Shown here: positions 1 through 64,000 of the stretch, one piece after another | How the letters are laid out: every line of letters starts with the position of its first letter | Position numbering within the stretch: position 1 is the first letter of the stretch | Assembly (NCBI GenBank): GCA_017634595.1 | Contig: JAGBNC010000009.1 | Location: forward strand, 5,559 to 69,558 | Length of the DNA: 64,000 nucleotides | Source of the DNA: Bacteroidales bacterium | GTDB taxonomy: Bacteria > Bacteroidota > Bacteroidia > Bacteroidales > UBA932 | Direction: 5' to 3' | Notes under the pieces: generated by a model | What the model saw: the letters and a program-made list of their open reading frames with translations, nothing else | What the model was told of the DNA's origin: nothing | The model's database searches: none | Made by a program: the position numbers and the translations under genes

Positions 1-27
1 ATCACAGCCTTGAAAGATTACTTGAAA

Positions 28-822
28 ATGAATAAAGTATTGTATCTGGCGGTCACTTTGGCTGTAATTACCACCTCCTGTGCACAAAGAAGCAGGAAGC
101 CCGTGACAATCGCAAGCACATCTGATACTACTGCATTGGAAATGACAGTGAAAACATCGGTTTTCGATTGCCCCGATTCTTCTCTCGGACCTTGTCGGCT
201 ATGTGACCAGAAACTGACATCTATCGAAGCTGTTTTTTCGGCATTTCCGAACAGGACAGATGAGTTCTTGAATGAGGCAACCGCTGCTGATTTTGACCCT
301 GATACCGTCACGAAAAAGGACACCCTCAAGTGGATAAAACAATCTCAGCCACGATTATCTGCGACCATGCTTGACCGGGCACTTCCAAATCCTACTGCGC
401 GTATGAATGCAAATGCTATCCTCGCTGCTTATTCCAAATTCGATGGAGACACGGATGATGGAAGTGCTTTCAGTGTTGCTTTCAACAATTATAGAGGCTT
501 TGAACTCCCCGGGACTGTCAGCAAAGATCAACTGAACCATTTCGAAAAGGGTTTCTGGGAATGGTACGACAAGAGAATTTCTGTTCCGGAGATTGATGAA
601 ATCGTAAAGATGTCAAGCAGAACGAAAACTGTCACAAAGCCGACGGAAGAGCAACTACACAATCTGAGGTGCGTAATCGAAGCAGAAACAAACATTGATA
701 AAAGAACTATCCTGGCTCTGGAATATATCAAATTATCAGGCGGGCTTGACGGCGTGAATCTGGCATATATACAAAATATCTTCTTGAAGCCTGGATATCT
801 TGGCGGGCAAATGTACAGCTGA
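28..822 (+). CDS. Hypothetical lipoprotein
   Basis: ORF 10..822; ATG at 28 gives MNKVLYLAVTLAVITTS-C, a signal peptide with lipobox. No family recognised. Confidence 0.7.
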   Translation: MNKVLYLAVTLAVITTSCAQRSRKPVTIASTSDTTALEMTVKTSVFDCPDSSLGPCRLCDQKLTSIEAVFSAFPNRTDEFLNEATAADFDPDTVTKKDTLKWIKQSQPRLSATMLDRALPNPTARMNANAILAAYSKFDGDTDDGSAFSVAFNNYRGFELPGTVSKDQLNHFEKGFWEWYDKRISVPEIDEIVKMSSRTKTVTKPTEEQLHNLRCVIEAETNIDKRTILALEYIKLSGGLDGVNLAYIQNIFLKPGYLGGQMYS

Positions 823-1084
823 TACACAGTCCTTCTTCTTTTAGTGTAATTGCGAACAATTACTATGATATGTTAAGAGTCAAGTGTATAGATACATTCG
901 TGCGCCATTGTGTCCAGGAGAAAGACGAAAATGCTGAATGTTTGTTGGAGAATTTGATTTTCTGCGAGATCATTCACCGCATGGGTTCGCTCACGGGAAA
1001 CAGTAGTTTTGCAACAGTCGCGGACTTGTCTTATAGTGCATTTATCCATCCAAGGTCGCTGAAAAAAGAATAGTATTCAGATGA

Positions 1085-1168
1085 TTATTCATCAATCCTT
1101 TCCACTATGAAGATGACAGGTCGCGTACCATCCGAACAGCAACATATCATTTCGTTTTCTTGTTTCAT
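1085..1168 (-). pseudogene. Collapsed TIGR04076-family remnant (27 aa)
   Basis: Reads MKQENEMICCCSDGTRPVIFIVERIDE*, nearly identical to the C-terminus of the remnant at 30814..31101. The 20 bp ending in ATGAAACA (1161-1180) are identical to 30802-30821. Confidence 0.85.
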
Positions 1169-1180
1169 CTAAACGGGAAT

Positions 1181-2143
1181 TTACCTTATAAAATCTATCC
1201 ATTTCTTTCGCACCTCTTTCCCCCTCTGCTCCCACTGCTCACGTGTGGTATCGCCAAGCATTCCGGTTCCTTTCCACCTTTCCCAATTGCCGAACAGGAG
1301 CATCAGTTCCAGACAGTGGCAGGCTCCGAAAAAAGAAGCGTCGGGCCGCCAGTCAAATTCTACGGTTTCGGCCTTGATTCCATTATTCTCTAGTTTTCTG
1401 ACATAACTTCTCGACGGGATGGTTATGCCTATCTGTGTAGCAATCCACCCGATAAGGTAGTGGAACAGATTTCCGGCCCTCTCTGTCCGCCCCAGTTTCA
1501 ATGCAACGAAGGGATATATATCGTCTTTTTGCCAGGAAACCAGCACCTTCTCTAAAGAAGGGATGGTGACTTTCCCCGAGAAATCCGGCTCCAGCGGGCT
1601 GAACGGCATCATTGAAGACGATGCTGCTAGATAGGACTTCTGGGCCGCCAGAACTTCTTCCGTAGTACATTCCGCTGGTCTTTTGCCTGCTATTCTCGTG
1701 AAAGCGGCAAGCATCTTCCGGGCCGACCTAACTGTATTTCTGAAGGTGAAGGGCGCGCTCTGGATAATAGCCCTTCGGCATAGAGCTTCATGGCAGGAAG
1801 AAATAATGGAAGCCACGGAATGCCCCCCGGCAGATTGACCGGCAAGCATTGAGCCGTCATATGCGACTTCCTCTCCACTTCCGGCCAGATAGGCGCCTCC
1901 GTGAATCCACACCAATACGGGACGTGCGCCCTTTCTGGAAGGTGTATATATGCTTAGGAAATGGCAATCCTCCGTTTGCGTGAGTTCATCATGGCCACCC
2001 ATCAGAAAACTCAGACGGAATGAATTCTGGGGACAAGCGGTAAGGGCCCCACTACCTTCCACGGCTCCTGTAAAAGGTTCAAGGACCGGATCTTCGAACC
2101 GTCCGGCCCTAGCATATCGAATGTGATGATACGATTCTACCAT
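1181..2143 (-). pseudogene. Type-B carboxylesterase with in-frame internal deletion
   Basis: PVLVWIHGGAY and GQSAG motifs present, but YDGSMLA is joined directly to GQSAG, so the usual ~60 aa segment (NYRLG...DQ...AALxW...FGGDP) is absent. Likely start MVESY at 2143. Confidence 0.8.
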
Positions 2144-2170
2144 AAGGTGGATAATAAATCGCGTTTTTTC

Positions 2171-2320
2171 TGACTGCAAAATTAAGTAATTAAAGCAAGA
2201 ACGGCAATCCGGCATTTTGTATGCATCGGCCATAGGAACCAGCAGATCCAGGCCCGCCGCAGCCCTTCAGAAACTGCCAATCGGGCCCGGGAACGGCAAC
2301 CCCAGGCCCGCCAATGGTAC
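2171..2320 (-). repeat. 51-bp-unit element with promoter tail, copy 1
   Basis: Reverse complement aligns with 26110-26365: one 51-bp unit, a partial unit and the AT-rich tail containing ATTG-N20-TAATTTTG (2205-2208, 2177-2184). Confidence 0.85.
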
Positions 2321-2578
2321 TATTCACAGAGGAAGTCGATGGCCTCTTCGCGACGGATGCCTGCCTCTGACATAGCCATGTCGTTCATTTCGTTGTGAAA
2401 GCAAAGGTAGAAATGCTCTTTCACAACCCGGTTGCAAAACATTTTTCGTATTTTTGCAGTGTCATGAGAATGAGACTATCTCTATACACGTCCGGGGTCC
2501 GAGGCCGAAAAGAGGTGGCGGGCAGAACACCCGGAAAGGACATTCATTTCAAAGTAAGCCGATTAAAAGTATCTTACC

Positions 2579-3181
2579 ATGTTCTGGGATCATGTTGCCG
2601 GGGTCTATGACCTTTTTGCCAATTACTACAACGCGGGGACGCACAGGGTCCTCTGCAAGGAAGTTGCATCTTTGATTTCCTCCGATGACGAGGTGCTTGA
2701 ATGCGCATGCGGGACAGGTCTGCTCACCCGGCACATTGCTCCCGTCTGCCGACATATCTTGGCGACGGACTTCTCTGAGAAGATGCTGGAGAGAGCCCGG
2801 CATAAATGCCGGGATTATGGCAACGCCTCATTCGAGTACGCGGACATTCTCCACCTTAACTATCCCGACGAATCATTCGACAAGGTCATTGCGGCCAATG
2901 TCATCCATCTGCTGGATGAACCGCTGAAGGCACTTTCCGAACTGGACCGGGTCTGTCGGAAAGGAGGACTGATCATCATTCCGACCTATATGAACCGTGA
3001 GAAGGGAGAAGGTAAGACAAGCGGGTTCGCGACCGCTGTCGGGAAAGCCGGTGCGGATTTCAAGCGGCAGTTCACCTTCTCCAGCTACCAGCAGTTCTTC
3101 GCTGAAGCCGGTTACAAAGAGGCGTCTTTCAAGATGATTGAAGGACGTGTCCCTTGCGCTGTAGCGATTTTGTCTAAATGA
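2579..3181 (+). CDS. Class I SAM-dependent methyltransferase (UbiE-like fold)
   Basis: VLECACGTG motif I, ATDFSEKML, ADILHLNYPDESFDKVI. Confidence 0.9.
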   Translation: MFWDHVAGVYDLFANYYNAGTHRVLCKEVASLISSDDEVLECACGTGLLTRHIAPVCRHILATDFSEKMLERARHKCRDYGNASFEYADILHLNYPDESFDKVIAANVIHLLDEPLKALSELDRVCRKGGLIIIPTYMNREKGEGKTSGFATAVGKAGADFKRQFTFSSYQQFFAEAGYKEASFKMIEGRVPCAVAILSK

Positions 3182-3268
3182 GCCGTAATAACGCAGTTTT
3201 GCCATTTCTATGGCTTTCGATGAGGAAGTCGCATCGTCGGCGGACTCCAGTATTCGTATCTTAGTACC

Positions 3269-3670
3269 ATGAAGTACAAGCACACCAACAGGCCGGGCTT
3301 CTGGCTCGGGTTTATAGACTTCTTCACGGCAGGGATCTTCTTCCTGCTGTACATGCCGCTCGGCGGCCTTCAAGACGAATTGGATGACATCCTTGGCCGG
3401 AGGACGCAGCGCTACTGGGTGGCTTACCTTCTTGGCATCCCGACTCTCTTTGTCTACACGCTAATCTGGATGTCCAGGATAGCCGAGGAGTTGAAGGCTA
3501 AAGCCATTGCGCTTGGCATAGAGGGGCCATATACCTCCTGGTGGCACATGTTCGGCTGGAATGTCTTCGGCCTCCCCTTGATGGGCCCAGCCGTCGCAAC
3601 CTACCGCTTCTTCGACACGCTTAACAAGATTGAAAGAAAGCTCAACGAGTCTTCTCTGGCTTCTGTGTGA
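3269..3670 (+). CDS. Small membrane protein (DUF4234-like)
   Basis: 133 aa with three hydrophobic segments and a T-x-GIF pattern. Confidence 0.6.
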   Translation: MKYKHTNRPGFWLGFIDFFTAGIFFLLYMPLGGLQDELDDILGRRTQRYWVAYLLGIPTLFVYTLIWMSRIAEELKAKAIALGIEGPYTSWWHMFGWNVFGLPLMGPAVATYRFFDTLNKIERKLNESSLASV

Positions 3671-3691
3671 GCTGCTCAAGATCTGTCGGTT

Positions 3692-4303
3692 TCAAAGACC
3701 AAGCTGCGAGAGGAAGTGTCTGAAGATATCAGGACGGCATAGCAGGGGAAACACTAGACCATAGACGGCACCCCAGAAGTGGGCGCTGTGGCCTATGTTG
3801 TCCATGTTGCGCTTGGCCATGTACCAGCAGTACAGCAGGTACAGCGGTGCGAAAATATAACCCGGCACCGGAATAGGAATCAGGTAAATATAAATGCCCA
3901 TCGTGGGCTCGAAAAGGATGGAGGCGAAGAGGATAGCCGATACGGCTCCCGACGCTCCCACGGCGTTGTAGTTCCAGTCGTCCCTGAACTTTACGAGGTC
4001 CCATACGCTGGAGACGGAGACGGCGCTGATATATAGCACAATATACAGAACGCTGCCGAGAGTGTTGCCGAACGCCAGGACAAAATACTGCTCCACAACC
4101 CTTCCGAAGAAGAAGAGCGTAAGCATATTGAAGAAAAGGTGCCCCCAGCCACCGTGGACCAGACCATAGGTCAGCATCCGGTACCACTCCTTCCGATGCC
4201 AGACAGAATATGCGTTGAACAGGAGTTTGTTCCCGTTCAAAGTGCCTGTGAAGCACAATATGCTAACCAAGCAGGTAATAGCTATAAGGATGAGTGTCAG
4301 CAT
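3692..4303 (-). CDS. Rhomboid-family intramembrane serine protease
   Basis: WYR, HLFFNM, catalytic GASG and HSAHFWGA motifs; multiple TM helices. Confidence 0.92.
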   Translation of the reverse strand: MLTLILIAITCLVSILCFTGTLNGNKLLFNAYSVWHRKEWYRMLTYGLVHGGWGHLFFNMLTLFFFGRVVEQYFVLAFGNTLGSVLYIVLYISAVSVSSVWDLVKFRDDWNYNAVGASGAVSAILFASILFEPTMGIYIYLIPIPVPGYIFAPLYLLYCWYMAKRNMDNIGHSAHFWGAVYGLVFPLLCRPDIFRHFLSQLGL

Positions 4304-4596
4304 CCGCGGCCGTCAATACTGCATGCAGCCCCCATGTTCTCCGGGCGCGGCTCAAGTCCCACATCTTTGGAATAAAGCGTGACGGAACCGTCTTCTCTCA
4401 CATAGCAGGGAATACCTACATCTCCAATGGCTTTTGCTTCATCAAAGGCGGGGTTGGAATCCCTCAGGTCCAGGAACTGCTTCAGATTGCGTACATGTTT
4501 GCCGATATCGATTATCTCGAAATCAGGATTGCCTTCCACCTGCTTTTCTACGTATTCACAGTCCGGGCAGGTGTGCATAACGAACATCTTGATCAT
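4297..4596 (-). CDS. Glutaredoxin-related protein
   Basis: N-terminal CPDC and a later GIPC (cis-Pro loop). Confidence 0.8.
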   Translation of the reverse strand: MIKMFVMHTCPDCEYVEKQVEGNPDFEIIDIGKHVRNLKQFLDLRDSNPAFDEAKAIGDVGIPCYVREDGSVTLYSKDVGLEPRPENMGAACSIDGRGC

Positions 4597-4597
4597 A

Positions 4598-5176
4598 CTA
4601 CCATCGTTTTATTAACTCAAGAGCCTCGGATATCGCGGCCTTGATTTTTGTATCAATTTCTTCTTCGCTGCTATAGTCCATGTTCTGAGCTGCAATGGTT
4701 GTCAGCTCTCCGAGATTCCAAAGACTGCCCAGCGCTTTGAGATAAGGCGTGGCCTGCTCACGCGGATCACCGGTGGGAATATCCATTCCCCGCGTAGTGA
4801 TATAAAGCACCTTGGGGGCTTTGCAGAGGCCTATACAGGTCCGGCCATTGTCGGTGAAGGTGATGTCGAAAAGGGATGTCTGTTCGAAGAAGCACTTAAG
4901 TACCGCCGGGAAGCTCATGTCCCAGAAGGGTGCCGCGATGAGAATGCGGTCTGCCCCGGCAATGGCCGTTGCCGCCTCTTTTGCCCATGAAGGAATTGCC
5001 CCCATGCCTCGCTCTTTATACAGACCGGGATTCAGGGGAACGATATCCATATCCGGAAGCTCATATCGGGTAACATTGTACCTTCCTGCCAGCGCCTCGA
5101 TTACGGGCTCTGCGATCCGGAGCGTCCTGGAATCTGACTGACGCACACATGCATCAATGACTACAAGAGATTTCAT
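4598..5176 (-). CDS. FMN-dependent NAD(P)H oxidoreductase (AzoR/flavodoxin-like fold)
   Basis: SRT loop, ADRILIAAPFWDMSFPAVLK, YITTRG. Start taken at MKSLVV. Confidence 0.85.
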   Translation of the reverse strand: MKSLVVIDACVRQSDSRTLRIAEPVIEALAGRYNVTRYELPDMDIVPLNPGLYKERGMGAIPSWAKEAATAIAGADRILIAAPFWDMSFPAVLKCFFEQTSLFDITFTDNGRTCIGLCKAPKVLYITTRGMDIPTGDPREQATPYLKALGSLWNLGELTTIAAQNMDYSSEEEIDTKIKAAISEALELIKRW

Positions 5177-5331
5177 TTCTGGTGGCACGATGAATTAGTC
5201 CTCAAATTTACACATTTTCTGTGATATAGGCACCAGGTTCGGGGTGATATTGGAGTGTCAATGAAAATGCTTAGATTTGCAGAAGGTTATCGTCCCCGTA
5301 TCGCAACTGTTATTATAAAAAGATATTGATC

Positions 5332-5826
5332 ATGAAAAAGTTTCTCATCATTGCAGCCGTTGCCTGCTTGTCACTTCTTGCTTCCTGCACGAAGGAAGTT
5401 ACACACACAGGCGATGAAACCAGAACCTTGTATGGTATCTGGAGGCTTAGTTCAAAAAGCATTGAAACTCCAGCTTCCGACGGTACAGTTAATACCAGAG
5501 ATACTGATTATTCCAGCGTGCATTTCTATCTGGGGCTTTATGAACTCCCTATCCCTCACGCCGTAGCCAAGAAAGGCAGCTTCACTGCATTTGACCTTGA
5601 CGACGTGGATGTGGACTTCAACCGTTTCACATATAATGCTGATCAAAAGAAAATCAGTTTCTCAAAGATTATGAGCCTCACAGAAGGCCTCAAATACAAT
5701 ATGACTCTGATGGGCACATTCGATATTGTGGAGCTGAGCAAGACCAGGCTGGTCATCAAGCAGCAGGGGCTTGGCAATATAGCCACCATTTATTCTTACA
5801 CCAAAGAGTCTGAGGAGAAGAAATAG
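5332..5826 (+). CDS. Lipoprotein, lipocalin-like
   Basis: MKKFLIIAAVACLSLLAS-C lipobox, LYGIW motif, beta-rich C-terminus. Confidence 0.65.
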   Translation: MKKFLIIAAVACLSLLASCTKEVTHTGDETRTLYGIWRLSSKSIETPASDGTVNTRDTDYSSVHFYLGLYELPIPHAVAKKGSFTAFDLDDVDVDFNRFTYNADQKKISFSKIMSLTEGLKYNMTLMGTFDIVELSKTRLVIKQQGLGNIATIYSYTKESEEKK

Positions 5827-5831
5827 GGAAT

Positions 5832-6953
5832 ATGAACACATCATTTCCAGAGATTAAGAAGAACTTCGGATTCGGCTGTATGCGCCTTCCGATGAAAGGG
5901 CCCGAAGTGGACCTTGAAGAAACCTGCCGCATGGTAGATTACTTCATAGAAAACGGTTTCAATTACTTCGATACCGCGCATGGATACCTGGGCGGCAAGA
6001 GCGAGACAGCCTTGAAGGCCTGCCTCACAAGCCGTTACCCGCGTGAAAGCTATCTGCTGGTTGACAAACTCACCAACGGCCTTTTTGAGAAGAGCCCGGA
6101 GGGCATCCGCAAGTTCTTCGCATCCCAGCTGGAAGCTTGTGGTGTTGATTATTTCGACTTTTATCTAATGCATGCCCAGAACAGCGAATACTTCGAAGCT
6201 TTCAAGGCGTGCAAGGCTTACGAGACGGCCTTTGAACTGAAGGCCGAAGGCAAGGTTCGTCACGTGGGCATTTCTTTCCATGACAAAGCAGATGTGCTTG
6301 ACCGCATCCTGACTGAGTATCCGGCAATAGAACTGGTGCAGATACAGTTCAACTACATGGACTACGACGACCCTGGCATCCAGAGCCGCCAGTGCTACGA
6401 GGTCTGCGAAAAGCACGGAAAACCCATAGTCGTGATGGAGCCCGTCAAAGGTGGAACTTTGGCAAAGTTGCCCTCCGATGCGGCAGAGGTGCTTGAGTCA
6501 CTTGGTACTGGAGCGAGTCAGGCGAGCTATGCCCTTCGCTACGTGGCTTCTTTCCCGCAGATAATAATGACATTGAGCGGGATGAGCAACATGCAGCAGA
6601 TGACTGACAACCTGTCTTTCATGAAGGACTTCAAACCTTTGACTGAAAGGGAATTCGCTGCTATTGACAAAGTGAAAGAGATATTCATGTCGAAGCGTCT
6701 CATAGCGTGTACCGGCTGCCGTTACTGTACGGCAGGCTGCCCCATGGAAAGCCCAATCCCTGATCTTTTTGCCGACCTTAATGCCAAGGTGCTTCACAAG
6801 AACTGGAACAGCGAATGGTATTTCATGGTCCACACCCAAGGGCATGGCAAGCCATCCGACTGTGTTGAGTGCGGACAGTGCGAGGGAGTTTGCCCCCAGC
6901 ATCTTCCCATCATTGACACTCTCAAAACCGTCGCCAAGACGTTTGAAAAATAG
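5832..6953 (+). CDS. Aldo/keto reductase with C-terminal 4Fe-4S dicluster
   Basis: FGFGCMRLP, YFDTAHGY, VMEPVKGG, CTGCRYC...CP and CVECGQCEGVCPQ. Confidence 0.93.
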   Translation: MNTSFPEIKKNFGFGCMRLPMKGPEVDLEETCRMVDYFIENGFNYFDTAHGYLGGKSETALKACLTSRYPRESYLLVDKLTNGLFEKSPEGIRKFFASQLEACGVDYFDFYLMHAQNSEYFEAFKACKAYETAFELKAEGKVRHVGISFHDKADVLDRILTEYPAIELVQIQFNYMDYDDPGIQSRQCYEVCEKHGKPIVVMEPVKGGTLAKLPSDAAEVLESLGTGASQASYALRYVASFPQIIMTLSGMSNMQQMTDNLSFMKDFKPLTEREFAAIDKVKEIFMSKRLIACTGCRYCTAGCPMESPIPDLFADLNAKVLHKNWNSEWYFMVHTQGHGKPSDCVECGQCEGVCPQHLPIIDTLKTVAKTFEK

Positions 6954-6977
6954 AAGGAGATATCTCCGTTACAAAAC

Positions 6978-7017
6978 AAATGCTCCCCCAGCCTAGCTAA
7001 GGCCAGGGGAGCATTTT
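6978..7017. terminator. Bidirectional intrinsic terminator
   Basis: AAATGCTCCCC / GGGGAGCATTT inverted repeat between convergent genes. Confidence 0.75.
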
Positions 7018-7029
7018 AGATCTATACTG

Positions 7030-8634
7030 TTAACGAGTCTTGAAGTTGAAACGGATATCAGCGGGGATATTCTCCAGACCAAGATTCAGCACATCGGCAT
7101 CGTAGTCGGAGCCTCTCTTTGAATACTTCTTCTCGAATTCAAGAGCGAATGCTTTGTCTGCGGTAGCCTGAGTCTTGAGCACTATGGCAGAGATGTCGGT
7201 CAATGCCGATACCATCTTGTCATAATCCAGGACATACTTACCGGAAGCTTGCCTGTAGAAGGCGCCCTTCTCTTTCAAATAATTGAAAATAATAATGTTG
7301 GCTCTTCCAAGGGCGGAGCCTTCGCCAAAGCGCTCCGAGCGCACCAGAGAGGCGAAGAAAGTGGTAAGGGCATCCTGCTTGGTGAAGATATGATGGATAT
7401 CATAGTGGTCTTGGAGCTTGCATACAAGCAGCATTCCCACAGCGTTAGCCTTGATTTCCTCGAAGGTAAGTGCTGCGCTTCCCAAAGACCTCTGCGCATC
7501 GTTACCATCGGCAGTCTCCTTGACTCCAAGTCCGTGGGCCACTTCGCGGAAAACAATATTCCAGAAGAATGCCTCGGCGGAAAGATGCTCTGACGTTTCA
7601 GAATCAAGCATAAGCTCACCGGTAGGACCAACGATGCTGTTGTACTTGGCACGGATCACATTCTCCAGCAGAATTGTCCTGGTGCCTTTGTCACGCTGCA
7701 CGTCACTGTCAAAAGGCAGGTTGAGGGCAATAACCTTGATGCCTGCATTGGCCTTGCCGGCGTAGTACAGGGCATCATAAGAATAGATGTTGGAGCCGAG
7801 GCCGGGCTTGAAAGTCCTGTATGAAGGGTCGCCGGGCAGTTCTTCCTGGAACTCGCTGATGCGGGAAACGTACTGCATCAGTTCGTTTGTCTTGCTTTCG
7901 TTCTTGAGCAGAACGTATGCTTCATAGGAACGTTTGAGTCCGAGCAACTGGTCATCGGTTGTCTCGTTGGGACCGATAACAAGATCCATCTTGCTGTCGG
8001 TCATGTCGAGCCAGTCGATACCGCTCTGGTAGTAATTGTCTGTCTTGAGAGCCTGTGCCTTGCTGAGCAGGTATTTCTTTACGCTGGGCTTGATGGTAAT
8101 GTCAGCAGCCGCGTTCAGATAAGAAACGATTTTGTCGATATGCTCTTTATAGACATCGTGATACCATTCGGTATGCAAGGAACCGTCCTCAGCCCTGCGG
8201 ATTAGGGTGTAGGGGCTGTATTTGTCAGGATCATCGAGGGCTTCGAACTCTTCCACCGTCATGTCGGCGGGGTAGAACCCTGCCCCTGAAAGCCTGTCAT
8301 TGTACCCTTGTACGAATGACTTTCCGTCGGCACGGTCCCAAGGGCCGTAGTTAATCTCGGCGAAAGTCCTCTGAGCCGGATCGGAGATGCCGTCAAGCAG
8401 GGCCTTTTTATCGCCGAAGTACTGCTCCCAATACATGGCATCCACCTCATCGGCTGCGAAACGGTACAGATTAAGCACTTCTTTTCCGTTGTCGGAAATG
8501 CCGCTCAAGTCGGGAGCCTCTACGGTGACCACCGTGTAATTATGAACTTTCCTATTGAAAGGAGATTTGGGCTCTTCTTTGCAAGAAACGACTGTCGCAA
8601 GAATCAGAAGCCCGAAAAACAAATGCTTTTTCAT
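7030..8634 (-). CDS. Peptidase M49 (DPP III)-like lipoprotein with degenerate Zn motif
   Basis: Lipobox VVS-C; INYGPWDR, GFYP and AGIKVIALNLPFD family motifs; FREVAHGLG replaces FHEVAHGLG; EEIKA retained. Confidence 0.85.
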   Translation of the reverse strand: MKKHLFFGLLILATVVSCKEEPKSPFNRKVHNYTVVTVEAPDLSGISDNGKEVLNLYRFAADEVDAMYWEQYFGDKKALLDGISDPAQRTFAEINYGPWDRADGKSFVQGYNDRLSGAGFYPADMTVEEFEALDDPDKYSPYTLIRRAEDGSLHTEWYHDVYKEHIDKIVSYLNAAADITIKPSVKKYLLSKAQALKTDNYYQSGIDWLDMTDSKMDLVIGPNETTDDQLLGLKRSYEAYVLLKNESKTNELMQYVSRISEFQEELPGDPSYRTFKPGLGSNIYSYDALYYAGKANAGIKVIALNLPFDSDVQRDKGTRTILLENVIRAKYNSIVGPTGELMLDSETSEHLSAEAFFWNIVFREVAHGLGVKETADGNDAQRSLGSAALTFEEIKANAVGMLLVCKLQDHYDIHHIFTKQDALTTFFASLVRSERFGEGSALGRANIIIFNYLKEKGAFYRQASGKYVLDYDKMVSALTDISAIVLKTQATADKAFALEFEKKYSKRGSDYDADVLNLGLENIPADIRFNFKTR

Positions 8635-8638
8635 ATTG

Positions 8639-10324
8639 TTATAACATTATCATTATCATCAACTGGGCCGCTACAACACGCAGGAACATGGTAAGCGGAT
8701 AAACGGTTGCATAATTGACGGCAATTCTGCCGTTGCCGTACATTTGCTCCGAGAATGAAAGGAGTGCCGGATCGGTGGTGCCGCCGGCCAGGAGACCGCA
8801 GATCTTGAAGAAATCAAGCTTCATGACGTAGCGTGCTATCAATGACACCAGCATCATTGGCACAAGAGTGATTATAACTCCGTACAGGACCCACATGTAA
8901 CCACCTCCTACAAGGCTCTCAACGAAGTGCTCGCCGGCACCGACTCCGACAGCCGCCATAAACAACGAGATGCCGATTTCACGTATCATCAAGTTGGCGC
9001 TCAGAGCGGTGTAGGTGGTAATCCTGAGCTTGGGACCGAAGTGGCCGAGCAGAATAGCAACAATAAGGGGACCTCCAGCTAGTCCAAGCTTCAAGGGCTG
9101 GGGCATGGAAGGGAAGCGGATAGGAATCATTCCTACCAGCACGCCCAGTGCGATGCCGAAGAAAATCGGCACCAAATTAGGCTTCTGAAGGGTCTCAGGC
9201 TGGTTGCCGACGAGTTGAGAAAGCCTGTTGATGCCTTGCTCGGAACCTACTACCTGAATACTGTCTCCCACTTTGAGAATTAAATCAGGGTCTGCCTGCA
9301 GATCAATACCGGAACGAAGGATTCGTGTCACGGTGACACCATACTTCTGACGTATATTGAGCTTGCGGAGGTTCTTGCCGGTGATGGAAGATTGAGTGAT
9401 GGAGAGTCTGCGCGACATGAGTTTTGCGCCCGGCTGCTCCCATTCATTCATATCAACAGGATAGTCTTCGCCGAAGATTATACGGGCCTTTTCCTTATGC
9501 TGTATATCTGTGACAATAAGCAGCTTATCTCCCTCCAAAAGGGGCTGCTTCAAATCGGGCATAGATACCACACCTTTCCTCATCAGGCGCGTAACCACCA
9601 AGTGGTCGGCGTTTTCTTCGCCCACAATGTCGAATAAGCTTTTCCCGAATATTGCCGGGTTGGCCACGATGCAGGCAAGCCTGAAAGCACTCGCTTCTTC
9701 ATCTTCGCCTTGAGAGGCCATGTCTTTCTCCTTGGGCAAGTTGACTCTGAATATGGCTTTGCTCAGGAGTATGACGCCTATGGCTCCCAGCACGCCAAGA
9801 GGATAGGCCACTGCATAAGCAGACGCTATGCCCGCAGATGCATTTGCAGCTTGTGCTGCGCTGCCTCCGGAGGCAAGCGTGGCATCTACCATAGTCTGCT
9901 GGGCTGCACCAAGCCCGGGAGTGTTAGTAACAGCTCCGGACATGATACCTGTCATGATGTCAAGTCTCTCACCTGTAATGAGATGAATGGCATATGTGAC
10001 AAGCACTGCGGCCAGTACCAATCCAATGGCAAGCATGTTCATGGGCAAGCCGTCTTTGCGGAAAGAGTGGAAGAAACCGGGACCGACTTGCAAGCCAATG
10101 GCGAAAACGAACAAAATGAGTCCGAAGTCTTTGATAAAAGAGAGCATTACGGGGTCTATCTTCATGCCTAAATGCCCCAGTAAAATGCCCATAAACAGAA
10201 TCCAAGTTGTTCCGAGGGAGATCCCTTTAAACTTGAATCTGCCGAGGTAAAGTCCAAGGGCAATGACCAGCGCCATGATCAATATTGCTCCGGCTGTGCC
10301 CCCTTGAGTTAGCAAATTTTTCAT
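8639..10324 (-). CDS. AspT/YidE/YbjL-family transporter with TrkA-C domains
   Basis: FVFAIGLQVGPGFF, SGAVTNTPGLGAA, LGLAGGPLIVAILLG, YATVYPLTMFLR; two soluble RCK_C-like repeats. Confidence 0.92.
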   Translation of the reverse strand: MKNLLTQGGTAGAILIMALVIALGLYLGRFKFKGISLGTTWILFMGILLGHLGMKIDPVMLSFIKDFGLILFVFAIGLQVGPGFFHSFRKDGLPMNMLAIGLVLAAVLVTYAIHLITGERLDIMTGIMSGAVTNTPGLGAAQQTMVDATLASGGSAAQAANASAGIASAYAVAYPLGVLGAIGVILLSKAIFRVNLPKEKDMASQGEDEEASAFRLACIVANPAIFGKSLFDIVGEENADHLVVTRLMRKGVVSMPDLKQPLLEGDKLLIVTDIQHKEKARIIFGEDYPVDMNEWEQPGAKLMSRRLSITQSSITGKNLRKLNIRQKYGVTVTRILRSGIDLQADPDLILKVGDSIQVVGSEQGINRLSQLVGNQPETLQKPNLVPIFFGIALGVLVGMIPIRFPSMPQPLKLGLAGGPLIVAILLGHFGPKLRITTYTALSANLMIREIGISLFMAAVGVGAGEHFVESLVGGGYMWVLYGVIITLVPMMLVSLIARYVMKLDFFKICGLLAGGTTDPALLSFSEQMYGNGRIAVNYATVYPLTMFLRVVAAQLMIMIML

Positions 10325-10332
10325 ATCGGCCG

Positions 10333-10340
10333 CAAAGATA
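10333..10340 (-). promoter_or_regulatory. Bacteroidetes -7 promoter element
   Basis: TATCTTTG on the minus strand just upstream of the 10324 start. Confidence 0.55.
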
Positions 10341-10390
10341 CAGATTTTGTTGTATATTTAGCTTGTCTCGATAAGAAATAAAAAGAATCT

Positions 10391-11164
10391 TTATGGACAA
10401 GAACCTTTCATCTTTTTACGGAACGCTGATGGGGTCAGACCTGTCTCTTTCTTGAACAGGCGGGCAAAGTAGGATTGATCCTCTATGCCTACTTCTAGTG
10501 CTATATCGATAATTGGCTGTGTTGTCGTGGCGAGCAGTTTCTTCGAACGCTGAATCCGGACAATGTCAATCCAAGCACCAACGCTGCGTCCGGTGTTTTT
10601 CTTGACAAGCCGGCTGAGGTAATTCTCACTGATCCAGATTTCATCAGCATAGCATGCAATGGTGCCCGGCAATCTGGACGGCTCGAACAGATATTCGAGG
10701 AAGCGCGTTACGGCCGGATGTGTTGAGGCGCGGTGCTCAACTTTTATCCGTGACAGAAGCAGGTCAAGAGCCTTCTCAATGAAGACGCGGTCACCCTTCT
10801 CATATGAAGATGCCAGCATCTCAAACAGCAGGCCCATAAAAGCCCCTTCTTCAAACCAAAAGCCTTGATGAATGGGCGCAGTGAGATACTGGAGCGGTCT
10901 TGTGTCCAACAGAACAGAAGGGGAGAATCCTCCCGTGTATCCCACTGCATCCCGGTAGAAGCTGATGGCGAAGGGTGTCTGCTGCGGTATCAGCAGAAGC
11001 TGCCCGGATTGGCACAGATACGGAGATCCGTCTATATCTGCGAGCACTTCACCAGAGTTAACGTAGATGAAGCCGATAAGCGCCAACTGAGCAGCTGGAA
11101 TTGCGGATGTTTTAGTATATCCGGAAGTGTCCATCCTTCTTATGAAGAACGCAGGGGCTGCCAT
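10391..11164 (-). CDS. AraC-family transcriptional regulator
   Basis: C-terminal double HTH (ENYLSRLVKK...DQSYFARLFKKETGLTPSAFR). Confidence 0.92.
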   Translation of the reverse strand: MAAPAFFIRRMDTSGYTKTSAIPAAQLALIGFIYVNSGEVLADIDGSPYLCQSGQLLLIPQQTPFAISFYRDAVGYTGGFSPSVLLDTRPLQYLTAPIHQGFWFEEGAFMGLLFEMLASSYEKGDRVFIEKALDLLLSRIKVEHRASTHPAVTRFLEYLFEPSRLPGTIACYADEIWISENYLSRLVKKNTGRSVGAWIDIVRIQRSKKLLATTTQPIIDIALEVGIEDQSYFARLFKKETGLTPSAFRKKMKGSCP

Positions 11165-11476
11165 TTAGCTCTCGATTACTTCCAGATAAAAACTCACCGG
11201 ACGAAAACCATCATTGCACGAAATCATTGCGCTCATAGGGTTTTTCATCCATCCGTCGAAAAAGTTGCCTTCACCTTTTGCCAACGACTCAACAAACGTC
11301 CGCATCGACTCCCATGCCGATTCGCACATCCCGAGTGGGCGTTGCCCATCTTCTGAAATCCAACTCTGGCCTATAAGCACATTGCACGTGTGCAAGATTG
11401 GATTCTCATATTTTGCCATAAGGTCCGGATACTCTGTCTTCCGGACAGCCGTAATCTTGACCTTGTTCATCGCCAT
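11165..11476 (-). CDS. TIGR04076-family protein
   Basis: KVKITAVRK...C...PLGMCESAW...CNDGFRPVSFYLE pattern. Confidence 0.8.
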   Translation of the reverse strand: MAMNKVKITAVRKTEYPDLMAKYENPILHTCNVLIGQSWISEDGQRPLGMCESAWESMRTFVESLAKGEGNFFDGWMKNPMSAMISCNDGFRPVSFYLEVIES

Positions 11477-12981
11477 TACACAATATGTAAAGAACCTGCA
11501 GCGAAGAGTACGAGATAACCCAGCACAACGCTGATGGCACCGATAATGACACCCATCTTTATCATGTCCTTCTGCTGTATAAGGTTCGTGGCATAGGCGA
11601 GTGCATTAGGAGGTGTGGATATGGGCAGAATCATAGCGCTGGAGGAGGCTATGGCGACACCAATCAGCACGGTGGATGTCCCGCCGACGGCAGCGAGTTT
11701 GTCTCCCATGGCCATACATACTACCACCAGAATCGGCATGAGCAGGGCTGCTGTGGCGGAGTGGGAAATCAAGTTGGAAAGCCCGTAGCACAGCAATCCG
11801 GACAGAATGACGATCAGAAGAGGGGAGAAGTTGCCGAACGGGATGGCACGGACCACCAGAGCCGCCAGACCGGAACCGTTCATGGCATAACCCATGGCGA
11901 ATCCGCCGGCCACCATCCAGATGACTGACCAGTTGATCTCTTCCAAATCGTATTTGGTGATGATACCGGCCAGCGCAAAGACTGCAAACGGGATAAGGGC
12001 CACCGTGTAAGTGTTGATGCCTGTTACGGTATCCATCATCCAGAGGAGGATGGTGACAATCATGGTGACAATCACAAGGACTGTTTCCTTGCCACGCTTC
12101 ATCTCGCCGTCGATCTTCAGCTCTATGGTCTTCTGTGAGAAGGGGAACAATGTCTTGAGCAAGAACCAGGCAATCAGGATCATGACGATCACCAGAGGCA
12201 CCATGAACAGCATCCACTGACCAAAGCCGATACCAAGATTCAGACCTTCCGGGTCGTTAAGATACTTCAAGGCGATTGTGTTCGGGGGAGTGCCGATGGG
12301 CGTTCCCATTCCGCCGAGATTGGCTGCAATAGGTATGCTGAGAGCCATGGCCGTACGGCCTTTTCCGGCTTCCGGAAGCTGCTTGAAAACAGGCGTGAGG
12401 AAAGTAAGCATCATGGCCGTGGTCGCAGTGTTGCTGATGAACATGGAGAAAAGGGCGGTCACCAGCATGAAGCCCAGCAGTATGTTCTCGCTCTTTTTGC
12501 CGAACGGGGTCAGCAGCACACGGGCGAGATGTACATCAAGTCCGGTTTTGGTGGTAGCGATTGCAAGTACGAAACCACCTATGAAGAGCATCACCACAGG
12601 GTCGGCGAAACTGGCCATAACCTGCTTGTAGCTAAGGAGCTGCCCGGCAGAAGTGGGGTCGCAGATCCATTTGATTCCGGAATCGGAGGTGCAGAGCAGG
12701 AGGAAGACCATGATAGACACGGATGTCGCCCAGGCCGGAACCAGTTCAAACACCCACATCAATGTGGCGTACACGAATATGGCTATTATTCTTTGCTGTA
12801 TCTGGGTAAGCCCGTCAATGCCGAACGACTCGGTGGGCAGGAACCACAGTGCTATTACAATGGCGGCGACAAAAATGAGGCCGAAACTCTTCTTCTTCAG
12901 TACCGAAAGATTCAATCGGTTGCTCTGACGCAATTTATGCATCTGCTCAACCAGATTGAAACCAGTGAAATTCTTGAACAT
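11476..12981 (-). CDS. SLC13/DASS-family permease
   Basis: SMFISNTATTAMML, GTPIGTPPN and PISTPPNALA motifs; many TM helices. Confidence 0.92.
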   Translation of the reverse strand: MFKNFTGFNLVEQMHKLRQSNRLNLSVLKKKSFGLIFVAAIVIALWFLPTESFGIDGLTQIQQRIIAIFVYATLMWVFELVPAWATSVSIMVFLLLCTSDSGIKWICDPTSAGQLLSYKQVMASFADPVVMLFIGGFVLAIATTKTGLDVHLARVLLTPFGKKSENILLGFMLVTALFSMFISNTATTAMMLTFLTPVFKQLPEAGKGRTAMALSIPIAANLGGMGTPIGTPPNTIALKYLNDPEGLNLGIGFGQWMLFMVPLVIVMILIAWFLLKTLFPFSQKTIELKIDGEMKRGKETVLVIVTMIVTILLWMMDTVTGINTYTVALIPFAVFALAGIITKYDLEEINWSVIWMVAGGFAMGYAMNGSGLAALVVRAIPFGNFSPLLIVILSGLLCYGLSNLISHSATAALLMPILVVVCMAMGDKLAAVGGTSTVLIGVAIASSSAMILPISTPPNALAYATNLIQQKDMIKMGVIIGAISVVLGYLVLFAAGSLHIV

Positions 12982-13007
12982 GTTATCGTTATAATTGCTT
13001 TGAAAGA

Positions 13008-14606
13008 TTATTCATAGGTAAAGCGGATGTCAACAGGTATGCTGGCATTCTCCAGGACCCTCTTGTCGGAGAGGCTCTCAGGCCCGGCAAATCCATATTT
13101 GGATATCCAAGCACGGGCGCCCTCGACATCTCCATGGGCCTGCATATCGAGTATCTTGGAGCCGAGGGTCTCCAGGGCCTGCCAAGTCTTGTCGTAGTCA
13201 ATGCTGTATCGGCCTGAAGGGTTCCATATAATAGCCTTGCTTTCCAGCAGGTAGTTATAGACAACGATATTGGCAATGCCGGTAGGATCAGCCGCACCGA
13301 AGCGGGTGGACCTTATGGTGTTGGTGACGAAAGTGGTGAGCACATCCTCCTTCTGGAAAAGGGCGGATATGTGGTACGCTTCAGCTTCCTGAGCGCACAA
13401 CCAGGCTCCCAGTACATTGGATTTGGCTTTCTCCAGTACCAGTGCTTCGTCAGCCAATGCTTCGGCCACGGTGCCCTTGCCGTTGACGGTCTCTTTTACG
13501 CCCAAACCTTTCGCAATCTCACGGAATACGATAGTCCAGTAGAAGGCACTGGCATCAACGTGGGGTTGGAAAACTTCCTCCAGCAGAGCATTCCCCACCG
13601 GATGAACCGTGCGGTTGAACTTTTCGCGGATGATATTGTCGAAGATGATGGTGCGGGTGCCAAGTTTCTCCTGTACCTCTGTATCATAAGGGAAGTTGAT
13701 GCCGATTACTTTGAATCCTGCATTGGTATAGCCACTGCAATACAGCACGTTGCAAGAGAAGATATCGGACTCGGCACCAGGGACAAAATCATGGTTGGCC
13801 GGATCTCCCGGAAGCATTTTCTGCAGCTCCGGCATGCGGGCCGACAGTGCATTGAGCTCTTCGGTACGCTGCAGGTTCTTCAGAAGGACATAGGCGCCGT
13901 AGGATGCTTTGGTTCCGTTGATGGCATCATCCACAGCTTCGATAGGGCCGATCACAAGATCCATCTTGCTGTCGTTCATCTCCAGCCATGCTTTGTAACT
14001 GTTATAATAGTCGTCCGTCTTGAGGCCTTCAATCATTTGGAGAAGATAGTGGCGCACACTCTCCTTGATGGTGACATCGGCGGCTCTTGTAAGATACTCT
14101 TCAATTTTGCCTATATGCTCAGCGTAAGCTTCATGATACCAGACGGTTTTCAGTTTGCCGTCTTCAGTACGCCGGACAAGTGTATAAGGGCTGTTCTTGA
14201 GGGGATTGTCCCATAAACGGAATTCCTCCGAAGTCATGTCGGCAGGATAGAAGCAGGCACCTGCCGGTTTGTTGCCATAGCCCGGAAGAAATGGTTTCCC
14301 GTCTATACGGTCCCAGGGGCCGTAATTGATTTCTGCATAGAGTATTTCGGATGGATCTTCAAGAGCCCCCAGGAAGGCATCCCCGTCACCGAAATACTGC
14401 TGCCAGTATATTTTGTCAACTTCGTCGGCGGCCTTCCGGTAAAGCCGCAAGACTTCTTTTCCATTGTCTGTTATGCCCGTCAAGTCCGGAGCCGGAATGG
14501 TCACTTGGGCATAGTTTTTCACGAGTCTGCCCACATCGGCTCTTTCCTGTGCGCAGGATACTGCGCATAAGCCGGCGAGTAGAAGTAAAACAGTATTTAT
14601 TCTCAT
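13008..14606 (-). CDS. Second M49-like lipoprotein, Zn motif fully lost
   Basis: Paralog of 7030..8634 (EINYGPWDR, MDLVIGP); FREIAKGLG and LEKAKSN replace both His and the distal Glu ligand; lipobox AVS-C. Confidence 0.85.
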   Translation of the reverse strand: MRINTVLLLLAGLCAVSCAQERADVGRLVKNYAQVTIPAPDLTGITDNGKEVLRLYRKAADEVDKIYWQQYFGDGDAFLGALEDPSEILYAEINYGPWDRIDGKPFLPGYGNKPAGACFYPADMTSEEFRLWDNPLKNSPYTLVRRTEDGKLKTVWYHEAYAEHIGKIEEYLTRAADVTIKESVRHYLLQMIEGLKTDDYYNSYKAWLEMNDSKMDLVIGPIEAVDDAINGTKASYGAYVLLKNLQRTEELNALSARMPELQKMLPGDPANHDFVPGAESDIFSCNVLYCSGYTNAGFKVIGINFPYDTEVQEKLGTRTIIFDNIIREKFNRTVHPVGNALLEEVFQPHVDASAFYWTIVFREIAKGLGVKETVNGKGTVAEALADEALVLEKAKSNVLGAWLCAQEAEAYHISALFQKEDVLTTFVTNTIRSTRFGAADPTGIANIVVYNYLLESKAIIWNPSGRYSIDYDKTWQALETLGSKILDMQAHGDVEGARAWISKYGFAGPESLSDKRVLENASIPVDIRFTYE

Positions 14607-14625
14607 GTTGAATAGTTTTAATCTG

Positions 14626-14654
14626 CAAAGATAACAATATATTTACTATCTTTG
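14626..14654. promoter_or_regulatory. Back-to-back Bacteroidetes promoters
   Basis: TATCTTTG on the minus strand (14626-14633) and on the plus strand (14647-14654) between divergent genes. Confidence 0.6.
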
Positions 14655-14729
14655 TTGACCGAATTCAGATATTGACATCTATCCCGTGGTAGCTGTGCTT
14701 TTCTTTTGATTTTGAATAGGAAGCCATAA

Positions 14730-16412
14730 ATGGATTTAACAGCAATCATTACCTCTTTGCTTACGCTCCTTGCAGGAATCGGTGTTTTCCTGATTGCGTG
14801 CCAGATGATGAGCTCGAACCTGGAAGCAGCGAGCTCGGAAAAACTGAAAGTACTCTTTTCCAAAGCTTCCAATAGTAAGTTGATGGGAGTCGGAATCGGC
14901 GCTCTGGGGACAGCCGCTATCCAGAGTTCCGGTGCCACCACGGTCATGACCATCGGCTTTGTCAATGCCGGCATCATTTCCCTCTCGCAGGCGGCCACCA
15001 TCATCTATGGCGCCAACATCGGTACAACTGTTACGGCCCAGATCGTTGCCCTGGGTATGTTTGGCGGCAATTCCGTATCGACAAGCGTCATTTTCTCGGC
15101 CTTCGCCGGGCTCGGTGCTTTCCTGAGCATCTTTGCCAAGAAGAGCGGGCCAAAGACGCTGGGCGGTATTCTTGCGGGATTCGGTATGCTGTTCGTGGGT
15201 CTGGAACTCATGAGCGGTTCCATGGAGACATTTGCGGCGCTTGACGGTGTCAAGACCTTCCTTGCCGGGATTGGCAATCCTGTACTGCTGGTGCTGCTGG
15301 GTGCAGTTTTCACAGCCATTATTCAGAGTTCATCCGTCATGACTTCCATTGCGCTTGCCATGGTGGTGACCGGACTCATAGGGATAGATCAGGGTATCTA
15401 CCTGACCATGGGCTCCAATATCGGATCCTGCGTGGTCGCTGTCATAGCCGGAGTCACTAGCGGGACGAATGCGAAGCGTACCGCGCTCATCCACTTGCTT
15501 TTCAACTGCACCGGCGTTGTCATTTTCATGCTGGCTGCTATGGTCCTGAGCTGGTTTGACATCTCCTACGGGAGTCTGTTTGAAAGGCTGTTCCCCTCGG
15601 CGCCACAGGTTCAGCTGGCCATGTTCCATACTTTCTTCAATACGGCAACAGTGGGAATTATGCTTCCCCTGACAGGTGCACTGGTCGGGCTGGTGTCGAG
15701 GATGATTCCCGAACGCACAGTGCCGAAGGACGCAGAATTCAGCCTCCGATATGTCGATGACAATATGCTTCGTACCCCTCCGGTGGCTGTCTCGCAGGTT
15801 AAACGCGAGATTCTGCGTATGGCCGATATCGCCCTTGAGAACGTGGACCGCGCCTTGAACATGGCTGTTCAGCTTGATTTCTCCTTTAAGAGCCAGTTTG
15901 AGAGTGATGAGCGGCAGCTGAACTTTATCAACCGGGAGCTTGTGGGCTTTGTCGTAAGATTGAGCGGCAGGAGCGGTCTGGGAGAGAAGGACAGAACGTA
16001 CCTCTCCGGAACATTTCGCAATATCCGGGATTTAGAGCGAGTCGGCGATTATGCAGAAAACATCGTTGAATATGCTACCGTACTTGCCGATACCTCGCAG
16101 CAGTTCTCCGACGATGCCAAGTATGAAATCAGTCAGATGAAGAAGCTCCTTCACGAGCTATATGACTATACGATTGACGCTTATCAGAATGAGAGTTTAG
16201 CTTCCCTCGACAAGGCTAATGCTATTGAGGAGGAAATTGACGACTACACAAGAAGAATGGAAGAGGGACATATCACACGTATGGAGAAAGGAATCTGTAC
16301 TCCATCTGTGGGGGCGCAGTACCTGGAGCTTTCTTCCAATGCTGAGCGTATTGCCGACCACCTGATCAATATGGCAAAATCTATCAAATCGCTTAAAGTC
16401 AATTTATTATAA
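14730..16412 (+). CDS. Na/Pi cotransporter with PhoU-like C-terminal domains
   Basis: Two QSS motifs (AAIQSSGATT, AIIQSSS), GANIGTT and GSNIGS, then DLERVGDYAENI and NAERIADH. Confidence 0.93.
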   Translation: MDLTAIITSLLTLLAGIGVFLIACQMMSSNLEAASSEKLKVLFSKASNSKLMGVGIGALGTAAIQSSGATTVMTIGFVNAGIISLSQAATIIYGANIGTTVTAQIVALGMFGGNSVSTSVIFSAFAGLGAFLSIFAKKSGPKTLGGILAGFGMLFVGLELMSGSMETFAALDGVKTFLAGIGNPVLLVLLGAVFTAIIQSSSVMTSIALAMVVTGLIGIDQGIYLTMGSNIGSCVVAVIAGVTSGTNAKRTALIHLLFNCTGVVIFMLAAMVLSWFDISYGSLFERLFPSAPQVQLAMFHTFFNTATVGIMLPLTGALVGLVSRMIPERTVPKDAEFSLRYVDDNMLRTPPVAVSQVKREILRMADIALENVDRALNMAVQLDFSFKSQFESDERQLNFINRELVGFVVRLSGRSGLGEKDRTYLSGTFRNIRDLERVGDYAENIVEYATVLADTSQQFSDDAKYEISQMKKLLHELYDYTIDAYQNESLASLDKANAIEEEIDDYTRRMEEGHITRMEKGICTPSVGAQYLELSSNAERIADHLINMAKSIKSLKVNLL

Positions 16413-16417
16413 AAGAG

Positions 16418-16443
16418 AGGCCCTCGCATCACTGTGAGGGCCT
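16418..16443. terminator. Hairpin between convergent genes
   Basis: AGGCCCTCGCA-TCAC-TGTGAGGGCCT followed by a T-rich tract. Confidence 0.7.
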
Positions 16444-16464
16444 TGTTCGTTTTCTGCCGTTATC

Positions 16465-16902
16465 TCAGAGTTTACCTATGAGTCTTTCGGCCCTAGGGCC
16501 GCGAAGCTCTACAATTTCCGTTGCCGGTTCATAGGCGTAATTGGAGAAGTCGAAAAGTTGGACGTATGCAATGGCAGCAATAGCATTATAGTATGCCTCC
16601 AGGCGGATAACTCCGCCATTGGGATTGATTTTCACTTCCGGTTCTACGTCCTTCCCGTCCAGGAAGCCTTTCAGGGACTCCCTGCAGGCGTGATCCACAT
16701 CAAGCGCTTTTTTCTGGAGTACAATGTTTTCTCCTTCCCGCTTGTAAGCGCTCTTGTAGAAAAGCAGCATCAATAGACCGCAGGCGGCAATGATGGCGCC
16801 CAGTCCGGCGTTGACAAAAAACAGGCCGATGCCAGCGGCCAGAACTATGGCAGATATGATGAAGTCCTTTGAAGTATGGACCTTTTTGAGTTTGATTTCC
16901 AT
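16465..16902 (-). CDS. Hypothetical membrane protein
   Basis: 145 aa; two N-terminal TM helices plus a soluble domain; 2 bp downstream of the antiporter. Confidence 0.75.
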   Translation of the reverse strand: MEIKLKKVHTSKDFIISAIVLAAGIGLFFVNAGLGAIIAACGLLMLLFYKSAYKREGENIVLQKKALDVDHACRESLKGFLDGKDVEPEVKINPNGGVIRLEAYYNAIAAIAYVQLFDFSNYAYEPATEIVELRGPRAERLIGKL

Positions 16903-16904
16903 GA

Positions 16905-17831
16905 TTATAGATTGATAAAAAGATAAGTGTAATAAGCCCCGAAAAGCAGGAGCATCAGAGCCCCTTCCCAGCGGTCAATCCGTTCTCTCCGGCCAGTGTA
17001 GGCCCAAAGAAGCAGAAGCGCTACACTCAGAAGAAGCACTAGCGCATCGGCATACGTAACAGATGCGAAGGAAAGGGGAGTAATGAGGGCCGATGAGCCC
17101 AGAATAAGGAGAATGTTGAAAACGTTCGAGCCCAATATATTGCCAAGCGCCAGCTGATCCCGCCCTTTGAGAGCGGCCACAAGGCTGGTGGCGAGTTCCG
17201 GTAGGGAGGTTCCTCCGGCCAGGATGGTGACGGCGATGAATTTGTCACTGACACCCAGAATCCGGGCCAGAGCCGTAGCCGAATCCACGAACAGGTTGCC
17301 GCCGAAGATGAGCCCGGCCAGTCCTGCAAGGACAAGGAGAATGGCCAGCCAAAGCTTCCTGGGCTTTGACGGAGCAGACTCTTCTTCTGATGGTTTTCCA
17401 CCCCTGAAAGAGGCAAATATATACAAGGCGAACACTATGATAAATAGTGCTCCCTCCAGACGGGACAGGCCGTGAATCATCCCGAAGCCCAGGAAGAGCA
17501 ACGTGACCAATAAAGTCACCGGGATGTCCCTTTTCCTGTTGTCAGGTGTCATCGAGACCGGGCGGAGCAGTGCCGTGAGGCCAAGGATAAACAAGACATT
17601 GAAAATGTTGGAGCCCAGTACGTTGCCCACGGCAACATCGGCATTCCCTTCCAATGCCCCCGTGAGACTTACCACCAGTTCCGGGCACGAGGTGCCGAAG
17701 CCTACTATGGTAAGACCTATCACGAATTCGCTCACGCCGGCCTTTCTCGCTATAGAAGAAGCACCTTCAACAAGCCAGTCAGCGCCCAGGACAATGAGCC
17801 CCAGGCCGACCAGCAGCCAAATAATAGTCAT
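16905..17831 (-). CDS. Calcium/sodium antiporter (CaCA, YrbG-like)
   Basis: Alpha repeats GFGTSCPEL...GSNIFN and GGTSLPEL...GSNVFN. Confidence 0.95.
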   Translation of the reverse strand: MTIIWLLVGLGLIVLGADWLVEGASSIARKAGVSEFVIGLTIVGFGTSCPELVVSLTGALEGNADVAVGNVLGSNIFNVLFILGLTALLRPVSMTPDNRKRDIPVTLLVTLLFLGFGMIHGLSRLEGALFIIVFALYIFASFRGGKPSEEESAPSKPRKLWLAILLVLAGLAGLIFGGNLFVDSATALARILGVSDKFIAVTILAGGTSLPELATSLVAALKGRDQLALGNILGSNVFNILLILGSSALITPLSFASVTYADALVLLLSVALLLLWAYTGRRERIDRWEGALMLLLFGAYYTYLFINL

Positions 17832-17920
17832 TTTGGTTGTTCTGAATAGGATTATTGATTCTTCACTATGTTCAGGATGTTATTCTGTGGAGGCTTTAGG
17901 GCCTACGCAGAACCTGCCTG

Positions 17921-18271
17921 CTAAAGCCTCAGGCGGCAAATGGAGAACAGATACCTTTCAGAAATATAGATTCCGGCCAGATGCACTACGGACTGGGCCA
18001 GGAATGGATGCAAATGGTTGTTGTTGATGACTTTGCCGCATTTGACGATGCGGAAGGTCGAGCGGACTTGCGGATTGACCCGCCTGCCGGATTGTGCTGT
18101 CTTGACGGAAACAGAGTTTGTGCTGTCACTGCCGGCAAAAGTATATCCCTGTGCCGCTATAATGCAGATGTCGCGGTTGTGAGTGACAGCAGAGACCGCA
18201 CTCACTTCTTCCGTCCGTCCTCCGGAAAGGAAGGACAGCAGGACGGAAAATATGAGCACAAATAGCTTCAC
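17921..18271 (-). CDS. Hypothetical signal-peptide ORF upstream of the antiporter (possible leader)
   Basis: 116 aa with a hydrophobic N-terminus; ends YLFSICRLRL; the stop lies inside a 10-bp inverted repeat. Confidence 0.6.
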   Translation of the reverse strand: MKLFVLIFSVLLSFLSGGRTEEVSAVSAVTHNRDICIIAAQGYTFAGSDSTNSVSVKTAQSGRRVNPQVRSTFRIVKCGKVINNNHLHPFLAQSVVHLAGIYISERYLFSICRLRL

Positions 18272-18277
18272 GTCAGC

Positions 18278-18847
18278 CTATTTCTTCATGAGGGACAGGC
18301 CTTCATGCCATGCTGTTCCGATCTTCTCTCCGATAGCGTAATAGTCATTTCGCATCTGGTCGAATGCGAAGGCGTTCAACTTGCCGGCATCGATCTTACC
18401 TTTCTCGTCGAGAACTCGTTCATCTGCCAGGACATTGACTATCTCACCCAGAACACGTAGTCCGTAGGGCTGGTCCTGGAATTCCACCACCTTGCACTCG
18501 AGCGTGACGGGGTAGTCGGTGACTACAGGTGCATTGACATTCTCACTTCCAACTGCATGCAGACCGCTCACAGCGAACTTGTCGGGATACTTGTTGCCGC
18601 TGGCGGTGCCCAGGTAATCGGACTCCTTCAGTGTGTCGGTCCCGGGGATGGAAAGTGTGAAAGCGTTACGTTCGCGCAGGTTCTTAACCGTCTTGTGGGA
18701 GGCTTCGAGGTTCAAGGCCACCATATTTGTATCGACAATCCCGCCCCATGCCATCATCATCACGTCCACGCTGTTGTCTTCGTTGTAAGTGCCGATCATA
18801 TAGGTAGGCATCGGGAATAGATAAGGTTTTGCACCTAAAGACTTCAT
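18278..18847 (-). CDS. Flavin reductase-like protein
   Basis: FPMPTYMIGTY, DVMMMAWGG, NAPVVTDYPVTLECKV. Start taken at MKSLGAK. Confidence 0.88.
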   Translation of the reverse strand: MKSLGAKPYLFPMPTYMIGTYNEDNSVDVMMMAWGGIVDTNMVALNLEASHKTVKNLRERNAFTLSIPGTDTLKESDYLGTASGNKYPDKFAVSGLHAVGSENVNAPVVTDYPVTLECKVVEFQDQPYGLRVLGEIVNVLADERVLDEKGKIDAGKLNAFAFDQMRNDYYAIGEKIGTAWHEGLSLMKK

Positions 18848-19334
18848 GGCTTGAAATATTTTAAAATGTTTATAATTCTTTGTGTGCGTCGCATTCCGGA
18901 TCACAAGGGAGCACAAATTGGTTCATGGTCCAAAGATAAGAAATCTTTTCCAAAGTCTTAGTATCAGATGACATGCATGCCAAGTTTTTTGCCATAACAA
19001 GAAGGATGAATGATTGACATGTAAATTCCAGTTCAATTGCCTGCTACTACTTCTTCGGCGGTGTTTTCGATGCTGGCATGTTCTTCTGGTACGACTACGT
19101 GCTGGCGGTCGTCTGGTTCGTCGTCAACTTCCTCTTCTTCTTCCGTTCCAAGATCTACTGGGGACTCGGAAAGAAAGCAGGTTATGCCTTGACCGAGCAG
19201 AGTGCCTTTGGCGTAGGATTCAAGAAATAAATACGATTTACCAATAAATAAGGATTGACACGCAGCCGTAAAGTTCCGACCTTTGCGCCAAGGCCGACAG
19301 GGAATCCTCAAAACCCCTTGCATAACGGATTGTG

Positions 19335-20189
19335 ATGCGACACAACAGGATCTTGGTGTATGGTGCCGGTGTTATTGGCAGTTATTACGCGACACTACTT
19401 GCCGCCGCCGGCGAGGATGTTTCGTTGCTGGCCCGTGGCCGGAGGCTGGAGCAACTCCGTACTCGGAAGGATATCACCGTTCTGGACCGGGTTGATTATT
19501 GCGACCGCTTCGACTTCATCTTTGTCGCTGTCCGCAGCAATCAGATGCTCTCCGCTCTCGAGGCGCTGCGAGGCAACGTATCTGAAACGCTTGTCACGCT
19601 GGCCAATTCGAACGGCGATTACACGGCCTGGGAGGAGGCCGCCAGGAAGGGGCGTCTCCTGCCCGCCTTCCCGGGAGCGGGCGGATCGATCGATTCCGAG
19701 GGCGTTCTCCATGCCAAACTTACACCGCGGTGGATACAGCCGACGGTCTACGGGGAGATAGACGGCAACCGGACGGAACGTTCCGCCGCACTCGGGGCAC
19801 TTTTCTGCAAGAGCGGTATCCCGTCCTGCGAAGTGAAGGACATATCGGCTTGGCAGCGCTGCCATCTCGGCCTGGTTGTCCCGCTGGCCGATGCCTATGC
19901 GCTCTCCGAAACCCCGGAAGCTGTCTGGAAGGACCGGCCGGTCATCCACCGGACAGCCATGGCACTGCGCAGCAACGTGAAGGCTCTCCGCCGTGAAGGA
20001 GTCCGCCTTGATCCGGTATGGCTGCACGGCATCCGCATTCTGCCCACCTTTGTCGTCGTCAGCATTCTCAGGAAGGTTTTCGCCTCGAAGTTCGCCTCAG
20101 TTTTCATGCGGCCCCACGCTATCAGTGGCCGCGAGGAGATGGACTTCCTGCACGAACTGTTCTATTCAGATTTGCTCATAAATACCTAA
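19335..20189 (+). CDS. Ketopantoate reductase (PanE/ApbA)-family protein
   Basis: ILVYGAGVIGS Rossmann motif, LARGRRL, DFIFVAVR, AWQRCHLGLVVP. Confidence 0.85.
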   Translation: MRHNRILVYGAGVIGSYYATLLAAAGEDVSLLARGRRLEQLRTRKDITVLDRVDYCDRFDFIFVAVRSNQMLSALEALRGNVSETLVTLANSNGDYTAWEEAARKGRLLPAFPGAGGSIDSEGVLHAKLTPRWIQPTVYGEIDGNRTERSAALGALFCKSGIPSCEVKDISAWQRCHLGLVVPLADAYALSETPEAVWKDRPVIHRTAMALRSNVKALRREGVRLDPVWLHGIRILPTFVVVSILRKVFASKFASVFMRPHAISGREEMDFLHELFYSDLLINT

Positions 20190-20255
20190 AAATAAGGATT
20201 GACGCGTCCATATATAGTTGCGACCTTTGTCAGTCTAATCAAGCATTGAATCACC

Positions 20256-20360
20256 ATGGAAAAGATCGGCATCCCACAGATCGGGGGAATCTTGGACATC
20301 GACTGCGGAGGAGGAATCAACATCGTCCGGCACTGGCTGGCAGCAACTGCACTGAAGTGA
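20256..20360 (+). pseudogene. Collapsed class I methyltransferase remnant
   Basis: 34 aa MEKIGIPQIGGILDIDCGGGINIVRHWLAATALK*: a motif-I-like ILDIxCGGG joined to a typical C-terminal HW...A.K end. Confidence 0.6.
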
Positions 20361-20959
20361 TGAAGAAAACCTACGAGCCACTGCCGATGGTCATGAACGG
20401 CCGTTACGCCGTCCTGTTCGGGAAGCTGTCGCCAAAGGAGAAGGAGGACACGCTCTCCCGGATGGCCGAGCTCATCGAGGAGGAAAGCGATTACGAGGAC
20501 AAGGGCAATTACGGCCATTTCTGCAATATCCTTCCCACCATCGCGATCGACGAGGCGCTCCAGAAGAACGGGAAAACGCCGGAGGAGGCCTTCGAGTTGA
20601 TTTCCAAGCATATGTGGGCGGCCCTCACCCCGGAGTCCTTCCGGAAGATGTCACGCTTCCGCTTCTTTATGCCGCTGATGAAAAAGATCATCCCGCTGGG
20701 CTTCAAGTACGGCTCCGGCAAGGGCTGGAAGTACGCCTGGCACAAAGACGATTCGGCCGACATCTACCACTTCGAGTGCCTGGAGTGCCTCTACAAGTAC
20801 GAGTTCGCCAAGCACGGCGTCCTGGAGCGCTTTGGGCCCATGTTCTGCCACAGCGACATCATCAACTACGGCAACCTGCACAACATCGATTTCATCCGGA
20901 CCCAGACCCTGGGCAAAGGAGGGGACTGCTGTGACTTCAAGATGGAATTGATCAAGTGA
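20360..20959 (+). CDS. L-2-amino-thiazoline-4-carboxylate (ATC) hydrolase-like protein
   Basis: C-terminal CLYK...FCHSD...DFIRTQTLGKGGDCCDF pattern. True start at MKKTYEP, not 20018. Confidence 0.75.
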   Translation: MKKTYEPLPMVMNGRYAVLFGKLSPKEKEDTLSRMAELIEEESDYEDKGNYGHFCNILPTIAIDEALQKNGKTPEEAFELISKHMWAALTPESFRKMSRFRFFMPLMKKIIPLGFKYGSGKGWKYAWHKDDSADIYHFECLECLYKYEFAKHGVLERFGPMFCHSDIINYGNLHNIDFIRTQTLGKGGDCCDFKMELIK

Positions 20960-20982
20960 TAATTTAAAAGGGGTAGGACATT

Positions 20983-21480
20983 ATGCTATTAACGTTATTT
21001 CTTGCGATCGCTTTTTGTGCGGCCATCACCATGATGCTGCTGTCGGCGGTGGTTTTCATTCAGGATAAGAAGTTCTTCTCTTCAGCGCCAAAAGAAGCGC
21101 AGGCACTCATCCGGCCGAGGACGGAAGAACTGTTTCACGGTGCGAGGACGATGGGCTGGGTGCTGATGGTCATAAGCATCCTGACGATAATGGGAGTGGG
21201 TGTGGTATCGATCTGGGACGGATTCAGAGAGGGGTACACGTTCGCTAAATTCTTCACAAGGTTTCTGATCATATTTACTGTCTACAAAGCTTATGACATG
21301 ATATTCATCGACTGGTTCCTTCTTTGCAGATTCCGGTTCTTCCAGCATTTCTATCCCGAGGTGGAGAGCGTATTCGATGGCAGGAAGTACGGATTCAACC
21401 TGAAAAGCCAGCTGTTGAAACTTCTCGTCATTTTCCCCGCGGCATCAGCACTTGCGGCGTGGGTTTGTACCATTGTCTGA
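20983..21480 (+). CDS. Hypothetical membrane protein
   Basis: 165 aa with four hydrophobic segments; operonic spacing. Confidence 0.75.
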   Translation: MLLTLFLAIAFCAAITMMLLSAVVFIQDKKFFSSAPKEAQALIRPRTEELFHGARTMGWVLMVISILTIMGVGVVSIWDGFREGYTFAKFFTRFLIIFTVYKAYDMIFIDWFLLCRFRFFQHFYPEVESVFDGRKYGFNLKSQLLKLLVIFPAASALAAWVCTIV

Positions 21481-21497
21481 AAAAGGAACGACACCCC

Positions 21498-22364
21498 ATG
21501 TCCAGAAAAGCATCGCAATTCCAAAAGAAAGCCATGTCGCGCATCTATCGCGGCAAAGAGATCTTCAAGCCCTTGAACACGGGCCGTATCGACGAGCACG
21601 TCTCCTGTATCCGCGAATGGATCGCCAACATCTTCTTCTATACCAAGAACGGCACCACCATCATGATAGATGCGGGTTATAACTATGATCGTCTGGCCGA
21701 GAAAATGTCCTGGCTGGACATCAATCCTGCCGATATCAAAGACGTGCTTATCACTCACCAGGATACGGACCATGTGGGCGCTCTGGAAAGGGACAGCGAC
21801 GGGTTGCTCTCGCACGCCACCCTGCACATCGGCGAAATCGAGAACCGTTATCTTACCGGCGAGGTCCGCCGTAAGGTTTTCTTCGGCTGCTACACACTCC
21901 CGCAGGTATATATCGACAACCATCGCCATCTATTGCAGGACGGTGACGTGTTCTCCATCGGCGACATCAAGGTGGAAGCCATCCTGGTCCCCGGTCATAC
22001 CCTCGGCCACATGGTCTATCTCATTGACGACAAGTACCTTTTCACCGGAGACACCCTATGGTTCGGGGCCGATGGCGGCTACAGTTTCATCAATGTCCTG
22101 GCCGTGGATAACAAACTGGCCAGACGCTCCCTGGCGGATCTGGAGAACAGGCTGCGGAGCAGGGACCTGGCGCCGCTCATCATCACCGGCCATACCGGAT
22201 GGACGGACAATTTGGACTGGGCCTTCGCCCATCGCGGCGAGGTGTGCAATTCACTGCGCCGCAAGCCACGGGTCCATGACCCCGAAGCACCCTATGACGG
22301 ATACGATGAATCTGATGACACCGAGGCGAAAGCGCGCTCCTGCCGTTTGAAGAAGCAGCACTGA
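21498..22364 (+). CDS. MBL-fold metallo-hydrolase
   Basis: IDAGY, THQDTDH, PGHTLGH, LFTGD and a final TGH. Start at MSRKAS. Confidence 0.9.
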   Translation: MSRKASQFQKKAMSRIYRGKEIFKPLNTGRIDEHVSCIREWIANIFFYTKNGTTIMIDAGYNYDRLAEKMSWLDINPADIKDVLITHQDTDHVGALERDSDGLLSHATLHIGEIENRYLTGEVRRKVFFGCYTLPQVYIDNHRHLLQDGDVFSIGDIKVEAILVPGHTLGHMVYLIDDKYLFTGDTLWFGADGGYSFINVLAVDNKLARRSLADLENRLRSRDLAPLIITGHTGWTDNLDWAFAHRGEVCNSLRRKPRVHDPEAPYDGYDESDDTEAKARSCRLKKQH

Positions 22365-22418
22365 TTTTGACCTTGTTAGAATTATGCAGGGTCCTTTTCT
22401 TTTGGTATCTTCGCACTT

Positions 22419-22649
22419 ATGATTCTGAACACCGGAGGACGGACGGATACTGTCCAGTATTATAGCGAGTGGCTGCTGAACCGCTTCCGGGAGGGGTACG
22501 TCCTGTCCCGGAATCCGCTGTTCCCGAACATCGTGAACCGGATTGATCTGAATCCGGAGGTGCTGGATGTGGTGGTGTTCTGCTCCAAAGACTACAGCCC
22601 CATCCTTCCGCGCGTGCCTTCCATTGAGGACAGCATCCGGACTGTTTGA
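22419..22649 (+). pseudogene. DUF1848-family remnant (internally deleted, truncated)
   Basis: MILNTGGRTDTVQYYSEWLLNRFREGYVLSRNP is a DUF1848 N-terminus; PILPR is joined directly to VPSIEDSI; stops at 76 aa. Confidence 0.8.
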
Positions 22650-22725
22650 TTAGAATTCAGTATCTGATGCGCATCGATGCGGAAGCGCCTCGGCTACGCA
22701 GTCGGTGAGTTCATGAAGATAGCGG

Positions 22726-23616
22726 CTAGTACTCAAAGTCTAGGTCGTAATCTAAACTCAGACGCAAAACGGGCGTTTCTGCTACAAGGGTCTTCTTGAC
22801 GTTAGTTATAGGGCTGCCGGAGTAGCTGAAGTCATATACTCTATCCTTGGAAGGAGTTATGTGGGAGGGCAGGTTCTTGCTCAGGCAGTCTATACCTTCA
22901 AAGTCGAAAATTATTCCGGTGTATGGATGAATCAAGAATATGAAACCATGCAGGGGATTGTCGATATTGGTGTATTCGATGTCGTATTCGCAATCATCGA
23001 CACTTTCTTTATCCCCGTCCTTTGTTACTATGTGGCGACTGGTTTTTACTACGTTGCCGCCTTCCCAGGTATAGGTGCGGGTGCCTTTGCGAGTGATCTC
23101 TTTGCCTTCTTCGACCTCATTCTTAGTCCAGGAATCCTCTTCAATTGTCTTAAGAAGGCCGTTTTCCCAGGTGAAGTCCAGGCTCTCCCTTGAGATAAGC
23201 TGGGCGTCGCCGGTTTTTATGGTTCCCTCTGAATGGGCAAGCATCCCTTTATCATCGTATGTAAGTACACGGCTGAAATCCCTACCACCATCACAAATTA
23301 CACGATATATACGGCCGAAGTCATCATATTCGAAAGAGTAAGAAAAGTCCCTGTCGTGATTGTCCAATCCTTCCAGACGGTTTCCTTCCCAGAAGAACTC
23401 ATGCTTCAGGATACGAGCATTTGTCTGCTGCTTCTGCGTTTTCCATTCCTTGCCGACAAAAATTTCAGTCTTGATGCTGGAAGTCTCATAAACATTGGTG
23501 ACTTTTTGATCAGGTTGAGTGCTGGGATAATCCTTCCTGTCGTCATCCTTGGTGCAAGCCGCCATGACAAGAGCTGCCGCCATAATAGAAAGGACAGTAA
23601 TACTTCTGTAATTCAT
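22726..23616 (-). CDS. Beta-rich lipoprotein (DUF4595/YD-like strands)
   Basis: Lipobox VMAA-C; repeated FEYDDFGR / TYDDKG / YTWEGG strand motifs. Confidence 0.7.
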   Translation of the reverse strand: MNYRSITVLSIMAAALVMAACTKDDDRKDYPSTQPDQKVTNVYETSSIKTEIFVGKEWKTQKQQTNARILKHEFFWEGNRLEGLDNHDRDFSYSFEYDDFGRIYRVICDGGRDFSRVLTYDDKGMLAHSEGTIKTGDAQLISRESLDFTWENGLLKTIEEDSWTKNEVEEGKEITRKGTRTYTWEGGNVVKTSRHIVTKDGDKESVDDCEYDIEYTNIDNPLHGFIFLIHPYTGIIFDFEGIDCLSKNLPSHITPSKDRVYDFSYSGSPITNVKKTLVAETPVLRLSLDYDLDFEY

Positions 23617-23771
23617 AATATTTGAGAATAATTGTTAGTTCTACGCTAATGTATTTTGCTCGGCAAAGTTAGCTTTTTTTAACAAATAACGCATCTGAAA
23701 AGCCCTAAAGGCATGATTGCATTCGTAACTTATTGAAAGATGGAACGGTACGGTAGCACCTGACATTGCTA

Positions 23772-24677
23772 TTAGCGTGTCATTTTTTTTCCAAGAAACT
23801 CGGATGGAGTAATGCCGGTCACCTTCTTGAAGAGACGGGTGAAGTGGTGCGGGAACTCGAAGCCAAGGAGAAGGGCGGTTTCGCCAATGTTGTGGCCGTT
23901 CATTAGGAGGTTCTTGCCCTGTTCAATCACAAATGAATGGATGTATCCAATGGCCGTGCCGCCCGTGGATTTGTGAATCACATCACCCAGGTAACGTGGT
24001 GAATAGGCCAACTGCCCCGCGCAGTACTGGACGGAGGGAATGCCGATTTCCATTTGTCTGCCGTCCAGATAATACTCCCGCAGCAGGTTGTGGAAGCGTT
24101 TCAGGATGTCCGATGAGGTCTTGTCTTCCTTGGAGAGCTGGCGTTGATAGATGCGCTGGCAGTATTCCAAGATCAGGCGGATGTAACCCAAAATTACGTT
24201 CCTAAGTGCCGGGGAATCCTCGTTCTCCTGAAGCTCGTGCCTGAGCTGTGTGAGCAGCTGAATGATACGGCCCCATTCCGCCGGTTCCATTATTAAGGTC
24301 TCGGTAGAGAAATAGGAGAAGAAGTGATACTCCTTCATCCTGTATTCCAGATCGGTTCCGCGTACCAGTTCAGGAGAGAACAGCAGAACCCATCCGCTGA
24401 TATAGAGGTCCTCGCCATTGTCTTCCTTGCCGCCGATTTGACCCGGCTCCACAGCGAAGATTGACCCTTCGGCAGCATCGAACATCTTCATGCCATAGGT
24501 GAGTTGCTTGGGAAAGTTTCGCTGTATGAAGAGTCCGTAAACGCCATATCGGTTAAGGCTGGTACGGACTGGCGATACTTCGTCATAGTGGATGATGCTT
24601 ACCAGGGGATGCAATTCCGGAGCCCCTACTGAATGGGCGTAAACATTGGGGCTGGTGATATGGAGAATGCTCTTCAT
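23772..24677 (-). CDS. AraC-family transcriptional regulator
   Basis: HPLVSIIH N-terminus; SPRYLGD...LGFEFPHHFTRLFKKVTGITPSEF. Confidence 0.93.
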   Translation of the reverse strand: MKSILHITSPNVYAHSVGAPELHPLVSIIHYDEVSPVRTSLNRYGVYGLFIQRNFPKQLTYGMKMFDAAEGSIFAVEPGQIGGKEDNGEDLYISGWVLLFSPELVRGTDLEYRMKEYHFFSYFSTETLIMEPAEWGRIIQLLTQLRHELQENEDSPALRNVILGYIRLILEYCQRIYQRQLSKEDKTSSDILKRFHNLLREYYLDGRQMEIGIPSVQYCAGQLAYSPRYLGDVIHKSTGGTAIGYIHSFVIEQGKNLLMNGHNIGETALLLGFEFPHHFTRLFKKVTGITPSEFLGKKMTR

Positions 24678-24805
24678 TGCTCTTTAAAAGGTATGGATTC
24701 ATGCAAATATATGAAGTATTCTGCGATATTGGTAAATATTAGACAAAAATAGGTAAGATAATACAGTGCAGACCGATTACCTTTGTAACATAAAAACACA
24801 GTGAT

Positions 24806-25885
24806 ATGGCTATCAAGAATTTAATCACAGTTTCCATAGCAGCACTGACACTGCTGGCCTGCAATTCAAGCACAACCGAGAATATGAGTACACTGAATCT
24901 TACCCAGGATTGGGACAAGACCTTCCCGAAATCCGAACTTGTAAACCACTGCAAGCTTACCTTCCATAACCGCTATGGCATTGAGCTGGCGGCAGATATG
25001 TATGTTCCCAAGGATGCCGACGGCAAGCTTCCCGCCATTGCGGTGAGCGGCCCCTTCGGCGCAGTGAAAGAGCAAAGCAGCGGCCTCTATGCACAGCACA
25101 TGGCAGAGCGTGGCTTCGTGGCCATTGCCTTCGATCCTTCCTTTACCGGTGAATCCGGCGGTGAACCGCGCAGGATGGCTTCTCCGGACATCAATACTGA
25201 AGACTTCCTGGCTGCGGTGGACTTCCTTTCCACCTGCGAGCTGGTGGATCCTGAACGCATCGGCATCATTGGCATCTGCGGTTTCGGCGGCATGGCAGTG
25301 AATGCAGCAGCGCTCGACCCGCGCATCAAGGCCACAGTGGCATCTACGATGTACGACATGAGCAAGGTGAATGTCGAGGGGTACTTCGCCAGTGAGGATA
25401 CTCCCGCACAGCGTCAGGAAAAGCGCCGCGCTCTGGCTGCCCAGCGCACGAAGGATTATGCCTCAGGAACTTATGAGCGCGCCGGCGGTGTCATCGATCC
25501 GCTTCCTGAAGATGCGCCATGGTTCGTCAAAGACTATCACGCTTATTACAAGACAGCTCGTGGCTATCACAAGCGCAGCGGCAACTCCAACGACGGCTGG
25601 AATGTTATCGGTTGCCAAAGTTTCATGAACCAGCCCCTCCTGGCCTGGGCGCATGAAATCGAGAATCCCGTGCTTCTTATCCACGGCGAGAAGGCCCACA
25701 GCCGCTATTTCAGCGAGTATGCCTTTGAGCGTATGACTGGAAAGCATGTCGTCGGCGAGAGTGCCAAAGCAGGCAACAAGGAACTACTTATCATCCCTGG
25801 AGCATCTCATGTGGACCTGTACGACGATGTGGCGGGAGTGATTCCTTACGACAAGATCGAGGCTTTCTTCAAATTACACAATTAG
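24806..25885 (+). CDS. Alpha/beta hydrolase lipoprotein (YcjY-like)
   Basis: SGPFGAVKEQ, FDPSFTGESGG, nucleophile elbow GICGFG, HGEKAHS and HVDLYD; lipobox LLA-C. Confidence 0.9.
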   Translation: MAIKNLITVSIAALTLLACNSSTTENMSTLNLTQDWDKTFPKSELVNHCKLTFHNRYGIELAADMYVPKDADGKLPAIAVSGPFGAVKEQSSGLYAQHMAERGFVAIAFDPSFTGESGGEPRRMASPDINTEDFLAAVDFLSTCELVDPERIGIIGICGFGGMAVNAAALDPRIKATVASTMYDMSKVNVEGYFASEDTPAQRQEKRRALAAQRTKDYASGTYERAGGVIDPLPEDAPWFVKDYHAYYKTARGYHKRSGNSNDGWNVIGCQSFMNQPLLAWAHEIENPVLLIHGEKAHSRYFSEYAFERMTGKHVVGESAKAGNKELLIIPGASHVDLYDDVAGVIPYDKIEAFFKLHN

Positions 25886-25889
25886 TTCG

Positions 25890-25985
25890 TATCTTTGCAT
25901 CGCGCATCGGAGGCTGGCAGTCGGTACTGCCAAAGCCGGATAAGATGTCGGGACCGCCCGGTTGTCTTGTCCGGCGCTTTTTGTT
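25890..25985 (+). ncRNA. Candidate structured small RNA or attenuator
   Basis: TATCTTTG promoter at 25890, then hairpin GGCAGT/ACTGCC and a long hairpin GCCGGATAAGAT...GTCTTGTCCGGC with a T-tract. Confidence 0.35.
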
Positions 25986-26055
25986 ATAAAAGGGTAGTGA
26001 GAATTATGTCAAAAGAAATGAAAAACCTGGAAAGGGACAGCATCTTTGTCGGCCA

Positions 26056-26080
26056 GGGAGCGCAATCACTGCGCTTCCGG
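26056..26080. repeat. REP-like hairpin, copy 1
   Basis: GGGAGCGCAATCACTGCGCTTCCGG; 24/25 identical to 61762-61786. Confidence 0.7.
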
Positions 26081-26109
26081 GGTTTCCACCAGCACCTCCC
26101 ACCAGCCGC

Positions 26110-26365
26110 CACGTTTGTCATTGCGGCGGGCCTGGATTTGCCGTTTCCGGGCCCGATTGGCGGTTTCTGAGCTCCTGCGGGCCTGGATTTGCCGTTTCCG
26201 GGCCGGATTTGCGGTTTCTGTGCTCCGGCTGGCCTGGATTTGCCGTTTCCGGGCCGGATTTGCGGTTTCTGTGCTCCGGCTGGCCTGGGTCTGCTGGTCC
26301 TTATGGCCGGTGTATACAAAATGCCGATTTGCCGTTTTGTTTTAATTACTTAATTTTGCAGTTAG
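26110..26365 (+). repeat. 51-bp tandem-repeat element with promoter tail, copy 2
   Basis: Units start at 26126, 26177, 26228 and 26279 (partial). Tail contains TTTG (26328)-N19-TAATTTTG (26351). Confidence 0.9.
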
Positions 26366-26387
26366 ATAAATCGGTATTTACTTTACA

Positions 26388-26768
26388 ATGGCTCTTAAAT
26401 TTCCCCGTACTGCTATGATAGTTACTATCGTTATTATTGCTGCCACTTTCCTTGTCGTGGTGGGTGTAATGCTGGCCTATTGGCCCAAGGGCATCTCGGT
26501 CAACGAGAACAACCAAATCCAGTTGGGCACGTACATAGGCAAGCCGCGTCTTATTCCTGCTGATGAAATATCTATCACTGACATGCCAGAGGGCCTGTTG
26601 AACCATCTGATCAGGACCAACGGCATGAGCCTTGGCAAAATCAACTACGGCCACTTCAAGAACACAAAAACCGGGCAGAAGATGTTCCTCTATCTCACCG
26701 GTAAGGAAAGCAAAATCTGCTTTACTTACAATGGGGAGTTATATGTTGTGGATGATTGGCGACAGTAG
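26388..26768 (+). CDS. Membrane-anchored bacterial PH-domain protein
   Basis: N-terminal TM helix; IRTNGMSLGKINYGHFK and FLYLT pattern. Confidence 0.7.
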   Translation: MALKFPRTAMIVTIVIIAATFLVVVGVMLAYWPKGISVNENNQIQLGTYIGKPRLIPADEISITDMPEGLLNHLIRTNGMSLGKINYGHFKNTKTGQKMFLYLTGKESKICFTYNGELYVVDDWRQ

Positions 26769-26780
26769 TTAAAGTCCCTG

Positions 26781-26832
26781 TTTATTGGTATAACAAGGCC
26801 CCAGTAGTCCTAATGGATTGCCGGGGCTTTGT
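26781..26832. repeat. 52-bp hairpin repeat, copy 1
   Basis: 49/52 identical to 62429-62480; all differences fall in the loop. Confidence 0.85.
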
Positions 26833-26859
26833 GAAAATATATATAATGAAAGCGCTTGT

Positions 26860-27441
26860 TTACTGCTCGTCAATGGCGGCTTTTACGTTGGCACGGAACT
26901 GCTTCACATGCTTCTCCACACGGTTGATGCCGCAGAGGGCTACCAGATAGGAGACGCCCGTGGAGATGATACCCAGGCCGATGAGCCAGGAGAGGGTAGC
27001 GCCTGCAACGTCAGGATTCTTGAGGCCGAAGAAGCCAAGGACGGCTCCGGCAATACCCAGAAGGAGAACACCCCACCAGGCGGAGAAGCCGGCCTGCTTG
27101 TAGTCAAAGCTCTGGACGGCAACGATGATGCCCTCGATAAGAACCCACCAGGCGAATATTACCGGCAGGGATACAGTCACGAAGAGATTGTGTCCCAGGA
27201 AGATGATACCGAGGATAATCTGCAGGATGGAGGACAGCATGCGAGTGCCGCTGTTGGGAAGATAGGCCTGCGTCTTGAAGGTAAAGATGAGCTGCGAGAT
27301 ACCGCTGAAGAGGGTGAAGCAACCGATCATCCAAGCAGTTGAAAACAGTGTTGCAGCAGGATTGGCAATGCAAACGATGCCCAGGACGATGAGGAGGATG
27401 CCGGCGACGGCCAGCCAGATTTTGGTACTTGTCTTAATCAT
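26860..27441 (-). CDS. HdeD/DUF308-family membrane protein
   Basis: Repeated GILLIVLGIVC...NP...W..G units; about six TM helices. Start at MIKTST. Confidence 0.85.
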   Translation of the reverse strand: MIKTSTKIWLAVAGILLIVLGIVCIANPAATLFSTAWMIGCFTLFSGISQLIFTFKTQAYLPNSGTRMLSSILQIILGIIFLGHNLFVTVSLPVIFAWWVLIEGIIVAVQSFDYKQAGFSAWWGVLLLGIAGAVLGFFGLKNPDVAGATLSWLIGLGIISTGVSYLVALCGINRVEKHVKQFRANVKAAIDEQ

Positions 27442-27461
27442 GATTAACGAATTATTTGGTG

Positions 27462-28211
27462 TTAGTTTTTGATCCAGGTGATGCGTTCCCAAATTCCACG
27501 CGGAATGAGTCGCCAGAAAAAAGTTGCCACGCGGAAACGCCAGTCAAATGTATAGACGCGTTTTTTGCGTCTCAAGGCTTTCATGATGTGGTCCGTGGCC
27601 TTTTCCTTGGACATCAGCATAGGGTAGTGCTTGTCGGGATTCAAGATATCCGTCGCCACGAATCCGGGCCGGATGTCCGTAAACCGGACCGGGATATGCT
27701 CCATTCTGGAAAGTTGGGCCAGGGCCGAAAGGTAAGTACTCTGCATCCTTTTGGTTGCTGAATACGCAGGGGCTGTCCCAAGTGCCGCGACACCGGCAAC
27801 GGAGGTAATGACCGCCACGTGTGCCTGATTGGCATAAGCATATTCATGGCTCCTGACATAGCCGATGAAATGATCCACCATTCGCACCATGCCTTCGCAG
27901 TTGGTACGTACCGTGCGAATCTCCTTTTCCAGATTCAGCTCCCGGTTCTGGTAGCCAACGCCTGAGGCATAGAAGAACAGATTCGGAGCCCCGGTCTGAT
28001 CCAGAAGAGTATCCAGCGCCTGAACGGAATCGTCACGAGTGACATCCATTGTGGAAATAAACACTTTATCAGCACCATATTGTGAGCGGAAGGCTTCCAA
28101 GGCCCCCGTCCTGCGTCCGGTAATACCAACCTTCCAACCGCCCTCGACGAGGCGGACTGCAACTTCACGTCCGATGCCGGAAGTGGCTCCGATGATGATG
28201 GCTGTGTTCAT
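27462..28211 (-). CDS. SDR-family oxidoreductase
   Basis: IIIGATSGIG, catalytic YSATK, IRPGFVAT. Confidence 0.92.
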   Translation of the reverse strand: MNTAIIIGATSGIGREVAVRLVEGGWKVGITGRRTGALEAFRSQYGADKVFISTMDVTRDDSVQALDTLLDQTGAPNLFFYASGVGYQNRELNLEKEIRTVRTNCEGMVRMVDHFIGYVRSHEYAYANQAHVAVITSVAGVAALGTAPAYSATKRMQSTYLSALAQLSRMEHIPVRFTDIRPGFVATDILNPDKHYPMLMSKEKATDHIMKALRRKKRVYTFDWRFRVATFFWRLIPRGIWERITWIKN

Positions 28212-29050
28212 AATTCTATGACATGCGGTTTGATGTCAGGGTCATGATTGGCGAGGGACTCTACGCATTCAGGAAGCATGCTTTGCTCCCTGATCCACTG
28301 GAGGGACTGGCGCTGGAGTTTCTTGTCCTGGCATACGCCGGAAGTGATCATCTGCTCCCAGGATTTGCGGGCGTAGCCACCGTCGGAGAAGAGCAGGACG
28401 AACTTGCCTTCGTCGTCCTTAATCTTTACGGCACAAAGGCCTGCGCAGTGGCCGGGAATGTTCACCATCACCACGGAGCCGTCACCAAAGAGGTCGTATG
28501 AGCGTCCGACAGGTCCTTCCGTCCCATTCCAGTCGAAGAGTTCCAAGTCCATACCCTTCCACCAGCGCTCCTGATAACGGATGCGCTCGGTCAAACCCTT
28601 CTTGATGCTCGCCATCTCATCGCGGGCAACGAGGATATGTTTGGCTCCCATGAGCTGGGAGAGGCCGTTGGCGTGGTCGCAGTCCAGATGCGTAAGGAGT
28701 ACATAATCGATATCGGAGGGCTTAAGCCCCATCTTGGCCAGCTGCTCATCGATGGCCTGGCCTTTGGCTATTCGGCCCTGATTGACCATATAGAGCTGCC
28801 AGGAACACAGGGACTTGATCTGCGCCTTCCTGTCATAGACTCCGTCCGGGCTCATCTCGCGGTGCCATCCTGTATCGACAAGGATGCGTCCCTTTGGGTG
28901 TTCAACCAGATAGGCGCTCACCGGGAGCCAGATCCAGTCTTTCTTGGGAGTAGTGATGCCGGAGGCTTTTATAATACTGCACTTGTCTCCGCCGAAAGGG
29001 AGATAAGGAGAGACGTGAACTTCGCCTGTATGTAAGACGTGTATTTTCAT
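28208..29050 (-). CDS. N-acyl homoserine lactonase-like MBL hydrolase
   Basis: LVDTG, THLDCDH, PGHC, SDGGY and C-terminal NHD. Confidence 0.8.
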   Translation of the reverse strand: MKIHVLHTGEVHVSPYLPFGGDKCSIIKASGITTPKKDWIWLPVSAYLVEHPKGRILVDTGWHREMSPDGVYDRKAQIKSLCSWQLYMVNQGRIAKGQAIDEQLAKMGLKPSDIDYVLLTHLDCDHANGLSQLMGAKHILVARDEMASIKKGLTERIRYQERWWKGMDLELFDWNGTEGPVGRSYDLFGDGSVVMVNIPGHCAGLCAVKIKDDEGKFVLLFSDGGYARKSWEQMITSGVCQDKKLQRQSLQWIREQSMLPECVESLANHDPDIKPHVIEL

Positions 29051-29127
29051 GATGTTTGTGACTTGGGTACAAAGGTAGAACTTTGTTTTGGGTTAGTGAT
29101 TGCCGATTTGACTGAAAATATTATCTA

Positions 29128-30045
29128 TTGGTAAGAATTAGCTGCGCGTATTTGAAAACTATGAGTAATTTGATTACTTTTGTGGCCGAAATGCGTAGCA
29201 GACCCAATATCGAAGAACTATCTATCGCTTTCCTGAGGGAAGAAGTCAATTACGACGTTGTCGGAGATTACTTCTCCCACGACGACTTCGGTATCATTAT
29301 GGACTACCGTTGGGCGAAAGGTCCTCTTTTGCATGCCGACCGTCCTTACCGTCTGTCGGGAGCACGTCTGATGCGGGTGCTGGAAGGGAGCATCCGGTAC
29401 AGGATCAACCTGCTGGAATATACTGCTTCAAGAGGACAAGTCATCTGGATTCCCGATGCTGCGCTGGTGGAGTTCCTGTCGGCCACGGAGGATTACCGCC
29501 TACAGGCCATCACCTTCAATGACAAACATCACAGGCGGGAGGATGCTAGAGTGTTCACCATATCGGAGGCAGAATGGCATCAGTTGGACAGTCTGGCTAT
29601 TCTAATTCGCAGCGTGGCCGGGAATGAGCCCTTCCCGAAGCATGTTGTTGAAGATTTGATATCGGCCTATCTGGGTATCCTGGAGCAATCGGCCACATTC
29701 AATGCTGCTCCGGCGCCGCTACCGGCGCGCAAAGAGCAGTTGTTCGGGCAGTTCATCTCATTGGTTGGCACACATTTTCGCGAGCACAGGGATACAGCTT
29801 TCTATGCCCGGCAGCTTTGCCTTGCATCGCACTATCTGAGCCCTCTCATCAGACAGGCCAGCGGAGAGTCGCCGTCCACCTGGATCACCAAAGCCGTGAT
29901 CTCCGAGGCAAAAGTTCTGCTTAAACAATCCGACAAGACCGTCCTGCAGATTTCAGAAGAATTGGGCTTCCCAAACGCTCCCTTCTTCTGCCGCTATTTC
30001 AAGCGTGAAACCGGAATGACGCCTAGTGAGTATAGGGAAAGGTAA
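29128..30045 (+). CDS. AraC-family transcriptional regulator (start uncertain, possibly 29161 or 29191)
   Basis: FYARQLCLASHYLS...ISEELGFPNAPFFCRYFKRETGMTPSEYR. Confidence 0.9.
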   Translation: MVRISCAYLKTMSNLITFVAEMRSRPNIEELSIAFLREEVNYDVVGDYFSHDDFGIIMDYRWAKGPLLHADRPYRLSGARLMRVLEGSIRYRINLLEYTASRGQVIWIPDAALVEFLSATEDYRLQAITFNDKHHRREDARVFTISEAEWHQLDSLAILIRSVAGNEPFPKHVVEDLISAYLGILEQSATFNAAPAPLPARKEQLFGQFISLVGTHFREHRDTAFYARQLCLASHYLSPLIRQASGESPSTWITKAVISEAKVLLKQSDKTVLQISEELGFPNAPFFCRYFKRETGMTPSEYRER

Positions 30046-30168
30046 ATCCCCATTTCTCGGTCTGTTTTACTAATCCCTCCATAAGCTCCTACCAAGTTTC
30101 CACCTGCCCGGCTCACTTCTCCCCAAAAATGTGTAAGTTTGTAAGTTTAATACGAGAGACAATAAGAA

Positions 30169-30786
30169 ATGAAAGTTTTAATTATCAACGGGAGCCCACG
30201 ACTTAAAGGAAATACCTCCATTGCTCTTGCAGAAATTGCAAAGACACTTGGAGAAGAGGGTATTGACAGTGAAACTGTGTGGATTGGCAACAAGCCTATA
30301 AGAGGATGCATTGCTTGCAACCAGTGTGGTAAGAAGCCGGGAGCATGCGTCTTCAATGACGATATCTGCAACGAAATAAGTGCGAAATATGCCGCTGCTG
30401 ACGCGCTAATCGTAGGCTCTCCCGTTTATTACGGGCAACCTAATGGTGCACTCTTATCCATCATACAGCGTTCCTTCTATTCCAACGGTGGTAATATTGC
30501 CGGAAAGCCGGCCGCAGCGGTAGCTGTATGCCGAAGAGGAGGAGCAACGGCAGCCTTTGAGACGCTCAACCTCCCGTTCCAGATGATGAACATGCCCGTT
30601 CTCGGTTCTCAGTATTGGAACATTGTCTATGGTCGCGAGCCAGGTCAGGCTGCGCTTGATCAGGAAGGTCTTCAGACCATGCGGGCCTTGGCGCACAATA
30701 TGGCCTGGTTGCTGAAGGCAACGGATGGCAGGCCCGCACCCGGCCGCGGTGACGAGCCGTGGACGCCAATGCATTTCATCAGGTAG
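30169..30786 (+). CDS. Iron-sulfur flavoprotein (flavodoxin family)
   Basis: INGSPR.KGNT, GCIACNQC, GSPVYYG, RRGGAT. Confidence 0.9.
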   Translation: MKVLIINGSPRLKGNTSIALAEIAKTLGEEGIDSETVWIGNKPIRGCIACNQCGKKPGACVFNDDICNEISAKYAAADALIVGSPVYYGQPNGALLSIIQRSFYSNGGNIAGKPAAAVAVCRRGGATAAFETLNLPFQMMNMPVLGSQYWNIVYGREPGQAALDQEGLQTMRALAHNMAWLLKATDGRPAPGRGDEPWTPMHFIR

Positions 30787-30813
30787 CCACAGTACCAGTA
30801 TATTCCCGTTTAG

Positions 30814-31101
30814 ATGAAACATAAAACCTTAAACATAAAGTTAAAGTAACTGTTATTGACAAGAAACTCTATCCTGAATACGCTCGTCAAAACTACAGCC
30901 GATCCTAACAGCGTTGCAGGTGGTCCCAAGATGCCACATTGCTCAGAAGCTTGGGATGCCATCAGCCGATACATATATACTGGTCTGCAAGGCGGCTCTA
31001 TTATGAAAGGCTGGATGAAACATGAAAATGAAATGATTTGTTGCTGCTCTGATGGAACACGGCCGGTCATCTTCAAAGTGGAGAGAATAGGCGAAGAATG
31101 A
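30814..31101 (+). pseudogene. TIGR04076-family remnant with internal deletion and frameshift
   Basis: N-terminal KHKVKVTVIDKKLYPE in one frame joins LNTLVKTTADP...CCSDGTRPVIFKVER in another at CCTGAA (30873-30878). Confidence 0.8.
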
Positions 31102-31250
31102 ATGTACAATAAGAAAATACCTCGATACCAGTTGCGGGTTTCGCATTGCGCTGGAGGTGATGGGCGGTAAATGGAAGCCGTACATCATCTATGAGTTGAC
31201 GCAGGGCCCTAAGCGACCGAGTGAGCTGCAACAGCTGCTACCGCACTCCC
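31102..31250 (+). pseudogene. HxlR-family regulator remnant
   Basis: MYNKKIP, a frameshift, then SCGFRIALEVMGGKWKPYIIYELTQGPKRPSELQ; the C-terminal half is missing. Confidence 0.8.
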
Positions 31251-31346
31251 GGACATGCGTGCATTTTCAAGTTGATGGGAATGTGACCCTCGGCACGGCT
31301 TTCCCCGTTCCGGTTGCCTTTGCTACCAGCACATCCAACCTGCTGT

Positions 31347-31465
31347 CACGTTTACCATTGCAGCGGGCCTGGACTTGCCGTTCCCGGGCCCGATTGGAGG
31401 TTTTTGTGCTGTGGCGGGCCTGGATTGGCGTTTTCCGGGCCAGATTGGAGGTTTCCGAGCTCCGG
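31347..31465 (+). repeat. 51-bp-unit element, copy 3 (no promoter tail)
   Basis: Units start at 31363 and 31414; shares the CACGTTT...CATTGC lead-in with copy 2. Confidence 0.85.
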
Positions 31466-31470
31466 CGGAC

Positions 31471-31551
31471 ATCCTGGACATCACGGCGGCTATCCGTTAC
31501 CTGCGTCATTTCGACAGGCAGATGCCTGGCACAGCGGCGACTACGCACTAA
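31471..31551 (+). pseudogene. Fragment resembling a subtype-B tannase / alpha-beta hydrolase
   Basis: ILDITAAIRYLRHFDRQMPG resembles the D.KAA.RYLR..D..MPG segment of that family. Short, so tentative. Confidence 0.4.
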
Positions 31552-31952
31552 TACAAAACCCTCAAGGACATCGTGAAGGCCATGGTGCCGCCGGTTAGGA
31601 CGATGAGTTGGTCGGGTTCGCGGATGGGGACCTGCTTTTCAGTGAGGTTGTGCTCACGAATGAGTCCGACGATTTCCTTCAGATGGGTGGCGCCTTCTTC
31701 TATTTCACTGCTGCCAAGCTTGCATTCTATAAGGGCGTATCGGCCATCGCCAAGGTGGAGGACCAGGTCGGATTCCAGACCATAGCGGTCGTGATAGTAG
31801 GACAATTCGCCGCCGAGGTTCTGGGAATAGGCTCTGAGGTCCCTTGCGCACATGTTCTCGAAGACGAAGCCGAAGGTTTTGAGTTGAGTTTGCAGGGATT
31901 CAGGTGTTGCGCCCAGATATTCAACCGGATCTTTTGCGGAGTGTCCTTTCAA
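31548..31952 (-). pseudogene. AAA_14/DUF4143 ATP-binding protein remnant
   Basis: FGFVFENMCARDL...YYHDRYGLESDLV...LIECKLG (DUF4143); ATPase domain absent and the C-terminus is cut. Confidence 0.85.
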
Positions 31953-32089
31953 GCCTATAACAATGATCTTGTTTAGATTCTTTCAAAAGCGGCTTTTATA
32001 ATTCATTGATTAAGAAATCATTGGTATGCTTTTTGATAAAACAGGACGAGAAGTGTCCTAACGCTATTATTCGTAACTTTGCACTAATC

Positions 32090-32596
32090 ATGAGAAAGCA
32101 TTACATAATCCTTCTTTTATCGGCATTGTTATTCAGCGCCTGCGGGAATCGAGAGGCGGCTAAGACTTTGGCAGCTGTGGGGGCTTATATCAATCGCTGC
32201 AAAGAATTGGTTAATTCTGCCATTTCAGATGTGTATTCCCGAAGTCATAACAGTCCTCAGGAATTAAAAAACGCGCTGGATGCGTTGAAGTACGGAAGAA
32301 GGGCTGGAGACAGTGTGGGCATTTGGTCTATAACTGGACATTTGGCCGCATGCTATGCGAATATGTACATGTGGGATGATGCAGAGAGGACGTACAACGA
32401 TTTCTTTTCCATGACAGTGTACGACTCCCTAACGTATTACCGCCGAAAAGTCAATCACGCCAAAGCGATATTGCAGGGGCCTCAGCCTAATGCAAAACGT
32501 TGTATTGGGATTCTTGAGGAGGCTGCCGGTCATAATCTCTTGTCTATGGAAGGCTACTGCCTTTTTCCTCTTGATTGCCTTGCTACAGTAAGTTAA
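32090..32596 (+). pseudogene. Truncated TPR-like lipoprotein remnant
   Basis: Lipobox FSA-C and helical TPR-like segments with abrupt joins; TAACTTTG promoter at 32074. Confidence 0.45.
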
Positions 32597-32620
32597 ATTT
32601 ATGTAATATAATGGTAGTAT

Positions 32621-33331
32621 ATGAAAATTAAAAAGTTATTTTTGACCATCCTCTTTACGACATCGGTCCTTTGCCTCAATGCACAAAAAAAAGGTGATAT
32701 TTCGCTAGGCCTTTCTGCCGGGATTTCGTACACAGATGCTACGTCATTGTCAAAGACAACAATTAGCGGAAACACTGATAATAACTCAATTTACTCATTT
32801 GGTGTTTCAGCATCGCCCGAAATCGGTTATTTTATCGTCAATAACTTGAAAATTTCCTTATCAGGCGGCTATGCTCTACAATCCGAGAGAAAAGAGGGCC
32901 GGTATGGAGGAGTGGAACCAAAGATGTCCACAGGTGTTTTCTCCGTTGGCCCAAGTATTTCGTACTATCTGAAGGTAGCGCGGGGGCTGTACTTTACACC
33001 TGAGTTCGGTGCCTTCTATGCATTTGGTACGACAAATCAGCGGGACCTCTCCTTTAGTATTTCAGGTTCGGTATTCGATCCCAGACATAAAACCGCTACC
33101 GTGGACGTTTCTGAGTACTCGGCCAAATTGCATGGATTTGAACTGGCCGCCAGCCTGATTGCCCTTGAATACAAACCCTCAGACAGAATCGGCATTGCTG
33201 TTTCCTTCGGTCAGATTGAATATGTCTCCTTATCGGGAGAAGTAGAAGAAAAGAATATCAGTATTGATAGTCAGACTATTGGCTTTCGAATGAATACTTC
33301 CGCTGTTGTCGGACTGCGCTTTTACCTGTAA
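32621..33331 (+). CDS. Outer-membrane beta-barrel protein
   Basis: Signal peptide, alternating beta strands (SPEIGYF, GPSISYY), C-terminal GLRFYL. Confidence 0.85.
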   Translation: MKIKKLFLTILFTTSVLCLNAQKKGDISLGLSAGISYTDATSLSKTTISGNTDNNSIYSFGVSASPEIGYFIVNNLKISLSGGYALQSERKEGRYGGVEPKMSTGVFSVGPSISYYLKVARGLYFTPEFGAFYAFGTTNQRDLSFSISGSVFDPRHKTATVDVSEYSAKLHGFELAASLIALEYKPSDRIGIAVSFGQIEYVSLSGEVEEKNISIDSQTIGFRMNTSAVVGLRFYL

Positions 33332-33477
33332 GTATACGCAAATTGGACATGCCATCTGTGGTGAACCTTCAAACATTGTCAAAGATTTTCAGTACTTGCG
33401 ATAATTCTTCCGGAAATATTGATAACGGTGCATCGGTGCAAACTACGTACCTTTGCATCAGTTAATTGATTACGACT

Positions 33478-33996
33478 ATGGCAAAGACACTTATCGCATT
33501 CTACTCCCGTCGCGGAGAAAACTGGGTGGACGGCAGCATCCGCTTCCTTCCCAAAGGCAATAACGAGGTTATTGTGGAGAAGATCAAGGCTCAGCTTCCT
33601 GAGGCCGATGTCTTCCAGATCGAAACTGTGAAGAAATACTCCGACGACTATTTGGTCTGCATCGAGGAGGCCAAGCAGGAACTCCGCGCCAAGGCCCGTC
33701 CGGAGCTTACCGCCAAAGTAGAAAACATGGACCAGTACGACACCATCATCCTGGGTTATCCCAATTGGTGGGGCGTGCCGCCGATGGCCGTTTTCACATT
33801 CCTGGAGAGTTATGACTTCGCAGGAAAAAAGATTGTTCCCTTCTGTTCCCACGAGGGCAGCGGCCTGGGCGGCAGCATCCGTCAGATCAAGATGGCCGTT
33901 CCCGATGCCAATCTTACCGCAGGAGTAGCCATACACGGGGCTGCTGCATCCCACTGTGACCGTGAAGTTAACCTTATCTTAGCACAGGCCAAATAA
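33478..33996 (+). CDS. Flavodoxin
   Basis: IAFYSRRGEN, LGYPNWWG, PFCSHEGSGLG. Confidence 0.92.
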   Translation: MAKTLIAFYSRRGENWVDGSIRFLPKGNNEVIVEKIKAQLPEADVFQIETVKKYSDDYLVCIEEAKQELRAKARPELTAKVENMDQYDTIILGYPNWWGVPPMAVFTFLESYDFAGKKIVPFCSHEGSGLGGSIRQIKMAVPDANLTAGVAIHGAAASHCDREVNLILAQAK

Positions 33997-34559
33997 TGAA
34001 ACGTATCATCCTTACCATCATCCTTGCCCTTGCTGCACTGACCGCATCGGCCCAGACCCTCGTCGTCTATTATTCCAAACCGGGTGAAACCTATACACCG
34101 GACGGAATCATCAACCTAAAAAAAGGAAACACTCAGGAAGTGGCAGAGCGCATCCAGAAGCTCGCCGGGGCCGACATCTTCCGCGTGGAGACCGTCAAGG
34201 CCTATCCAGATGACCACATGAAACTCATCGATGTGGCGAAAGAGGAGCTGAATGCCAAGGCCCGCCCGGCAATCAAAGGCGATATCGACATCTCTAAGTA
34301 CGACACCATTTACATCGGCTGGCCGTGCTGGTGGGGGACACTGCCGATGTGCATGTTTACCTTTATCGACAAGCACGACTGGACCGGCAAGACCGTGGTT
34401 CCTTTCACTACCCATGAAGGCAGTGGCTTCGGCAGCGGACTCCGCGACCTGAAGGCCGCCGTCAAGGGAGCGACCGTCACCAAAGGCCTGTCCCTTCGCG
34501 GTACGGACGCCCGCTCCAGTGACGCCCAGATCAAGAAATTCGTGTCCGACGGCAAGTGA
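33996..34559 (+). CDS. Flavodoxin with N-terminal signal peptide
   Basis: MKRIILTIILALAALTASA-Q; VVYYSKPG, IGWPCWWG, PFTTHEGSGFG. Confidence 0.9.
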   Translation: MKRIILTIILALAALTASAQTLVVYYSKPGETYTPDGIINLKKGNTQEVAERIQKLAGADIFRVETVKAYPDDHMKLIDVAKEELNAKARPAIKGDIDISKYDTIYIGWPCWWGTLPMCMFTFIDKHDWTGKTVVPFTTHEGSGFGSGLRDLKAAVKGATVTKGLSLRGTDARSSDAQIKKFVSDGK

Positions 34560-34763
34560 ATTACTACAGCGTATAGACTGACTCCCTGGAAATCACCGTT
34601 GATGGAGATACCGCTCGGATGGAGGGGAGAAGCAGGGTGAATGCGGCGGTCTATTGGACTCGCGGCTCCGCAAAGAAAACGGGGCGTGGCGAATAGCTTA
34701 CAGCAGTGCCTCCACCTACTGAGAAATTTTGATAAGCAAGAAATCTTCTGTACCTTCGCGGGT

Positions 34764-35570
34764 ATGGAAGATTTTTTGATTTACAATACCCTGGGAGACG
34801 GGAAGTATCCGGATGCCTATAAGGAAAACTATCACTGCCACATCCTTTGCCGCAGCGGTGAGATGCATTTTGAAGCCGTGGGAAAGACCTTCACAGCAGG
34901 TCCCGGCGACTTGGTCATATGGCAGATGACCACGGCTGTCTCAAAAGTGCAGTATTCAGCGGACTTCGATGCCGATTTCGTGCTCATTTCCAATCCTTTC
35001 CTGAATCTGTACAATCCGGAGCAGGTGTGGGCCACCAAGGGCTATGTGTATATCAAAAGCCATCCGGTATTCCACCTGGAAAACGACGAGTGGGATGTCA
35101 TTGAGGCCGATTTCGAGCAGTTCCGCCACCGGATACACTCCCGCTTCAATCTCTTTTACGATGACAAGGTGGGACGGGTCTTCCAACTGCTGCTGATGGA
35201 CATGTGGGCCATCTATTCCCGCGAGATGGAAAAGATGGATACAGACGAGACCTCGGCTCGTATCTTCATGAAGTTCCTGTACTTGGTCCAGCAGAATTGC
35301 CGGGAGCAGCGGGAGGTGGCCTGGTATGCCGACAAGCTTTGCGTTACGCCTAAATACCTGTCGGCCGTCTGCCAAAAGATGACGGGGAAAAGCGCCTCAT
35401 ACTGGATTGAGTACTACACCCTCCATGAGATCCTGCTCCTGCTGAACAATCCCGACTTGACCCTAACGGACGTGACCGACAGGATGCATTTCCCGGCCCC
35501 GCCTATGCTTACCCGCTACTTCAAGAGAGTGACGGGGGTTACACCTTCCGAATACAGAGCCGGGAAATAA
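34764..35570 (+). CDS. AraC-family transcriptional regulator
   Basis: VAWYADKLCVTPKYLS...LTRYFKRVTGVTPSEYR. Start at MEDFLI after a TACCTTCG promoter-like element. Confidence 0.92.
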   Translation: MEDFLIYNTLGDGKYPDAYKENYHCHILCRSGEMHFEAVGKTFTAGPGDLVIWQMTTAVSKVQYSADFDADFVLISNPFLNLYNPEQVWATKGYVYIKSHPVFHLENDEWDVIEADFEQFRHRIHSRFNLFYDDKVGRVFQLLLMDMWAIYSREMEKMDTDETSARIFMKFLYLVQQNCREQREVAWYADKLCVTPKYLSAVCQKMTGKSASYWIEYYTLHEILLLLNNPDLTLTDVTDRMHFPAPPMLTRYFKRVTGVTPSEYRAGK

Positions 35571-35694
35571 GCCTCAGTGTATCGATTTCAGATACTGCAG
35601 GTCGCCGTACCAGTATGATGCCGTGCAGCGCCCCGGCGGCCCCAGAAGCTCCAGCTCAATCCGTCATTCCGGATTGCAGCGTACCCTGCGCATG

Positions 35695-35781
35695 TCAGTC
35701 ATGGATTTTGGTGCCTCTGATCCACTTGACGACATCGACAGCCGGCATCTTCACGCCGTTGTTGAGTGTTACTTCTTTCAT
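35695..35781 (-). pseudogene. Collapsed aldo/keto reductase (28 aa)
   Basis: MKEVTLNNGVKMPA (compare TLNNGVVMP in 36313..37260) is fused to a C-terminal-like VDVVKWIRGTKIHD*. Confidence 0.75.
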
Positions 35782-36308
35782 GGTTCGATGGCTTTAATTA
35801 GTTTAGCCGGATTACCGCCAACGACGGTATTGGGAGCTACGTCTTTGGTGACAACGGCCCCCGCTGCCACAACAGCATTTTCGCCAACTGTCACGCCAGG
35901 CAGGATAGTTGCACCGGCGCCAATCCAGGCATTGCGGCAGATATGAACAGGTTTGCAAACCAGCAGCTGGTGGTCGTGCAGGTCGTGATTATTGGAGATA
36001 AGCTGTACGTTGGCGGCAATCATGGCGCCATCATCGATGGTAATGCCGCCTCGGGACATCATCAGGCTTCCGCCCATAACAAGCACATTCTCACCAATGG
36101 TCACTTGATCGGCACAAACCAGATTGATCGGGGGCAGTACGCGGCTACCTTCTCCTATCTTTCCGGCAAAGAGTTCTTTTACCAGGTTGTCATACTCTTC
36201 GGTATAGGGCATCGTATGGTTGATGCTGAATGCCAACTTTACATCGCGCATACCGCGCTCGAATTCTTCCAGTCCGCTTTTGCGGGGATCCACAATAAAC
36301 CCGTCCAT
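35778..36308 (-). CDS. Sugar O-acetyltransferase (hexapeptide repeat, Maa/LacA-like)
   Basis: KPVHICRNAWIGAGATILPGVTVGENAVVAAGAVVTKDV...GGNPAK. Confidence 0.92.
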   Translation of the reverse strand: MDGFIVDPRKSGLEEFERGMRDVKLAFSINHTMPYTEEYDNLVKELFAGKIGEGSRVLPPINLVCADQVTIGENVLVMGGSLMMSRGGITIDDGAMIAANVQLISNNHDLHDHQLLVCKPVHICRNAWIGAGATILPGVTVGENAVVAAGAVVTKDVAPNTVVGGNPAKLIKAIEP

Positions 36309-36312
36309 AGTC

Positions 36313-37260
36313 TTAGTCCCAAATCTCATAGTTCTCCATCCATTCCTTGATCTGCTGATAGTTCAGCGTGAAGTAGCGCTTCTCCTGGTTCAGGGAAGCC
36401 ATCTTGGCCATTTCCGCATCGCTCAGCTCGAAATCGAAGACCTCGATGTTCTCCTGGATGTGCTTGGGATTGGAGGAACCGGGTACGACGCTGAAGCCCT
36501 TCTGGATATGCCAACGGATGATGACCTGGGCAGCGGACTTGCCGTGGGCGGCAGCAATCTCGTTGATGACAGGGTCACGGAGGATTTCTCCCTTGCTGTC
36601 ACGGCCGCCGAGCGGGAACCAGCATTCAATCTTGATGTCATACTTCTTGGCCATTTCCTGCCAGTGTTCACGCTGGGCATAAGGGTGGCACTCGATCTGG
36701 AACATCTGAGGTTTGATACGGGCAGGCTCCACGATGGAGTTGAACAGCTCGTCGTCGAAGTCGAAATCACTGATGCCGATAGCACGCACCTTTCCTGCTT
36801 CAAGAGCGGTCTCCAGGGCCTTCCAGCCACCGTTGTAGTCCCTCAACGGCTGATGCAGATAAACCAGGTCAAGATACTCAAGACCAAGACGCTCCAGCAT
36901 CTTGTCCAGCTGCTTGGGAGTAATATCCTCACCGTACTCGTTGGGCCAGAGTTTGGAAGTAACCCAGATGGAGTCGCGGGGGATGCCGCTGTCCTTGATG
37001 GCACGGCCTACGCTGCGCTCGTTGCCGTATGCGTGAGCGGTGTCAATGTGTCGATAACCGGCTTTCAGAGCAGCCAGCACGGAATTGTAAGTGATTTCCC
37101 CGTCAGGGATAGAATAGACGCCAAGTCCGAACTGTGGCATTACGACGCCATTGTTAAGTGTAAGAGTTGTCTGATTCATGGGTAAAGTGTTTTGTGCTTT
37201 GTTTTGGGTTGAGCAGCTCACCGCAAGGAGGATGGCTGCAAGGCTGAGGATACGTTTCAT
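36313..37260 (-). CDS. Aldo/keto reductase (2,5-DKG reductase-like) with lipoprotein signal
   Basis: Lipobox LAVS-C; HIDTAHAYGNE, WVTSKLW, DLVYLHQP. Confidence 0.92.
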   Translation of the reverse strand: MKRILSLAAILLAVSCSTQNKAQNTLPMNQTTLTLNNGVVMPQFGLGVYSIPDGEITYNSVLAALKAGYRHIDTAHAYGNERSVGRAIKDSGIPRDSIWVTSKLWPNEYGEDITPKQLDKMLERLGLEYLDLVYLHQPLRDYNGGWKALETALEAGKVRAIGISDFDFDDELFNSIVEPARIKPQMFQIECHPYAQREHWQEMAKKYDIKIECWFPLGGRDSKGEILRDPVINEIAAAHGKSAAQVIIRWHIQKGFSVVPGSSNPKHIQENIEVFDFELSDAEMAKMASLNQEKRYFTLNYQQIKEWMENYEIWD

Positions 37261-37263
37261 GGC

Positions 37264-38118
37264 TTACGAGAGTTGAATGTTATACTTTCCGGTCTTGATG
37301 GCGGCGATCATGCCTCCGTCCACAAGGAGGTCGGTGCCGGTGATGAAGGAGGCCTTGTCGCTCAGGAGGAACTCGGCTGCGGAAGCGATCTCGGCCGGGT
37401 TGCCGACACGCTGTACAGGAGAAGCCTCGATCATCTTCTGGTAACCCTCACCGGCAGCATTGAACTCATCGTACGCCAGGGGAGTGACGACGATACCGGG
37501 GCTGATGGTGTTGATGCGGGCGCCGCGTCTGCCCCAGTCGATGGCAGCCTTGCGGACGCGCAGCTGGTTGGCACGCTTGGCCAGTACGTATGCATAACCG
37601 GAGTTAGGGACGGCCGTATCTGACAGGCAGTCCAAGGCTGCCAGTTTATCACTTTCCGTCACAGTGAGTGCTGTCTCCACTTCCTGCGGCAGCGGAGCGG
37701 GCAGCATGTAGCCGGTCATCGAAGATATGAGTATGCCGGCGCCGCCACGGGCCATCACCTTCCCGAAAGAATCCAGGGCGTATGCCGAGCCGATGAGGTC
37801 AAGGTTGATGATATGGGCAGGGTCGGTCTGATGAGGAGATGCACCTGCGGTATTGATGAAGTACATCACGGGGCCAAGGGAGGCGGCCTTTTGGGCAAAA
37901 GCCTCGATGGAATTCTTATCGGAGGCATCCACCTTCATGGTCTCCACGGCATAGCCGCTGAAGCGGAGTTTCTCGGATGCGGCGGCAAGGGCCTTTTCGC
38001 TGATGTCGCCAAGGAGAATTGTACGGTTAGCTGCAATGCGCTCCACAATGGCGGTTCCCATGGAGCCTGCACCCAGCAGGGCTACTACTTCATTGTTCTG
38101 GTTGTAGTTGAAAATCAT
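37264..38118 (-). CDS. SDR-family oxidoreductase
   Basis: GAGSMG, NTAG, catalytic YVLAK, RINTISPG, FITGTDLLVDGG. Confidence 0.9.
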   Translation of the reverse strand: MIFNYNQNNEVVALLGAGSMGTAIVERIAANRTILLGDISEKALAAASEKLRFSGYAVETMKVDASDKNSIEAFAQKAASLGPVMYFINTAGASPHQTDPAHIINLDLIGSAYALDSFGKVMARGGAGILISSMTGYMLPAPLPQEVETALTVTESDKLAALDCLSDTAVPNSGYAYVLAKRANQLRVRKAAIDWGRRGARINTISPGIVVTPLAYDEFNAAGEGYQKMIEASPVQRVGNPAEIASAAEFLLSDKASFITGTDLLVDGGMIAAIKTGKYNIQLS

Positions 38119-38137
38119 ATCTATAGCTGTTTTGAGT

Positions 38138-38878
38138 TTATTCTATGTTGATACTTTCTCCAGGAAGGACAATCATTTTATTGGGCGCGTCAAAGGCTTC
38201 GGCTGCATCTCTGTCGAACATCTCTCCTTGACCGGATGTATCATTGTGATATGGGATATTGTGTTTAGCCTGGATCATCCTGGCGGCGCGGGCAGCTTCC
38301 TCGTTCCCCATGTTGAAGTATCCGTCGGTGCAGAGGAAGGCATAGTCGATGTGCATCTCGCTCATACGGGACATCTGGTCGGTGATAGATGTATCGCCGG
38401 AGACATAGACCTTCTTCCCATTCGTAAAGGTGAGTACATAACCGACGCAGCTGCGCACATCGTGATAACGGTTGAATCCAGCCTCCACGGCCTCTACTTT
38501 CACCCAGCCAAGGTCAAAGGTCTTGTGCTCACCGTCAACGACGGCATCCTTGGCCAGGATGATCCGGCAGCCATCGTTCCGCTTCCCGATCAGGCTCACC
38601 TTGTTGTGGTCATAATGCTCGTGCGTCACGAGAATGAGGTCCGCCGCGAGGTTGTACTGACTCCCAGCGAAGGGATCGATATAGATGACCCTTCCTGTCT
38701 CCGTCACGATGCGGATACTGGCTTGGCCCATGTATAGGAGTTCCACTTTTCCTGTGTTTTGAGGTTCCTCCCGGCCGTCTTCCGGCTGGACAAACGCATT
38801 GCTTTCCTTCCCGCAGGCCTGGCAGGATACTGCGAGAAGGAGAGTAGCCATTATGCAAGTGATGCGTGTCATCATCAA
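38138..38878 (-). CDS. MBL-fold metallo-hydrolase lipoprotein
   Basis: Lipobox LAVS-C; YIDP, THEHYDH, YVSGDT, IPYH. Confidence 0.88.
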   Translation of the reverse strand: MMMTRITCIMATLLLAVSCQACGKESNAFVQPEDGREEPQNTGKVELLYMGQASIRIVTETGRVIYIDPFAGSQYNLAADLILVTHEHYDHNKVSLIGKRNDGCRIILAKDAVVDGEHKTFDLGWVKVEAVEAGFNRYHDVRSCVGYVLTFTNGKKVYVSGDTSITDQMSRMSEMHIDYAFLCTDGYFNMGNEEAARAARMIQAKHNIPYHNDTSGQGEMFDRDAAEAFDAPNKMIVLPGESINIE

Positions 38879-39855
38879 TAGGAAGCGAATCGCTGGTTGC
38901 GTTCAAGGGCATTGATGCGGGACATCTCGTCGGCCGTGAGCTCAAAGTCGAAGATGTCGAAGTCATCGGCAATGTGCTTGGCGTTGGTGGAGCCGGGGAT
39001 GGCGATGACACCGCTCTGCAGGTGCCAGCGGAGGAGGACCTGATAGGTACTCTTGCCGTGGGCGGATGCGATGTCCTTGATGACTTGCAGATTGTTGAGC
39101 GTACGGATGCCGGTGCCACGGCCGCCCAGCGGGAACCAAGCTTCAAGGATGGTACCGAGGGGAGCGATGTGCGACTTCACGTCCTTGCTCTGACGGTAGG
39201 GGTGCGTCTCGTTCTGCAGGACGGCGGGCTTGATGGTGGCAATCTTCATCATGCGGTCCACATCTTCCTCATAGAAGTTGGAGAGGCCGATGGAGTGGAT
39301 CTTTCCGGCCTTGACGCCACGTTCCATGGCTTGATAGGCGTGCTCGTCGCCTGCTGCGCTGTGGTGCAGCAGAAGCAGGTCCACATAGTCCAGCCCCAGG
39401 CGCTCCAGCCGCTCATCCACTTCGTAGTCGGCGTTGGCAAAGCTGGTGGTCCAGAGCTTGGAAGTGACGAAGATTTCTTCGCGCTTGATGCCGAAGTCCT
39501 TCATAGCCCGGGCAATGCCGCGGCCGACGCCTACCTCATTGCCGTAGATGTCTGCGGTGTCAATCAGACGCATGCCCACCTTGAGGGCATTGTACACGGA
39601 CTCTTCGGCCTGCGATGTGGAAAGATAGTATGTGCCTATGCCGATGATGGGCATCTGGTAACCGCTGTTGAGCAGCACGGTCTTAGTCTCAAAATTGAAA
39701 GGGTTGGTCATGTCGTTTGTCTCTTTTCCTGTGTTCTCTTCCGGCTGGGAAGGTGTCTCTTTTTCCGGCTCTTCTGTGACCGGGATGGTGGCAGCGGATG
39801 TGCATCCCCAAGCCAGAAGGCCCATAAGGGCAAGTGTGAGTGTCATTGTTTTCAT
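38875..39855 (-). CDS. Aldo/keto reductase with lipoprotein signal
   Basis: MKTMTLTLALMGLLAWG-C; LIDTADIYGNE, FVTSKLW, DLLLLHH, AIPGSTN. Confidence 0.92.
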   Translation of the reverse strand: MKTMTLTLALMGLLAWGCTSAATIPVTEEPEKETPSQPEENTGKETNDMTNPFNFETKTVLLNSGYQMPIIGIGTYYLSTSQAEESVYNALKVGMRLIDTADIYGNEVGVGRGIARAMKDFGIKREEIFVTSKLWTTSFANADYEVDERLERLGLDYVDLLLLHHSAAGDEHAYQAMERGVKAGKIHSIGLSNFYEEDVDRMMKIATIKPAVLQNETHPYRQSKDVKSHIAPLGTILEAWFPLGGRGTGIRTLNNLQVIKDIASAHGKSTYQVLLRWHLQSGVIAIPGSTNAKHIADDFDIFDFELTADEMSRINALERNQRFASY

Positions 39856-40057
39856 GTCCTTGTAGTTATCTGACGCAAAAGTAATGGGAAACGACCTTTT
39901 TTCCGTTATCAATTTTCCGGTTAATTTTGCTCATTTTTCCGTCCGGGAACCAAAAACAGTAATAATGGTAAAACTAACCGTAAAATAGGTAAAGCCGGAG
40001 AGAGAAGAATTGTACTTTTGCAATACAAATCAGTGTAAATGAAAAAGATAGTAAGCC

Positions 40058-40334
40058 ATGCAGGATTATCGGATACTGAATAATCGGACAGACAGTGTGT
40101 CTCCGGAAGTTTTCCATGCCGACTATCATATTCACTTGCTCCCAAGTATCTCTCCGAAATCAGCAAGAACATCACCGGGAGGCCCGCCATGGACTGGATA
40201 GAAACCTATACGGCTCACGAACTCACCAAACTCCTTTCCGACACGCGCCTTACACTGACGGAAATCGTAGACCGTATGCATTTATCTTCCCAAGCCATGC
40301 TCACACGCTACCTGAAAAGGACTGTAGGAAAGAC
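40058..40334 (+). pseudogene. Collapsed AraC regulator
   Basis: N-terminal FHADYHIHLL (compare YKENYHCHIL in 34764) jumps to PKYLSEISKNITGRPAMDWIE...LTRYLKRTVG. Confidence 0.75.
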
Positions 40335-40425
40335 TTCGTCCTCAAATAAGGCGCAAAATGAGGACGAACTGGCCCAAAATCCCGTTTCGTCCTCAAATAA
40401 GGCCCATATTGAGGACAAGAAGGTT
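40335..40425. repeat. Tandem 51-bp palindromic repeat (second family)
   Basis: TTCGTCCTCA-AATAAGG...-TGAGGAC at 40335 and 40386; each unit is a hairpin. Confidence 0.75.
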
Positions 40426-40450
40426 CCCGAAAGGAAAACGCATATCACCT

Positions 40451-40575
40451 CTCCCGTGTACAGCCTGTGAATACTGCATGCCGTGCCCTTACGGCATCAA
40501 CATCCCGGGCATCTTCCAGCATTACAACAAGTGCGTCACGGAAGGGACTATGGCCACCGATCGCCAAGACCCGGG
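40451..40575 (+). pseudogene. Fragment of an Fe-S aldo/keto reductase C-terminus
   Basis: PCTACEYCMPCPYGINIPGIFQHYN, the same cluster motif type as in 5832..6953. Confidence 0.7.
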
Positions 40576-40732
40576 GAATTTTCCTCTGAACAGATGCCGG
40601 ATTCAATGCTTGGCGTGTTGCCCATCAAAGTATCCGGAGCGAAATATTTCATCTATTTTTAAAGAAGAAGCGATTATATTTCCATTCTTATTGTTAATTT
40701 CGCACAAAATTTGGGTACAATTAATCATAATC

Positions 40733-40855
40733 ATGAAAGAGATAGAAGTCTATTCTGCGCCTAAGTGTAAAATGATTGACTTGCAGTTGGAAAATATAGT
40801 TGCTGCAAGCGGAGAGGGAATCAATTGGGCAAATGATGGTTACGAAAACAGTTAG
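40733..40855 (+). CDS. 40-aa YxAP peptide heading a fimbrillin-like gene
   Basis: MKEIEVYSAPKCKMIDLQLENIVAASGEGINWANDGYENS*; ends 10 bp before the next ATG; similar to 45039..45191. Confidence 0.65.
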   Translation: MKEIEVYSAPKCKMIDLQLENIVAASGEGINWANDGYENS

Positions 40856-40865
40856 TTCTGGTGCT

Positions 40866-42650
40866 ATGAAGATTTCATTTCATTTTCTTGCCACATTGAG
40901 TGTGTTTGCGGCCGTCTCTTGTGTCAATGAGCTGGACCCAGTTTCGGATGGCGAAGGCAATGACGGTCCGGTCATCCTCAGTGCCACCGTCGAGGATAAC
41001 ACCAAGGCCATCGTAAAAGAAGACTCGGGAGCCTTCGAGTTCTCGGCCGAGGACCAAATCCTGGTCTGGAATGGCATCAAGGGCTATTACGGAACCACTT
41101 CCCAGGGCGGAGCCAAGGCCGATTTTACTATGGAAAAAGGCTTCGATCCGGAGCTGAAAGGCTTCGCCGCTTTCCCGCATAATAGGGCGTCATTCCCTAA
41201 CGAGAGCAGAGTGGATTTCTCCTTTCCGCAAACCTATAAGTTCCTGGAAGTGGGCTCCATCAGCGATAATGCTATCCGAGAAGGTCTAAGTATTAATTTC
41301 CCTGTAGGCCCCGACCATGGGAAAGTCCCCTGTCCCATGATTGCTTACTACAACGGAGACGGGAAGCTGAACTTCCGCCACGTAGGGGCCCTTGTCCGCT
41401 TCCGGATTACCAACACCAGCGCTGACACCGCAACCAAGGCGCTGGAAGACCTCGTTTTCACCTTCACCACGCCGGTTACCGGAGACTTCAGCATGAGCAG
41501 AGTACCTACCGGCCCGAACGAGGGTGTCCATGCATCGGACATTACCAAATACGTGGGCTACAGCATCACCGTCACGGAGGTTCCCAAAACAACTGCAGGG
41601 CAATATGTGTACATCACTCTGCCTGTGCCCGTGGACACCGATCCTAACAACGTAGGCATCTTCCAGGTTGCCAGCCGCCGGATCATCAAAACGCTCCACG
41701 GCACCCCGGTTTCCTTGAAACGGGCGGACGGCTACAAGGTGGGCACCTCCCTGGAACTGGATCCGCTGAGCAGCTTCGGCGGACGCCAGATTGCCGGTTA
41801 TCTGCACTATGGGAAGAATGCACATCACGGTGAGGAAATTGACTACGAGATTTACCCTTACCATTACTGGCCCGAACTATCCGTCCACTCTGAGCGGAAC
41901 GTAACTCATTTCGACTATAACAACATCATAGGCACCGATAATGATTACAATGGAATGGTTTGCGACCATCATATAGAGCTTTGCGGCGAAGGGGTGGAGG
42001 TCCGGTACGGCGATTACGGGAAAATCAAAGTTCGCATCCCAAAGGGGCTGGGCAGCGATTGGTTTGATATCCTGGGGGCAGCCAATGTAGAGAATAAGCG
42101 GCCGGGCGCCACGGTTTATGGGACAGGAGGAGCTCACAAAGGCGTACACTACGCCTACGTAACCGTGCGGAATTACAATGGCGATGGAAACCACTGTTAT
42201 GGCTTGCTGCTTTTCCCGGACAACGCCATCATCACCACCAAGCTAAGCGGCTATAATATACAGATAACGGAGTTCGACAAGCTCTGCGCACCTTCCACTA
42301 CCGGAAGCGACGGAAATTATGTTTCCAAAAAGGAAATGAACCGCCTGACGGACCAGGGCTGCTTCTTCATGCCCGCCGGCTTCGCAGATACCTGGGATGC
42401 CGACAACTATGATGAGAGCGATGATCATATGATTGCCAATGGCGATGGATACGTCTTCAAAGGTATCTTGAAAGAGGGCCGATACTGGACGGCGACAAAC
42501 TCTAAATACACTCCGGGGACCGAATATGACCTTGTGCCCCACTATTACTACATGAAATTCTCGGATACCGAACTACCGCACGACGCCGCATTCGTCAGAA
42601 AGTCGACCGGCGTCTACTTCAATGCTGTCGTGCTGATTAAGGCAGACTGA
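40866..42650 (+). CDS. Fimbrillin / type V pilin-like lipoprotein with C-terminal extension
   Basis: Lipobox AVS-C, TKA processing-site motif, PMIAY...LNFRHVGALVRFRI; C-terminal FMPAG...GRYWTA typical of tip-like subunits. True start at MKISF. Confidence 0.75.
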   Translation: MKISFHFLATLSVFAAVSCVNELDPVSDGEGNDGPVILSATVEDNTKAIVKEDSGAFEFSAEDQILVWNGIKGYYGTTSQGGAKADFTMEKGFDPELKGFAAFPHNRASFPNESRVDFSFPQTYKFLEVGSISDNAIREGLSINFPVGPDHGKVPCPMIAYYNGDGKLNFRHVGALVRFRITNTSADTATKALEDLVFTFTTPVTGDFSMSRVPTGPNEGVHASDITKYVGYSITVTEVPKTTAGQYVYITLPVPVDTDPNNVGIFQVASRRIIKTLHGTPVSLKRADGYKVGTSLELDPLSSFGGRQIAGYLHYGKNAHHGEEIDYEIYPYHYWPELSVHSERNVTHFDYNNIIGTDNDYNGMVCDHHIELCGEGVEVRYGDYGKIKVRIPKGLGSDWFDILGAANVENKRPGATVYGTGGAHKGVHYAYVTVRNYNGDGNHCYGLLLFPDNAIITTKLSGYNIQITEFDKLCAPSTTGSDGNYVSKKEMNRLTDQGCFFMPAGFADTWDADNYDESDDHMIANGDGYVFKGILKEGRYWTATNSKYTPGTEYDLVPHYYYMKFSDTELPHDAAFVRKSTGVYFNAVVLIKAD

Positions 42651-42669
42651 TCCTAATCCATCAGCCTTT

Positions 42670-43527
42670 TTACTGCGTCACTTTCGCCATATTTACCGTA
42701 ATCTGGTAGTATTTGCCGGGGGTGAAGCCCACGTCTTCGGCTTTCTCGTATTGATAAACTGCCCCGTCCTTATCCGTAGCAACCAGCTTGATACGGCAGC
42801 TATTGGTGGCCTTCAGCGCCACATAAATCTCGTGGGTATCTCCCGGCAAATTGAGATTCAGTTCGCCGTAGTTGTAGTCCCAGGTGATATTGTCATAGTA
42901 TTCAAGGATGTTGCTGCGAGTGTTACTGTCACTGATGATAAGGCGGACAGGATAGATGCGCTCTTTTGTGGTTGCATCCTGGAAGATAAACTTGATAATC
43001 GCCTGCAATTTGCCTTTGAACTGTAAGGTTGCTAATTCGTCAAAGATGATTTTATTACCTTCTACGCTATAAGTGTCACCGGAAGTCTCGTTAGTACTTT
43101 TTGTAACCACTTCGCAATAGTCGAATTTCGTGGCGATGGTGGCCAGCGTACCGTCCTGGCCCTCATAATTCTGGAGGGCGCTGATATAATAGAATTCCAG
43201 ACGGTCTTTAGCCGGGTCCGGAGCTTCACACATCGTACCCGTAAGCGCTGTTCTATTCGAGGAACTGGCTACGGCCGACAGCGTGCCGATGTAGGTCCTG
43301 ACATCGTATCCAACCTCGTCGTTGTAACGCTTCTTATAGACCTGAACCTCTTCCGTCCCGTCCCAGGTGGCCTTCAAGGTGTTGCCGTCGGGTGTGAGGG
43401 CTTTTGTAGCCAGGTCCTCCTTGGTGGCCTGGATGGTCAGGGTATAGCCCTGGGGCTCGAGTTCGCTATGGGTGCAGGCGGACAGCGCCGCAGCAGCAAT
43501 CAGTATAAGTGCGATATATTTCTTCAT
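42670..43527 (-). CDS. Fimbrillin / type V pilin-like lipoprotein
   Basis: Lipobox LSA-C, ATKA, QAIIKF, C-terminal FTPGKYYQITV. Confidence 0.75.
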   Translation of the reverse strand: MKKYIALILIAAAALSACTHSELEPQGYTLTIQATKEDLATKALTPDGNTLKATWDGTEEVQVYKKRYNDEVGYDVRTYIGTLSAVASSSNRTALTGTMCEAPDPAKDRLEFYYISALQNYEGQDGTLATIATKFDYCEVVTKSTNETSGDTYSVEGNKIIFDELATLQFKGKLQAIIKFIFQDATTKERIYPVRLIISDSNTRSNILEYYDNITWDYNYGELNLNLPGDTHEIYVALKATNSCRIKLVATDKDGAVYQYEKAEDVGFTPGKYYQITVNMAKVTQ

Positions 43528-43539
43528 GGCAGTTACCCC

Positions 43540-45024
43540 TTAATTCCATTCTTCTATGGCTCCTTCGTTATAGCCATCGTTTGTAGTGTAGGCGCCTTCC
43601 ACGGGCGGAACGGCCGACAGAGGGCCAATTTTACGCAGGGACATGGCATAATTTCTATTTCCAACTACTAACTTAAGCGAGCCGGAATCGAAGTCATTAT
43701 CGGTGCCGTTCCTTGGGCCATCGAAATAGAATTCAATAGTTGTATCCGGCATCCTTTCGCGCTTGATGTAGGAGCTGGTCCAGTAGTGTCCGGAATAACC
43801 ATTCTTAAGGTCGTCTTCTGGTTTCTTCCCCTGGTTGGCAACCACATCGCAGGAAGGGAAATAGATGAAACGGTTGGTGAAGCCCGTTTTCTTAGAACGG
43901 AACACGTAGCCGTCCACTATATTGAGGGGCAACCATTCGTGCGACGTGTTATTGAGCAGTTCTTTATACTGGTCCATCGAGGGCCAGTCCGAACGTGTGT
44001 CAATACCGGGCGACCAAACCTGAAGCCGCGCATAGTCCTCGCCATTGTGCTCAACGGCGTCATAAGAACCTACGATTCCGTAGGATGATGTAGCGTTGAT
44101 GTTGTACCAGGCAACGCTGAGGCCCAGATCCACAAGCGCCATCTCGTCGTATTTTTCCAGATACACATTGGACTTGTAGCTTTTTCCGGGAAGAAAACCC
44201 TGCGGCAGAAGCTTATAGCCCCAATACTGTTTGTTGTCTTCTGCAGTGACGATGAAGGTCATCAGATACCGATGCTCCTTGTCAACCGGGTCACTGCCTG
44301 CAAGGGCCACGAAATAATCCTGCCTGGAGGTGCCGTCAGTCAGGCTGGCTTCAATAATGGGCTCGGCCGTGCTTTTTCCTGTGTTGTCAAAACGTCCGTA
44401 ATAGAACGCGACCTCCTTGATGTCCATGGGCTGCCCGCTTGCAGCCAAGCAGAAAGTGAACTTCAGGATGGCCTGGTTGGCCTTCAGAGTGGCCGGACCG
44501 TTGAAAGAGAGGGTATTGGTCTCTTTTACAAAGTGGAGGGTGCTTTCTCCCTTGGCGATGTCAAAGTTCTTGGCGATGTCCGCCAAAGTGCCTTTCGTCT
44601 GCTCCCTATACCCGCTGGCGCCCAAAATCATCATGTTGGCAGCGGGCTTGTCTCCGGTTTTAAGTTTTTCGACATCCCGCTGGTTGTAGTAGAGGCTCAC
44701 CTTGTAGTCTCCACTTGCAGTATACCCCACCGTAAGGTCCCCGTGGAATTGGTTCAGATGCTCCTGGCTGTTGGTGAGGGTGCCCAGATATTCATCCGAT
44801 GCGACCCCTGATGCACTCTCTTTGGCGAATACATAGAGTTTATCGCCTGCGGCGAAACCTGCCGTGATGCCATCCTCATCGGCGGAGAGCGCCTTGGTCT
44901 GCTCCAGGGAGACGTCCAGCGCCACGTGGACCGTGCTTTTGCCCGACGGCTGCTCGAGTTGGTTGGGATTGCAGGAGAGGGCCAGGAAAGCCAGTAAAGC
45001 CAGGTAAATAATTCGTTTTCTCAT
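43540..45024 (-). CDS. Fimbrillin-like lipoprotein with VDLGLS C-terminal domain
   Basis: Lipobox ALS-C, QTKA, QAILKF, PGKSYK, then VDLGLSVAW...GHYWTSS. Confidence 0.75.
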   Translation of the reverse strand: MRKRIIYLALLAFLALSCNPNQLEQPSGKSTVHVALDVSLEQTKALSADEDGITAGFAAGDKLYVFAKESASGVASDEYLGTLTNSQEHLNQFHGDLTVGYTASGDYKVSLYYNQRDVEKLKTGDKPAANMMILGASGYREQTKGTLADIAKNFDIAKGESTLHFVKETNTLSFNGPATLKANQAILKFTFCLAASGQPMDIKEVAFYYGRFDNTGKSTAEPIIEASLTDGTSRQDYFVALAGSDPVDKEHRYLMTFIVTAEDNKQYWGYKLLPQGFLPGKSYKSNVYLEKYDEMALVDLGLSVAWYNINATSSYGIVGSYDAVEHNGEDYARLQVWSPGIDTRSDWPSMDQYKELLNNTSHEWLPLNIVDGYVFRSKKTGFTNRFIYFPSCDVVANQGKKPEDDLKNGYSGHYWTSSYIKRERMPDTTIEFYFDGPRNGTDNDFDSGSLKLVVGNRNYAMSLRKIGPLSAVPPVEGAYTTNDGYNEGAIEEWN

Positions 45025-45038
45025 TGTCCGTCCCTCCA

Positions 45039-45191
45039 TCAGATTTCGTCGAAAGGGCTATAATCGCCATAATCGCCATCGCGGTTGACCATCTGTCCTG
45101 CAGGACTTGCCACGTTGACGGCCCCTGCCGCTTCCAAGGTTACGACCTTGACGACCGGGGCATCATAATTCATTGTGCTTGCTTCTTTCAT
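45039..45191 (-). CDS. 50-aa YxAP peptide heading the reverse fimbrillin unit
   Basis: MKEASTMNYDAPVVKVVTLEAAGAVNVASPAGQMVNRDGDYGDYSPFDEI*; a TAATTTTG promoter element lies upstream. Confidence 0.65.
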   Translation of the reverse strand: MKEASTMNYDAPVVKVVTLEAAGAVNVASPAGQMVNRDGDYGDYSPFDEI

Positions 45192-45417
45192 ATAGGGTAT
45201 GATAGGATTTCAGTATGAGCATTTCGGCAAGAATGCAAAATTACAAAATAAATGGAATGGTTATCCGGGTTTTGTTTGTTTTCCGTCCTGGTCGTTGGAC
45301 AAATCTTCTGGGCCCGAGAAAGGATGATAGAATAGTTTGTTTCCTTGCGCAAAATGTTTTAGGCCAATTTACCGGCTATGCGCAAAATGTTGGCTAATTT
45401 GCCGCGGCGGCAGGAGC

Positions 45418-45675
45418 GGCCTCAACGACCACAGGGTGGACACCCCCGGCCACCGCCTCCGGGCCGACTTCTCCGACGGTGATCCCGACATCGAAGCCCC
45501 GTATTACATCCTCAAACACACCCTCTGCACCGCCGTACTTACCGAGAATGGATTCATGGATTCGCCCCTCAGCCTGGCCTTCCTGGAATCAGCCGAAGGC
45601 AAGAAAGCCATCATAACCCTCCACGTTGAGGGAATCATAGACTTCATCAACCAGCGCGCCAACGAGCCACTATAA
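45418..45675 (+). pseudogene. Collapsed N-acetylmuramoyl-L-alanine amidase
   Basis: LNDHRVDTPG (degenerate NGHGxDTPG) is fused to HRLRADFSDGDPD...YILKHT.C.AVLTENGFMD...LHVEGI. Confidence 0.75.
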
Positions 45676-45868
45676 TTCCTCCCTACTCCACCCCTTTCCC
45701 TCGACACCAAAAGATGTCGGGGCTTTTGTATTTTCAAGACAGAATTTATGACAACTGTCCGTCAATTTGCATTTGTTATTTCATTTTGTTGCTCAATCTT
45801 ATACGTCTTTACATAAAAATCGTTAAATTTGTTAGTTGCATTTTGATTATTTTGAGTTAATACACTAT

Positions 45869-47797
45869 ATGGCCAACCTGTCCAAAATAAAGCGAGACCA
45901 GATGATTGCTTTCCTGGAGAGCCTTAAGGAGTCCCACTCTGACGATGCCTCCATCCAGGCCTTCAACGAGATAGAGAATCATATCCGCGACAAGAAATAC
46001 GGCCTTGTCTGGGAGGAACATTCCGAGGAAGTGGATGACCTTCTGAAAGAGAACATCCCGATTCTTACTGCAGATCCGGAGCGTCGGCTTTGCAAAGATG
46101 CTTCTCTGCCGTGGAATTTCATCATTGAAGGCGACAATCTGCAGGCGCTCTACCTTTTGGAAAAGACTCACAAGGGAAAAGTAGATTGCATCTATATCGA
46201 TCCGCCGTATAACACGGGTGCCAGGGACTGGAAGTACAACAACGACTATGTAGACGGAAGTGATGTATACAGGCACAGCAAGTGGTTATCTATGATGAAG
46301 AATCGCCTTCTTCTTGCCAAGAACTTGCTCAATCCCGCTGACTCTGTTCTTATTTGTACGATAGACGAGAAAGAGTATCTTAGATTAGGTTGTTTGCTTG
46401 AAGAGGTATTTCCAGATGCTCGTATACAAATGGTTAGCGTTGCCATTCATTCTTCGGGCATTGCACGATCGGAGTTTTCACGGACAGATGAATATTATTT
46501 CTTTGTATTCGTAGGCTCCTCTGCTCCTGTTGCAGTCCCGCTTGGTTCAGAATGGCAGTCTGATGGAACAAAACGTCAACAAGATGTTCGTTGGGAGAGT
46601 ATGTTACGATCGGGAAATAATGGTCGACGCATAGACCGTCCGAATTTATTCTTCCCAGCCCTCTTCGAAGAGAGTACCGGTGAGTTTCTGGGCTTTGATA
46701 AACCTGTTCCGTTGGAAGTGTCTGGAGCCGATTATATACCGCCTCTTGGAGCGATTGCGATACTTCCATATGCATCAGATGGGAGCGAGGCATGCTGGCG
46801 TATCTCTGCCAAAAAGGCTCTCGAACTCAAGTCCATTGGAGCCTTTGACTGGAGTCCTATAAAGGATGGAAAGACAACATTGAAATATCTCAAGCCCGGA
46901 GAACTCGAAAAGATTGAAAAGGGTGAGTACCAAGTTGTTGGTCATAAAGAGAATGGTGCAATGATTGTTTCTGCTGAGAATTATTCTCCTAAATGGGTAC
47001 CTGGCACACAATGGCATGTGCCAACACATCAGGCAGGAGGAGCAGGTGGTAGCAGTTTGATTAAGACCGTTCTCAAAACAAAAAGATTTGATTTCCCCAA
47101 GTCATTATATGCCGTGCGGGATACTTTACGCTTCATGACGGCCAATAAACCAAATGCCATAATAGTGGACTTCTTTGCAGGTTCGGGGACAACATTTCAT
47201 GCTGTTAACCTCCTCAATGCTGAAGACGGCGGCAACAGGAAATGTATAATGGTTACGAATAATGAGGTCTCTGTCAATGAGGCCAAAGAATTAAAGGAGA
47301 AAGGATATAAGCCGGGTGATGATGAGTGGGAAAAATATGGGATTGCAAAGTTTGTTACGTGGCCAAGAACAGTATGTTGCATAGAAGGGCACGACGTTGA
47401 TGGAGACTCTTTAAAGGGCACATATACGACGAGTTTAGGCACGGAAATCAAATGCTCTGACGGTTTTAAAGCCAACGTTAAATTTTTCAAGTGCAGCTGG
47501 ACCCCCCGCAAACCGGAAGACTATCTCCTTAGCAACGCTTTGTGCCTGCATATAAAGGAGATGATTGAACTCCAGAATGCCATCGAGGTTGATAATGTGA
47601 AGAATGTTCTCATTTTGAACAAGGAAGACTTCAAGCGTACCATCCTCAACGCAGACGTTCGTCCTCATATTGAACGAGTCTGGGTGAACCAGAACATCAT
47701 ATTCAGCACCGAGGAACTCAAGGCGCTGAAAGAAATAGGCTACAAATACATTCCGAGGGAATTCTTCGGACAAGAACTCAGGGAGGCAGCAGAATAA
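45869..47797 (+). CDS. mod: Type III R-M modification methylase
   Basis: NFIIEGDNL, CIYIDPPYNTG, HSKWLSMM, FPK, VDFFAGSGTT; overlaps the next gene. Start at MANLSK. Confidence 0.92.
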   Translation: MANLSKIKRDQMIAFLESLKESHSDDASIQAFNEIENHIRDKKYGLVWEEHSEEVDDLLKENIPILTADPERRLCKDASLPWNFIIEGDNLQALYLLEKTHKGKVDCIYIDPPYNTGARDWKYNNDYVDGSDVYRHSKWLSMMKNRLLLAKNLLNPADSVLICTIDEKEYLRLGCLLEEVFPDARIQMVSVAIHSSGIARSEFSRTDEYYFFVFVGSSAPVAVPLGSEWQSDGTKRQQDVRWESMLRSGNNGRRIDRPNLFFPALFEESTGEFLGFDKPVPLEVSGADYIPPLGAIAILPYASDGSEACWRISAKKALELKSIGAFDWSPIKDGKTTLKYLKPGELEKIEKGEYQVVGHKENGAMIVSAENYSPKWVPGTQWHVPTHQAGGAGGSSLIKTVLKTKRFDFPKSLYAVRDTLRFMTANKPNAIIVDFFAGSGTTFHAVNLLNAEDGGNRKCIMVTNNEVSVNEAKELKEKGYKPGDDEWEKYGIAKFVTWPRTVCCIEGHDVDGDSLKGTYTTSLGTEIKCSDGFKANVKFFKCSWTPRKPEDYLLSNALCLHIKEMIELQNAIEVDNVKNVLILNKEDFKRTILNADVRPHIERVWVNQNIIFSTEELKALKEIGYKYIPREFFGQELREAAE

Positions 47798-50046
47798 TGT
47801 TTACAGGCGATATCATTCCTTTCCAGTCAAAGCATGAGGAGAGTCTCCTTCGCAAATGTGCAGACCATTACGAAGTCATCCTCTATGCACCTACCGGCTC
47901 TGGCAAGACAGTCCTTGTCAGCCGTTTCATCGATGACTACTTGGACGAGAATCCGAACACGGTATTTCTTTGGCTCTGCCCGGGCGCCGGTGGACTGGAG
48001 AGACAGTCTCAAGACACATTTGAGGCTGTTACTTCCGGCATTTCCGATGGCGATGTATATGATTTTATCAGCGAGCCCAATCCTCGCGGCCGTGTGTATT
48101 TCATCAACTGGGATAAGATTAATAAGAAGTCTAATGTCGTTCTGCGTGAGGGCGAGCATAAAGACCTGATGACAAAGGTCCTGCATTGCCACAACGACGG
48201 GATTGACATCTTTATGCTCATTGACGAGGAGCACAAATATCGCGATACGGCCAACGAATATGTTGCCAACATCCAGCCTGTACACGTACTCCGAATCTCC
48301 GCTACACCGGTCAGCAAAGGCGATGCTGTTGAGGAAATCAAGGACGATGAAGTCATTGCAGCTGGCTTGATTGCTTCCGGCATTTCTATCAATGAAGGTG
48401 TTTCCCGGGCCATCCAAGAGAACAACAACCTGGACGATGACCTCCAGCTGCTTGAGTTGGCAGACAAGAAGCGCAAAGAGATCCTGGCTGAATACGACAA
48501 GCGCGGGCTGAAGATTCGCCCCCTCGTCCTGATACAGTTCCCGAATGGACGGGAAGACTGGATTAAGCGAGTGAAAGACGCTCTTACAGATATGGGGTAT
48601 CCGGAAACCTCTGGACTTGTCGCTTCCTGGTTCAGTGGTGACCATCCAGACAATCCAGAGCAGATTAGCAACCTCGACGGCCAATATGCCTTCCTGCTGT
48701 TTAAACAGGCTATTGCAACTGGCTGGGATTGCCCTCGCGCCAAGATTCTCGTAAAGCTGCGTGAAGGCGGCACAGAGCGATTCAATATCCAAACCGTAGG
48801 TCGAATCCGCCGCATGCCTGAGCGCAAGCACTATGGTCTTGCACTCCTGGATAATTGCTATCTCTACACACTGGATAACGAGTTCACCGAGGGAATGACC
48901 ACCAGCCTCTCGGACTCCTTCTACACCTATCAGTACAGGCGTAAACTGACGGCCCCCAACATCCTTCTTGAAAAAGAGTCATTGGATGGAAGCGACCGCT
49001 TTGCTGTGAATCCTGAGGCTGTCGTCAAAGTAGTGCGTAAGGCCATGTTGAAGGCTTGCGACCTGAACGGCGATGGTGTACTGGAGAAGGATGAGATGGA
49101 GAAAACGAAGGGCTATATCTTCGGCACCAAACTGAAGACTTCGGCCATTGAAGGCGTTGCCCGTACAACCCACGATATGCTGAAGCTGAACAGTATCTTC
49201 GGCGGCGAACACCAGATAAACAATCACGATGATGGCTTCATCATCCGCGACGCCAAGCGTCGTATCGCTGCTGCTATCGGCGTCGATGAGAATATCTCCA
49301 ACAATGCCCTTCGTGTACTCTTTGGCCCTGGAGATTATTACAACCCCATTTTCTCCGACGAGGAGAAGGAGTTTGAGCGTAAGAACAAGCTTCTCACCGA
49401 TATGTCTCTTCGTGAATACAATGCCTTCCTGGTCAACAACAAGGAACGGCTTATAGAAGTCTTCGAACAGATCAGTTTGAACGAGATTGGTGAGATTAAG
49501 GAAACCACCATCAGGAAATCTCAGTGGGGCATCCCGGCCTACCAGTACTACAATCAGCACAAGAAGATGAAGGCCACGAAGGTCTATCAGAAGAATGTGT
49601 ATGATAACTACGGCAACAACATCCTGATTGCCCCAAACCGCACATACACCGAGATTATGTTCGAAGAGTGGTGTGAGGGCTACGACAAGGTGAAACACGT
49701 CTATAAGAACGGTGACAAGGGCGAAGACTTCTTCAGCATCGTTTACCGCCGTGCCTTCCGTAGGAACCACTTCTACCCCGACTATATCATCCAAACTACG
49801 GATGGCAAGATATGGATTCTAGAGGCAAAAGGCGGTATGACCGCTGACGGCTCCTCTAACAATATCGATAAATATGCTGGCAAGAAGTTCGATGCACTGA
49901 AAGAGTATTGCTCCCGTCACCCCGAACTCCACTGGGGCTTTGTCCGCGCTGTTGGCACCCAGCTCTACATCAGTAATACTGAGTGGGCAGAGGATGTGAC
50001 CAACGATGTAGTCTGGAAACCGATAGAATCAATAATCATGCAATAG
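47797..50046 (+). CDS. res: Type III R-M restriction subunit (helicase + PD-(D/E)XK nuclease)
   Basis: APTGSGKT, IDEEH, GWDCPRA, QTVGRIRR, FYPDYII...ILEAKG. Confidence 0.92.
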   Translation: MFTGDIIPFQSKHEESLLRKCADHYEVILYAPTGSGKTVLVSRFIDDYLDENPNTVFLWLCPGAGGLERQSQDTFEAVTSGISDGDVYDFISEPNPRGRVYFINWDKINKKSNVVLREGEHKDLMTKVLHCHNDGIDIFMLIDEEHKYRDTANEYVANIQPVHVLRISATPVSKGDAVEEIKDDEVIAAGLIASGISINEGVSRAIQENNNLDDDLQLLELADKKRKEILAEYDKRGLKIRPLVLIQFPNGREDWIKRVKDALTDMGYPETSGLVASWFSGDHPDNPEQISNLDGQYAFLLFKQAIATGWDCPRAKILVKLREGGTERFNIQTVGRIRRMPERKHYGLALLDNCYLYTLDNEFTEGMTTSLSDSFYTYQYRRKLTAPNILLEKESLDGSDRFAVNPEAVVKVVRKAMLKACDLNGDGVLEKDEMEKTKGYIFGTKLKTSAIEGVARTTHDMLKLNSIFGGEHQINNHDDGFIIRDAKRRIAAAIGVDENISNNALRVLFGPGDYYNPIFSDEEKEFERKNKLLTDMSLREYNAFLVNNKERLIEVFEQISLNEIGEIKETTIRKSQWGIPAYQYYNQHKKMKATKVYQKNVYDNYGNNILIAPNRTYTEIMFEEWCEGYDKVKHVYKNGDKGEDFFSIVYRRAFRRNHFYPDYIIQTTDGKIWILEAKGGMTADGSSNNIDKYAGKKFDALKEYCSRHPELHWGFVRAVGTQLYISNTEWAEDVTNDVVWKPIESIIMQ

Positions 50047-50058
50047 TATTTGAATTTG

Positions 50059-50874
50059 ATGAAGAAATTATTTATCCCAATAATCGCTCTCATAATCACA
50101 TCCTGCGGTTCAAATCCCCCGGTTGCTCCTACTGTCATAGATGAAAAATATGAACCCACTAATGAGGAGCTTTTTGCTGCCTGTGCTGAACTTCAGGGGG
50201 TTGGGCAATTCATAATTGGCAAAACGACGTTCAAGCAGGTTCTTGCTGATAAGGATTTCAAGAAAGCCGCTACCTCTATCTATGACCGTCAGAGTAATAT
50301 GTACAACGGCCACTGGGGGAATGATTTCTGGAACAGGAAGGGAGATAATTATGTCCTGCCCGGAGATCCAAAGGAGAAATGGATGAAGTCGAAATCTGGT
50401 CCAAAGTTAAAACAACTGCCGTCCAGTTCTTTCACTGGGATGACTATTGGAGAGTTAAAGTTTGACCCGTTCGATATGGCTTTCCTTAATGATACATTAG
50501 TGGCTATCTATTTCTATCCGGACGACAAGATTGAAGACGAAGTAATTGCTCATTATAAAGAAAAGTATGGCAACGGACGTGGAAAACGATATTCGTTTGA
50601 CTTAACAAAGTCTGATAGTCAATCGAATATCACGTCAACTAAGACTTTTGATGAGGCGCATACCTGGGAGAATGAACGCGTTGCGTTGGTGTATGAGAAA
50701 CATGAATATTTCCATATGGAACCTAATCGCAAGCCTACTGGAGACTTTAGACATTCCATGTTTATCTACAGTAAGAAGAGATATCCGTTTTTTGAAGAAT
50801 CATTATTGCGTCTCTCATCCGAATATGATACACAGAAAGAGGCAAATAAGAATCAATCACTAAAGTCTTTGTAA
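50059..50874 (+). CDS. Hypothetical lipoprotein inside the defence island
   Basis: MKKLFIPIIALIITS-C lipobox; no family recognised. Confidence 0.75.
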   Translation: MKKLFIPIIALIITSCGSNPPVAPTVIDEKYEPTNEELFAACAELQGVGQFIIGKTTFKQVLADKDFKKAATSIYDRQSNMYNGHWGNDFWNRKGDNYVLPGDPKEKWMKSKSGPKLKQLPSSSFTGMTIGELKFDPFDMAFLNDTLVAIYFYPDDKIEDEVIAHYKEKYGNGRGKRYSFDLTKSDSQSNITSTKTFDEAHTWENERVALVYEKHEYFHMEPNRKPTGDFRHSMFIYSKKRYPFFEESLLRLSSEYDTQKEANKNQSLKSL

Positions 50875-50890
50875 GTCATTGTATTTGAAT

Positions 50891-51853
50891 ATGCCCCGTA
50901 AAAAGACACTACAGGACTTTATAGAAGGTGCTCGTAAAGTGTACGGGGACAAGTATGACTATTCCAAAACAGTATATCAAGGTTCTGACACAAAAATCTG
51001 TGTCATTTGTCCGGAACATGGAGATTTCTGGCAGATTCCCAATAACTACTTGCTAGGTGCAGGTTGTCCCAAATGTGCAGGAAAGTATAACGATCTTGAT
51101 TTCTTCATCGAGCGAGCCCATAAGGTCCATGGCGACAAATATGATTATAGCAAGGCAGAGTATAAAGGAAGCAATACTAAACTCTGCATAATCTGTCCTG
51201 AGCATGGAGAATTCTGGCAAACACCCAGTGGTCATATGCTTGGCCAAGGTTGCCCAGTTTCTGCGGGAAGGTATATGGACACAAATCTTTTCATAGAACG
51301 ATGCACTGAAGTTCATAATGGAAAGTATGACTATTCTCTCGTCGACTACAAAAATGCGACAGAGAAAGTCAAGATCATTTGCCCAAGGCATGGAGTTTTT
51401 GAGCAAGTCGCATCTGCACACTTGTGGGGAAATGGTTATCCCATATGCAACCAGAGTCACCTTGAGAATTATGTGATGAGAGTTCTCAAATCACAGAAAA
51501 TCGAGTTTGAAACACAGAAAGCCTTTGAATGGATGACATTCAGAGGGAAAATGCATCTTGATTTCTTCCTCCCTGAACAAGGAATTGCTATTGAGTGTCA
51601 GGGTGAACAGCATTTTGTGCCTAGTGAATTCTTTGGCGGTGAAACAATGTTTATTGATACACAGGCCAGAGATAAGGCTAAACGTGAATTGTGTGAGGCC
51701 CATGGTATCAAGATGTTATACTTTTCAGACCTCGGTATAGAGTATCCCTACCCTGTAATTGAGAACCCGGATACTCTTCTAATGGAGATTTGGAATACAG
51801 GCGAGCCAGACCCAACTATGTGGAAAGATCCAGAACTGCCACTGTTTGTTTGA
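50891..51853 (+). CDS. Zinc-binding repeat protein with DUF559/Vsr-like nuclease domain
   Basis: Three ~62-aa repeats (YDYS...ICPxHG...GxPxC) followed by LDFFLPEQGIAIECQGEQHF. Confidence 0.8.
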   Translation: MPRKKTLQDFIEGARKVYGDKYDYSKTVYQGSDTKICVICPEHGDFWQIPNNYLLGAGCPKCAGKYNDLDFFIERAHKVHGDKYDYSKAEYKGSNTKLCIICPEHGEFWQTPSGHMLGQGCPVSAGRYMDTNLFIERCTEVHNGKYDYSLVDYKNATEKVKIICPRHGVFEQVASAHLWGNGYPICNQSHLENYVMRVLKSQKIEFETQKAFEWMTFRGKMHLDFFLPEQGIAIECQGEQHFVPSEFFGGETMFIDTQARDKAKRELCEAHGIKMLYFSDLGIEYPYPVIENPDTLLMEIWNTGEPDPTMWKDPELPLFV

Positions 51854-51873
51854 TGTTAACGTAGGTTCTATTA

Positions 51874-53139
51874 ATGGATGCTGAATTATTAAGACCTTAT
51901 CTGGACTGGTATAAAGCCAACTTCGCAAGCATCTTTGCGAAACACGAGGACTATAAGTGGGAGTCTATACAGACTTTCCAGGAAGCTTATCTGCCCGATA
52001 AGGCCAACTACCTTATAATTCTGAAAGAGGGCTTCAAACGGAGTGAGAATCTTCTCAATAGCCGTAGCGTGTATTCCCTGGGCATGATGCTGGACATTAC
52101 CAAGTTCAGCCAGTCACACCCCGATATTCAACCCTCTGGTCTGGATTTGTTCTATGAGCTATTTGAGGGTATCTCTCCAGAAGATACAGGAGACGTGCTG
52201 TTAGGGAAGATTTCCTCTTTCCGAAACCAAATCCGAGCATTTGTCAAGGCCAACCAGCCAGAAAAGCACAATGACTATCAGGACCTCCATGCCGTATCCG
52301 TTTACCTCAACCACCGGTATCCGGATAGGTTCTACATGTATAGAACCTCCGAATTCATGGAATTCAACGCCCTGATTGGTAATGAGTATCCGTATAAATG
52401 GGGCTCCGATCGCAACTACCTGGCTTACCTCGATATGTGCGATGACCTCAACGCCATCCTTCGCCAGGAGCTGGAACTGGATGCGGGGTTCCGTTTGGCA
52501 GTAGAAACTGCTGTCAATTCTGATTCGAAGTATTTCAAGGATGTTGAGAGACGTATCTTGACACAGGATTTCATCTATTCCGTTACCCGCTATTACAAGA
52601 TGGATATGACCGGACGGTATGCGGAACAGATGAAGACAAAGAGCCTGACCACCAAGGTTGATTATGTTGCTGTTGAGGATCTGAAACCTAAGGATCATAC
52701 AACGCCAGTTGCCGCCGGAAGTTCGACTCCTTCAAAGACGGACTACGTCCTCCGTCAGAAAGAAAACAATCGTCTTGGTGCTGCTGGAGAGCAGTGGGTG
52801 TACGCGTATGAAAAGAAGCGTCTCCTTGCTGCTGGACGGAAGGATCTGGCCAAGAAGGTTGAATGGGTTGCTCAGAAAGATGACTCGAAGGGTTATGATA
52901 TTCTCTCCTTTGACGAAGAGGGAAACGAACTGTTCATTGAAGTTAAAACCACTAATGGAGGCATTAAGACGCCGTTTTACCTATCGGCCTTAGAAATGGC
53001 TGTTAGCGGCAGCAACGCTGCGAAATATCGGCTCTATCGCGTCTACGATTTCCTCAAGGCGCCGAAGCTGCGCGTCATCATCGGCAATATCGGCTTACTG
53101 AATCCTCAGCCCACGAATTACATAGTATACACTGATTAA
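51874..53139 (+). CDS. DUF3883 (NO VEIN C-terminal-like) nuclease with N-terminal putative DNA-recognition domain
   Basis: LGAAGEQWV...GYDILSF...IEVKTT...FYLSALE...YRLYRVY; N-terminal EDYKWESIQTFQ and DLHAVSVYL..RYPDRFY. Confidence 0.85.
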   Translation: MDAELLRPYLDWYKANFASIFAKHEDYKWESIQTFQEAYLPDKANYLIILKEGFKRSENLLNSRSVYSLGMMLDITKFSQSHPDIQPSGLDLFYELFEGISPEDTGDVLLGKISSFRNQIRAFVKANQPEKHNDYQDLHAVSVYLNHRYPDRFYMYRTSEFMEFNALIGNEYPYKWGSDRNYLAYLDMCDDLNAILRQELELDAGFRLAVETAVNSDSKYFKDVERRILTQDFIYSVTRYYKMDMTGRYAEQMKTKSLTTKVDYVAVEDLKPKDHTTPVAAGSSTPSKTDYVLRQKENNRLGAAGEQWVYAYEKKRLLAAGRKDLAKKVEWVAQKDDSKGYDILSFDEEGNELFIEVKTTNGGIKTPFYLSALEMAVSGSNAAKYRLYRVYDFLKAPKLRVIIGNIGLLNPQPTNYIVYTD

Positions 53140-53149
53140 TTACCGGCCT

Positions 53150-54052
53150 ATGGACACCCCGAAAATCTCCAAACTCCTTCGCCTGATGAAACTCCTCACC
53201 GGGAATGTGAGCCGGACCATTGACTCGCTGGCCGAGGAACTGGGCGTAACAACACGGACGGTGTACCGCTACATCGACACCATTCGGGAGGCGGGCTTCG
53301 TGGTGAACAAGCTCTACGGCAACGTGTACGCAATGGGCAAAGTGGCCCGGGGCCTCACCGACTTCAAGAAGCTCATCTATTTCACCGACGAGGAGGCCTA
53401 CCTGGCCGCCAGGATGATAGAGGGCATCGACAATAACAATGCCCTAAAGCGGGACCTGCAGCGGAAGCTGGCCAGCGTCTATGACTGCACCAGCATTGCC
53501 AACTATATCGACAATCCCGCCAATGCGGCGAACATCGAGGCGCTGAGCGAGGCTATGAAAAACAAGGTGCAGGTGGTGCTTCGAGGCTATGAATCGGCCC
53601 ATAGCGATGAGACGCGGGACCGCGTGGTGGAGCCGTTCTCGTTTACGGCGAATATGATTGACGTGTGGGCCTACGACGTGGAGAAAGGCGACAGCCGGAT
53701 GTTCAAGGTGATGCGCATCCATTCCGTTGAGGCAACCGAGACGCCCTGGGCCTTCGAGGATAAGCACGAAGTCAAAAAGCCGGATGTGTTCAGGATGACC
53801 GGATCACCGGTAGAGAAGGTGGTCCTGCAGCTGAACACCCGCGCCAAGAGCCTCCTGTTGGAAGAATACCCGCTGGCGGAGAGGGATTTGCATCGCGAGG
53901 ACGGTAAGTGGGTGCTGCGGACCACCGTGAAGGCGCTGGAAGGGGTTGGCCGGTTTGTGATTGGCCTGGCGGCGGATGTGAAGGTGGTGGAGGGGAAGAA
54001 GCTGGTGGGGTATGTGAGGAAGTATGATAAGAAGTGGGTGCAGAAGATATAG
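53150..54052 (+). CDS. WYL-domain HTH transcriptional regulator
   Basis: LAEELGVTTRTVYRYIDTI HTH; YESAHS..RDRVVEPF...WAYD...RMFKVMRI. Confidence 0.92.
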   Translation: MDTPKISKLLRLMKLLTGNVSRTIDSLAEELGVTTRTVYRYIDTIREAGFVVNKLYGNVYAMGKVARGLTDFKKLIYFTDEEAYLAARMIEGIDNNNALKRDLQRKLASVYDCTSIANYIDNPANAANIEALSEAMKNKVQVVLRGYESAHSDETRDRVVEPFSFTANMIDVWAYDVEKGDSRMFKVMRIHSVEATETPWAFEDKHEVKKPDVFRMTGSPVEKVVLQLNTRAKSLLLEEYPLAERDLHREDGKWVLRTTVKALEGVGRFVIGLAADVKVVEGKKLVGYVRKYDKKWVQKI

Positions 54053-54057
54053 GAATA

Positions 54058-55245
54058 TTATCGTCCCAGGAACCATTTCCAGGCAGGAACGATGTGAATG
54101 ATTCCCAGTGCATCCTGGACATCTTCTTCCATATCGCGCGTGACAATGGTCAAGTCCCTGCAGCCCGTTAAGCTAGCAGCTTCACGAATGCCGTTCAACT
54201 CCCGTTCCCGGGTGTCTTTGTCTTTCATATCCCAGCATACCTGAATCAGTTGATTTACGGCAGTTTCGGTCTGGATAACGAAGTCACATTCCTTCTCCCC
54301 AAGGTAATAGCAGATCTTCTGTCCGTCAGGAAGATTCCTGAGCAATTGCAGGAACACGGCGTTCTCTAACAGAATTCCATCATCATCCTTACCTGGCAGC
54401 AAAACAGATTGACGTAGCCCATTATCTACACAATAGTATTTGGGAAGAGCGCTGGTCTCCTTCTTGAAGGATAGGTCAAACTTGGTCACCTTGTAAAGCA
54501 GGAAGATTGAGCAGGTTTTGTCGGCAATATCATACAGGCCGTCTTTGGTGACTTTCCGGCCTTGGGAGCGCATGTCGTTGTAGATAGCGTTGATAGATGC
54601 CGGCTTGGTCATGCCGGCCATCAGACGTTTGATTACGTATTTGACGCGTTCCGGATTGGACAGTTTGTATCGGTCCATCAAATCTCGGAAGATCATGGCG
54701 TTGAAGTATCCTTGCAGGAGTTTATCCTTCATTACGCGACTGGGCTCAAGGACCACTTCCGGATATCCGCCTTCGTGGACAAAGGAATCGAAGGTGCAGC
54801 GAAGAAGCGCTAAGTCTTTCTCCAGATGGCTGTCTGTAGGGATGCCCTTAAACTGACAGTATTCCTTGAAGGACAGAGGATATTCTTTATATTCAAGCGG
54901 CCAGCCCCTAAGTGCGGTATTTAGCTCTTCGGATAGCATATCGGCATTGCTACCGGAGATGAAGATGTGTTTGCTGTAGTGCTTGGACAGGCGCATAACG
55001 AAGAGTTCCCAGCCTTCGATGCGCTGGATTTCGTCGAAGAAGAAGTAAACGTCCTTGATGGGGATATCCGGGAACATCTCCATATAGGCCTCCAGGATGG
55101 TGTTGAAGTCAGAGTTCCATCAGTGTGGATTTCCCACAACGTCGCACCCCTACGGTGGTTATGATCTTCTTAGAATCTATGGGAAGCTCAACTTCACGGG
55201 GATTATAGGAAATAGGAATTTCCTCCTGTTTGAGGGCTATTAGAA
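54058..55245 (-). pseudogene. AAA_14/DUF4143 ATP-binding protein, disrupted
   Basis: Walker A part (LIALKQEEIP...GVRRCGKSTLMEL*) is out of frame with the FFFDEIQ...LLENAVF...ECDFV part (ORF 54058..55083); junction near 55112-55116; no start codon. Confidence 0.85.
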
Positions 55246-55387
55246 TTAAGGAAAGATTTTGTAAAAATTTCCTGAAATTCAGGAAAGATTACATTCCCTC
55301 TTCTTCCCAGGCATGTAGGGTTTTAGTTTTGTAAAATTCTAGGAAAGGTGTATAGATTGCCTTCCGAAAACTCTAGGATTCGTGATT

Positions 55388-55650
55388 ATGAGAAGAAAGA
55401 TATACTACAAGCTTCTCCAGTGGGAGCAAGAGTTACATTGCAAAGGAATTCGCCCGCAATGAATATGACTCATTCATCCTTATCGATTCCAAAAGGAAAA
55501 TGTTACTTCCAGGCATAATATTTCGCCAATAGAAGTTAAAAGTAGCACAAACTACACGCTCACATCGCTGAGGAAGTGCATCAGTACTGGACGGAGCTTC
55601 GTTCGCAAAGCTCATCACGAAGCCGGAGATGTTGGCTCTTTTCATGGTTG
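55388..55650 (+). pseudogene. Multiply collapsed AAA_14/DUF4143 remnant
   Basis: MRRKIYYKLLQW | KSYIAKEFARNEYDSFILID | SRHNISPIEVKSSTNYTLTSLRK, in different frames. Confidence 0.75.
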
Positions 55651-55859
55651 ATGGGGATTAAAGGGTTGAACTTGAGTTATGTTGACGGTCTGTCAATATT
55701 TCGTTGAAATGCTCAATGGCCCAGGCAAGCAGTTCATCCAGAATGGGCAGCACGCTGCCAGCCCGCTCGGTAAGGGTATATTCCACCTTCACCGGAACGG
55801 CGGCAATGACGAAAAATGCCCGGTCGTCAGGCCGGGCATTTTTGTATGTCGAAGGACGA

Positions 55860-57284
55860 TTATTCGGGATCTACCAGCCAGTAGAGCTCCCAGATGGAGT
55901 CGTTGCAGGGGTTGAGGTTCTTTCCGTCCATCACAGAGGTCTGGTTGACATCGATCCAGCGGCTCCACTGGGTGGCGGCGTTGAAGGCGGAAGAGGTATA
56001 GCTTGCGCCATAATCCTTGTACGACTTGTCTAGTTCTTTGGAATACATGGAAATGCCGATGCTGTAGGCGTGATGCTCCGGGAGGATGCAAACACCGCCG
56101 GCATCAGTACGGTTGGCACCGACAATGGCGGTGATACGGGCGTCGTCAATGGCTTTGGTAAGGGATTTTATGAGTTCATCCACCTCTTTTAAGGCAGCTT
56201 CACCCTTGATATTCTTCCGCAGTGCATAGGGAATGTCCAGCAGATCGGCATAGGCATTATCCTTCTCGAATAGATACACCTGATGGGTAGCCATGTCGAT
56301 ATTGTCCTTTTCGTCGGTCTTGTAGTTCTTTACGAGGAAACTCGCCAGTTTTTTCACTTCGGCGTTGATGCCTGCAATCTTATTCGAGCGCCAGCAGCTG
56401 AAGTCGCAGTTTTCCTGGTGAAGGATGCTTGCATCCTTTTCATCGGGAATATTCTGGAAGCATTGAACGTAGATATCTTCCAGTTTCTCCTTATGCAGTT
56501 TGGCGGCTTTCTCGAAATCATCCGGGTATGTATTGATGCCCTCGATCAGGTAGGATACAACCTGCATAATGGTACGGGAAACATGGGAGCTGGCAAACTG
56601 ATAGTCGCAGATGGGAGCCGTCTCGGTAAGCACCTCAATCTGACCCATGAGGCAGCCGAACCAGACGATAGCCTTCAGGTGGGTGTTGGTCTCCTGGAAA
56701 GCGGCTTTGACGGTTTTGCAGGAGAGCCCCTTCAGGTTGTGGTTGTCGTCGTAGATGATGGCCTTGGTGAGCGTTTCATGGTCCAGGTCAAAGCCGCCGC
56801 CGTGGTCTGTGGGAACGAAGATATAATTCTCTGCGGGGACATTCTTCTTGACCCAGTTGATGTATTCTACCAGCGTGGACTGCTTGTACATGGGCACCTC
56901 GGAGGCGTTCTTGTAGATGTATTTTTTGTAACCCTCTTTGGTGAGATCTGTCTTGTCGGTAAGTTCATAGCGGTAGCATTTGCCCCATTCGCCGACTAAC
57001 TGTTTTTTCTCATAGTCAGAATAGGCCTCGCCTGTCTTGGACATGTTCCACTGGACGGCAAAACGCACGTCCTTGTTTCCCACGTTCATCGCTTTGAGGT
57101 ATTCCTCGATACCGAATTCCAGCATGCCGTCTACGTTTCCACCACCGCTGCCGTAGAACATAATGGTGTATTTGGCCGGGGTAGTGTTTACCGGTTCATC
57201 GGTGTTGTCTTTGGTGCAGGAAACAATACTCATGGCCAAGGTGACGCTGATGCCGATGAGTACGGAATGGAAAAAGGTTTTCAT
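55860..57284 (-). CDS. Clostripain (C11)-family cysteine peptidase lipoprotein
   Basis: Lipobox IVS-C, YTIMFYGSGG, catalytic DHGGG and FGCLMG, FASS. Confidence 0.8.
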   Translation of the reverse strand: MKTFFHSVLIGISVTLAMSIVSCTKDNTDEPVNTTPAKYTIMFYGSGGGNVDGMLEFGIEEYLKAMNVGNKDVRFAVQWNMSKTGEAYSDYEKKQLVGEWGKCYRYELTDKTDLTKEGYKKYIYKNASEVPMYKQSTLVEYINWVKKNVPAENYIFVPTDHGGGFDLDHETLTKAIIYDDNHNLKGLSCKTVKAAFQETNTHLKAIVWFGCLMGQIEVLTETAPICDYQFASSHVSRTIMQVVSYLIEGINTYPDDFEKAAKLHKEKLEDIYVQCFQNIPDEKDASILHQENCDFSCWRSNKIAGINAEVKKLASFLVKNYKTDEKDNIDMATHQVYLFEKDNAYADLLDIPYALRKNIKGEAALKEVDELIKSLTKAIDDARITAIVGANRTDAGGVCILPEHHAYSIGISMYSKELDKSYKDYGASYTSSAFNAATQWSRWIDVNQTSVMDGKNLNPCNDSIWELYWLVDPE

Positions 57285-57295
57285 TATAGTTGGGC

Positions 57296-58486
57296 TTAAA
57301 AATTATGCAAAGGTACGTATGATTCTTGTTTTTTCAAGACAGAGATGCCCGGTCGTTCTTGGTTTTCCGGCAGCATCTGCTTCTTGCGTGTCAGGACGGC
57401 TTGGAGGAGGTAAATTATGGCGATGCAGACACCGACGGCGTAAGGAGAAGTGCCTGCCATTGATGCAACGGGGGAGACGACCAGCGGCGAGACAAACTGT
57501 CCTAGATAGAGGGCAGCGGAGAGAAGCGGCATCACAGTTGTAGCCGCCTCCTTGCCAGCTTTCACGGAGCCAATAGTATTAAGATACGGGACACCGATTC
57601 CATTGGCAATGCCGATAAATGCCGATCCAAGCAGGAGCCAGACAAGGCCGCTACCCGTAGCCAGGCACAGATACCCGGCGGCAAACCCCAGCGGGGCGAC
57701 ATACTTCATCTGAGCGGCGAAGCGTTTCATCAAGGCGCCGAAAACCAGTCCTACCAGAAAAGCCACCACGTCCAATCCCACCATCGTGAGCGTTATGCCC
57801 AACTCCGAAAGGGTTTCCGAAGCCGTCAGGGCAAAGTTGGTTGGATAGATGAAGAAGAGAATCATCACCAGGAACATGCCCACCACAGACGGGTGAAAGC
57901 GCCTGAGCAGCGAAAGGGATACTCCTCCACGCCCGGACAGGCGTTCATTAGGCAGGAACGCTGCCACCAGGATAACGGCGATGAGTCCCAGCAGATACAC
58001 CAGAAACGCATAGTTCCAGCTGATTCCGGCCAGCATCCCGGCCAGGAAGGTGGCGACCACACCGCCCATCTGGTTCATGGCAGCCGACAGCCCCATCAGC
58101 CCCGCCTGCTCCTCAGGCGGGAAATAGTAAGCCAGCAGACCGGTGGAAAGCGGCATGATCATCCCGACGCTCACGCCCATCAGGGCACGGAAAAACAGCA
58201 ACAGCCCAATATTGTTCACAAAGAACGCCCCGGCTCCGGAAAGCACGTATAAGGCAAGCCCTGTCAGCGCCAGCGTGCGGGTTTTCATTAGGCGGCAGAG
58301 CCAGGGAAATACCAGGTTCGTGAGGATAATAAAAAGTGCCGGAAGGCTCACGATGAGCTGGATGAGCAGCGGATTCCGTCCTTCGAAATGCGCACTGATG
58401 ACGCCCAGCGCCGGAGCAATGGCAGCACCTGCCATGACGGTCAACAAACTGATGGAGAGAATGGTGTACAGCAATCTCTTTTTCAT
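57296..58486 (-). CDS. MFS transporter
   Basis: About 12 TM helices; FFRALMGVSVG, GGVVATFLAG, ISWNYAF. Confidence 0.92.
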   Translation of the reverse strand: MKKRLLYTILSISLLTVMAGAAIAPALGVISAHFEGRNPLLIQLIVSLPALFIILTNLVFPWLCRLMKTRTLALTGLALYVLSGAGAFFVNNIGLLLFFRALMGVSVGMIMPLSTGLLAYYFPPEEQAGLMGLSAAMNQMGGVVATFLAGMLAGISWNYAFLVYLLGLIAVILVAAFLPNERLSGRGGVSLSLLRRFHPSVVGMFLVMILFFIYPTNFALTASETLSELGITLTMVGLDVVAFLVGLVFGALMKRFAAQMKYVAPLGFAAGYLCLATGSGLVWLLLGSAFIGIANGIGVPYLNTIGSVKAGKEAATTVMPLLSAALYLGQFVSPLVVSPVASMAGTSPYAVGVCIAIIYLLQAVLTRKKQMLPENQERPGISVLKKQESYVPLHNF

Positions 58487-58881
58487 GATATAAACGGTTT
58501 AAATTACAGTGGAGATTGCAGCTCTACCAAGCTGCGAAAAGAGCCTTTTCGCGGGTGCAAAGGTAACATTTTTTTGTCTCCCAGGGTCACAAACGGACGC
58601 ATTTTTTGTGTATTTGCTATGGAATCCGCTATGTATAAGATACATACGAAGATTCATGTCTGATTTAACAACTAGCACAATGCCAAAGACATTCGAAACC
58701 TACAATGCGGAACTCCAGAACAACGTCCTCACCATCCAGAAGGGGAACATCACCGAGGCGGAAAACGCTTCCTACAAGTTCTTCAAGGCCGGTGTGATTA
58801 TCGCAGGCGGCGAGCCGTAGTCTACTGGCCTTTCTAGGCTGCAGGAATGCAAATGACTGCTCGAATTCAACCGATTCAGAT

Positions 58882-59098
58882 ATGATTTCCTACAAGAAGA
58901 TTCAAATTGAAGACTGCAATGTCTTTTATCGTGAGGCTGGATCTCCGGAGAATCCCACCATCCTTCGTTCCAGCGGGAGCAGAAGCCTTCAAGCGCGACC
59001 TGCCGAACGCCGTGGTGAAGTTCGTAGACAGCGGCCATTTTGCCTTGGAATCCCATCACACTGAGATCGCTTGCTATATCAAGGATTTCCTAAGGTAA
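58882..59098 (+). pseudogene. Collapsed alpha/beta hydrolase
   Basis: MISYKKIQIEDCNVFYREAGSPENPTIL is fused out of frame to PSFVPAGAEAFKRDLPNA...DSGHFALE at CCATCCTT (58958-58965). Confidence 0.85.
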
Positions 59099-59124
59099 AA
59101 TCCAGTTTCTCGGTCTGATTAAGC

Positions 59125-59940
59125 TTATATGGTTTTGAGCCCGATGAAGTGCTTGATTCCGGGTGTTTGGCAGTCCCGGTAGTCTTTGTTGATGCGGATG
59201 AGGGTTACATCCGAATATTTTGCAGCCATCCGTTCGAAGGGGAAACGGATAATAGTTGGGGTATTGAAACCGACGCCGTATTCAATCAGTGCCAGTTTTC
59301 CTTTGCCGAGCGATTTCTCCAAAAAAGCGTAGTAGCGCTCTGCCTGCTGATGCCAGCGGTCGTCCTCCACAAAGTACCGGTCCTTGCGGACATTGATTTC
59401 CATCGGCCCGCCGCAGACGGGACACCGAGGAACCAGCGATGAAGGGATGCGGCAGTCTTTCTGCTCAGCGACCATCTGCTTCACAAGCGATTCATTGTTG
59501 TATCGCTTGGGGTGGCAGGCTGTAGCGCACTGCATGAGGCCGTAATCTCCCTGCACTTCAAACACCTTGTCCGGGTCAAAACCAGCCTTGACAAACTGTC
59601 CGTCCACATTGGTGGTAATAACAAAATAGTCCTTCCCCTGTATCATCTCAAGCAGGTGCTTGTACAGCGGTTTCCCTTCTGGGGCGAAGCGGGCATAGTC
59701 AATGTGCCGGGACCAGTAGGCCCATTTCTCTTCCTCGCTCCGGAACGGATAGAACGAGGATGTGTACAGATCCGTGAAGCCGTAGCGTGCAATCATATCG
59801 GCGAAGGCTTTCTCGAAGTCGGGTCCGCCATAGTTGATACCGGCAGCCGTTGACAACCCGGCTCCTGCGCCGATGAGGACGGCATCGGCCTGCGCAATGG
59901 CTGATTCAGCCTTTTGCAAGGGCGATTTGATAAAGCTCAT
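59125..59940 (-). CDS. Class M sirtuin (SirTM-like) ADP-ribosyltransferase
   Basis: IGAGAGLS, YFVITTNVDGQF, VQGDY (Gln replacing the catalytic His), QCATAC...CPVC, EYGVGFNTP. Start at MSFIKS. Confidence 0.88.
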   Translation of the reverse strand: MSFIKSPLQKAESAIAQADAVLIGAGAGLSTAAGINYGGPDFEKAFADMIARYGFTDLYTSSFYPFRSEEEKWAYWSRHIDYARFAPEGKPLYKHLLEMIQGKDYFVITTNVDGQFVKAGFDPDKVFEVQGDYGLMQCATACHPKRYNNESLVKQMVAEQKDCRIPSSLVPRCPVCGGPMEINVRKDRYFVEDDRWHQQAERYYAFLEKSLGKGKLALIEYGVGFNTPTIIRFPFERMAAKYSDVTLIRINKDYRDCQTPGIKHFIGLKTI

Positions 59941-60685
59941 GGTCAATGTCTTTGAAAGTGTTGAAGACGACAGTTTTGACGGACGATTCAGGGTGACTCG
60001 CCATCCAGGAACGGACGGTGGAAACGGCAATCTCGCAGGCCTGGTCATTGGGGAAGCGGAATTCTCCCGTGGAGATGCAACAGAAAGCAATGGATGCCAG
60101 ACCATGCTTGTGTGCAAGATCCAGGCAGGATGTGTAGCAGGAAGCCAGCTGCACTTTCTGCTGGCGGAGGGGCCGGGGAGTCGTCACAATGGGACCGACA
60201 GTGTGAATGACATGCTTTGCCGGGAGGTTGAACCCAGGCGTTATTCTGGCACTGCCCGTTGGCTCTTCCGTGCCGTGCATCATCTTCTCGCACGCAAGCC
60301 TGAGCTGTACGCCCGCCGCCGAATGGATGGCATTGTCAATGCAGCGGTGAAGGGGCACAAAACAGCCCAGCATCTGCGAATTGGCGGCATTGACGATGGC
60401 GTCCACCTTCAGGCGTGTGATGTCGCCCTGCCATTCGCGAAGAGATTGACCTGCAATCTCCACCACCCCTTTCTCCGCCAACTGCGCCTGCAACTCTTCA
60501 TCCTGCACCTGCAGGAACTCCTCAGATACAGGCACCGGCGGCCGCACGTTCATCAGTGCCCGGAAAAAGTCCCGCCTCTCCTGCAGGGAGTCCGGTACGG
60601 GCATATGCCGATACCTGGGATTCTCATCCAGCAGGCATCGGCAAAGCCACTCAAGACGATTATATTCAGAATCCGAATTTTCCAT
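59906..60685 (-). CDS. Zn-binding macrodomain protein-ADP-ribose hydrolase
   Basis: WQGDIT, AIVNAAN, GCFVPLHRCIDNAIH (C-x4-H-x-C), HTVGP, CISTGEF. Confidence 0.92.
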   Translation of the reverse strand: MENSDSEYNRLEWLCRCLLDENPRYRHMPVPDSLQERRDFFRALMNVRPPVPVSEEFLQVQDEELQAQLAEKGVVEIAGQSLREWQGDITRLKVDAIVNAANSQMLGCFVPLHRCIDNAIHSAAGVQLRLACEKMMHGTEEPTGSARITPGFNLPAKHVIHTVGPIVTTPRPLRQQKVQLASCYTSCLDLAHKHGLASIAFCCISTGEFRFPNDQACEIAVSTVRSWMASHPESSVKTVVFNTFKDIDHELYQIALAKG

Positions 60686-60917
60686 AAATCATAACAATTG
60701 ATAATCGACACAAAAATAATAATATACTTTATATTTGTCAAGTAGATACTTTTTTGTAAGTATATAGTTTTTTCGTAAGAAATGGAAAAGAATGTAATTG
60801 ACGCGATATATATGGTGATTACTTTTTTGATAATATTTTTTTTCGGGTAGTTTTTTTATGCTTACTATTGGAAAGTATAAATATCTTCTTTACCTTTGCT
60901 GCATCAAATCACGCGTC

Positions 60918-61268
60918 ATGAAAGAAGTCAATACCGCTTATCTTACTTGTCCCATTCGGAATGTCATCGCCCGTTTCGGCGACAAATGGTCCCTGCTGGT
61001 CCTGTATCACCTGCATAAGTATGGGACCCTTCGCTTTGGCCAAATATATAAGGAAATGAGTGATGTGTCCGAGAAGATGTTGTCGGCCACGCTCAAGAGT
61101 TTGGAGCGGGACGGCCTTGTTAGGCGTAAAGCTTATCCGGAGGTTCCGCCGCGCGTGGAATATTCCCTTACTTCGCTTGGAGAATCCTTGATGCCTCACG
61201 TGGACGGCCTCGTCGGCTGGGCGGTGGAACACTTTCAAGATGTCACGCACGGGAAAGTACTTGTATAA
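60918..61268 (+). CDS. HxlR-family winged-helix regulator
   Basis: CPIR...GDKWS...LRFG...SEKML...LERDGLV.R..YPEVPPRVEYSLT..G. Confidence 0.93.
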   Translation: MKEVNTAYLTCPIRNVIARFGDKWSLLVLYHLHKYGTLRFGQIYKEMSDVSEKMLSATLKSLERDGLVRRKAYPEVPPRVEYSLTSLGESLMPHVDGLVGWAVEHFQDVTHGKVLV

Positions 61269-61279
61269 ACCTCAGAGCC

Positions 61280-61732
61280 ATGAAAGAAGCACTGGATTTC
61301 CTAAAAGAGAACAATGAGGTGGCATTTGCCACCATTGGAAATGGCCGTCCGCAGATGCGCGTATTCCAGATTATGAAGCAGTATGAAACCACTCTCTGGT
61401 TCGCCACTGGTCCACACAAACGCGTCTATGCGGAATTGCAAGAGAATCCCGCTGTGGAGATTCTTTCCCGGAAAGGAAACGTCTCAGTTCGCGTGAGCGG
61501 CGATGCCGTATTTGATATCCCAGACGATATCTGCAAGGAGATCTACAAAACCAATCCTGTCCTGCCCAGGTTATATCCGGACTACAGGTCCCTGGCCTAT
61601 TTCCGCGTAGAGATTGACCGCCTGGATTACTATGACCTTACACCCACTCCGCCAGTCCTCCGCCACTATGACCGCACAACTGGACAGTACGTGGATTTGA
61701 ATCCTTTTGGAGAGAAGAAAACGAAGGTGTAA
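61280..61732 (+). CDS. Pyridoxamine 5'-phosphate oxidase-like FMN-binding protein
   Basis: FATI..GRPQMR, LWFAT...K.VY.EL..NP.VE. Confidence 0.85.
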   Translation: MKEALDFLKENNEVAFATIGNGRPQMRVFQIMKQYETTLWFATGPHKRVYAELQENPAVEILSRKGNVSVRVSGDAVFDIPDDICKEIYKTNPVLPRLYPDYRSLAYFRVEIDRLDYYDLTPTPPVLRHYDRTTGQYVDLNPFGEKKTKV

Positions 61733-61761
61733 ATTCGTGTTTATCAGTGAGATGAATAACC

Positions 61762-61786
61762 GGGAGCGCAATCACTGCACTTCCGG
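61762..61786. repeat. REP-like hairpin, copy 2
   Basis: 24/25 identical to 26056-26080; lies downstream of the PNPOx-like gene. Confidence 0.7.
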
Positions 61787-61964
61787 AATTTTTTATAAGT
61801 AATTCACACCAGCCGTCGCATTTGCCATCGCGTCGGACCAGGTAGGCTATCTCCGACAGACTGTATGGGATGTAAACTATAGTGTCTGGACGAAATAGTC
61901 AGAAAGGTTGGACTAAATAGAAAAGCCGGTTTGTCTGAATCATCGTACCTTTGCTTCCAGATAG

Positions 61965-62345
61965 GTGATGGAACTGTTATACAATGTAATGGACTGCTCA
62001 AAGAACATCTTCCGCCAGATGCTCCAATTGCGTCAACCAGTAAAGGTGGACGTTCATCGCGTGGTGGAGGAAAACTACACTTCACCCATATCGCTTGAAG
62101 AATTGGCCTATCTCTCTGGCCGCTCCCTCTCCAGTTTCAAACGCGATTTCCAGAGCATCTACGGAGAGCCACCTGCCAAATGGATTCGTGAGAAGCGATT
62201 GTCGAAAGCACATCAGATGCTTCTGTCCTCTCAACTGTCCGTTGCAGATGTGGCTTATAGTCTTGGTTTCGATAATCCCACCCATTTCAGCCGTATCTTT
62301 AAACAGCAATATGGATCTTCGCCATCCGCGCTAAGAAATCGTTAA
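61965..62345 (+). pseudogene. AraC regulator, C-terminal half only
   Basis: ISLEELAYLSGRSLSSFKRDF...GFDNPTHFSRIFK; the sensor domain is absent and the ORF starts just after a TACCTTTG promoter. Confidence 0.75.
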
Positions 62346-62428
62346 CAGTATAGCGATGCTCTCTTCGCTATAGCAATTGTCATTCTTTTTCCCTTGCCTT
62401 TTTATTTAAACCGGCAAGTAAATTCACA

Positions 62429-62480
62429 TTTATTGGTATAACAAGGCCCCAGTAGTCCAGTTGGATTGCCGGGGCTTTGT
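62429..62480. repeat. 52-bp hairpin repeat, copy 2
   Basis: 49/52 identical to 26781-26832. Confidence 0.85.
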
Positions 62481-62576
62481 TGTGATGTAGGGAAGAGGTA
62501 GGATCCATCCGGGAACATTCCCGGAACGCGCCATGCCATACCTCTGGACGAGCGCAGACTTTGACCGGATTCTGTT

Positions 62577-62687
62577 TCAGTCCTGGTTCTGGCTCTCGAT
62601 GTAGGCGATGATGCCGCCGTCAACGTGCAGCTGGACAATGGCGGCTTTGCCTTCGTCGCTGAGGAGGAACTCCAGCGAATCCTTGCA
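62577..62687 (-). pseudogene. Amidase C-terminal fragment
   Basis: CKDSLEFLLSDEGKAAIVQLHVDG aligns with SLAFLESAEGKKAIITLHVEG of the remnant at 45418. Confidence 0.7.
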
Positions 62688-62996
62688 GGCGAGAAGCCCA
62701 TCCGTGTTTCCATTTCCATGCGCGGCAAGCGTTACATCACCACCATCGGCTACACCATCACTTGCTACCGCAACGGCACCCGTTACGATGAAGTGTACCC
62801 AAAATATGAGCCGATCGGCACTCACACCGGCCGCAAGACCTTCATCTGCTTCATGCTCTCCATCGGCATCGCCCCCCAGGTCGTCATGAAATTCACCGGC
62901 CATGCCGACTACAAATCCATGAAGCCCTACATCGACATCGCCGAAAAAGCCAAGACCGACGCTATGGATGCGATGGAAAGAGCGCTCGCCGAATAA
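62688..62996 (+). mobile_element. Collapsed tyrosine integrase (arm-binding N-terminus fused to catalytic C-terminus)
   Basis: GEKPIRVSISMRGKRYITTIGYTI is joined to TCYR...PKYE.IGTHTGRKTF...FTGH...MKPY; box I (catalytic Arg) is missing. Confidence 0.8.
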
Positions 62997-63019
62997 GGAA
63001 AAATGTAGCGAGCTTGTAA

Positions 63020-63078
63020 TATTCGTCCCAAAAAGTGTAATGATTTTGAATTATTCGCCCCAAAAAGTGTAAATTTGC
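63020..63078 (+). promoter_or_regulatory. 21-bp direct repeats overlapping the promoter
   Basis: TATTCGYCCCAAAAAGTGTAA at 63020 and 63052 (20/21 identical); the second copy overlaps TAAATTTG. Confidence 0.7.
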
Positions 63079-63102
63079 ATCCAGACCATAGAACGAGCCC
63101 CT

Positions 63103-64000
63103 ATGCTTAAAAGAAAAATAGAAGAAACCCTGGTCCAGTGGAAGAATACGCCGGACCACCTTCCGCTTGTCATCAAAGGTGTCCGCCAGTGTGGCAAAAC
63201 CTTCATCGTACAACGGTTTGCAGAACAGCATTACGAATCCGTTGTGTACGTCAACTTCGCCTTGGAAGCCGGCAAGATTACGGCCTTCCTCGGCAATAAA
63301 GACGTGAACACCATCCTGCTGAACCTCTCCACATTAATGCCTGATGCCAAGTTTATCCCCGGCAAGACCTGCATCATTCTGGACGAGATTCAGGACTGTC
63401 CGGATGCGAGGACTTCCCTCAAATCCTTCAAGCAGGACGGACGCTTCGACATCATCGCCACCGGTTCATTGCTGGGCGTCAAGGGCTACGGCGACAAGAA
63501 GAAAAAGAACAAGAACAAGAAGCTGGGAAAGAATTCCGTCCCCGTGGGCTTCGAAACCATCATTTCCATGTGCCCCCTGGACTTCGAAGAATTCCTCTGG
63601 GCAAACGGCATCCGCCAGGAAGCCATCGATGCCGTCCGGCGATGCTTCGATCAGGAGATTCCCGTTCCCGAAGGCGTCCACCACGCATTCAGGCAACTCT
63701 TCTTCCGCTATATAGTGGTTGGCGGACTTCCTGCAGCCATCAATAAATTCCTGGAAACAAACCACATGGGCGAGGTGGCCGAAGTGTACAAATCCATCAT
63801 CGACGAATACGAGGACGACATGGTGAAATACGCCGACGATGCCGACAAGCCGCACATCCGTGAATGCTTTGAATCCATCCCGGCACAGCTGGCCAAGGAG
63901 AACAAGAAATTCCAGTACGCCACCATCAAAAAAGGCGCCCGTGCCTCCCAGTACCTGGGTAGCCTCCAGTGGTTGGAAGACGCAGGCATCATCCGCCGCT
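63103..64000 (+). CDS. AAA_14/DUF4143 ATP-binding protein (runs off the window)
   Basis: MLKRKI...GVRQCGKT, IILDEIQ, IIATGSLLG, VGGLP; open to the window end, so missing from the ORF track. Confidence 0.92.
   Translation, partial: MLKRKIEETLVQWKNTPDHLPLVIKGVRQCGKTFIVQRFAEQHYESVVYVNFALEAGKITAFLGNKDVNTILLNLSTLMPDAKFIPGKTCIILDEIQDCPDARTSLKSFKQDGRFDIIATGSLLGVKGYGDKKKKNKNKKLGKNSVPVGFETIISMCPLDFEEFLWANGIRQEAIDAVRRCFDQEIPVPEGVHHAFRQLFFRYIVVGGLPAAINKFLETNHMGEVAEVYKSIIDEYEDDMVKYADDADKPHIRECFESIPAQLAKENKKFQYATIKKGARASQYLGSLQWLEDAGIIRR

Follow-up and report, generated by a model that had tools for sequence, protein, structure and literature searches.

Deletions between short direct repeats in the broken genes of a ruminant-gut Bacteroidales accessory region

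The window analyzed here, a 64-kb stretch of a rumen Bacteroidales genome, contains about 14 broken genes, the majority of which were shortened by deletions between repeats of 4-11 bases. The stretch is a low-GC accessory chromosome region of a ruminant-gut Bacteroidales species, and we consider it probable, with good confidence, that its unneeded genes are undergoing ordinary deletional decay between short direct repeats. The source genome is a 36-contig metagenome-assembled genome (MAG), 97% complete. Long-ORF coverage of contig C5 was the lowest among the large contigs (0.87 versus about 0.94) and its GC content was lower; the contig share of DNA outside long ORFs, used as a proxy for deletion rate, was about twice the genome share.

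All junction k-mers named in the original prediction were located: CCTGAA at 30873, CCATCCTT at 58958, GCAAGAG at 55426, CCCGGC at 45445, the LA codons at 1841-1846, ACCATC inside CTACACCATCA (62750-62760) and AACTC inside GAACTCTG (minus strand, 55110-55117). The accompanying description of genes surviving only as fused N- and C-terminal pieces held for the hydrolase, the AraC regulator at 40058, the amidase, the integrase, the second AAA ATPase and the mini TIGR04076 remnant, and probably for the aldo-keto reductase (AKR). It did not hold for the esterase, the first AAA ATPase, the larger TIGR04076 copy and DUF1848, which are less collapsed, lightly damaged genes. Both sides of a single gap aligned to an intact homologue for the esterase, DUF1848, the first AAA, the hydrolase, both TIGR04076 copies, the amidase and AraC. 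Profile coordinates and alignments to intact homologues both confirm that the truncations are real.

Lightly damaged genes and the TIGR04076 copies

The carboxylesterase gene (1181..2143, minus strand) has one in-frame deletion of 177 nt (59 codons) between the HGG region and the GQSAGG nucleophile elbow, with CTTGCCG at the junction (1840-1846). Its COesterase profile match covers positions 24-127 and then 188-243. The alignment to the intact 390-aa homologue P0241 (90% amino acid and 91-92% nucleotide identity) reads SM-LA-[EEGD...DKIT-LA]-GQSAGG, and in the intact DNA the left end is CTTGCCG, the right end CTCGCCG. An estimate of about 170 missing residues, derived from the 515-position Pfam profile and a 569-aa relative, was rejected since close relatives have 378-390 aa, which leaves 59 residues missing. 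A contig from an independent bovine sample covers 1791-2348, including the junction, without gaps.

The mini TIGR04076 remnant (1085..1168, minus strand) is a 27-codon ORF whose start codon has been joined to the last 26 codons, with the junction k-mer ATGAAACA at 1161-1168, and it matches only positions 65-91 of the NCBIfam TIGR04076 profile. In the intact 130-aa homologue P0121 a 10-nt repeat, (G)ATGAAGCAT, is found at the start and again 306 nt further in, and in the larger TIGR04076 copy of the window the repeats lie 201 nt apart; the p value of the mini junction was about 1e-4. The larger copy (30814..31101, plus strand; intact homologues P0121 and P0122, 130 aa) contains a 14-nt templated duplication after codon 4 (30826-30839) and a 119-nt out-of-frame deletion at CCTGAA (30873-30878), for which P0122 DNA has CCTGAA on the left and AATGAA on the right (4 nt exact, p 0.02). 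The fused reading fills the whole 91-position NCBIfam profile, as if there were no deletion, but this interpretation was rejected because the closest homologues have 130 aa.

The DUF1848 remnant (22419..22649, plus strand) matches positions 1-70 of the 262 in Pfam DUF1848. A 78-nt in-frame deletion joins two Pro-Arg codon pairs (CCGCGCG at 22608-22614), and the gene ends after codon 76, about 225 codons (the 3' two thirds) being gone. Intact orthologues of two sister species read ...SPIL-PR-[26 aa]-PR-VPSIEDSIRT..., and their DNA contains exact 7-nt repeats, GCCGCGC and CGCGCGT (p 0.0006).

The first AAA gene, an AAA_14/DUF4143 ATPase (54058..55287, minus strand), has intact 434-aa alleles in the same 90% cluster and matches the AAA_14 profile at positions 2-20 and then from 62. 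A 92-nt frameshifting deletion follows the Walker A motif (junction 55110-55117), where L032 DNA (90% identity) has the left-end sequence GAACTCTG and the right-end sequence GACCTCTG, with an exact match of 5 nt (p 0.006), and a 61-nt deletion (about 55244-55247) takes the start codon.

Collapsed genes and stumps

The alpha/beta hydrolase skeleton (58882..59098, plus strand; intact homologues of 279-280 aa) retains 28 N-terminal and 46 C-terminal codons, joined out of frame at CCATCCTT(C) (58958-58966) with the loss of 626 nt. In an X-padded search the intact homologues were 89-93% identical over the C-terminal piece. In the DNA of homologue P0014 the left-hand sequence is ACC ATC CTT C and the right-hand one CCT TCA TTC. 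Depending on the frame, the overlap encodes TIL or PSF, and each agrees with the residues of the homologue. A Logan contig covering 58645-59130 includes the junction.

The AraC regulator skeleton (40058..40470, plus strand), found by tblastn and Pfam HTH_18, joins 28 N-terminal codons (40058-40141) out of frame to the C-terminal HTH (from 40132), with an overlap of ACTTGCTC at 40134-40141 and about 164 codons gone. In tblastn the intact 272-aa AraC protein of a sister species matched over residues 2-29 and 194-266 (71% each), in frames overlapping by 10 nt. A second AraC-type stump, absent from the original prediction, lies at 61965..62345 (plus strand) and was recognized by an HTH_18 call in a sister assembly; it consists of the C-terminal HTH domain only, with 126 versus about 290 codons.

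In the Amidase_3 skeleton (45412..45675, plus strand; Pfam positions 125-173 of 174) an in-frame deletion of about 345 nt joins two Pro-Gly codon pairs at CCCGGC (45445-45450): relatives read GHGVETPG-[115 aa]-RHLPG-HRLRTD and the window copy DHRVDTPG-HRLRADF. A sheep-sample contig (45015-45648) covers this junction. The 3' end of a second amidase (about 40 codons; 62577..62708, minus strand) was detected by tblastn, in which it was 47% identical to the C-terminal end of the Amidase_3 skeleton. The tyrosine integrase skeleton (62691..62996, plus strand; Pfam Phage_integrase positions 125-170 of 172) has about 20 arm-domain codons in frame with a catalytic tail of about 80 codons, the junction lying within CTACACCATCA; integrase homologues of the genus, of 440-480 aa, align from Y43 onward only.

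The second AAA skeleton (55363..55650, plus strand), whose frames were read by eye with the help of own-genome paralogues such as GVRQCGKTF, comprises about 45 N-terminal codons, a broken Walker A motif and about 45 C-terminal codons (..PIEVKSS..). The k-mer GCAAGAG at 55426 had been proposed as the collapse junction; its position is correct, and the lesion is probably instead a 13-nt loss within the Walker A motif between GCAAGA repeats.

Two further stumps, read by eye, are too short for their identity to be confirmed. One is a possible SAM-methyltransferase (20256..20357, plus strand; 34 codons, motif I LDIDCGGG), for which no Pfam match was obtained and the genus search returned the window itself alone. 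The other is a probable AKR (35695..35781, minus strand) with 15 N-terminal codons (MKEVTLNNGVKMPAV) followed by 13 C-terminal codons and the stop; this stretch is unchanged in a sheep-sample contig covering 35321-35837. An apparent AKR paralogue elsewhere in the genome proved to be a false lead. Profile searches with the AKR, methyltransferase, integrase-arm and second-AAA pieces matched nothing.

Junction repeats, strain variation and rival explanations

Seven junctions were compared at the nucleotide level with the DNA of intact homologues, using a simulation for each junction and a Fisher combination. The individual p values ranged from 0.0001 to 0.056 and the combined p was 1.3e-9, or 1.1e-7 when the worse homologue was taken each time, indicating that the junction k-mer occurs at both deletion ends far more often than expected by chance. 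Exact repeats against intact alleles were 10 nt for the mini TIGR04076, 7 nt for DUF1848, 5 nt for the first AAA and 4 nt for the larger TIGR04076 and for the esterase (7 nt with one mismatch), and the strain comparisons gave 11 nt and 6 nt. For the hydrolase and amidase they were 3-6 nt in diverged homologues; since the homologues are just 71-83% identical, one of the two repeats in the hydrolase, amidase and AraC genes was deduced from amino acid agreement. Microhomology was absent at some sites: the 61-nt start deletion of the first AAA has 1-2 nt at most, a 22-nt strain indel at 755 has 1 nt, and a 1613-nt strain difference (37261-38873) has 14 unrelated letters between its ends (filler at 37260/38874).

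The junctions were found within single Logan contigs of the source run with zero differences, and they recur in Logan contigs of four source-study runs, in other ENA assemblies and in sheep and bovine samples. Mapping across the junctions, performed at the contig level, gave support from several runs and samples. The source genome being a 36-contig MAG, misassembly, strain co-assembly or chimeric amplification might be suspected of having made the junctions, but we regard this as extremely improbable. A different assembler, using a single run at about 30x depth, gave every checked junction without differences; the junctions are present in at least five other samples and assemblies and are common to more divergent sheep and cattle strains; and repeats of 4-11 nt, far below assembler k-mers, cannot collapse a de Bruijn graph, so that an assembler would be unable to make these joins. 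Since independent assemblies and further gut samples from sheep and cattle contain the remnants, an assembly artefact was rejected; it would require a single contaminating source for all data sets.

Exact-protein look-ups aimed at divergent strains yielded near-identical strains only (99.6-100%). The majority of the scars are fixed across strains from different hosts. Three strain-specific deletions were also found. At the integrase junction the strains in runs X5 and X10 hold 137 extra nt between two copies of the 11-mer CTACACCATCA, and in contigs of X8 and X12 the extra letters run on as ...GYTINEDKWDKPRQ, still arm domain. In the second AAA, X5 holds 97 more nt between two copies of the 6-nt repeat GGACGG (55589-55594). 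Strain X12 has lost a further 32 nt from the first AAA (55244-55275), between repeats identical at 14 of 15 positions. Because other strains keep longer forms, erosion was stepwise and went on after the strains diverged. Intact alleles and strain polymorphisms therefore agree with the original view that the genes were cut down by deletions with short repeats shared at their ends, one copy being kept.

Some in-frame products might have been kept as still working proteins, namely the esterase, the 341-aa AAA ORF, the 123-aa integrase fusion and the 27-aa TIGR04076 peptide. Their ORFs are open, other metagenomes repeatedly contain short in-frame TIGR04076 variants (91-119 aa), and dN/dS against intact homologues is low (0.13 for the esterase and 0.05 for the first AAA). 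We nevertheless consider retained function very unlikely. Low dN/dS would result equally from recent inactivation, and these values, with no other lesions in the two genes, suggest that the deletion was the first, recent hit. The esterase no longer has the core that separates its oxyanion hole from its nucleophile elbow, neither Walker A nor start remains in the AAA ORF, and the same remnants keep receiving further strain-specific deletions. Moreover, 8 of about 12 deletions shift the frame; the 4 that are multiples of three fit the expectation without selection for frame.

The deletions might also be driven by restriction: breaks made by a type III restriction-modification (R-M) system or a neighbouring nuclease, possibly triggered by a changed methylase specificity, would be repaired by microhomology end joining, raising the deletion rate locally or in the lineage. 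The window does encode a type III mod/res pair and two nucleases, according to domain calls, and the target-recognition region of mod is swapped in X5 (1078 nt for 1078 unlike nt, 46378-47457), indicating that R-M specificity changes within the species. A Ku domain was not found in the 97%-complete genome (positive control B. subtilis), and without Ku any end joining would have to use microhomology; the 14-nt duplication and 14-nt filler resemble end joining or template switching more than simple slippage. On the other hand, the scars are for the most part old and fixed, bacteria in general show this pattern, stumps are common throughout the genus, and the same genes decay otherwise in lineages not known to share the R-M system. 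Restriction-driven erosion thus appears very unlikely.

Nor was the idea of an unusually active deletion process supported: related lineages are losing the same genes through other deletions. The esterase, DUF1848, TIGR04076 and amidase genes have different deletions or stops in other lineages; in the DUF1848 cluster the relatives P0365, P0367 and P0368 are broken at other places. Stumps of both the integrase and the amidase family occur commonly in the genus (150 sister species), about a quarter of the matches listed for these two families being in short open frames, as judged by eye. The term ordinary is based on comparison with these relatives and with the literature. We see little likelihood that this ruminant Bacteroidales genus has an exceptionally high frequency of deletion between very short repeats, as might follow from bursts of self-restriction, repaired at microhomologies, after R-M specificity changes; if it had, the raised rate would be the motor keeping the genomes small (1.5-3 Mb), and the numerous internal-deletion variants that the same small genes show independently of one another in rumen metagenomes would be its footprint.

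In the favoured explanation, ordinary deletional decay, each deletion would join two short direct repeats of 4-11 nt, sometimes imperfect and 13 to about 630 nt apart, keeping one copy. Such joins may arise when strands slip during replication or when ends are joined at microhomology without Ku; replication slippage accounts for the scars as well as end joining does. Successive deletions would shrink a gene from the inside. Its ends would persist, presumably because selection removes deletions that extend into a useful neighbour or its signals, and also because conserved ends stay recognizable to a reader.

The stretch is a clean example of pseudogene shrinkage, with intact alleles, fixed scars and strain-level intermediates within 64 kb. 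In annotation the approximately 14 stumps would become short hypothetical ORFs or be missed. No new question is opened, and neither an exceptional rate nor a link to restriction was shown.

Comparison with known deletion systems

Deletions in lacI between short direct repeats were reportedly described by Albertini et al. in 1982. The scars of the window are real, well documented and ordinary, and both the mechanism class and the pattern are already published. In RecA-independent short-repeat deletion by replication slippage (PMC5426353) one copy of the repeat is likewise kept, and the repeats are of 5-11 nt, may be imperfect and lie tens to hundreds of bases apart; RecA independence and distance dependence are features of that system, whereas the present case is known from sequence alone. 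Alternative end joining in E. coli, as described by Chayot et al. 2010 and cited in PMC6054270, resembles it in Ku-independent joining at microhomology and in occasional filler or templated letters (here the 14-nt cases); extensive resection is typical of that pathway, which starts from a double-strand break and involves RecBCD and LigA, whereas here only the scars in the DNA are available. The deletional bias reported by Kuo and Ochman (PMC2817411, PMC2916853) also concerns deletions in non-functional genes with net DNA loss. In diverse Ku-less bacteria about 40% of the deletions in pseudogenes have microhomologies of 1-12 nt at their ends (PMC6054270), and the pseudogenes of that study (Danneels et al. 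2018) share with those of the window the 1-12-nt microhomologies, the non-functional genes, the lack of Ku/LigD and the net loss of DNA. That study differs in having scored mainly small indels, of at most 15 nt, in symbionts whose genomes are undergoing reduction, whereas here deletions of 13-630 nt occur in one accessory region of a free-living gut anaerobe, several of them as strain polymorphisms.

Reality of the junctions and genome setting

The window lies at positions 5559-69558 of contig C5 in a genome of 2.59 Mb (36 contigs, 97% complete). The GC content of this contig was 0.50 against 0.53-0.55 in most of the genome, and ORFs of 100 aa or more covered a fraction of 0.87, the lowest value among the large contigs, compared with about 0.94; the stretch is accessory and gene-poor. 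Gut metagenomes from a single source study contained sequence near-identical to the window, and sheep and bovine gut samples contained window-like sequence diverged by 1-2%. The relatives form a large genus of the same order with genomes of 1.5-3.7 Mb.

The original prediction was that genes in this stretch had collapsed at 5-9 bp microhomologies, and the junction k-mers it named were all found in place. Logan contigs of one source run, produced by another assembler, crossed the junctions with 0 differences at about 30x depth (1467-8095, 35078-36463, 44001-51217, 54090-55401, 58645-59130 and 62649-62948). The esterase junction was also spanned in a bovine run of 2016, contigs of a sheep run spanned those of the AKR, the amidase and the two AAA genes, and window 44058-64000 was matched at 99.6-100% by six ENA or Logan assemblies of other samples. 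Since the junction repeats (4-11 nt) are much shorter than assembler k-mer sizes, the joins cannot be assembler-made, and assembly artefact is excluded as their source.

Truncated genes and repeats at the deletion ends

Profile searches bore out that the genes had been cut short. The esterase (1181-2143, minus strand) matched COesterase at profile positions 24-127 and then 188-243, and the first AAA gene (AAA_14/DUF4143; 54058-55287, minus strand) matched AAA_14 at positions 2-20, restarting at 62. Only positions 125-173 of 174 of Amidase_3 were matched by the amidase (45412-45675, plus strand), 125-170 of 172 of Phage_integrase by the integrase (62691-62996, plus strand), 1-70 of 262 of DUF1848 by the DUF1848 remnant (22419-22649, plus strand) and 65-91 of 91 of TIGR04076 by the mini copy (1085-1168, minus strand); HTH_18 was the sole domain matched in the AraC remnant (40058-40470, plus strand). 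The description of 'skeleton' genes stood as regards truncation, but the esterase, the first AAA gene, the larger TIGR04076 copy (30814-31101, plus strand) and in part DUF1848 are only lightly damaged. In comparisons with intact homologues dN/dS was 0.13 for the esterase and 0.05 for the first AAA gene, with no further lesion, indicating that the deletion was a recent first hit in both. The AKR (35695-35781, minus strand) and methyltransferase (20256-20357, plus strand) stumps are putative, having been assigned from resemblance only. Two stumps were absent from the original list, an AraC HTH (61965-62345) and an amidase 3' end (62577-62708).

Intact alleles were sought by protein searches using the two remnant pieces with X padding between them, and 90% clusters gave more of them. 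The nearest intact relatives of the esterase have 378-390 aa rather than about 515 aa. The homologous protein P0241 was 90% identical to the window esterase (91-92% in DNA). Exactly 59 codons are missing from the window gene (...GSM-LA-[EEGD...DKIT-LA]-GQSAGG), and in intact DNA the left deletion end is CTTGCCG and the right one CTCGCCG. In two sister species, DUF1848 orthologues that share 94% identity across the first 62 residues have SPIL-PR-[26 aa]-PR-VPSIEDSIRT, the repeats being exact over 7 nt; the 78 nt between these repeats are gone from the window and, separately, so is everything beyond codon 76. The first AAA gene shares its 90% cluster with intact alleles of 434 aa (90% DNA identity), and comparison with their DNA placed a deletion of 92 nt between GAACTCTG and GACCTCTG; its start codon was removed by a 61-nt deletion with almost no microhomology. 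The hydrolase (58882-59098, plus strand) has lost 626 nt relative to intact homologues of 279-280 aa, and its kept junction CCATCCTT(C) translates as TIL in the frame of the left piece and as PSF in that of the right piece, both being homologue residues; in the homologue P0014 the left end has this k-mer exactly, while the right end shows two synonymous differences from it. Amidase relatives read GHGVETPG...[115 aa]...RHLPGHRLR against HRVDTPGHRLR in the window, so that Pro-Gly is present at both deletion ends. The AraC remnant at 40058 matched residues 2-29 and 194-266 of an intact 272-aa relative in two frames with a 10-nt overlap. From its paralogues, the GCAAGAG junction of the second AAA remnant (55363-55650, plus strand) probably reflects the loss of 13 nt within the Walker A motif, GAR[QVG]KS.

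The intact form of TIGR04076 has 130 aa. The larger copy carries a 119-nt deletion at CCTGAA and, after codon 4, a 14-nt templated duplication (30826-30839) in which the inserted ACCTTAAACATAAA copies the preceding AAACATAAA past a 5-nt filler and frameshifts the gene. In the mini copy the start codon is joined to an internal Met, and a 10-nt repeat occurs at precisely its two join sites in the homologue P0121 and in the window's larger copy. Many shorter open forms of this 130-aa subfamily (91-119 aa; P0124, P0160, P0176, P0186, P0219, P0222, P0234, P0240 and P0173) were found in public metagenomes. The internal block that is missing differs from form to form; a repeated ADP(N/K/D) motif bounds several of them, and one has an unrelated N-terminus fused to it. 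Either repeat-mediated deletion has recurred here or a short form is tolerated.

Breakpoints were set by best alignment, and the exact repeat was measured in the intact sequence and compared with 20,000 random breakpoint pairs from the same sequence. This gave p values of 0.02 for the esterase, 0.0006 for DUF1848, 0.006 for the first AAA gene, 0.056 for the hydrolase, 0.02 and 0.0001 for the larger and mini TIGR04076 copies and 0.05 for the amidase. Fisher's combination over these seven junctions gave 1.3e-9, or 1.1e-7 with the less favourable homologue wherever two existed, indicating that the junction k-mers occur at both deletion ends beyond chance.

Differences among strains

We found strain-level INTERMEDIATES at the integrase junction, at the second AAA remnant and at a site beside the first AAA junction. 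A second strain lineage (four runs: X5, X8, X10 and X12) has the same left flank at the integrase junction. Contigs of X5 and X10 matched 62560-62760 and then 62750 onward, with 126 other letters intervening; in their lineage CTACACCATCA thus occurs twice, at a distance of 137 nt, and in the window once. Contigs of X8 and X12 ran beyond 62760 into extra letters starting ACGAGGACAAATGGGAC..., which keep the frame as GYTINEDKWDKPRQ and still encode the integrase arm domain, indicating that the loss occurred in the window lineage. The second AAA remnant has 97 more nt in strain X5, between two copies of GGACGG (site 55589-55594; 91 letters separate the copies). Beside the first AAA junction, a segment of 32 nt (55244-55275) between repeats identical at 14 of 15 positions is absent from strain X12.

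Strain differences of other kinds were a 22-nt indel showing a single nucleotide of homology, the replacement of two genes by 14 letters and a swapped target-recognition region of mod. At window position 755, near the 3' end of a lipoprotein gene (10-822), X5, X6 and X7 carry 22 more nt (GGAGTTATTGGGAGAAATACTG), so the C-terminus of the lipoprotein is frameshifted in the window strain. Two minus-strand genes of 284 and 246 codons (37261-38873) are missing from the X5 and X7 strains, which have 14 letters (AAGTATATTAGATT) instead. Within the type III methylase gene (46378-47457), 1078 nt are exchanged for 1078 unlike nt in X5, presumably a target-recognition domain swap, so that R-M specificity would vary among strains. 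At 26100-26340, an array of tandem repeats with a unit of about 70 nt (GCGGGCCTGGATTTGCCGTTTCCGGGCC...) varies in copy number among strains, with differences of 140 and 20 nt in X5, X6 and X7. A 52-nt element occurs twice in the window (62429-62480 and 26781-26832, 94% identity), and in strain X10 the former copy is extended by about 80 nt at 62468-62470. In one otherwise identical strain (locus L073) an IS110-family transposase has inserted immediately behind the PNPOx gene (after window position 61741). In another organism (locus L029) an intact esterase adjoins a homologue of the MFS gene region; in the window (1176-2170 and 58005-58575) the two are 56 kb apart, suggesting rearrangement or mosaic acquisition.

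Mechanism and rate of deletion

The scars are consistent with deletions that join short direct repeats, which supports this class of mechanism. Replication slippage and Ku-independent end joining are inseparable from sequence alone; no Ku was found in the genome (97% complete). Of about 12 deletions, four have lengths divisible by three, as neutral loss would predict. The suggestion of an unusually active process was not supported, since most scars are fixed across strains of different hosts and stumps and decay also occur in relatives. Other lineages show different deletions or stops in the same esterase, DUF1848, TIGR04076 and amidase genes, and in 150 sister species about one-quarter of the listed matches to the integrase and amidase lay in short frames (judged by eye, some being contig ends). 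Nor did we see any indication that the scars originate from type III R-M, as had been proposed.

Gene ends would remain by construction after successive internal deletions, and deletions reaching useful neighbours may be purged, which would keep the ends; conserved termini may also be the parts still recognisable to a reader.

Overall, the observation is confirmed with corrections, and the feature is real but ordinary. A deletional bias of bacterial genomes is known (PMC2817411, PMC2916853), and the deletion pattern itself is already published: microhomologies of 1-12 nt were reported at about 40% of pseudogene deletions in diverse bacteria, most of them without Ku/LigD (PMC6054270).

Follow-up and report, generated by a model that had tools for sequence, protein, structure and literature searches.

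Short GC-rich extragenic repeats that can form hairpins and occur singly or in tandem, such as REP/BIME, REPIN and the Correia elements of Neisseria, are species-specific families of tens to hundreds of copies with defined ends or inverted repeats; REPINs are associated with a RAYT transposase, and Correia elements can provide promoters. Within the Bacteroidales, BrickBuilt of Porphyromonas gingivalis is a minisatellite/MITE with a 23-nt unit repeated 1 to 22.8 times per array, present as 19 copies of the element with small inverted-repeat ends (Klein et al. 2015, PMC4596501). Putative mobile promoters (PMPs) are sequences with at least 80% identity over at least 50 nt upstream of non-paralogous genes, and include some cross-genus families, their mechanism of movement being unknown (Matus-Garcia, Nijveen & van Passel 2012, PMC3575422). 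Finally, rAID-1 clusters are low-GC co-directional arrays with a 5' XerD-like recombinase (Ross et al. 2019, bioRxiv 10.1101/471110).

Little is understood of how horizontally acquired or accessory genes in Bacteroidota come by working expression signals. Promoters and translation-start signals of this phylum deviate from textbook ones. Here we analyse a 64,000-nucleotide stretch of a rumen Bacteroidales genome (hereafter the window), which offers a resolved example: a private, length-variable array with a consensus promoter before unrelated genes, linked to a short promoter/leader core in wide reuse among rumen Bacteroidales, with numerous different partners.

By its anatomy the element can be likened to BrickBuilt, with which it shares a Bacteroidales host, species restriction, a spacer-less variable tandem unit, flanking leader and tail segments (full, partial or absent) that contain promoter elements, and a strictly intergenic position. 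In contrast to BrickBuilt, the unit is 51 nt long, inverted-repeat ends are absent, the family comprises four composite copies and seven fragments, the head is a recognisable Fic gene remnant, and the tail core is common to several genera. Copies 1, 2 and 4 are pairwise 82-88% identical over 157-254 nt before unrelated cargos and fall within the definition of PMPs; unlike that statistical class, which has no set anatomy, they resolve into a gene remnant, a minisatellite, a -33/-7 promoter and a leader, and include a short core flanked on either side by combinatorial partners. Compared with REP/BIME, REPIN and Correia families, the extragenic units are few (about 25 at 11 loci), the left end is ragged and there are no terminal inverted repeats. 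As in rAID-1 and integron arrays, unrelated small accessory genes of Bacteroidales are accompanied by a repeated intergenic sequence and shuffled between genomes, but no recombinase family recurs among 66 neighbouring proteins at 15 leader-module loci, and the sequence in common, a promoter/leader, lies at the 5' end of each gene, as opposed to an attC-like 3' site.

Results

Anatomy of the composite element

The features on which the analysis is based are the following.

Copy 1, 2155..2319, minus strand: composite copy, from sequence reading and BLAST to copy 2 and the C19 copy (copy 4)
Copy 1 cargo, 1181..2143, minus strand: carboxylesterase remnant, 320 aa, with an internal deletion
Copy 2 head, 26056..26127, plus strand: matches the 3' end of the Fic+wHTH gene on C16 (85% identity over 94 nt)
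Copy 2 array, 26128..26312, plus strand: 51-bp units, from Tandem Repeats Finder and the unit register
Copy 2 tail, 26313..26380, plus strand: -33 box, -7 box and leader, from sequence
Copy 2 cargo, 26388..26768, plus strand: ORF of a 126-aa membrane-anchored protein
Copy 3, 31323..31468, plus strand: composite copy, from Tandem Repeats Finder, BLAST and sequence
Head-only fragment, 61762..61842, plus strand: decayed Fic/wHTH 3' end without units
Copy 4, C19:88778-89133, outside the window: full copy with four units, upstream of a 74-aa gene

Tandem Repeats Finder detects a period of 51 at 26124-26288 (3.2 copies, 94% matches, score 288) and at 31363-31468 (2.1 copies, 82% matches, score 140), and direct reading of copy 1 gives about 1.6 units at 2224-2309 on the minus strand. 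Copy 2 contains three units of 51 bp each (26128-26178, 26179-26229 and 26230-26280) and a 32-nt degenerate unit (26281-26312). Its head corresponds, in reverse complement, to the end of a Fic/wHTH-type gene (the final ~20 codons with the stop codon and 13 nt of sequence past it; minus-strand reading ..ARRNDKRGGWWEVLVETPEAQ up to the stop) and has a predicted 9-bp hairpin inside (GGAGCGCA-N5-TGCGCTTCC); its tail consists of a -33 TTTG (26328-26331), N19, a -7 TAATTTTG (26351-26358) and the leader CAGTTAGATAAATCGGTATTT (26359-26379), followed by the ATG at 26388. In copy 1 the head is reduced to 10 nt (2310-2319); one unit (2256-2309) and a degenerate one (2224-2255) follow, and then a tail with ATTG (2208-2205), N20, the -7 TAATTTTG (2184-2177) and a diverged leader extending to 2155, with the ATG at 2143. 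An earlier note on this DNA had given the promoter strings of both tails exactly so. Copy 3 has a truncated head (31323-31364), two units (31365-31466) and no tail, and is flanked by an HxlR gene fragment (31157-31300, Pfam) and by a fragment at 31451-31551 whose alpha/beta-hydrolase-like label comes from peptide reading, Pfam giving no match.

Similarity among the copies greatly exceeds chance: copy 1 matches copy 2 at 83% over 158 bp (2155-2312 versus 26227-26380, E=3e-38) and the C19 copy at 82% over 157 bp, while copy 3 matches copy 2 at 83% over 142 bp (E=3e-35) and copies 2 and 4 at 83-84% (all BLAST). All four share the head/unit junction, ..CATTGCnGC followed by GGGCCTGG, and their flanks are unrelated. 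The inter-copy similarity does not stop at the -7 box but ends only 8-12 nt short of each ATG, which makes a shared 5' leader part of the element. The earlier note had correctly recognised a dispersed, non-coding 51-bp repeat of variable unit number (Tandem Repeats Finder, BLAST and counts of four versus one unit agree), as well as the conservation of the tail in copies 1 and 2, but it placed the end of the tail before this leader and did not mention the conserved 5' head present in every large copy. Its three copies are all real, within a larger family: searches of the genome and relatives, a check that it proposed, returned a further full copy, copy 4, together with seven solitary fragments of the unit elsewhere in the genome, and no unit in relatives. 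The solitary units are intergenic and lie in core regions by pgk, aspS, lgt and tRNA-Ala.

The length of the unit (17 codons, divisible by three) and the fact that all frames are open across the arrays could suggest that the repeat codes for part of a protein, either decayed or not annotated. However, the variation among 12 units is spread over the codon phases (30/16/21), neither a start nor a promoter is found upstream, the arrays stand in differing frames relative to their flanks, and solitary units are intergenic. A coding origin is thus scarcely credible, and was ruled out because unit variation is not three-periodic.

The structure of the ends bears on the MITE- or REP-like mechanism proposed in the earlier note, that is, a non-autonomous transposable element (MITE, REP/REPIN-like or IS200/IS605-derived) moved by a transposase acting in trans, with the promoter as passenger. 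The element is dispersed and species-specific, its solitary units sit in unrelated core intergenic regions, each unit can be predicted to form a 7-10-bp GC hairpin, and BrickBuilt provides a precedent of a minisatellite within a MITE (PMC4596501). Against this mechanism, copies 1, 2 and 4 have no terminal inverted repeats, no target-site duplications are present at the junctions, the left end is cut at a different position in each of the four copies, and copy number is very low; furthermore, the predicted unit hairpin (10-bp stem, 9-nt loop) is not stabler than shuffles (z=-1.5) and shows no compensatory changes among 12 units, and the window contains only a weak integrase C-terminal remnant (62625-62996). 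Transposition therefore appears to us a doubtful explanation.

Origin of the head and possible origin of the unit

An intact 357-aa Fic+wHTH gene is present at C16:120977-122050, and the head is the 3' end of such a Fic/winged-helix gene in reverse orientation, i.e., a dead remnant. The head-only fragment in the window is 75-80% identical to both the copy 2 head and the C16 gene end. The possibility that the copies are remnants of one decayed gene's region, named in the earlier note as a refutation, applies in part only, namely to the left end. The unit itself resembles the end of the head (TTTGCCGTT-C--CGGGCC), and 5 of 500 shuffles score equally well; this marginally significant resemblance suggests that the unit may derive from the Fic gene end.

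Distribution and strain variation

The unit is absent from 24 same-genus, 16 same-order and 400 same-family genomes, and likewise from 185,579 species genomes, JGI metagenomes and IMG/VR; a looser unit pattern gives five single matches in the 185,579 genomes, all in unrelated phyla, versus about four estimated by chance. It is found in the same species across several ruminant samples, and thus seems private to this species. Neither leader module nor unit occurs in PLSDB, INPHARED or IMG/VR, by which a phage, plasmid or viral origin was ruled out.

Other assemblies of the species have the element at the same sites, with no empty-site allele found, and other ruminant-gut assemblies contain an array identical to that of copy 2. 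The C19 locus is polymorphic: strain L079 has one unit joined directly to the tail (GGGCCTGGATTTGCCGTTT followed by TGTTTTAATTA), whereas other strains have four units. This one-unit fusion shows that copy number varies and that the -33 region originated from a unit. Two short contigs (L077 and L081) link different copies, and the units may therefore act as recombination substrates.

Strain-variable unit number, together with a 25-nt, 76% inverted repeat around the copy 2 promoter, could point to a phase-variable invertible promoter or a repeat-length switch. Yet the inverted repeat exists only in copy 2, with arms 37 nt apart, 45 leader sites show no inverted repeat scoring above shuffles, and no invertase is nearby; moreover, with the units located 5' of the -33 box, a change in their number leaves the -33/-7 spacing as it is. 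Switching of either kind is very unlikely, and an inverton or terminal inverted repeats were ruled out, the sole match being this internal repeat private to copy 2.

The tail as a putative promoter and its cargo genes

The pattern TTTG-N18-21-TAnnTTTG occurs 150 times in the genome versus 12-23 times in shuffles (6- to 12-fold enrichment), with an ORF start at most 40 nt downstream of 43% of the matches. By sequence, the tails agree with Bacteroidetes sigma-A promoters in the -33 TTTG, the -7 TAnnTTTG, the spacing of ~19-21 nt and the position 20-40 nt before the start. The tail would drive the downstream gene, with transcription probably starting a few bases past the -7 box. Sigma-70-type promoter and terminator scans gave only chance-level hits, as expected for Bacteroidota, no Rfam family was found at gathering thresholds in the whole window, and permissive Rfam searches of the element and of a class-A module gave no match.

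Counting the C19 copy, tails stand at a fitting distance before three unrelated genes, which extends the two of the earlier note. The 126-aa protein behind copy 2 has no Pfam or NCBIfam match and hence no family label, leaving the PH-domain identity previously given to it unsupported; its orthologues (95% amino-acid identity) occur behind two other upstream classes in other genomes. The gene behind copy 1, rightly named a carboxylesterase (Pfam COesterase, E=4.7e-24), is no longer a complete one, its best stretch covering only profile positions 25-128 of 515. The C19 copy precedes a 74-aa membrane protein in a core-like neighbourhood (tRNA-Ser, ileS, lspA). The closest homologue of this protein (78% identity) has a leader-like 5'UTR without units; the homologues of the 74-aa protein are in non-syntenic contexts, so that they provide no strict empty site. 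Of the three cargos, one is a gene remnant and another a tiny ORF, so that there is no evident sign of selection for expression.

These observations can also be read as passive debris, i.e., a locus with Fic end, minisatellite and promoter spread by a few segmental duplications or rearrangements and trimmed by deletion, start-codon proximity marking where deletions stop. Consistent with this, collapsed genes fill the window (the deleted carboxylesterase, HxlR, hydrolase, DUF4143 and AraC fragments, and the integrase remnant), copy 3, between two gene fragments, is itself truncated, the L077 and L081 contigs join different copies, and the 82-88% identity indicates that the copies are old. On the other hand, in all three tails the -33/-7 consensus is still intact and the leader still stands 25-33 nt from the ATG, although the remaining sequence has diverged by 12-18%; the C19 copy is surrounded by core-like genes, and the leader core precedes intact genes in many genomes. 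This makes mere debris an improbable account, if one to be taken seriously.

A family-wide leader core with combinatorial partners

The tail core, TTTG-N1-2-AGTTAGATAAATCGG(A/T)ATTT, was found in 40 rumen-type metagenome contigs, in several genera and in same-family genomes, and it fronts intact genes in many genomes; a longer form reads AATGATTAnC-TTTG-N1-2-AGTTAGATAAATCGGAATTT (~26-40 bp). Conservation at these sites falls sharply directly past ..GGAATTT. The 44 scored leader sites comprise 21 upstream and 29 downstream (cargo) classes, combinatorially mixed: a single upstream class precedes up to four cargos, the 126-aa gene or Vat is found behind three upstream classes, and two contigs have two modules in tandem. 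The -7/leader core is family-wide and not element-specific. A literal sequence search of the literature for the leader string gave no occurrence.

Discussion

With somewhat better than even confidence, we interpret the element as one upstream class, private to its lineage, of a promoter/leader module found family-wide, and its spread as the product of recombination at the core. The element is a composite non-coding module in which the dead Fic/wHTH 3' end is followed by a 51-bp minisatellite, possibly grown by slippage from the Fic gene end, and by a tail whose -33 region is unit-derived and which ends in the -7 box and a ~20-nt 5' leader. One ancestral composite would have been copied to at least four loci of the species, three copies coming to lie directly before unrelated accessory genes and the fourth now lacking its tail and the gene start, which were most likely deleted. 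Copying would have occurred by recombination rather than transposition, the likely joint being the ~26-40-bp -7/leader core: as this core is not element-specific and has many upstream and cargo classes, recombination there fits better than transposition. Rumen Bacteroidales share the core before many accessory genes and would exchange upstream classes and cargos around it, with the 51-bp array as the private upstream class of this lineage. Against the recombination model, a core of 26-40 bp is short for RecA-dependent exchange, no recombinase recurs near the modules, and recombination at the leader core does not explain the seven solitary units in core intergenic regions. The array is an unstable upstream element, be it an array of activator sites, an insulator or junk, whose strain-variable copy number may tune the promoter.

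A bolder version, which we hold only tentatively and consider unlikely, is that the ~26-40-bp core (TTTG-N1-2-AGTTAGATAAATCGGAATTT) is a dedicated exchange joint of rumen Bacteroidales, at which 21 promoter-side modules and 29 single-gene cargos are swapped by an integron-like logic, with the joint at the gene 5' end and no linked integrase, the 51-bp array being a lineage-private promoter-side module whose unit number tunes output.

If the core is neither an exchange joint nor a common control point, the element is a modest addition to promoter-bearing intergenic repeats. If it is one or the other, it would account for the way in which accessory genes of this group are connected to expression, and would offer a portable expression part for rumen Bacteroidales genetics.

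Copies of the element

The three copies of a 51-bp-repeat element that an earlier note had placed in the window were recovered by Tandem Repeats Finder and by reading of the minus strand, and a BLAST search of the element against its own genome (2.59 Mb in 36 contigs, the window being C5:5559-69558) revealed a fourth complete copy on contig C19. The element consists of a head, an array of units and a tail (a predicted -33/-7 promoter with its leader), and the gene directly 3' of the tail is its cargo.

Copies and tail-less units (window positions, or contig:position)
2155-2319, minus: copy 1, with one full unit (2256-2309) and one degenerate unit (2224-2255), from reading the minus strand of 2100-2440
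2208-2177, minus: copy 1 promoter, ATTG-N20-TAATTTTG; ATG at 2143
26056-26380, plus: copy 2; 51-bp period at 26124-26288, 3.2 copies, 94% matches, score 288 (Tandem Repeats Finder)
26328-26331 and 26351-26358, plus: copy 2 promoter, TTTG and TAATTTTG separated by N19; ATG at 26388
31323-31468, plus: copy 3; 51-bp period at 31363-31468, 2.1 copies, 82% (Tandem Repeats Finder)
C19:88778-89133, minus: copy 4, in which four units and a degenerate one are followed by the tail that copies 1 and 2 also have; it stops 9 nt short of the ATG that begins the gene for a 74-aa membrane protein
C13:22257: tail-less unit(s)
C13:148133: tail-less unit(s)
C34:6920: tail-less unit(s)
C12:1617: tail-less unit(s)
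C28:24041: tail-less unit(s)
C4:14087: tail-less unit(s)
C36:96556: tail-less unit(s)

Copy 1 is 83% identical to copy 2 over 158 bp (2155-2312 against 26227-26380, E=3e-38), as is copy 3 over 142 bp. The tail-less units found by the same search, solitary or double, occupy seven further places, all intergenic, and several have core-gene neighbours, pgk, aspS, lgt and tRNA-Ala among them. The tRNA-Ala gene adjoins one solitary unit on C12 (L011 1595-1668), and a tRNA-Ser(TGA) gene lies about 280 bp upstream of the C19 copy (L003 2123-2208); tRNA 3' ends are classical integration sites.

The cargo of copy 1 belongs by Pfam to the carboxylesterase family, as the earlier note had it, but is a 320-aa remnant rather than an intact gene, its best match spanning only positions 25-128 of the 515-position profile. 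The 126-aa cargo of copy 2, labelled a PH-domain protein, has no Pfam or NCBIfam match. On the minus strand at 2320-2385, a 22-codon ORF (MNDMAMSEAGIRREEAIDFLCE) that has a -7 box of its own, TACCTTTG, stops one codon short of the copy 1 head remnant, and gene callers place a 40-aa gene there in other assemblies. Many accessory genes of the window are internally deleted or fragmentary (carboxylesterase, HxlR, hydrolase-like peptide, DUF4143, AraC, integrase; positions 1181-2143 minus, 31157-31300, 31451-31551, 31548-31952 minus, 61965-62345 and 62625-62996). Downstream of the 126-aa gene, a 52-bp segment that includes a hairpin (26781-26832) is repeated with 94% identity at 62429-62480, next to fragments of an AraC gene and of a Fic gene end and to a weak integrase remnant.

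Origin, distribution and variation of the array

In all large copies a conserved segment precedes the first unit on its 5' side, with a constant junction at which ..CATTGCnGC meets GGGCCTGG. In copy 2 this head, when reverse-complemented, reads ..ARRNDKRGGWWEVLVETPEAQ-stop, and over 94 nt it matches, with 85% identity, the 3' end of a 357-aa gene that is intact (C16:120977-122050) and encodes, according to Pfam, a Fic domain with a C-terminal winged helix. Copy 2 retains the whole head, to 13 nt beyond the stop codon, whereas the head is progressively shorter in the C19 copy, copy 3 and copy 1 (10 nt); it also occurs without units at 61762-61842. Since the four composites share one junction and a conserved head, they go back to a single ancestor in which the array already adjoined the Fic gene end, and their left ends were trimmed to different points afterwards. 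The unit itself resembles the final 19 nt of the head (TTTGCCGTTGCGGCGGGCC against TTTGCCGTTTC--CGGGCC; only 5 of 500 shuffles scored as well), and this resemblance suggests that the array may have grown out of the Fic gene end by slippage.

The 51-bp unit is absent from 24 same-genus and 16 same-order genomes, from 400 genomes of the same family, from the JGI metagenomes and IMG/VR and, as an exact pattern, from 185,579 species-representative genomes, among which a looser pattern gave five single matches in unrelated phyla, about the chance estimate. The element and its species were found again in several ruminant-gut metagenome assemblies, and the array therefore appears to be private to this lineage.

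Within the species, the copy 2 locus has three units in all assemblies compared. A second strain (L030, L032) is 99.9% identical to the window as far as the end of the 126-aa gene and diverges exactly after its stop codon (26769 onward), so that the breakpoint lies at the gene end; beyond it, this strain carries an AlkZ-like DNA glycosylase gene and the window a DUF308 gene instead. The C19 locus has four units in most assemblies and a single one in one strain (L079), which makes the array a true variable-number repeat. In L079 the unit is joined directly to the tail (GGGCCTGGATTTGCCGTTT running into TGTTTTAATTA), and this fusion shows the homology between the -33 region of the tail (CGATTTGCCGTTTTG) and the core of the unit (GGATTTGCCGTTTCC). 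Two short ruminant metagenome contigs link the copy 4 tail and its 74-aa gene to the head of copy 2 (L077) or to the left flank of the C13:22257 solitary unit (L081); they may be recombinants through the units or assembly chimeras.

Comparison with known classes of mobile and repeated elements

The earlier reading of the element as MITE-like is not supported, as no copy has terminal inverted repeats and target duplications were found at none of the copy junctions. A coding repeat was rejected on the grounds that unit variation is not concentrated in one codon phase (30/16/21). The unit can fold into a 10-bp hairpin, of a stability not greater than that of shuffled sequence (z=-1.5), and no compensatory changes were found among 12 units. 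The copy 2 promoter is flanked by a 25-nt inverted repeat (76%), as in an inverton, but this is lacking in copies 1 and 4, and that reading was rejected too. Overall, the tests argue against a place for the element in the MITE, REPIN, inverton and integron/rAID-1 classes.

A predicted promoter in the tail

Bacteroides primary-sigma promoters have TTTG at -33 and TAnnTTTG at -7, with starts a few bases downstream. The promoter strings noted earlier in copies 1 and 2 are present as described; the full consensus is found in copies 2 and 4, at 29 and 24 nt from their respective ATGs, and ATTG replaces TTTG in the -33 box of copy 1. The motif TTTG-N18-21-TAnnTTTG occurs 150 times in the source genome against 12-23 times in block shuffles, and for 43% of these matches an ORF of at least 80 aa begins, with its ATG, no more than 40 nt downstream. 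Given the known Bacteroides consensus, the tail is very probably an active promoter, as predicted from sequence.

A leader core shared across the family

In the family-genome search, all weak matches lay in the final 40 nt of the query; there, in other genera, TAnnTTTG-N1-2-AGTTAGATAAATCGG(A/T)ATTT stands directly before unrelated genes. Scanning of metagenomes for TTTG-N1-2-AGTTAGATAAATCGGWATTT gave 42 sites on 40 contigs, most of them with an ATG 0-25 nt further on. The resulting core of about 40 nt (AATGATTAnC-TTTG-N1-2-AGTTAGATAAATCGGAATTT; metagenome contigs L035-L074, family genomes L014-L022, and 26351-26379 in the window) directly precedes over 20 accessory genes, unrelated to one another, in rumen-type Bacteroidales, including those for a Vat-type acetyltransferase, TfoX_N, FMN reductase, CrcB, SdpI, a GNAT-YoaP fusion, BD-FAE and other esterases, DUF1349, DUF4932, DUF6624, lipoproteins and a 95%-identical orthologue of the window's 126-aa protein. 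Between about -17 (AATGATTAnC) and ..GGAATTT the aligned columns are almost fully conserved, and directly after this the conservation is sharply lost. Of the source genome, only the copy 2 and C19 tails contain the leader with up to 3 mismatches, the copy 1 version being more diverged. A leader-like 5'UTR (..AATAATCGGTATTTGAG-ATG) without units is also present in the nearest homologue of the 74-aa cargo, at 78% identity.

Clustering of 44 core sites by 118 nt upstream and 110 nt downstream gave 21 upstream and 29 downstream classes, associated combinatorially: a single upstream class precedes four cargos, three upstream classes (the 51-bp class included) precede the 126-aa gene, and three precede the Vat gene. 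Several upstream classes have direct repeats of their own, e.g., GTGACC-N4-GTGACC twice. Two pairs of such hexamers (GTGACC-N4-GTGACC, GTGGTC-N4-GTGGTC or GCGACC-N4-GCGACC), with a 10-bp period, lie about 50-95 nt before the -7 box in L016, L019, L038, L044, L048 and L060, and look like putative activator-binding arrays.

No inverted repeats above shuffle level were found at the core sites, and no recurrent recombinase among 66 neighbouring proteins. The leader module was absent from plasmid, phage and viral collections and had no match in Rfam, nor did its string occur in the literature searched.

Interpretation

The element is a real, promoter-bearing intergenic repeat, and by the published criterion a putative mobile promoter (PMC3575422), with a mechanism recast from that of the earlier note. 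The -7 box and leader would form a shared joint that tends to move together with the cargo genes, and the sequence upstream of it would be the exchangeable part. The Fic remnant and 51-bp array would then be one upstream class, belonging to this species and set before at least three genes, and copy 3 would most simply be a fourth placement whose tail and cargo start were later deleted; it now abuts a peptide fragment (ADILDITAAIRYL..) that has no Pfam match and reads like the middle of an alpha/beta hydrolase. Recombination at the core, whether homology-driven or site-specific, would account for the short and constant spacing to the ATG, for flanks that are unrelated and for the missing transposon hallmarks, but not for the solitary units that lie in core intergenic regions. 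Candidate roles for the array are activator binding sites, an insulator or a neutral minisatellite.

The nearest anatomy is that of BrickBuilt in Porphyromonas gingivalis, a minisatellite of 23-nt units that is specific to its species, lies between a leader and a tail, has promoter activity and, unlike the present element, has inverted ends (PMC4596501). It is the family-wide leader core, together with its combinatorial partners, that deserves most further attention.

Follow-up and report, generated by a model that had tools for sequence, protein, structure and literature searches.

Peptidases of family M49 are defined by their zinc motif, and the locus described here raises the question of what two proteins of this family do when that motif has been altered and their genes flank two transporter genes. 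The window is a stretch of 64,000 nucleotides from a Bacteroidales bacterium, in which six genes on the same strand form the cluster listed in Table 1, with the gene for the lipoprotein P2 at its upstream end and that for its paralogue P1 at its downstream end.

Gene organization of the locus

The original prediction, made from the DNA alone, described two full-length proteins of ~530 aa with the motifs FREVAHGLG...EEIKAN (P1) and FREIAKGLG...EKAKSN (P2), a His-to-Arg change written with different codons, intact lipoboxes, and AspT/YidE and SLC13 transporter genes lying between them on the same strand. The open reading frames bear out both proteins and their motifs, the Arg codons read CGC in P1 and CGT in P2, each protein begins with a signal peptide and a lipobox Cys, and the intervening region holds the two transporter genes together with two genes that had not been mentioned, encoding an AraC-family regulator and a small TIGR04076 protein.

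Table 1. Features of the P1/P2 locus, in order of the reading direction (positions are those of the window).
Feature	Position	Strand	Basis
Candidate Bacteroidetes -7 promoter box TATCTTTG (TAnnTTTG)	14626..14633	-	read from sequence
P2, M49/DPP III-like lipoprotein, 532 aa	13008..14606	-	ORF, Pfam, homologues
P2 first motif, REIAKGLG	13500..13523	-	
P2 second motif, EKAKSN	13416..13433	-	
DASS (SLC13-type) anion symporter, 501 aa	11476..12981	-	Pfam Na_sulph_symp/CitMHS, TIGR00785
TIGR04076 family small protein	11165..11476	-	profile match
AraC-family regulator	10391..11164	-	profile match
YidE-type transporter, AspT/YidE/YbjL (AAEx) family, TrkA_C domains	8639..10324	-	NF003007, Pfam Asp-Al_Ex
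P1, M49/DPP III-like lipoprotein, 534 aa	7030..8634	-	ORF, Pfam, homologues
P1 first motif, REVAHGLG	7525..7548	-	
P1 second motif, EEIKAN	7444..7461	-	
Strong intrinsic-terminator-like hairpin, 17-bp stem	6978..7016	-	sequence

The genes are closely spaced at both ends of the cluster, the DASS gene beginning 26 nt downstream of P2 and the stop of the YidE-type gene lying 4 nt from P1. The candidate box TATCTTTG is 19 nt upstream of the P2 start codon and matches TAnnTTTG, which we take to be the -7 consensus of Bacteroides promoters. The hairpin lies directly 3′ of P1 and is likely to mark the end of the six-gene unit. The gene order between the transporters varies among relatives: the TIGR04076 gene adjoins the cluster in three of 80 orthologous loci and appears to be an insertion peculiar to the version in the present genome, and the AraC regulator is mostly missing between the two genes in relatives' loci.

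P1 and P2 are M49 proteins with altered zinc sites

P1 and P2 share 50% identity over their full length, match Pfam PF03571 above its cutoff, and have the dipeptidyl peptidase III (DPP III) of Caldithrix abyssi (Ca; 6eom, E 4.5e-71) as their closest solved structure, with that of Corallococcus (Co; 5zum) at E 1.8e-59. AlphaFold2 models have pLDDT values of 85 (P1) and 86.7 (P2), and a Foldseek search with the P1 model gives TM-scores of 0.88 and 0.84, the former to 6eom. By sequence and fold both proteins belong to the short "pentapeptide" branch of family M49, i.e. the short secreted enzymes with an HExxH motif. They share with CaDPP III and CoDPP III a length of ~530-570 aa, a signal peptide at the N-terminus, a two-lobed structure with a cleft between the domains, and a GLG following the motif helix (PMC5805324, PMC9820243), and P1 also has an intact E-E-x-K-A second motif. 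The lipobox was called by pattern in the N-termini (..ATVVSC in P1, ..CAVSC in P2), and its Cys18 is invariant across an alignment of 53 P1/P2 homologues. In P1 this Cys is followed directly by Lys-Glu-Glu (CKEE), which resembles the Bacteroidetes surface-export signal for lipoproteins.

The departures from these two enzymes are concentrated in the active site. The zinc ligands of Caldithrix DPP III are H379, H383 and E412 (PMC5805324), and the motif positions of the R363/H367/E393 type align with them in sequence. In the family the first motif runs H-E-x-x-(G)-H and the second E-E-x-K/R-A-D/E, in which zinc is bound by the second Glu. In P1 (R363-E-V-A-H367; E392-E-I-K-A-N) the first ligand is Arg363 and the other two are retained, with the terminal Asp of the second motif replaced by Asn. 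In P2 (R362-E-I-A-K366; E392-K-A-K-S-N, compared with the standard EExKAD) all three are substituted (R362, K366, K393), the second His and the Glu ligand both becoming Lys. No shifted or compensating HExxH was found elsewhere in P1 or P2. Near the motif, His350 alone has become a conserved His: it is present in 119/120 P1 and 127/127 P2 homologues and is variable in intact relatives; P2 has no partners for it. Two retained zinc ligands and His350 might allow weak metal binding by P1.

Other residues were compared in Ca numbering, with roles taken from PMC5805324 and PMC9820243 (that of H460 through its Corallococcus equivalent H465, PMC9820243). The clade of proteins with Arg in the first motif (R-type) has lost Y242, N324, H460, D310 (an acidic S1/S2 residue), E326 and D416, while P1 and P2 retain E240, N321, E380 and E411. 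The replacements differ between the paralogues, P1 having Thr at Y242, Leu at H460 (the region-5 His) and Lys (K294) at D310, and P2 having Val, Thr and Tyr, respectively; D310 is Lys in 119/120 P1 homologues and Tyr in 127/127 P2 homologues. Y242 corresponds to human Y318, as placed with the help of the EAH motif. Within the R clade H, K and Q all occur at position 383, and E, D, K, R and T at position 412. The general-base Glu E380 (E364 in P1) is invariant in all R-type groups, including P2 and the fusion proteins described below, and is also present in 34 of 38 other degenerate representatives; its retention, even in P2 and the fusions, could reflect residual or new chemistry.

Conservation, selection and origin

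Approximately 240 full-length closest homologues of P1 and P2 were examined. R-E-x-x-H is present in 120/120 P1 homologues, and the first and second P2 motifs are kept in 118/120 and 117/119, respectively, so that the expectation of RExxH and RExxK/EK being kept in orthologues holds. Since the same substitutions occur in every close homologue, sequencing error and recent mutation are ruled out. Arg363 is encoded by five codons (CGC, CGT, CGG, CGA and AGG) among 84 orthologues, and the median dN/dS is 0.126 for P1 and 0.109 for P2, close to 0.12 overall; both genes are under strong purifying selection. The earlier suggestion of selection rather than decay is thus upheld, and decaying pseudogenes are ruled out by dN/dS together with the synonymous turnover at the Arg codon. 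A few orthologues elsewhere carry single in-frame stops. With catalytic residues lost from genes that are intact, conserved and selected, P1 and P2 are, as read from their sequences, pseudoenzymes, and a large M49 clade that is maintained without the zinc motif provides a clear pseudo-peptidase case in the family.

In the same genus and order, relatives with an intact site have the reference motif FHEVAHGLG...EEAKAD, with His at both first-motif positions in 103/103 or nearly so. The R clade (23 rows) has SH-aLRT support of 100 and is nested inside the HEVAH copies of the same genus, and the RxxxK/K clade containing P2 is monophyletic with support of 99. The tree places the Arg clade as having one origin, within one rumen Bacteroidales genus, from an intact HEVAH...EEAKAD lipoprotein gene. 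The intact (H-type) copies of the genus adjoin tpiA, and none of the sampled genomes carries both R-type and H-type copies.

Linkage and fusion to transporters

The synteny with transporters that had been proposed recurs across species and extends to natural fusions with DASS. R-type loci directly adjoin a DASS or YidE gene in 18/21 cases among relatives and ~80% overall, including 65/80 P1 orthologous loci and 6/8 further R-type loci, counts that trace to one evolutionary origin and are not independent events; none of 32 H-type loci does so. The adjacency persists despite changing gene order. Among the other ligand-less clades, P0273, P0248, P0275 and P0288 have no transporter neighbours and P0374 lies inside a gamma-glutamyltranspeptidase/amino-acid-permease cluster, and the DASS/YidE link is specific to the R clade among the ligand-less clades examined. 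Many genomes hold only one of P1 and P2. An obligatory P1-P2 heterodimer is unlikely, as in most genomes a single member of the pair lies beside a transporter.

In a congener a single frame of 1000 aa encodes a DASS protein followed by an R-type domain, both assigned by Pfam, the R-type domain lacking signal peptide and lipobox and being joined to the DASS C-terminus. Fourteen metagenomic protein clusters (90% identity; 983-1004 aa; 232 member sequences) are DASS/R-type fusions of the same kind and cover the junction at 56-92% identity. All of the fusion proteins have R379/E380 and lack both Y242 and H460; E240 varies in them (V, D, R, A, S or T), and the cleft residues are not alike among P1, P2 and the fusions. 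Long homologues with intact motifs are instead fused to M28 or M29 peptidase domains. No fusion of YidE with an R-type domain was found among 201 genomes of the genus. In VcINDY the C-terminus is exposed at the extracellular surface and TM11 forms part of the transport domain (PMC7553777); with this topology the DASS C-terminus would be periplasmic, and fusion would put the R-type domain on the periplasmic side of the inner membrane. These natural proteins of ~1000 aa are ready objects for cryo-EM and transport assays.

The YidE-type protein of the present locus scores 604.6 bits against NF003007 (cutoff 449) and matches AspT in the PDB. The PDB matches of the DASS protein are PHO90 (the best), NaCT and VcINDY, and its hairpin motifs are SNT and SNL. 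A dicarboxylate substrate is uncertain, since the second hairpin is SNL/SNF rather than the carboxylate-binding SNT of VcINDY and the best match, PHO90, is a phosphate transporter. Sister species contain DASS paralogues that are 52-60% identical, have no R-type partner and share the second-hairpin motif (SNF/ANF); no partner-specific change in the substrate motifs was found, linked and unlinked paralogues alike having SNT plus SNF, SNL or ANF. Because these paralogues function without such a partner, the R-type protein would be accessory. DASS and YidE/YbjL/AspT transporters are generally regarded as operating without a partner protein.

A possible role as transporter partners

We favor, with about even confidence, the interpretation that P1 and P2 are non-catalytic accessory periplasmic partners of the DASS and AspT/YidE inner-membrane anion transporters, probably ligand-binding ones. 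The founding change in the R clade is the replacement of the zinc-ligand His by Arg, accompanied by loss of the catalytic Tyr, of the region-5 His that stabilises the carbonyl and of one Asn binding the substrate's N-terminus, and by replacement of the acidic S1/S2 residues; P2 has changed further by its two Lys substitutions. R-type genes have moved beside DASS or YidE genes, and in one sublineage the domain is fused to the DASS C-terminus. With that terminus predicted to be on the periplasmic side and TM11 to be part of the mobile transport domain, a two-lobed DPP III fold that closes at its hinge could sit over the outward face of the transporter, catch an anionic substrate in the old active-site cleft, where Arg/Lys stand in the place of Zn2+, and pass it on, much as the P subunit does for TRAP transporters. 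The cargo would most likely be a C4-dicarboxylate or an acidic amino acid, with another small anion possible. For the pairing of one protein type with both DASS and AAEx transporters, a common class of substrate is a simpler explanation than a common docking surface.

The same neighborhood can be read in terms of altered chemistry, with P1 and P2 remaining enzymes in which the conserved Glu (E364 in P1) would serve as the general base and Arg or Lys would replace Zn2+ as an electrophilic or oxyanion-stabilising group, or in which P1 would bind a metal through H367, E393 and H350, an anion being released in the periplasm for the neighboring transporter. We consider this unlikely. The persistence of E380 across the R-type groups and most other degenerate representatives agrees with it, as do the conserved His350 and the retention in P1 and P2 of E240 and N321, the two residues holding the substrate by its N-terminus; non-peptidase catalysis on a DPP III fold also has a precedent, the Fe2+/pterin protein PolE being among the fold matches, and a periplasmic asparaginase beside a C4-dicarboxylate carrier offers a parallel for metabolic channelling. 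However, four catalytic elements (one zinc ligand, Tyr242, His460 and Asn324) are gone together, the variation at positions 383 and 412 leaves no constant metal-ligand pair across the R clade, and in the fusion proteins even E240 varies.

Association with the transporter could also be purely structural or regulatory, the R-type domain serving as a periplasmic lid, a dimer stabiliser, or a sensor acting on transport gating or on the AraC regulator, without binding the transported substrate. Tight gene pairing and fusion indicate physical association and are silent on ligand binding, and both the dissimilar clefts of P1, P2 and the fusions and the function of sister-species paralogues without a partner fit such an appendage. 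It nevertheless seems improbable, as the changes cluster where substrate and metal were once bound and hardly vary inside an orthogroup (K294 in P1, Tyr in P2), a pattern expected of a specific ligand site and not of a passive scaffold, and one protein type pairs with both DASS and AAEx families. The original prediction had instead proposed surface proteins, that is, peptide- or carboxylate-binding lipoproteins exposed on the outer membrane and working as a P1/P2 pair. Both proteins have lipoboxes, P1 has the CKEE sequence, and the two genes bracket one operon, but the locus contains no SusC/TonB-dependent partner, the transporters are inner-membrane carriers, the fusion would attach the domain to an inner-membrane protein at its periplasmic end (PMC7553777), and P1 occurs without P2 in most genomes; we regard a surface location as very doubtful.

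Comparison with known systems

The accessory-partner interpretation has its nearest functional counterparts, by likeness and not by descent, in the P subunits of TRAP transporters (DctP/SiaP, TAXI) and in TctC of TTT systems, where an extracytoplasmic two-lobed hinge protein lies beside or is fused to an elevator-type secondary transporter. VcINDY is the closest structural homologue of the TRAP membrane domain, and the TRAP binding protein bridges stator and elevator (PMC9352664). P1 and P2 differ in having an ex-peptidase DPP III fold rather than that of a class II periplasmic binding protein, and the membrane proteins they accompany are standard members of the DASS and AAEx families, for which no requirement for a binding protein is known. 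We tentatively suggest, and somewhat doubt, that in these rumen Bacteroidales the secondary transporters served by a dead-DPP III module make up a third class that depends on a binding protein, evolved independently of TRAP and TTT, with Arg/Lys in the old zinc site holding the anionic cargo. A literature search on M49 pseudo-peptidases and binding-protein-dependent DASS transporters found nothing relevant. The conserved pairing and fusion with a two-lobed periplasmic domain provide a testable accessory-component hypothesis for DASS and YidE/YbjL/AspT transporters; if true, inner-membrane anion transporters would have a periplasmic helper of a new kind, and the finding may offer a first functional lead to YidE-type transporters and to the uptake of anions or acidic nutrients in abundant uncultured rumen Bacteroidales.

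Unlike CaDPP III and CoDPP III, whose genes stand alone or are peptidase-fused, P1/P2-type genes are paired or fused with transporters. Protease folds selected after loss of metal ligands, with the cleft reused for binding, are found in the transferrin receptor (M28 fold) and the mitochondrial core proteins (M16 fold), non-peptidase homologues that belong to different families from M49. PolE (9j2e and related) has a DPP III-like fold in a non-peptidase role, with a TM-score of ~0.63 to the target, but it is much shorter (~370 aa), has its metal site present, acts in biosynthesis in the cytoplasm, and is ~12% identical. Ligand loss is broad in the short M49 subfamily, in which ~30% of the 50%-identity clusters lack the full ligand set and which is currently annotated as "Zn-dependent hydrolase".

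Zinc-ligand positions of P1 and P2

The two M49/DPP III-like lipoproteins of the window, P1 and P2, share 50% identity along their whole length, and each has an N-terminal signal peptide with a lipobox cysteine. The Pfam Peptidase_M49 match is weak for both, and the strong match is to the short DPP III structures of Caldithrix abyssi (6eom, E 4.5e-71) and Corallococcus (5zum, E 1.8e-59). The AlphaFold models are confident (pLDDT 85 for P1 and 86.7 for P2; pTM 0.86), with that of P1 matching 6eom at a TM of 0.88. The zinc ligands of C. abyssi DPP III (Ca, whose numbering is used here) are H379 and H383 of HEISH and E412 of EECKAD (PMC5805324). In the alignment to this protein R363 of P1 falls on H379, and R362, K366 and K393 of P2 occupy all three ligand positions; the motifs, like the codons for Arg (CGC in P1 and CGT in P2), are exactly those of the original prediction. 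The window genome also encodes, on another contig (G000 C2, locus L003, 721-2703, minus strand), a canonical 660-aa DPP III with HECLGH...EEARAD, which has a lipoprotein signal at its start (..LVAGC). The usual description of Bacteroides DPP III is of a cytosolic enzyme.

The altered motifs are strongly conserved. R-E-x-x-H is present in 120/120 of the best database homologues of P1 (71–97% identity), the few P1 homologues missed by the regular expression being likewise REVAH on inspection, and the 120 best P2 homologues (81–100% identity) have RE(I/V/L)AK...EKAKSN with three exceptions. Among 84 genome-derived orthologues the P1 Arg codon is CGC, CGT, CGG, CGA or AGG, and pairwise dN/dS has a median of 0.126 in P1 and 0.109 in P2. 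Motif conservation, the variety of five Arg codons and low dN/dS rule out sequencing error or decay of P1 and P2, and thus also settle the caveat that orthologues in close relatives might have an intact HExxH, which was not found among the best 120 homologues of each. A single in-frame stop is present in three relatives' homologues (G244:C4:239392-240996, TAA; G238:C18:35073-36626, TGA; G083:C3:271786-273375, TAA), through either occasional decay or assembly errors.

Changes beyond the zinc site

Residues were compared between 103 intact sequences, which keep HEVAH...EEAKAD-like motifs, and 120 P1, 127 P2 and 15 other Arg-type sequences, in which the first zinc-ligand His is Arg. Tyr242, conserved in the intact relatives, is Ala/Thr in P1 and Val/Ala/Leu in P2, and three further conserved residues are replaced in the Arg clade: Asn324 by Phe/Tyr, Glu326 by Ser/Ala/Thr and Asp416 by Asn. 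His460, which from the EAH motif we take to be the position of human His568, is 91% conserved in the intact relatives and Leu/Thr in the Arg clade. Asp310 (S1) is Asp/Glu in the intact relatives, Lys in 119 of the 120 P1 sequences and Tyr in 127/127 P2, with Glu254 to Gly as an additional change in P2; Glu240, Asn321, the general base Glu380 and Glu411 are retained throughout. Asn324 is one of three residues gripping the substrate N-terminus (PMC5805324), and Corallococcus His465, the counterpart of His460, is said to act with zinc in stabilising the scissile carbonyl (PMC9820243). Four catalytic elements went at once, and what replaced them hardly varies inside any one orthogroup; from this we infer that the old cleft has taken on a new function under selection, as opposed to a peptidase with one odd ligand. 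P1 and P2 are probably not DPP III peptidases.

Origin of the Arg clade

The relatives of the window genome are uncultured rumen Bacteroidales. Other families of the order have one homologue per genome, an intact FHEVAHGLG...EExKAD lipoprotein 35–41% identical to P1. Some species of the window's genus have intact HEVAH...EEAKAD copies directly adjoining tpiA, the triosephosphate isomerase gene, with distances of mostly 9–103 nt (loci L050, L055 and L163-L170; 667 nt at L165); the Arg-type genes have moved away from this conserved housekeeping neighbourhood. In a maximum-likelihood tree all Arg-type sequences form one clade (23 rows, SH-aLRT 100), nested within the intact copies of the genus and with one HEVAH gene as its sister. 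Its subclades differ by further erosion, RxxxH/E (P1), RxxxH/D, RxxxH/R and RxxxK/K (P2), the last being monophyletic with support of 99. In no sampled genome do intact and Arg-type copies occur together, and a P1 orthologue (70% identical) occurs in one other genus of the family.

Linkage to DASS and YidE transporter genes

P1 and P2 belong to a single same-strand unit of six genes with intergenic gaps, from P2 to P1, of 26, 0, 0, 66 and 4 nt; upstream of P2, at a distance of 19 nt, is a TAnnTTTG-like box, and a putative terminator with a 17-bp stem directly follows P1. The AraC and TIGR04076 insertion between the transporters is peculiar to the window genome's cluster, and TIGR04076 genes lie at most 2 kb from P1/P2 in 3 of 80 related loci. 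Divergent from P2 is a Na/Pi-cotransporter-like gene whose C-terminal part is PhoU-like (14730-16412, plus strand), and it might share a regulatory region with the anion-transport operon.

Genes of the P2–P1 unit in the window
Feature	Position	Strand	Assignment
P2	13008-14606	-	
DASS/SLC13-type symporter	11476-12981	-	Pfam, NCBIfam
TIGR04076 small protein	11165-11476	-	Pfam, NCBIfam
AraC regulator	10391-11164	-	Pfam, NCBIfam
YidE-type AspT/YidE/YbjL member	8639-10324	-	Pfam, NCBIfam
P1	7030-8634	-	

Flanks were fetched for all homologues detected in 60 relatives, and the synteny with transporters is borne out: 18 of 21 Arg-type loci abut a gene for a DASS (SLC13-type anion symporter) or YidE, 17 on the same strand (gaps 7–116 nt) and one divergently at 124 nt, as against 0/20 intact-motif loci. 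The genes also abut or cluster at both window loci (2/2), at 65/80 P1 orthologous loci from GTDB species, which partly overlap the 21, and, in a family-wide sample, at 6/8 additional Arg-type loci, where 0/12 further intact-motif loci adjoin them. A Fisher test gives p ~1e-18, which is descriptive only because the Arg clade has a single origin. The stronger argument is that the pairing outlasts many rearrangements and spans two transporter families; the 65 clustered P1 loci have the orders YidE-P1 (gap ~8 nt), P1-DASS, DASS-P1, P2-DASS-P1 and P2-DASS-YidE-P1, and the DASS gene almost always starts ~30 nt after P2. The P2-linked DASS orthologue (at least 87% identical) is found only in genomes having P2, and DASS paralogues 52–60% identical are partnerless, in species with the intact peptidase only. 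Proteins of the P1/P2 type very likely work together with the transporters on the periplasmic side.

Natural fusions

One congener has the DASS and Arg-type genes as a single 1000-aa open frame, consisting of the DASS (Pfam Na_sulph_symp/CitMHS, ~21-476), ...FPFKSKQVENNSSEYAVVTL... and a DPP III-like domain with REVAH...EEIKAN. A missed stop codon is ruled out because the Arg-type domain lacks its signal peptide and lipobox and also some 10 residues (~10) from the start of the mature protein. A database search with the junction only recovered 14 clusters at 90% identity (983–1004 aa, 232 member sequences), which span the whole junction with 56–92% identity; all have Arg379 and Glu380, all have lost Tyr242 and His460, and most have Lys412. 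In contrast to this transporter fusion of the Arg-type clade, long homologues with intact motifs are peptidase-peptidase fusions with M28 or M29 domains, as in the short-M49 proteins P0247 (897 aa) and P0348 (947 aa) with M28/M29 aminopeptidase domains. TM10b of VcINDY ends C-terminally at the cytoplasmic surface, the last residues of the protein are described on the extracellular surface, and TM11 is in the transport (elevator) domain (PMC7553777). From this topology we infer that the fused domain is periplasmic and tethered to the moving domain, in agreement with P1 and P2 being secreted and lipid-anchored.

Possible roles

Human DPP III is two-lobed and closes over its ligand, as do the Caldithrix and Corallococcus proteins (PMC5805324, PMC9820243 for the latter two). 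The closest structural homologue of the TRAP membrane part is VcINDY, and the TRAP binding protein is two-lobed and bridges the stator and elevator domains (PMC9352664). By analogy, we propose that Arg-type proteins would serve DASS and YidE carriers as this protein serves TRAP, an anionic solute being held in the former active site, with Arg/Lys/Lys in place of Zn2+, and then delivered to the carrier; we give such substrate binding or delivery slightly less than an even chance. C4-dicarboxylates or aspartate are the favoured ligand because both are among the known substrates of DASS and of AspT/YidE/YbjL transporters. In the DASS genes of the window and of loci L033-L191, the first hairpin of all paralogues of the genus, with or without a partner, carries SNT and the second SNF, SNL or ANF, whereas VcINDY-type carboxylate binding has a second SNT too. 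The best PDB match of the DASS is the phosphate carrier PHO90. With this match and these second motifs the favoured ligands are tentative, and the DASS substrate may not be a classical dicarboxylate.

A rival to substrate delivery is a new enzyme, metal-free or two-ligand, that feeds the carrier; the invariant Glu380, the retained Glu240 and Asn321 and a gained His350 speak for it, but four catalytic elements were lost jointly and the ligand positions vary across the clade and the fusions. In another rival reading the proteins would be a structural or regulatory appendage of the transporters. The original prediction of surface proteins is disfavoured, as the partners are inner-membrane proteins and the fusion topology is periplasmic.

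Ligand loss across the short M49 family

In an alignment of the short family, with 128 full-length sequences that each represent a 50%-identity cluster, 86 have the H/H/E ligand set, and ~40 (~30%) are without one or more ligands (RExxH, RExxR, YExxD/E, WExxN and others), nearly all keeping the Glu after the first position. These ligand-deficient proteins (e.g. P0248, P0253, P0259, P0273, P0265, P0288 and P0374) are annotated 'Zn-dependent hydrolase'. Spot checks of five other ligand-deficient clades found no DASS/YidE neighbours; ligand loss thus seems to have recurred many times over in the family, and the transporter partnership is specific to the Arg clade studied here. We also note a distant RELAR...EEARAD member (L178, 5001-6740; L179, 1996-3735) in a conserved cluster of a divergently oriented M48 peptidase gene, the RELAR gene, a gamma-glutamyltranspeptidase, a small protein and an amino-acid permease.

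Follow-up and report, generated by a model that had tools for sequence, protein, structure and literature searches.

Small RiPP-like peptides as candidate leaders ahead of lipoprotein genes with predicted pilin-like products in Bacteroidales

The window analysed here, a 64,000-nt stretch of a 2.6 Mb Bacteroidales bacterium genome (GCA_017634595.1 JAGBNC010000009.1:5559-69558), contains two transcription units that each begin with a very small ORF. Peptide A, at 40733..40855 (+), encodes MKEIEVYSAPKCKMIDLQLENIVAASGEGINWANDGYENS (40 aa), with a YSAP motif, a Ser at S26 (IVAAS) and the tail GEGINWANDGYENS. It is followed by the gene for lipoprotein A (40866..42650, +; 594 aa), which starts at ATG 40866, 10 nt after the stop of A (MKISFHFLATLSVFAAVSC), and whose product has a signal peptide with a lipobox Cys and an N-terminal TKA motif. 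Its only Pfam hit was weak (Mfa_like_1, E=0.023, below threshold) and no other family matched. Peptide B, at 45039..45191 (-), read from 45191 to 45039, encodes MKEASTMNYDAPVVKVVTLEAAGAVNVASPAGQMVNRDGDYGDYSPFDEI (50 aa, or 44 aa if it starts at Met7), with a YDAP motif, a Ser in VNVAS and the tail PAGQMVNRDGDYGDYSPFDEI. Lipoprotein B (43540..45024, -; 494 aa) starts at ATG 45024 (MRKRIIYLALLAFLALSC), or alternatively at 45039, where it would overlap the stop of peptide B by 1 nt. A third lipoprotein (42670..43527, -; 285 aa) lies downstream of lipoprotein B in the same unit and has no peptide of its own; all three lipoproteins carry the TKA motif. On the minus strand at 45236..45243, 45 nt upstream of the ATG of peptide B, TAATTTTG perfectly matches the Bacteroides -7 promoter consensus TAnnTTTG, a promoter assignment that is inferred only and was not tested.

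But are two ORFs of this size genuine genes? The earlier note had described both peptides from the sequence alone, and this observation is confirmed: both ORFs are exactly as it described. Pairwise BLASTP of A against B found nothing, so the resemblance between the two sequences was not significant in itself and, taken alone, would be compatible with chance ORFs sharing a coincidental motif. The family evidence settles the matter and refutes that reading. A strict motif scan of the whole genome gave four hits, all in ORFs of 40-50 aa, and HMM iteration extended these to at least 32 members in this genome. An HMM built only from sequences of other genomes ranked A 4th (E=2.5e-7) and B 11th (E=1e-3) among 56,922 six-frame ORF segments of this genome, and A is 49% identical to a metagenomic peptide, P0023 (E=9e-13). 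The family, which has no name, comprises peptides of 36-60 aa with the pattern Y-x-[AST]-P-x-[CV]-[KER]-h-h-[ED]-h-x2-E-G-[VI]-[LI]-C-x-S, followed by a variable acidic, aromatic tail. Two corrections to the earlier note are needed. Its description of the peptides as unannotated is only partly true, as public gene catalogues already hold both without a name (P0004 is A, and P0001 is B as the 44-aa form starting at Met7). In addition, A and B are atypical members, because they lack the otherwise near-invariant Cys two residues before the Ser (AAS and VAS instead of C-x-S).

Among the outcomes that the earlier note had named as counting against it are a lack of purifying selection and a lack of linkage between homologues and pilin-like genes. 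On the first, selection at the amino-acid level is clear. Codons at the invariant positions are mixed among the 32 copies (Tyr TAC 19 / TAT 13, Pro with four codons, Ser with both AGY, 20, and TCN, 12). Peptides orthologous to B sit upstream of orthologous lipoproteins (48-74% identical to lipoprotein B) in three further loci, L206, L207 and L208, with a conserved tail NR.(D/G)DYG(D/N)Y..(F/L)DEI and a dN/dS of 0.26-0.39, similar to the 0.26-0.35 of the neighbouring lipoprotein. An orthologue of the third lipoprotein (275-283 aa) is likewise conserved downstream in these three loci. On the second, 30 of 32 copies in this genome lie 0-30 nt upstream of a gene for a lipoprotein of 440-1200 aa. 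Among 125 pattern hits in GTDB genomes, 119 lie in small ORFs and at least 84 of these have a lipoprotein downstream, nearly all of the genomes being Bacteroidales; the same pairing is seen in metagenome contigs L001-L005. Could the ORF simply be a regulatory upstream ORF or leader, controlling the lipoprotein gene by translational coupling or attenuation, with a product that has no function? Its position first in the unit, the short gap or overlap (TGATG in B) and the lack of strong Shine-Dalgarno use in Bacteroidetes make coupling plausible. However, this reading is unlikely, since conservation is at the amino-acid level across families and taxa with free synonymous variation, including both Ser codon families, the dN/dS is about 0.3, orthologue-specific tails are conserved, and related peptides also occur next to RiPP enzymes without any lipoprotein (in contigs L017 and L098, see below).

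What are the downstream lipoproteins? In an AF2 model of lipoprotein B, residues 30-292 have a pLDDT of about 60-90 and the C-terminus falls below 35; the N-terminal ~290 aa are predicted to be type V pilin-like, while the C-terminal domain is not resolved. The top Foldseek hits are Bacteroidales fimbrial or adhesin structures, namely 3ufi (E=5.7e-8), 4eps, 4rdb, 3r4r and Mfa4 5dhm. Yet the TM-scores are only 0.25-0.48, from a model with a mean pLDDT of 50, and neither polymerisation nor proteolytic maturation was assayed; together with the lipobox and the TKA motif, these data do not decide whether the proteins belong to the FimA/Mfa superfamily.

The genome also encodes a single cassette, on the contig referred here as C19, which consists of an MsbA-like ABC exporter (C19:48490-50124), a discrete PqqD-type recognition protein (RRE; C19:50136-50393), a signal-peptidase-I (SpI)-like Ser/His/Asp protease (C19:50390-50848) and an HprK-like P-loop kinase (C19:50845-51804). 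This set recalls that of the linear polyphosphorylated peptides (LPPs), described in 2026 (Popov et al., Nat Commun 2026, PMC13381572). The PqqD protein matches PF05402 at E=1.4e-15 and the exporter matches ABC_membrane plus ABC_tran. The peptidase matches sigpep_I_arch at E=6e-5 (E=2e-8 for its homologue in L017), and its S35-M-x-P, H73-R and G-D88-G motifs are invariant in 55 homologues; it is 32% identical to LppS (E=1.8e-9) and 30-32% identical over 142 aa to the RRE-linked SpI of Clostridia (E~1e-17). The RRE is 38% identical to the RRE of those partners but shows no BLASTP similarity to LppB at E<10, and so it is an RRE outside the LPP clade, although no tree was built. It is 34-38% identical to the uncharacterised 'other RRE' of SSN cluster 4 (Dehalobacter, Lachnospiraceae) in Supplementary Data 1 of that paper. 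The kinase assignment is weak: the 295-aa protein has a P-loop (SGTGKST), but its hits to HprK_rel_A (E=5e-3) and ScmC (E=2e-3), and that of its L017 homologue to HprK_rel_A (E=9e-5), are all far below the curated cut-offs, which leaves its identity as an HprK-like kinase undecided. NTP_transf_5 (PF14907) lies inside the cassette in L017 (E=3e-34) and in 19 of 80 metagenome loci, whereas in this genome three copies lie in polysaccharide loci and not in the cassette. Across these 80 loci the order HprK-S24-PqqD-(NTP5)-ABC is conserved.

Are the cassette and the peptides connected? In some Bacteroidales contigs they are physically linked. In L017, four tandem family peptides lie directly upstream of PqqD, NTP_transf_5, the HprK-like kinase and S24. 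In L160 and L205, HprK-S24-PqqD-NTP5 is followed by a peptide and then by a pilin-like lipoprotein, all co-directional. In L124 a standalone PqqD lies 1.3 kb from two peptide-lipoprotein pairs, and in L098 NTP5 is followed directly by a peptide. On the other hand, no family peptide lies near the C19 cassette, and only 4 of the 80 cassette loci (757 kb in total) contain one (L017, L160, L205 and L202), a density no higher than the genome background; co-occurrence of cassette and peptides across whole genomes was not examined. The cis-linked peptides are moreover sub-types, either short forms ending at the Ser or forms with Gly-rich tails. A structure prediction for a read-through fusion of an L017 peptide with its PqqD gave a pLDDT of 72 for the YEAP segment and below 50 for the linker, and the PqqD part superposes on the lasso RREs TbiB1 and TfuB1 (TM 0.79-0.81). 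This is indirect, moderate support for docking, as contacts in the model were not inspected and part of the peptide strand may pair with the artificial linker.

The strict adjacency to lipoproteins, the co-variation of the tail with the lipoprotein orthologue group, the 76 of 80 cassette loci without a family peptide and the absence of any family or structure match for the peptides could also fit a stand-alone cytoplasmic partner of the downstream lipoprotein, such as a dedicated chaperone, targeting factor or regulator. Such a peptide would act unprocessed and have nothing to do with the cassette, the YxxP resemblance to RiPP leaders being convergent. This alternative is possible but doubtful, given the co-linear clusters of L160 and L205, the four-peptide array of L017 and the lack of a nearby precursor for the C19 cassette. 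A cytoplasmic partner of a Sec-exported, unfolded lipoprotein also has no known precedent in type V pilus biogenesis. A second alternative, in which a B1-type RRE binds the YxxP leader of a lasso precursor and the tail is cyclised into a lariat, rests on one weak hit to the paeninodin precursor family (E=0.025, 1 of 40 members) and on the RRE fold being closest to the lasso B1 proteins. It is very unlikely: the conserved neighbours of the RRE in the 80 loci are an SpI-like peptidase, a kinase, an NTP transferase and ABC, with no macrolactam cyclase or B2 transglutaminase-type peptidase among them, although the rest of this genome was not searched specifically for a cyclase. The tails, checked by eye on three members, have no conserved acidic residue 7-9 positions after the invariant Ser.

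The best reading, held with moderate confidence, is that the two peptides are LPP-like RiPP (ribosomally made, enzyme-modified peptide) precursors encoded away from their processing enzymes. The conserved N-terminal half, M-x(3-10)-Y-x-x-P-x-x-x-h-h-x-h-x2-E-G-h-h-C-x-S, would be a leader, and it matches the [Y/W]xxP leader recognised by PqqD-type RREs. LPP precursors are 35-200 aa long with a conserved N-terminal YxxPxVLxHQxIxFETxxS and variable C-termini, and their cleavage falls three residues before the phosphorylated Ser (PMC13381572). In the present family Tyr and Pro are invariant, the Ser lies 19 residues after the Tyr in 43 of 44 sequences, against 18 in LPPs, and the tails are hypervariable; the rest of the motif differs, and the peptides match LppA only over M..Y..PEV. 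In this view, the YxxP strand would be bound by the genome's single discrete PqqD-type RRE, which presents the peptide to the adjacent protease and kinase. Cleavage, and (poly)phosphorylation of the invariant Ser, would occur within E-G-V-L-C-x-S (ENIVAAS in A and AGAVNVAS in B), and the NTP_transf_5 enzymes of the polysaccharide loci may add further groups. The exporter would then carry the acidic, aromatic tail peptide out of the cytoplasm, which would explain why the peptides have no signal peptide. Each precursor would be co-transcribed, and probably translationally coupled, with its lipoprotein. Its tail co-varies with that lipoprotein, and the mature peptide is therefore proposed to act on or with that lipoprotein at the cell surface. 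What the data establish is the family, its selection and lipoprotein adjacency, the presence and homology of the cassette, and the cis-linkage in some genomes; RRE binding, cleavage, phosphorylation, export and any action on the lipoprotein are inferred by analogy with LPPs. Expression, translation and modification were not measured here, A and B lack the conserved Cys, B has a Pro right after the Ser, and nothing shows what the mature peptide does to the lipoprotein. The interpretation in the earlier note, which hedged between an assembly factor, a regulator and a processed peptide, is thus partly supported. A dedicated, conserved small-protein partner of pilin-like lipoprotein loci is borne out and the processed peptide is the best supported option, while the other two are not excluded but gained no specific support. 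The note also suggested that its 'AS' could mark a leader/core boundary; the invariant Ser lies where LPP precursors carry their cleavage and phosphorylation site. The note did not foresee the link to a cassette encoded elsewhere, nor the size and phylogenetic spread of the family.

What would follow if this reading holds? LPPs were reported as restricted to Bacillota and their function is unknown. A sibling system would be widespread in gut and rumen Bacteroidales, including the cultured Phocaeicola acetigenes and P. faecicola, with a different genetic logic of one machinery and about 30 scattered precursors. Its physical association with surface lipoproteins of the predicted type V pilin fold would make the role of these peptides directly testable. 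About 30 gene pairs, a sizeable part of the surface-protein repertoire that currently has no family assignment, would be annotated in a 2.6 Mb genome. A more far-reaching possibility, only tentative, is that a single machine matures dozens of operon-specific acidic phosphopeptides, each exported as a specific ligand, strand-complementing plug or covalent or adaptor partner for its own pilin-like lipoprotein. It might control folding, polymerisation, anchoring to capsule or LPS, or binding activity. This would give LPP-type RiPPs a function and type V pilus-like biology a new component.

How do these loci compare with known systems? The downstream proteins resemble type V pilins of the FimA-Mfa superfamily in being lipoproteins with a predicted N-terminal all-beta domain and a T-K/R motif near the N-terminus, as at the pilin maturation site. 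Sequence similarity is very weak, however, and the proteins are larger with varied C-terminal domains (LRR, Big_2 or NAGPA in relatives); no small upstream peptide is described for the fim or mfa loci. Paeninodin- and pseudomycoidin-type lasso peptides (PadeA/PadeK, PsmK/PsmN) share a [Y/W]xxP leader bound by a discrete B1 RRE, an HprK-like kinase that phosphorylates a Ser and an NTP-transferase-fold enzyme that modifies further (as cited in PMC7533575 and PMC13381572), and the L017 short peptides and peptide A end in Ser, as paeninodin does. Here the cassette has no cyclase or B2 peptidase, so the product is presumably linear, and the leader peptidase is a serine SpI-like enzyme. [quoted passage not shown] They differ in that LPP clusters contain one to three precursors, whereas here the cassette usually has none beside it and each scattered precursor heads a lipoprotein operon. 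The leader consensus also differs (EGVLCxS instead of FETxxS), and the tails are short (12-32 aa) and acidic, not Gly/Asn/Pro/Lys-rich. As the RRE shows no BLAST similarity to LppB and the peptides match LppA only over M..Y..PEV, the system is a sibling of LPPs and not a member of the LPP clade. Finally, the proposed arrangement, one processing machinery serving dozens of trans-encoded precursors with a conserved leader and a hypervariable core, is that of prochlorosin-type systems, but the chemistry and enzymes are unrelated, and here each precursor is physically coupled to a specific lipoprotein gene.

Two small ORFs do occur where the earlier note placed them, and its observation is confirmed. 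Peptide A is encoded at 40733..40855 (+) and has 40 aa, whereas peptide B is encoded at 45191..45039 (-) and has 50 aa. Each is followed by a lipoprotein gene: the stop of A lies 10 nt before ATG 40866 (MKISFHFLATLSVFAAVSC), while the TGA of B overlaps an ATG at 45039 and a second ATG at 45024 starts MRKRIIYLALLAFLALSC. A third lipoprotein gene (43527..42670) follows the lipoprotein of B. A programmed frameshift fusion of peptide and lipoprotein was considered and rejected, as the signal peptide would become internal. The frame of peptide A stays open for 125 codons upstream (40358..40732, +), giving a 165-aa ORF at 40358..40855, but this stretch contains a C-x2-C-x2-C-x3-CP ferredoxin-like motif (CTACEYCMPCPYGINIPGIF) and looks like the remnant 3' end of an Fe-S oxidoreductase gene rather than part of the peptide gene. 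Are the two peptides related to each other or to anything known? Pfam and NCBIfam scans of A, B and 40 family members (see below) found no family, the GG-Bacteroidales and NVEALA families were rejected (NCBIfam gave no hit), and a PDB sequence search with the family profile found nothing. The lipoproteins receive only a sub-threshold Mfa_like_1 hit, for lipoprotein A. A homologue search with B returned only B itself, a limit of the word index used, and BLASTP of A against B is not significant, so the pair alone proves nothing.

The answer came from the rest of the genome, a 2.59 Mb assembly with 52.8% GC in which the two loci lie within C5:5559-69558. A strict motif scan (Y.AP..[KR]hh.h) of all six frames found 4 hits, all in ORFs of 40-50 aa, and relaxed scans and iterated local HMMs raised this number to at least 32 members. 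Adjacency to fimbrillin genes had been proposed beforehand as a check, and 30 of the 32 are followed within about 30 nt by a lipoprotein gene of 439-1196 aa. In one case, on contig C13 (50190-50487, +), two tandem peptides with overlapping ORFs precede a single 759-aa lipoprotein. The two remaining members, at C2:279455-279577 (-) and C12:32299-32418 (-), are orphans with no lipoprotein gene downstream. The family consensus is Y1-x-[AST]-P4-x-[CV]-[KER]-[VLI]-[ILV]-[ED]-[VLI]-x2-E14-G15-[VI]-[LI]-C18-x-S20, followed by a tail of 12-32 aa which is about 30% Asp/Glu and 13% Gly, is rich in aromatics, and has a Trp in the last six residues in 31 of 44 sequences. A double-glycine or C39-type bacteriocin leader was rejected, as no GG motif was seen by eye. 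A canonical member lies at C22:12376-12513. A and B are divergent members without Cys18; even so, an HMM built only from other genomes ranks them 4th (E=2.5e-7) and 11th (E=1e-3) of 56,922 ORF segments, although E-values from these local HMMs refer to this genome's ORF set only. In addition, A is 49% identical to a metagenomic member.

Is the conservation acting on the protein or on the nucleic acid? At the invariant positions the paralogues use mixed codons: Tyr is encoded by TAC in 19 and TAT in 13, Pro by all four codons, and Ser by both AGY (20) and TCN (12), so the constraint is on the amino acid and not on a DNA or RNA motif. Orthologues of lipoprotein B are 48-74% identical, and in every contig fetched (L206, L207 and L208) they carry an upstream small ORF with YxxP and a conserved tail, NR.(D/G)DYG(D/N)Y..(F/L)DEI. 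A lack of purifying selection would have counted against the earlier note, but dN/dS of these peptides is 0.26-0.39 where it can be computed, like the 0.26-0.35 of the lipoprotein. The tail is thus specific to the lipoprotein lineage.

The family extends well beyond this genome. A profile search of 1.84 billion representatives found 28 hits, almost all of them proteins of 38-62 aa which are unnamed or labelled 'hypothetical'; in their contigs the next gene encodes a 480-710 aa protein with no Pfam family or only weak LRR hits, and the pairs can be tandem. A degenerate DNA pattern for the canonical motif found at least 120 loci in GTDB species genomes. This pattern is biased towards EGVLCxS members and matches none of this genome's own copies. 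Of 125 matches, 119 lie in small ORFs and at least 84 have a lipoprotein downstream by a crude detector that missed several true cases. The hosts are nearly all Bacteroidales, covering Ca. Cryptobacteroides, Rikenellaceae and Alistipes, Proteiniphilum, the cultured Phocaeicola acetigenes (KGMB11183) and P. faecicola (AGMB03916), Prevotella, Muribaculaceae, Paludibacteraceae and Parabacteroides. A few loci (L027, L028, L031, L065, L073 and L103) come from 'cleanbin' MAGs labelled Coprococcus, Ruminococcus, Treponemataceae or Methanomethylophilaceae. Two of these, L027 and L031, carry the peptide-plus-lipoprotein pair typical of Bacteroidales, so mis-binning is the likely explanation; alternatively, the family reaches beyond Bacteroidales.

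A link to a RiPP machinery, which encodes a PqqD-type RRE, emerged from a Rikenellaceae locus (L017). Here four tandem family peptides (L017:3059-3610, -) lie directly upstream, on the same strand, of genes for PqqD (PF05402, E=4e-11), NTP_transf_5 (E=3e-34), a P-loop HprK-like protein and an S24 protein. Three of the four peptides are only 24-25 aa and end exactly at the invariant Ser (EGVLCAS, EGVLCLS and GAVLQSS), whereas the fourth has a 13-aa tail. The genome under study has one homologous cassette, on contig C19, composed of a P-loop protein only weakly assigned as an HprK-like kinase (50845-51804), an SpI-like peptidase (50390-50848), PqqD (50136-50393; PF05402, E=1.4e-15) and an ABC exporter (48490-50124). 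No precursor lies beside it. Its three NTP_transf_5 (PF14907-like) genes, at C12:54024-55214, C16:56141-57223 and C31:2756-3763, sit inside polysaccharide or capsule-type loci rather than in the PqqD cassette. Eighty metagenomic PqqD loci show the conserved order HprK-S24-PqqD-(NTP5)-ABC, and the S-M-x-P, H-R and G-D-G motifs of the peptidase are invariant in 55 homologues. Family peptides are rare next to the cassette, being found in only 4 of the 80 loci, which is not above background, and no hidden small ORF lies between NTP5 and ABC; whether peptides and cassette co-occur across whole genomes was not examined. However, two of these loci, L160 and L205, and a third, L202, at its contig end, read HprK-S24-PqqD-NTP5-peptide-pilin-like lipoprotein, all co-directional. 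Locus L124 has a lone PqqD 1.3 kb from two peptide-lipoprotein pairs. In locus L098 (4464-6753, +) an NTP_transf_5 gene is followed by a 35-aa family peptide, which has no lipoprotein partner, and then by an UpxY-like (NusG-family) gene at the head of what looks like a capsule locus.

Structure prediction offered only indirect information. A read-through fusion (P0033) of an L017 peptide, its 99-nt spacer and its PqqD was folded with a PqqD-only alignment, since MAFFT misaligned the peptides onto the PqqD part. The pLDDT was 72 for residues 1-10 (MKTNYEAPKV), 61 for residues 11-20, below 50 for the linker, and up to 92 for PqqD. This is compatible with docking, but the model gives only pLDDT and secondary structure, so contacts were not inspected and docking was not verified. 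The PqqD part matches the lasso RREs TbiB1 and TfuB1 (TM 0.79-0.81). Regarding the partner proteins, the N-terminal ~290 residues of lipoprotein B best match solved Bacteroidales fimbrial or adhesin proteins and Mfa4, whereas the C-terminal half did not fold confidently and that domain was not assigned. 'Type V pilin-like' is therefore reasonable but not proven. Among the relatives, the lipoprotein that follows a family peptide at L124:4516-6315 (+) ends in a NAGPA phosphodiester-glycosidase domain (PF09992, E=2e-28), and other partner lipoproteins carry LRR (L003) or Big_2 (L020) domains. The C-terminal modules are therefore swapped on a common N-terminal pilin-like part.

How could such peptides be processed? 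Popov et al. (Nat Commun 2026, PMC13381572) defined the linear polyphosphorylated peptides (LPPs), whose clusters encode an SpI-like peptidase LppS, the RRE LppB, an HprK-like kinase LppK, an NTP transferase LppN and an MsbA-like exporter LppD. The precursors have 35-200 aa with a conserved N-terminus, YxxPxVLxHQxIxFETxxS, and variable C-termini. Tyr-16 and Pro-13 are needed for RRE binding, LppS needs LppB to cut after Thr-1, and Ser+3 is polyphosphorylated. What the present analysis itself demonstrates is a conserved and selected small-protein family heading lipoprotein operons, a single LPP-like cassette in the genome without a precursor of its own, and the occasional cis-linkage of all three elements. 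The processing steps are inferred by analogy, and no expression or modification data were examined: in this view PqqD would bind the YxxP strand, the SpI-like peptidase would cut within E-G-V-L-C-x-S (ENIVAAS in A and AGAVNVAS in B), the kinase would phosphorylate the invariant Ser, and the ABC pump would export the acidic tail. That the exported peptide acts on its cognate lipoprotein is speculative, and the NAGPA domain of one relative's partner is suggestive for a phosphate-linked modification. The short forms of L017, which end at the Ser, show that the conserved half alone can be a gene product, and do not tell which half is the 'product'. The interpretation in the earlier note, which ranged over an assembly factor, a regulator or a processed peptide and took the AS motif as a possible leader/core boundary, is supported in part, namely for the processed-peptide option and for a leader/core boundary near the Ser.

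The enzyme set and precursor logic of the LPPs match those found here, but the LPP family is described as restricted to Bacillota, is often found in capsule loci, and has no known function. The location of the three NTP_transf_5 genes of this genome echoes the capsule-locus context reported for LPP clusters in Bacilli. The LppB-LppA crystal entries 9X8Z and 9X90 were not found by sequence in the PDB copy searched, and the comparison was made directly with the sequences of the paper. The peptidase of this genome is homologous to LppS (32%, E=1.8e-9), but it is closer to the uncharacterised, RRE-linked SpI of SSN cluster 4 (Dehalobacter, Anaerocolumna; E~1e-17). Its RRE is 34-38% identical to those cluster-4 RREs and shows no BLAST similarity to LppB, and LppA aligns to the family HMM only over M..Y..PEV. 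Supplementary Data 1 of PMC13381572 indeed lists uncharacterised SpI+RRE pairs in Dehalobacter and Lachnospiraceae (cluster 4), whose RREs start MKIKEGF like the Bacteroidales ones, together with a Paludibacter SpI-ABC fusion with a different RRE (cluster 8). The Bacteroidales cassette studied here is closest to cluster 4, and so the system is a sibling of LPPs rather than a member of the LPP clade.
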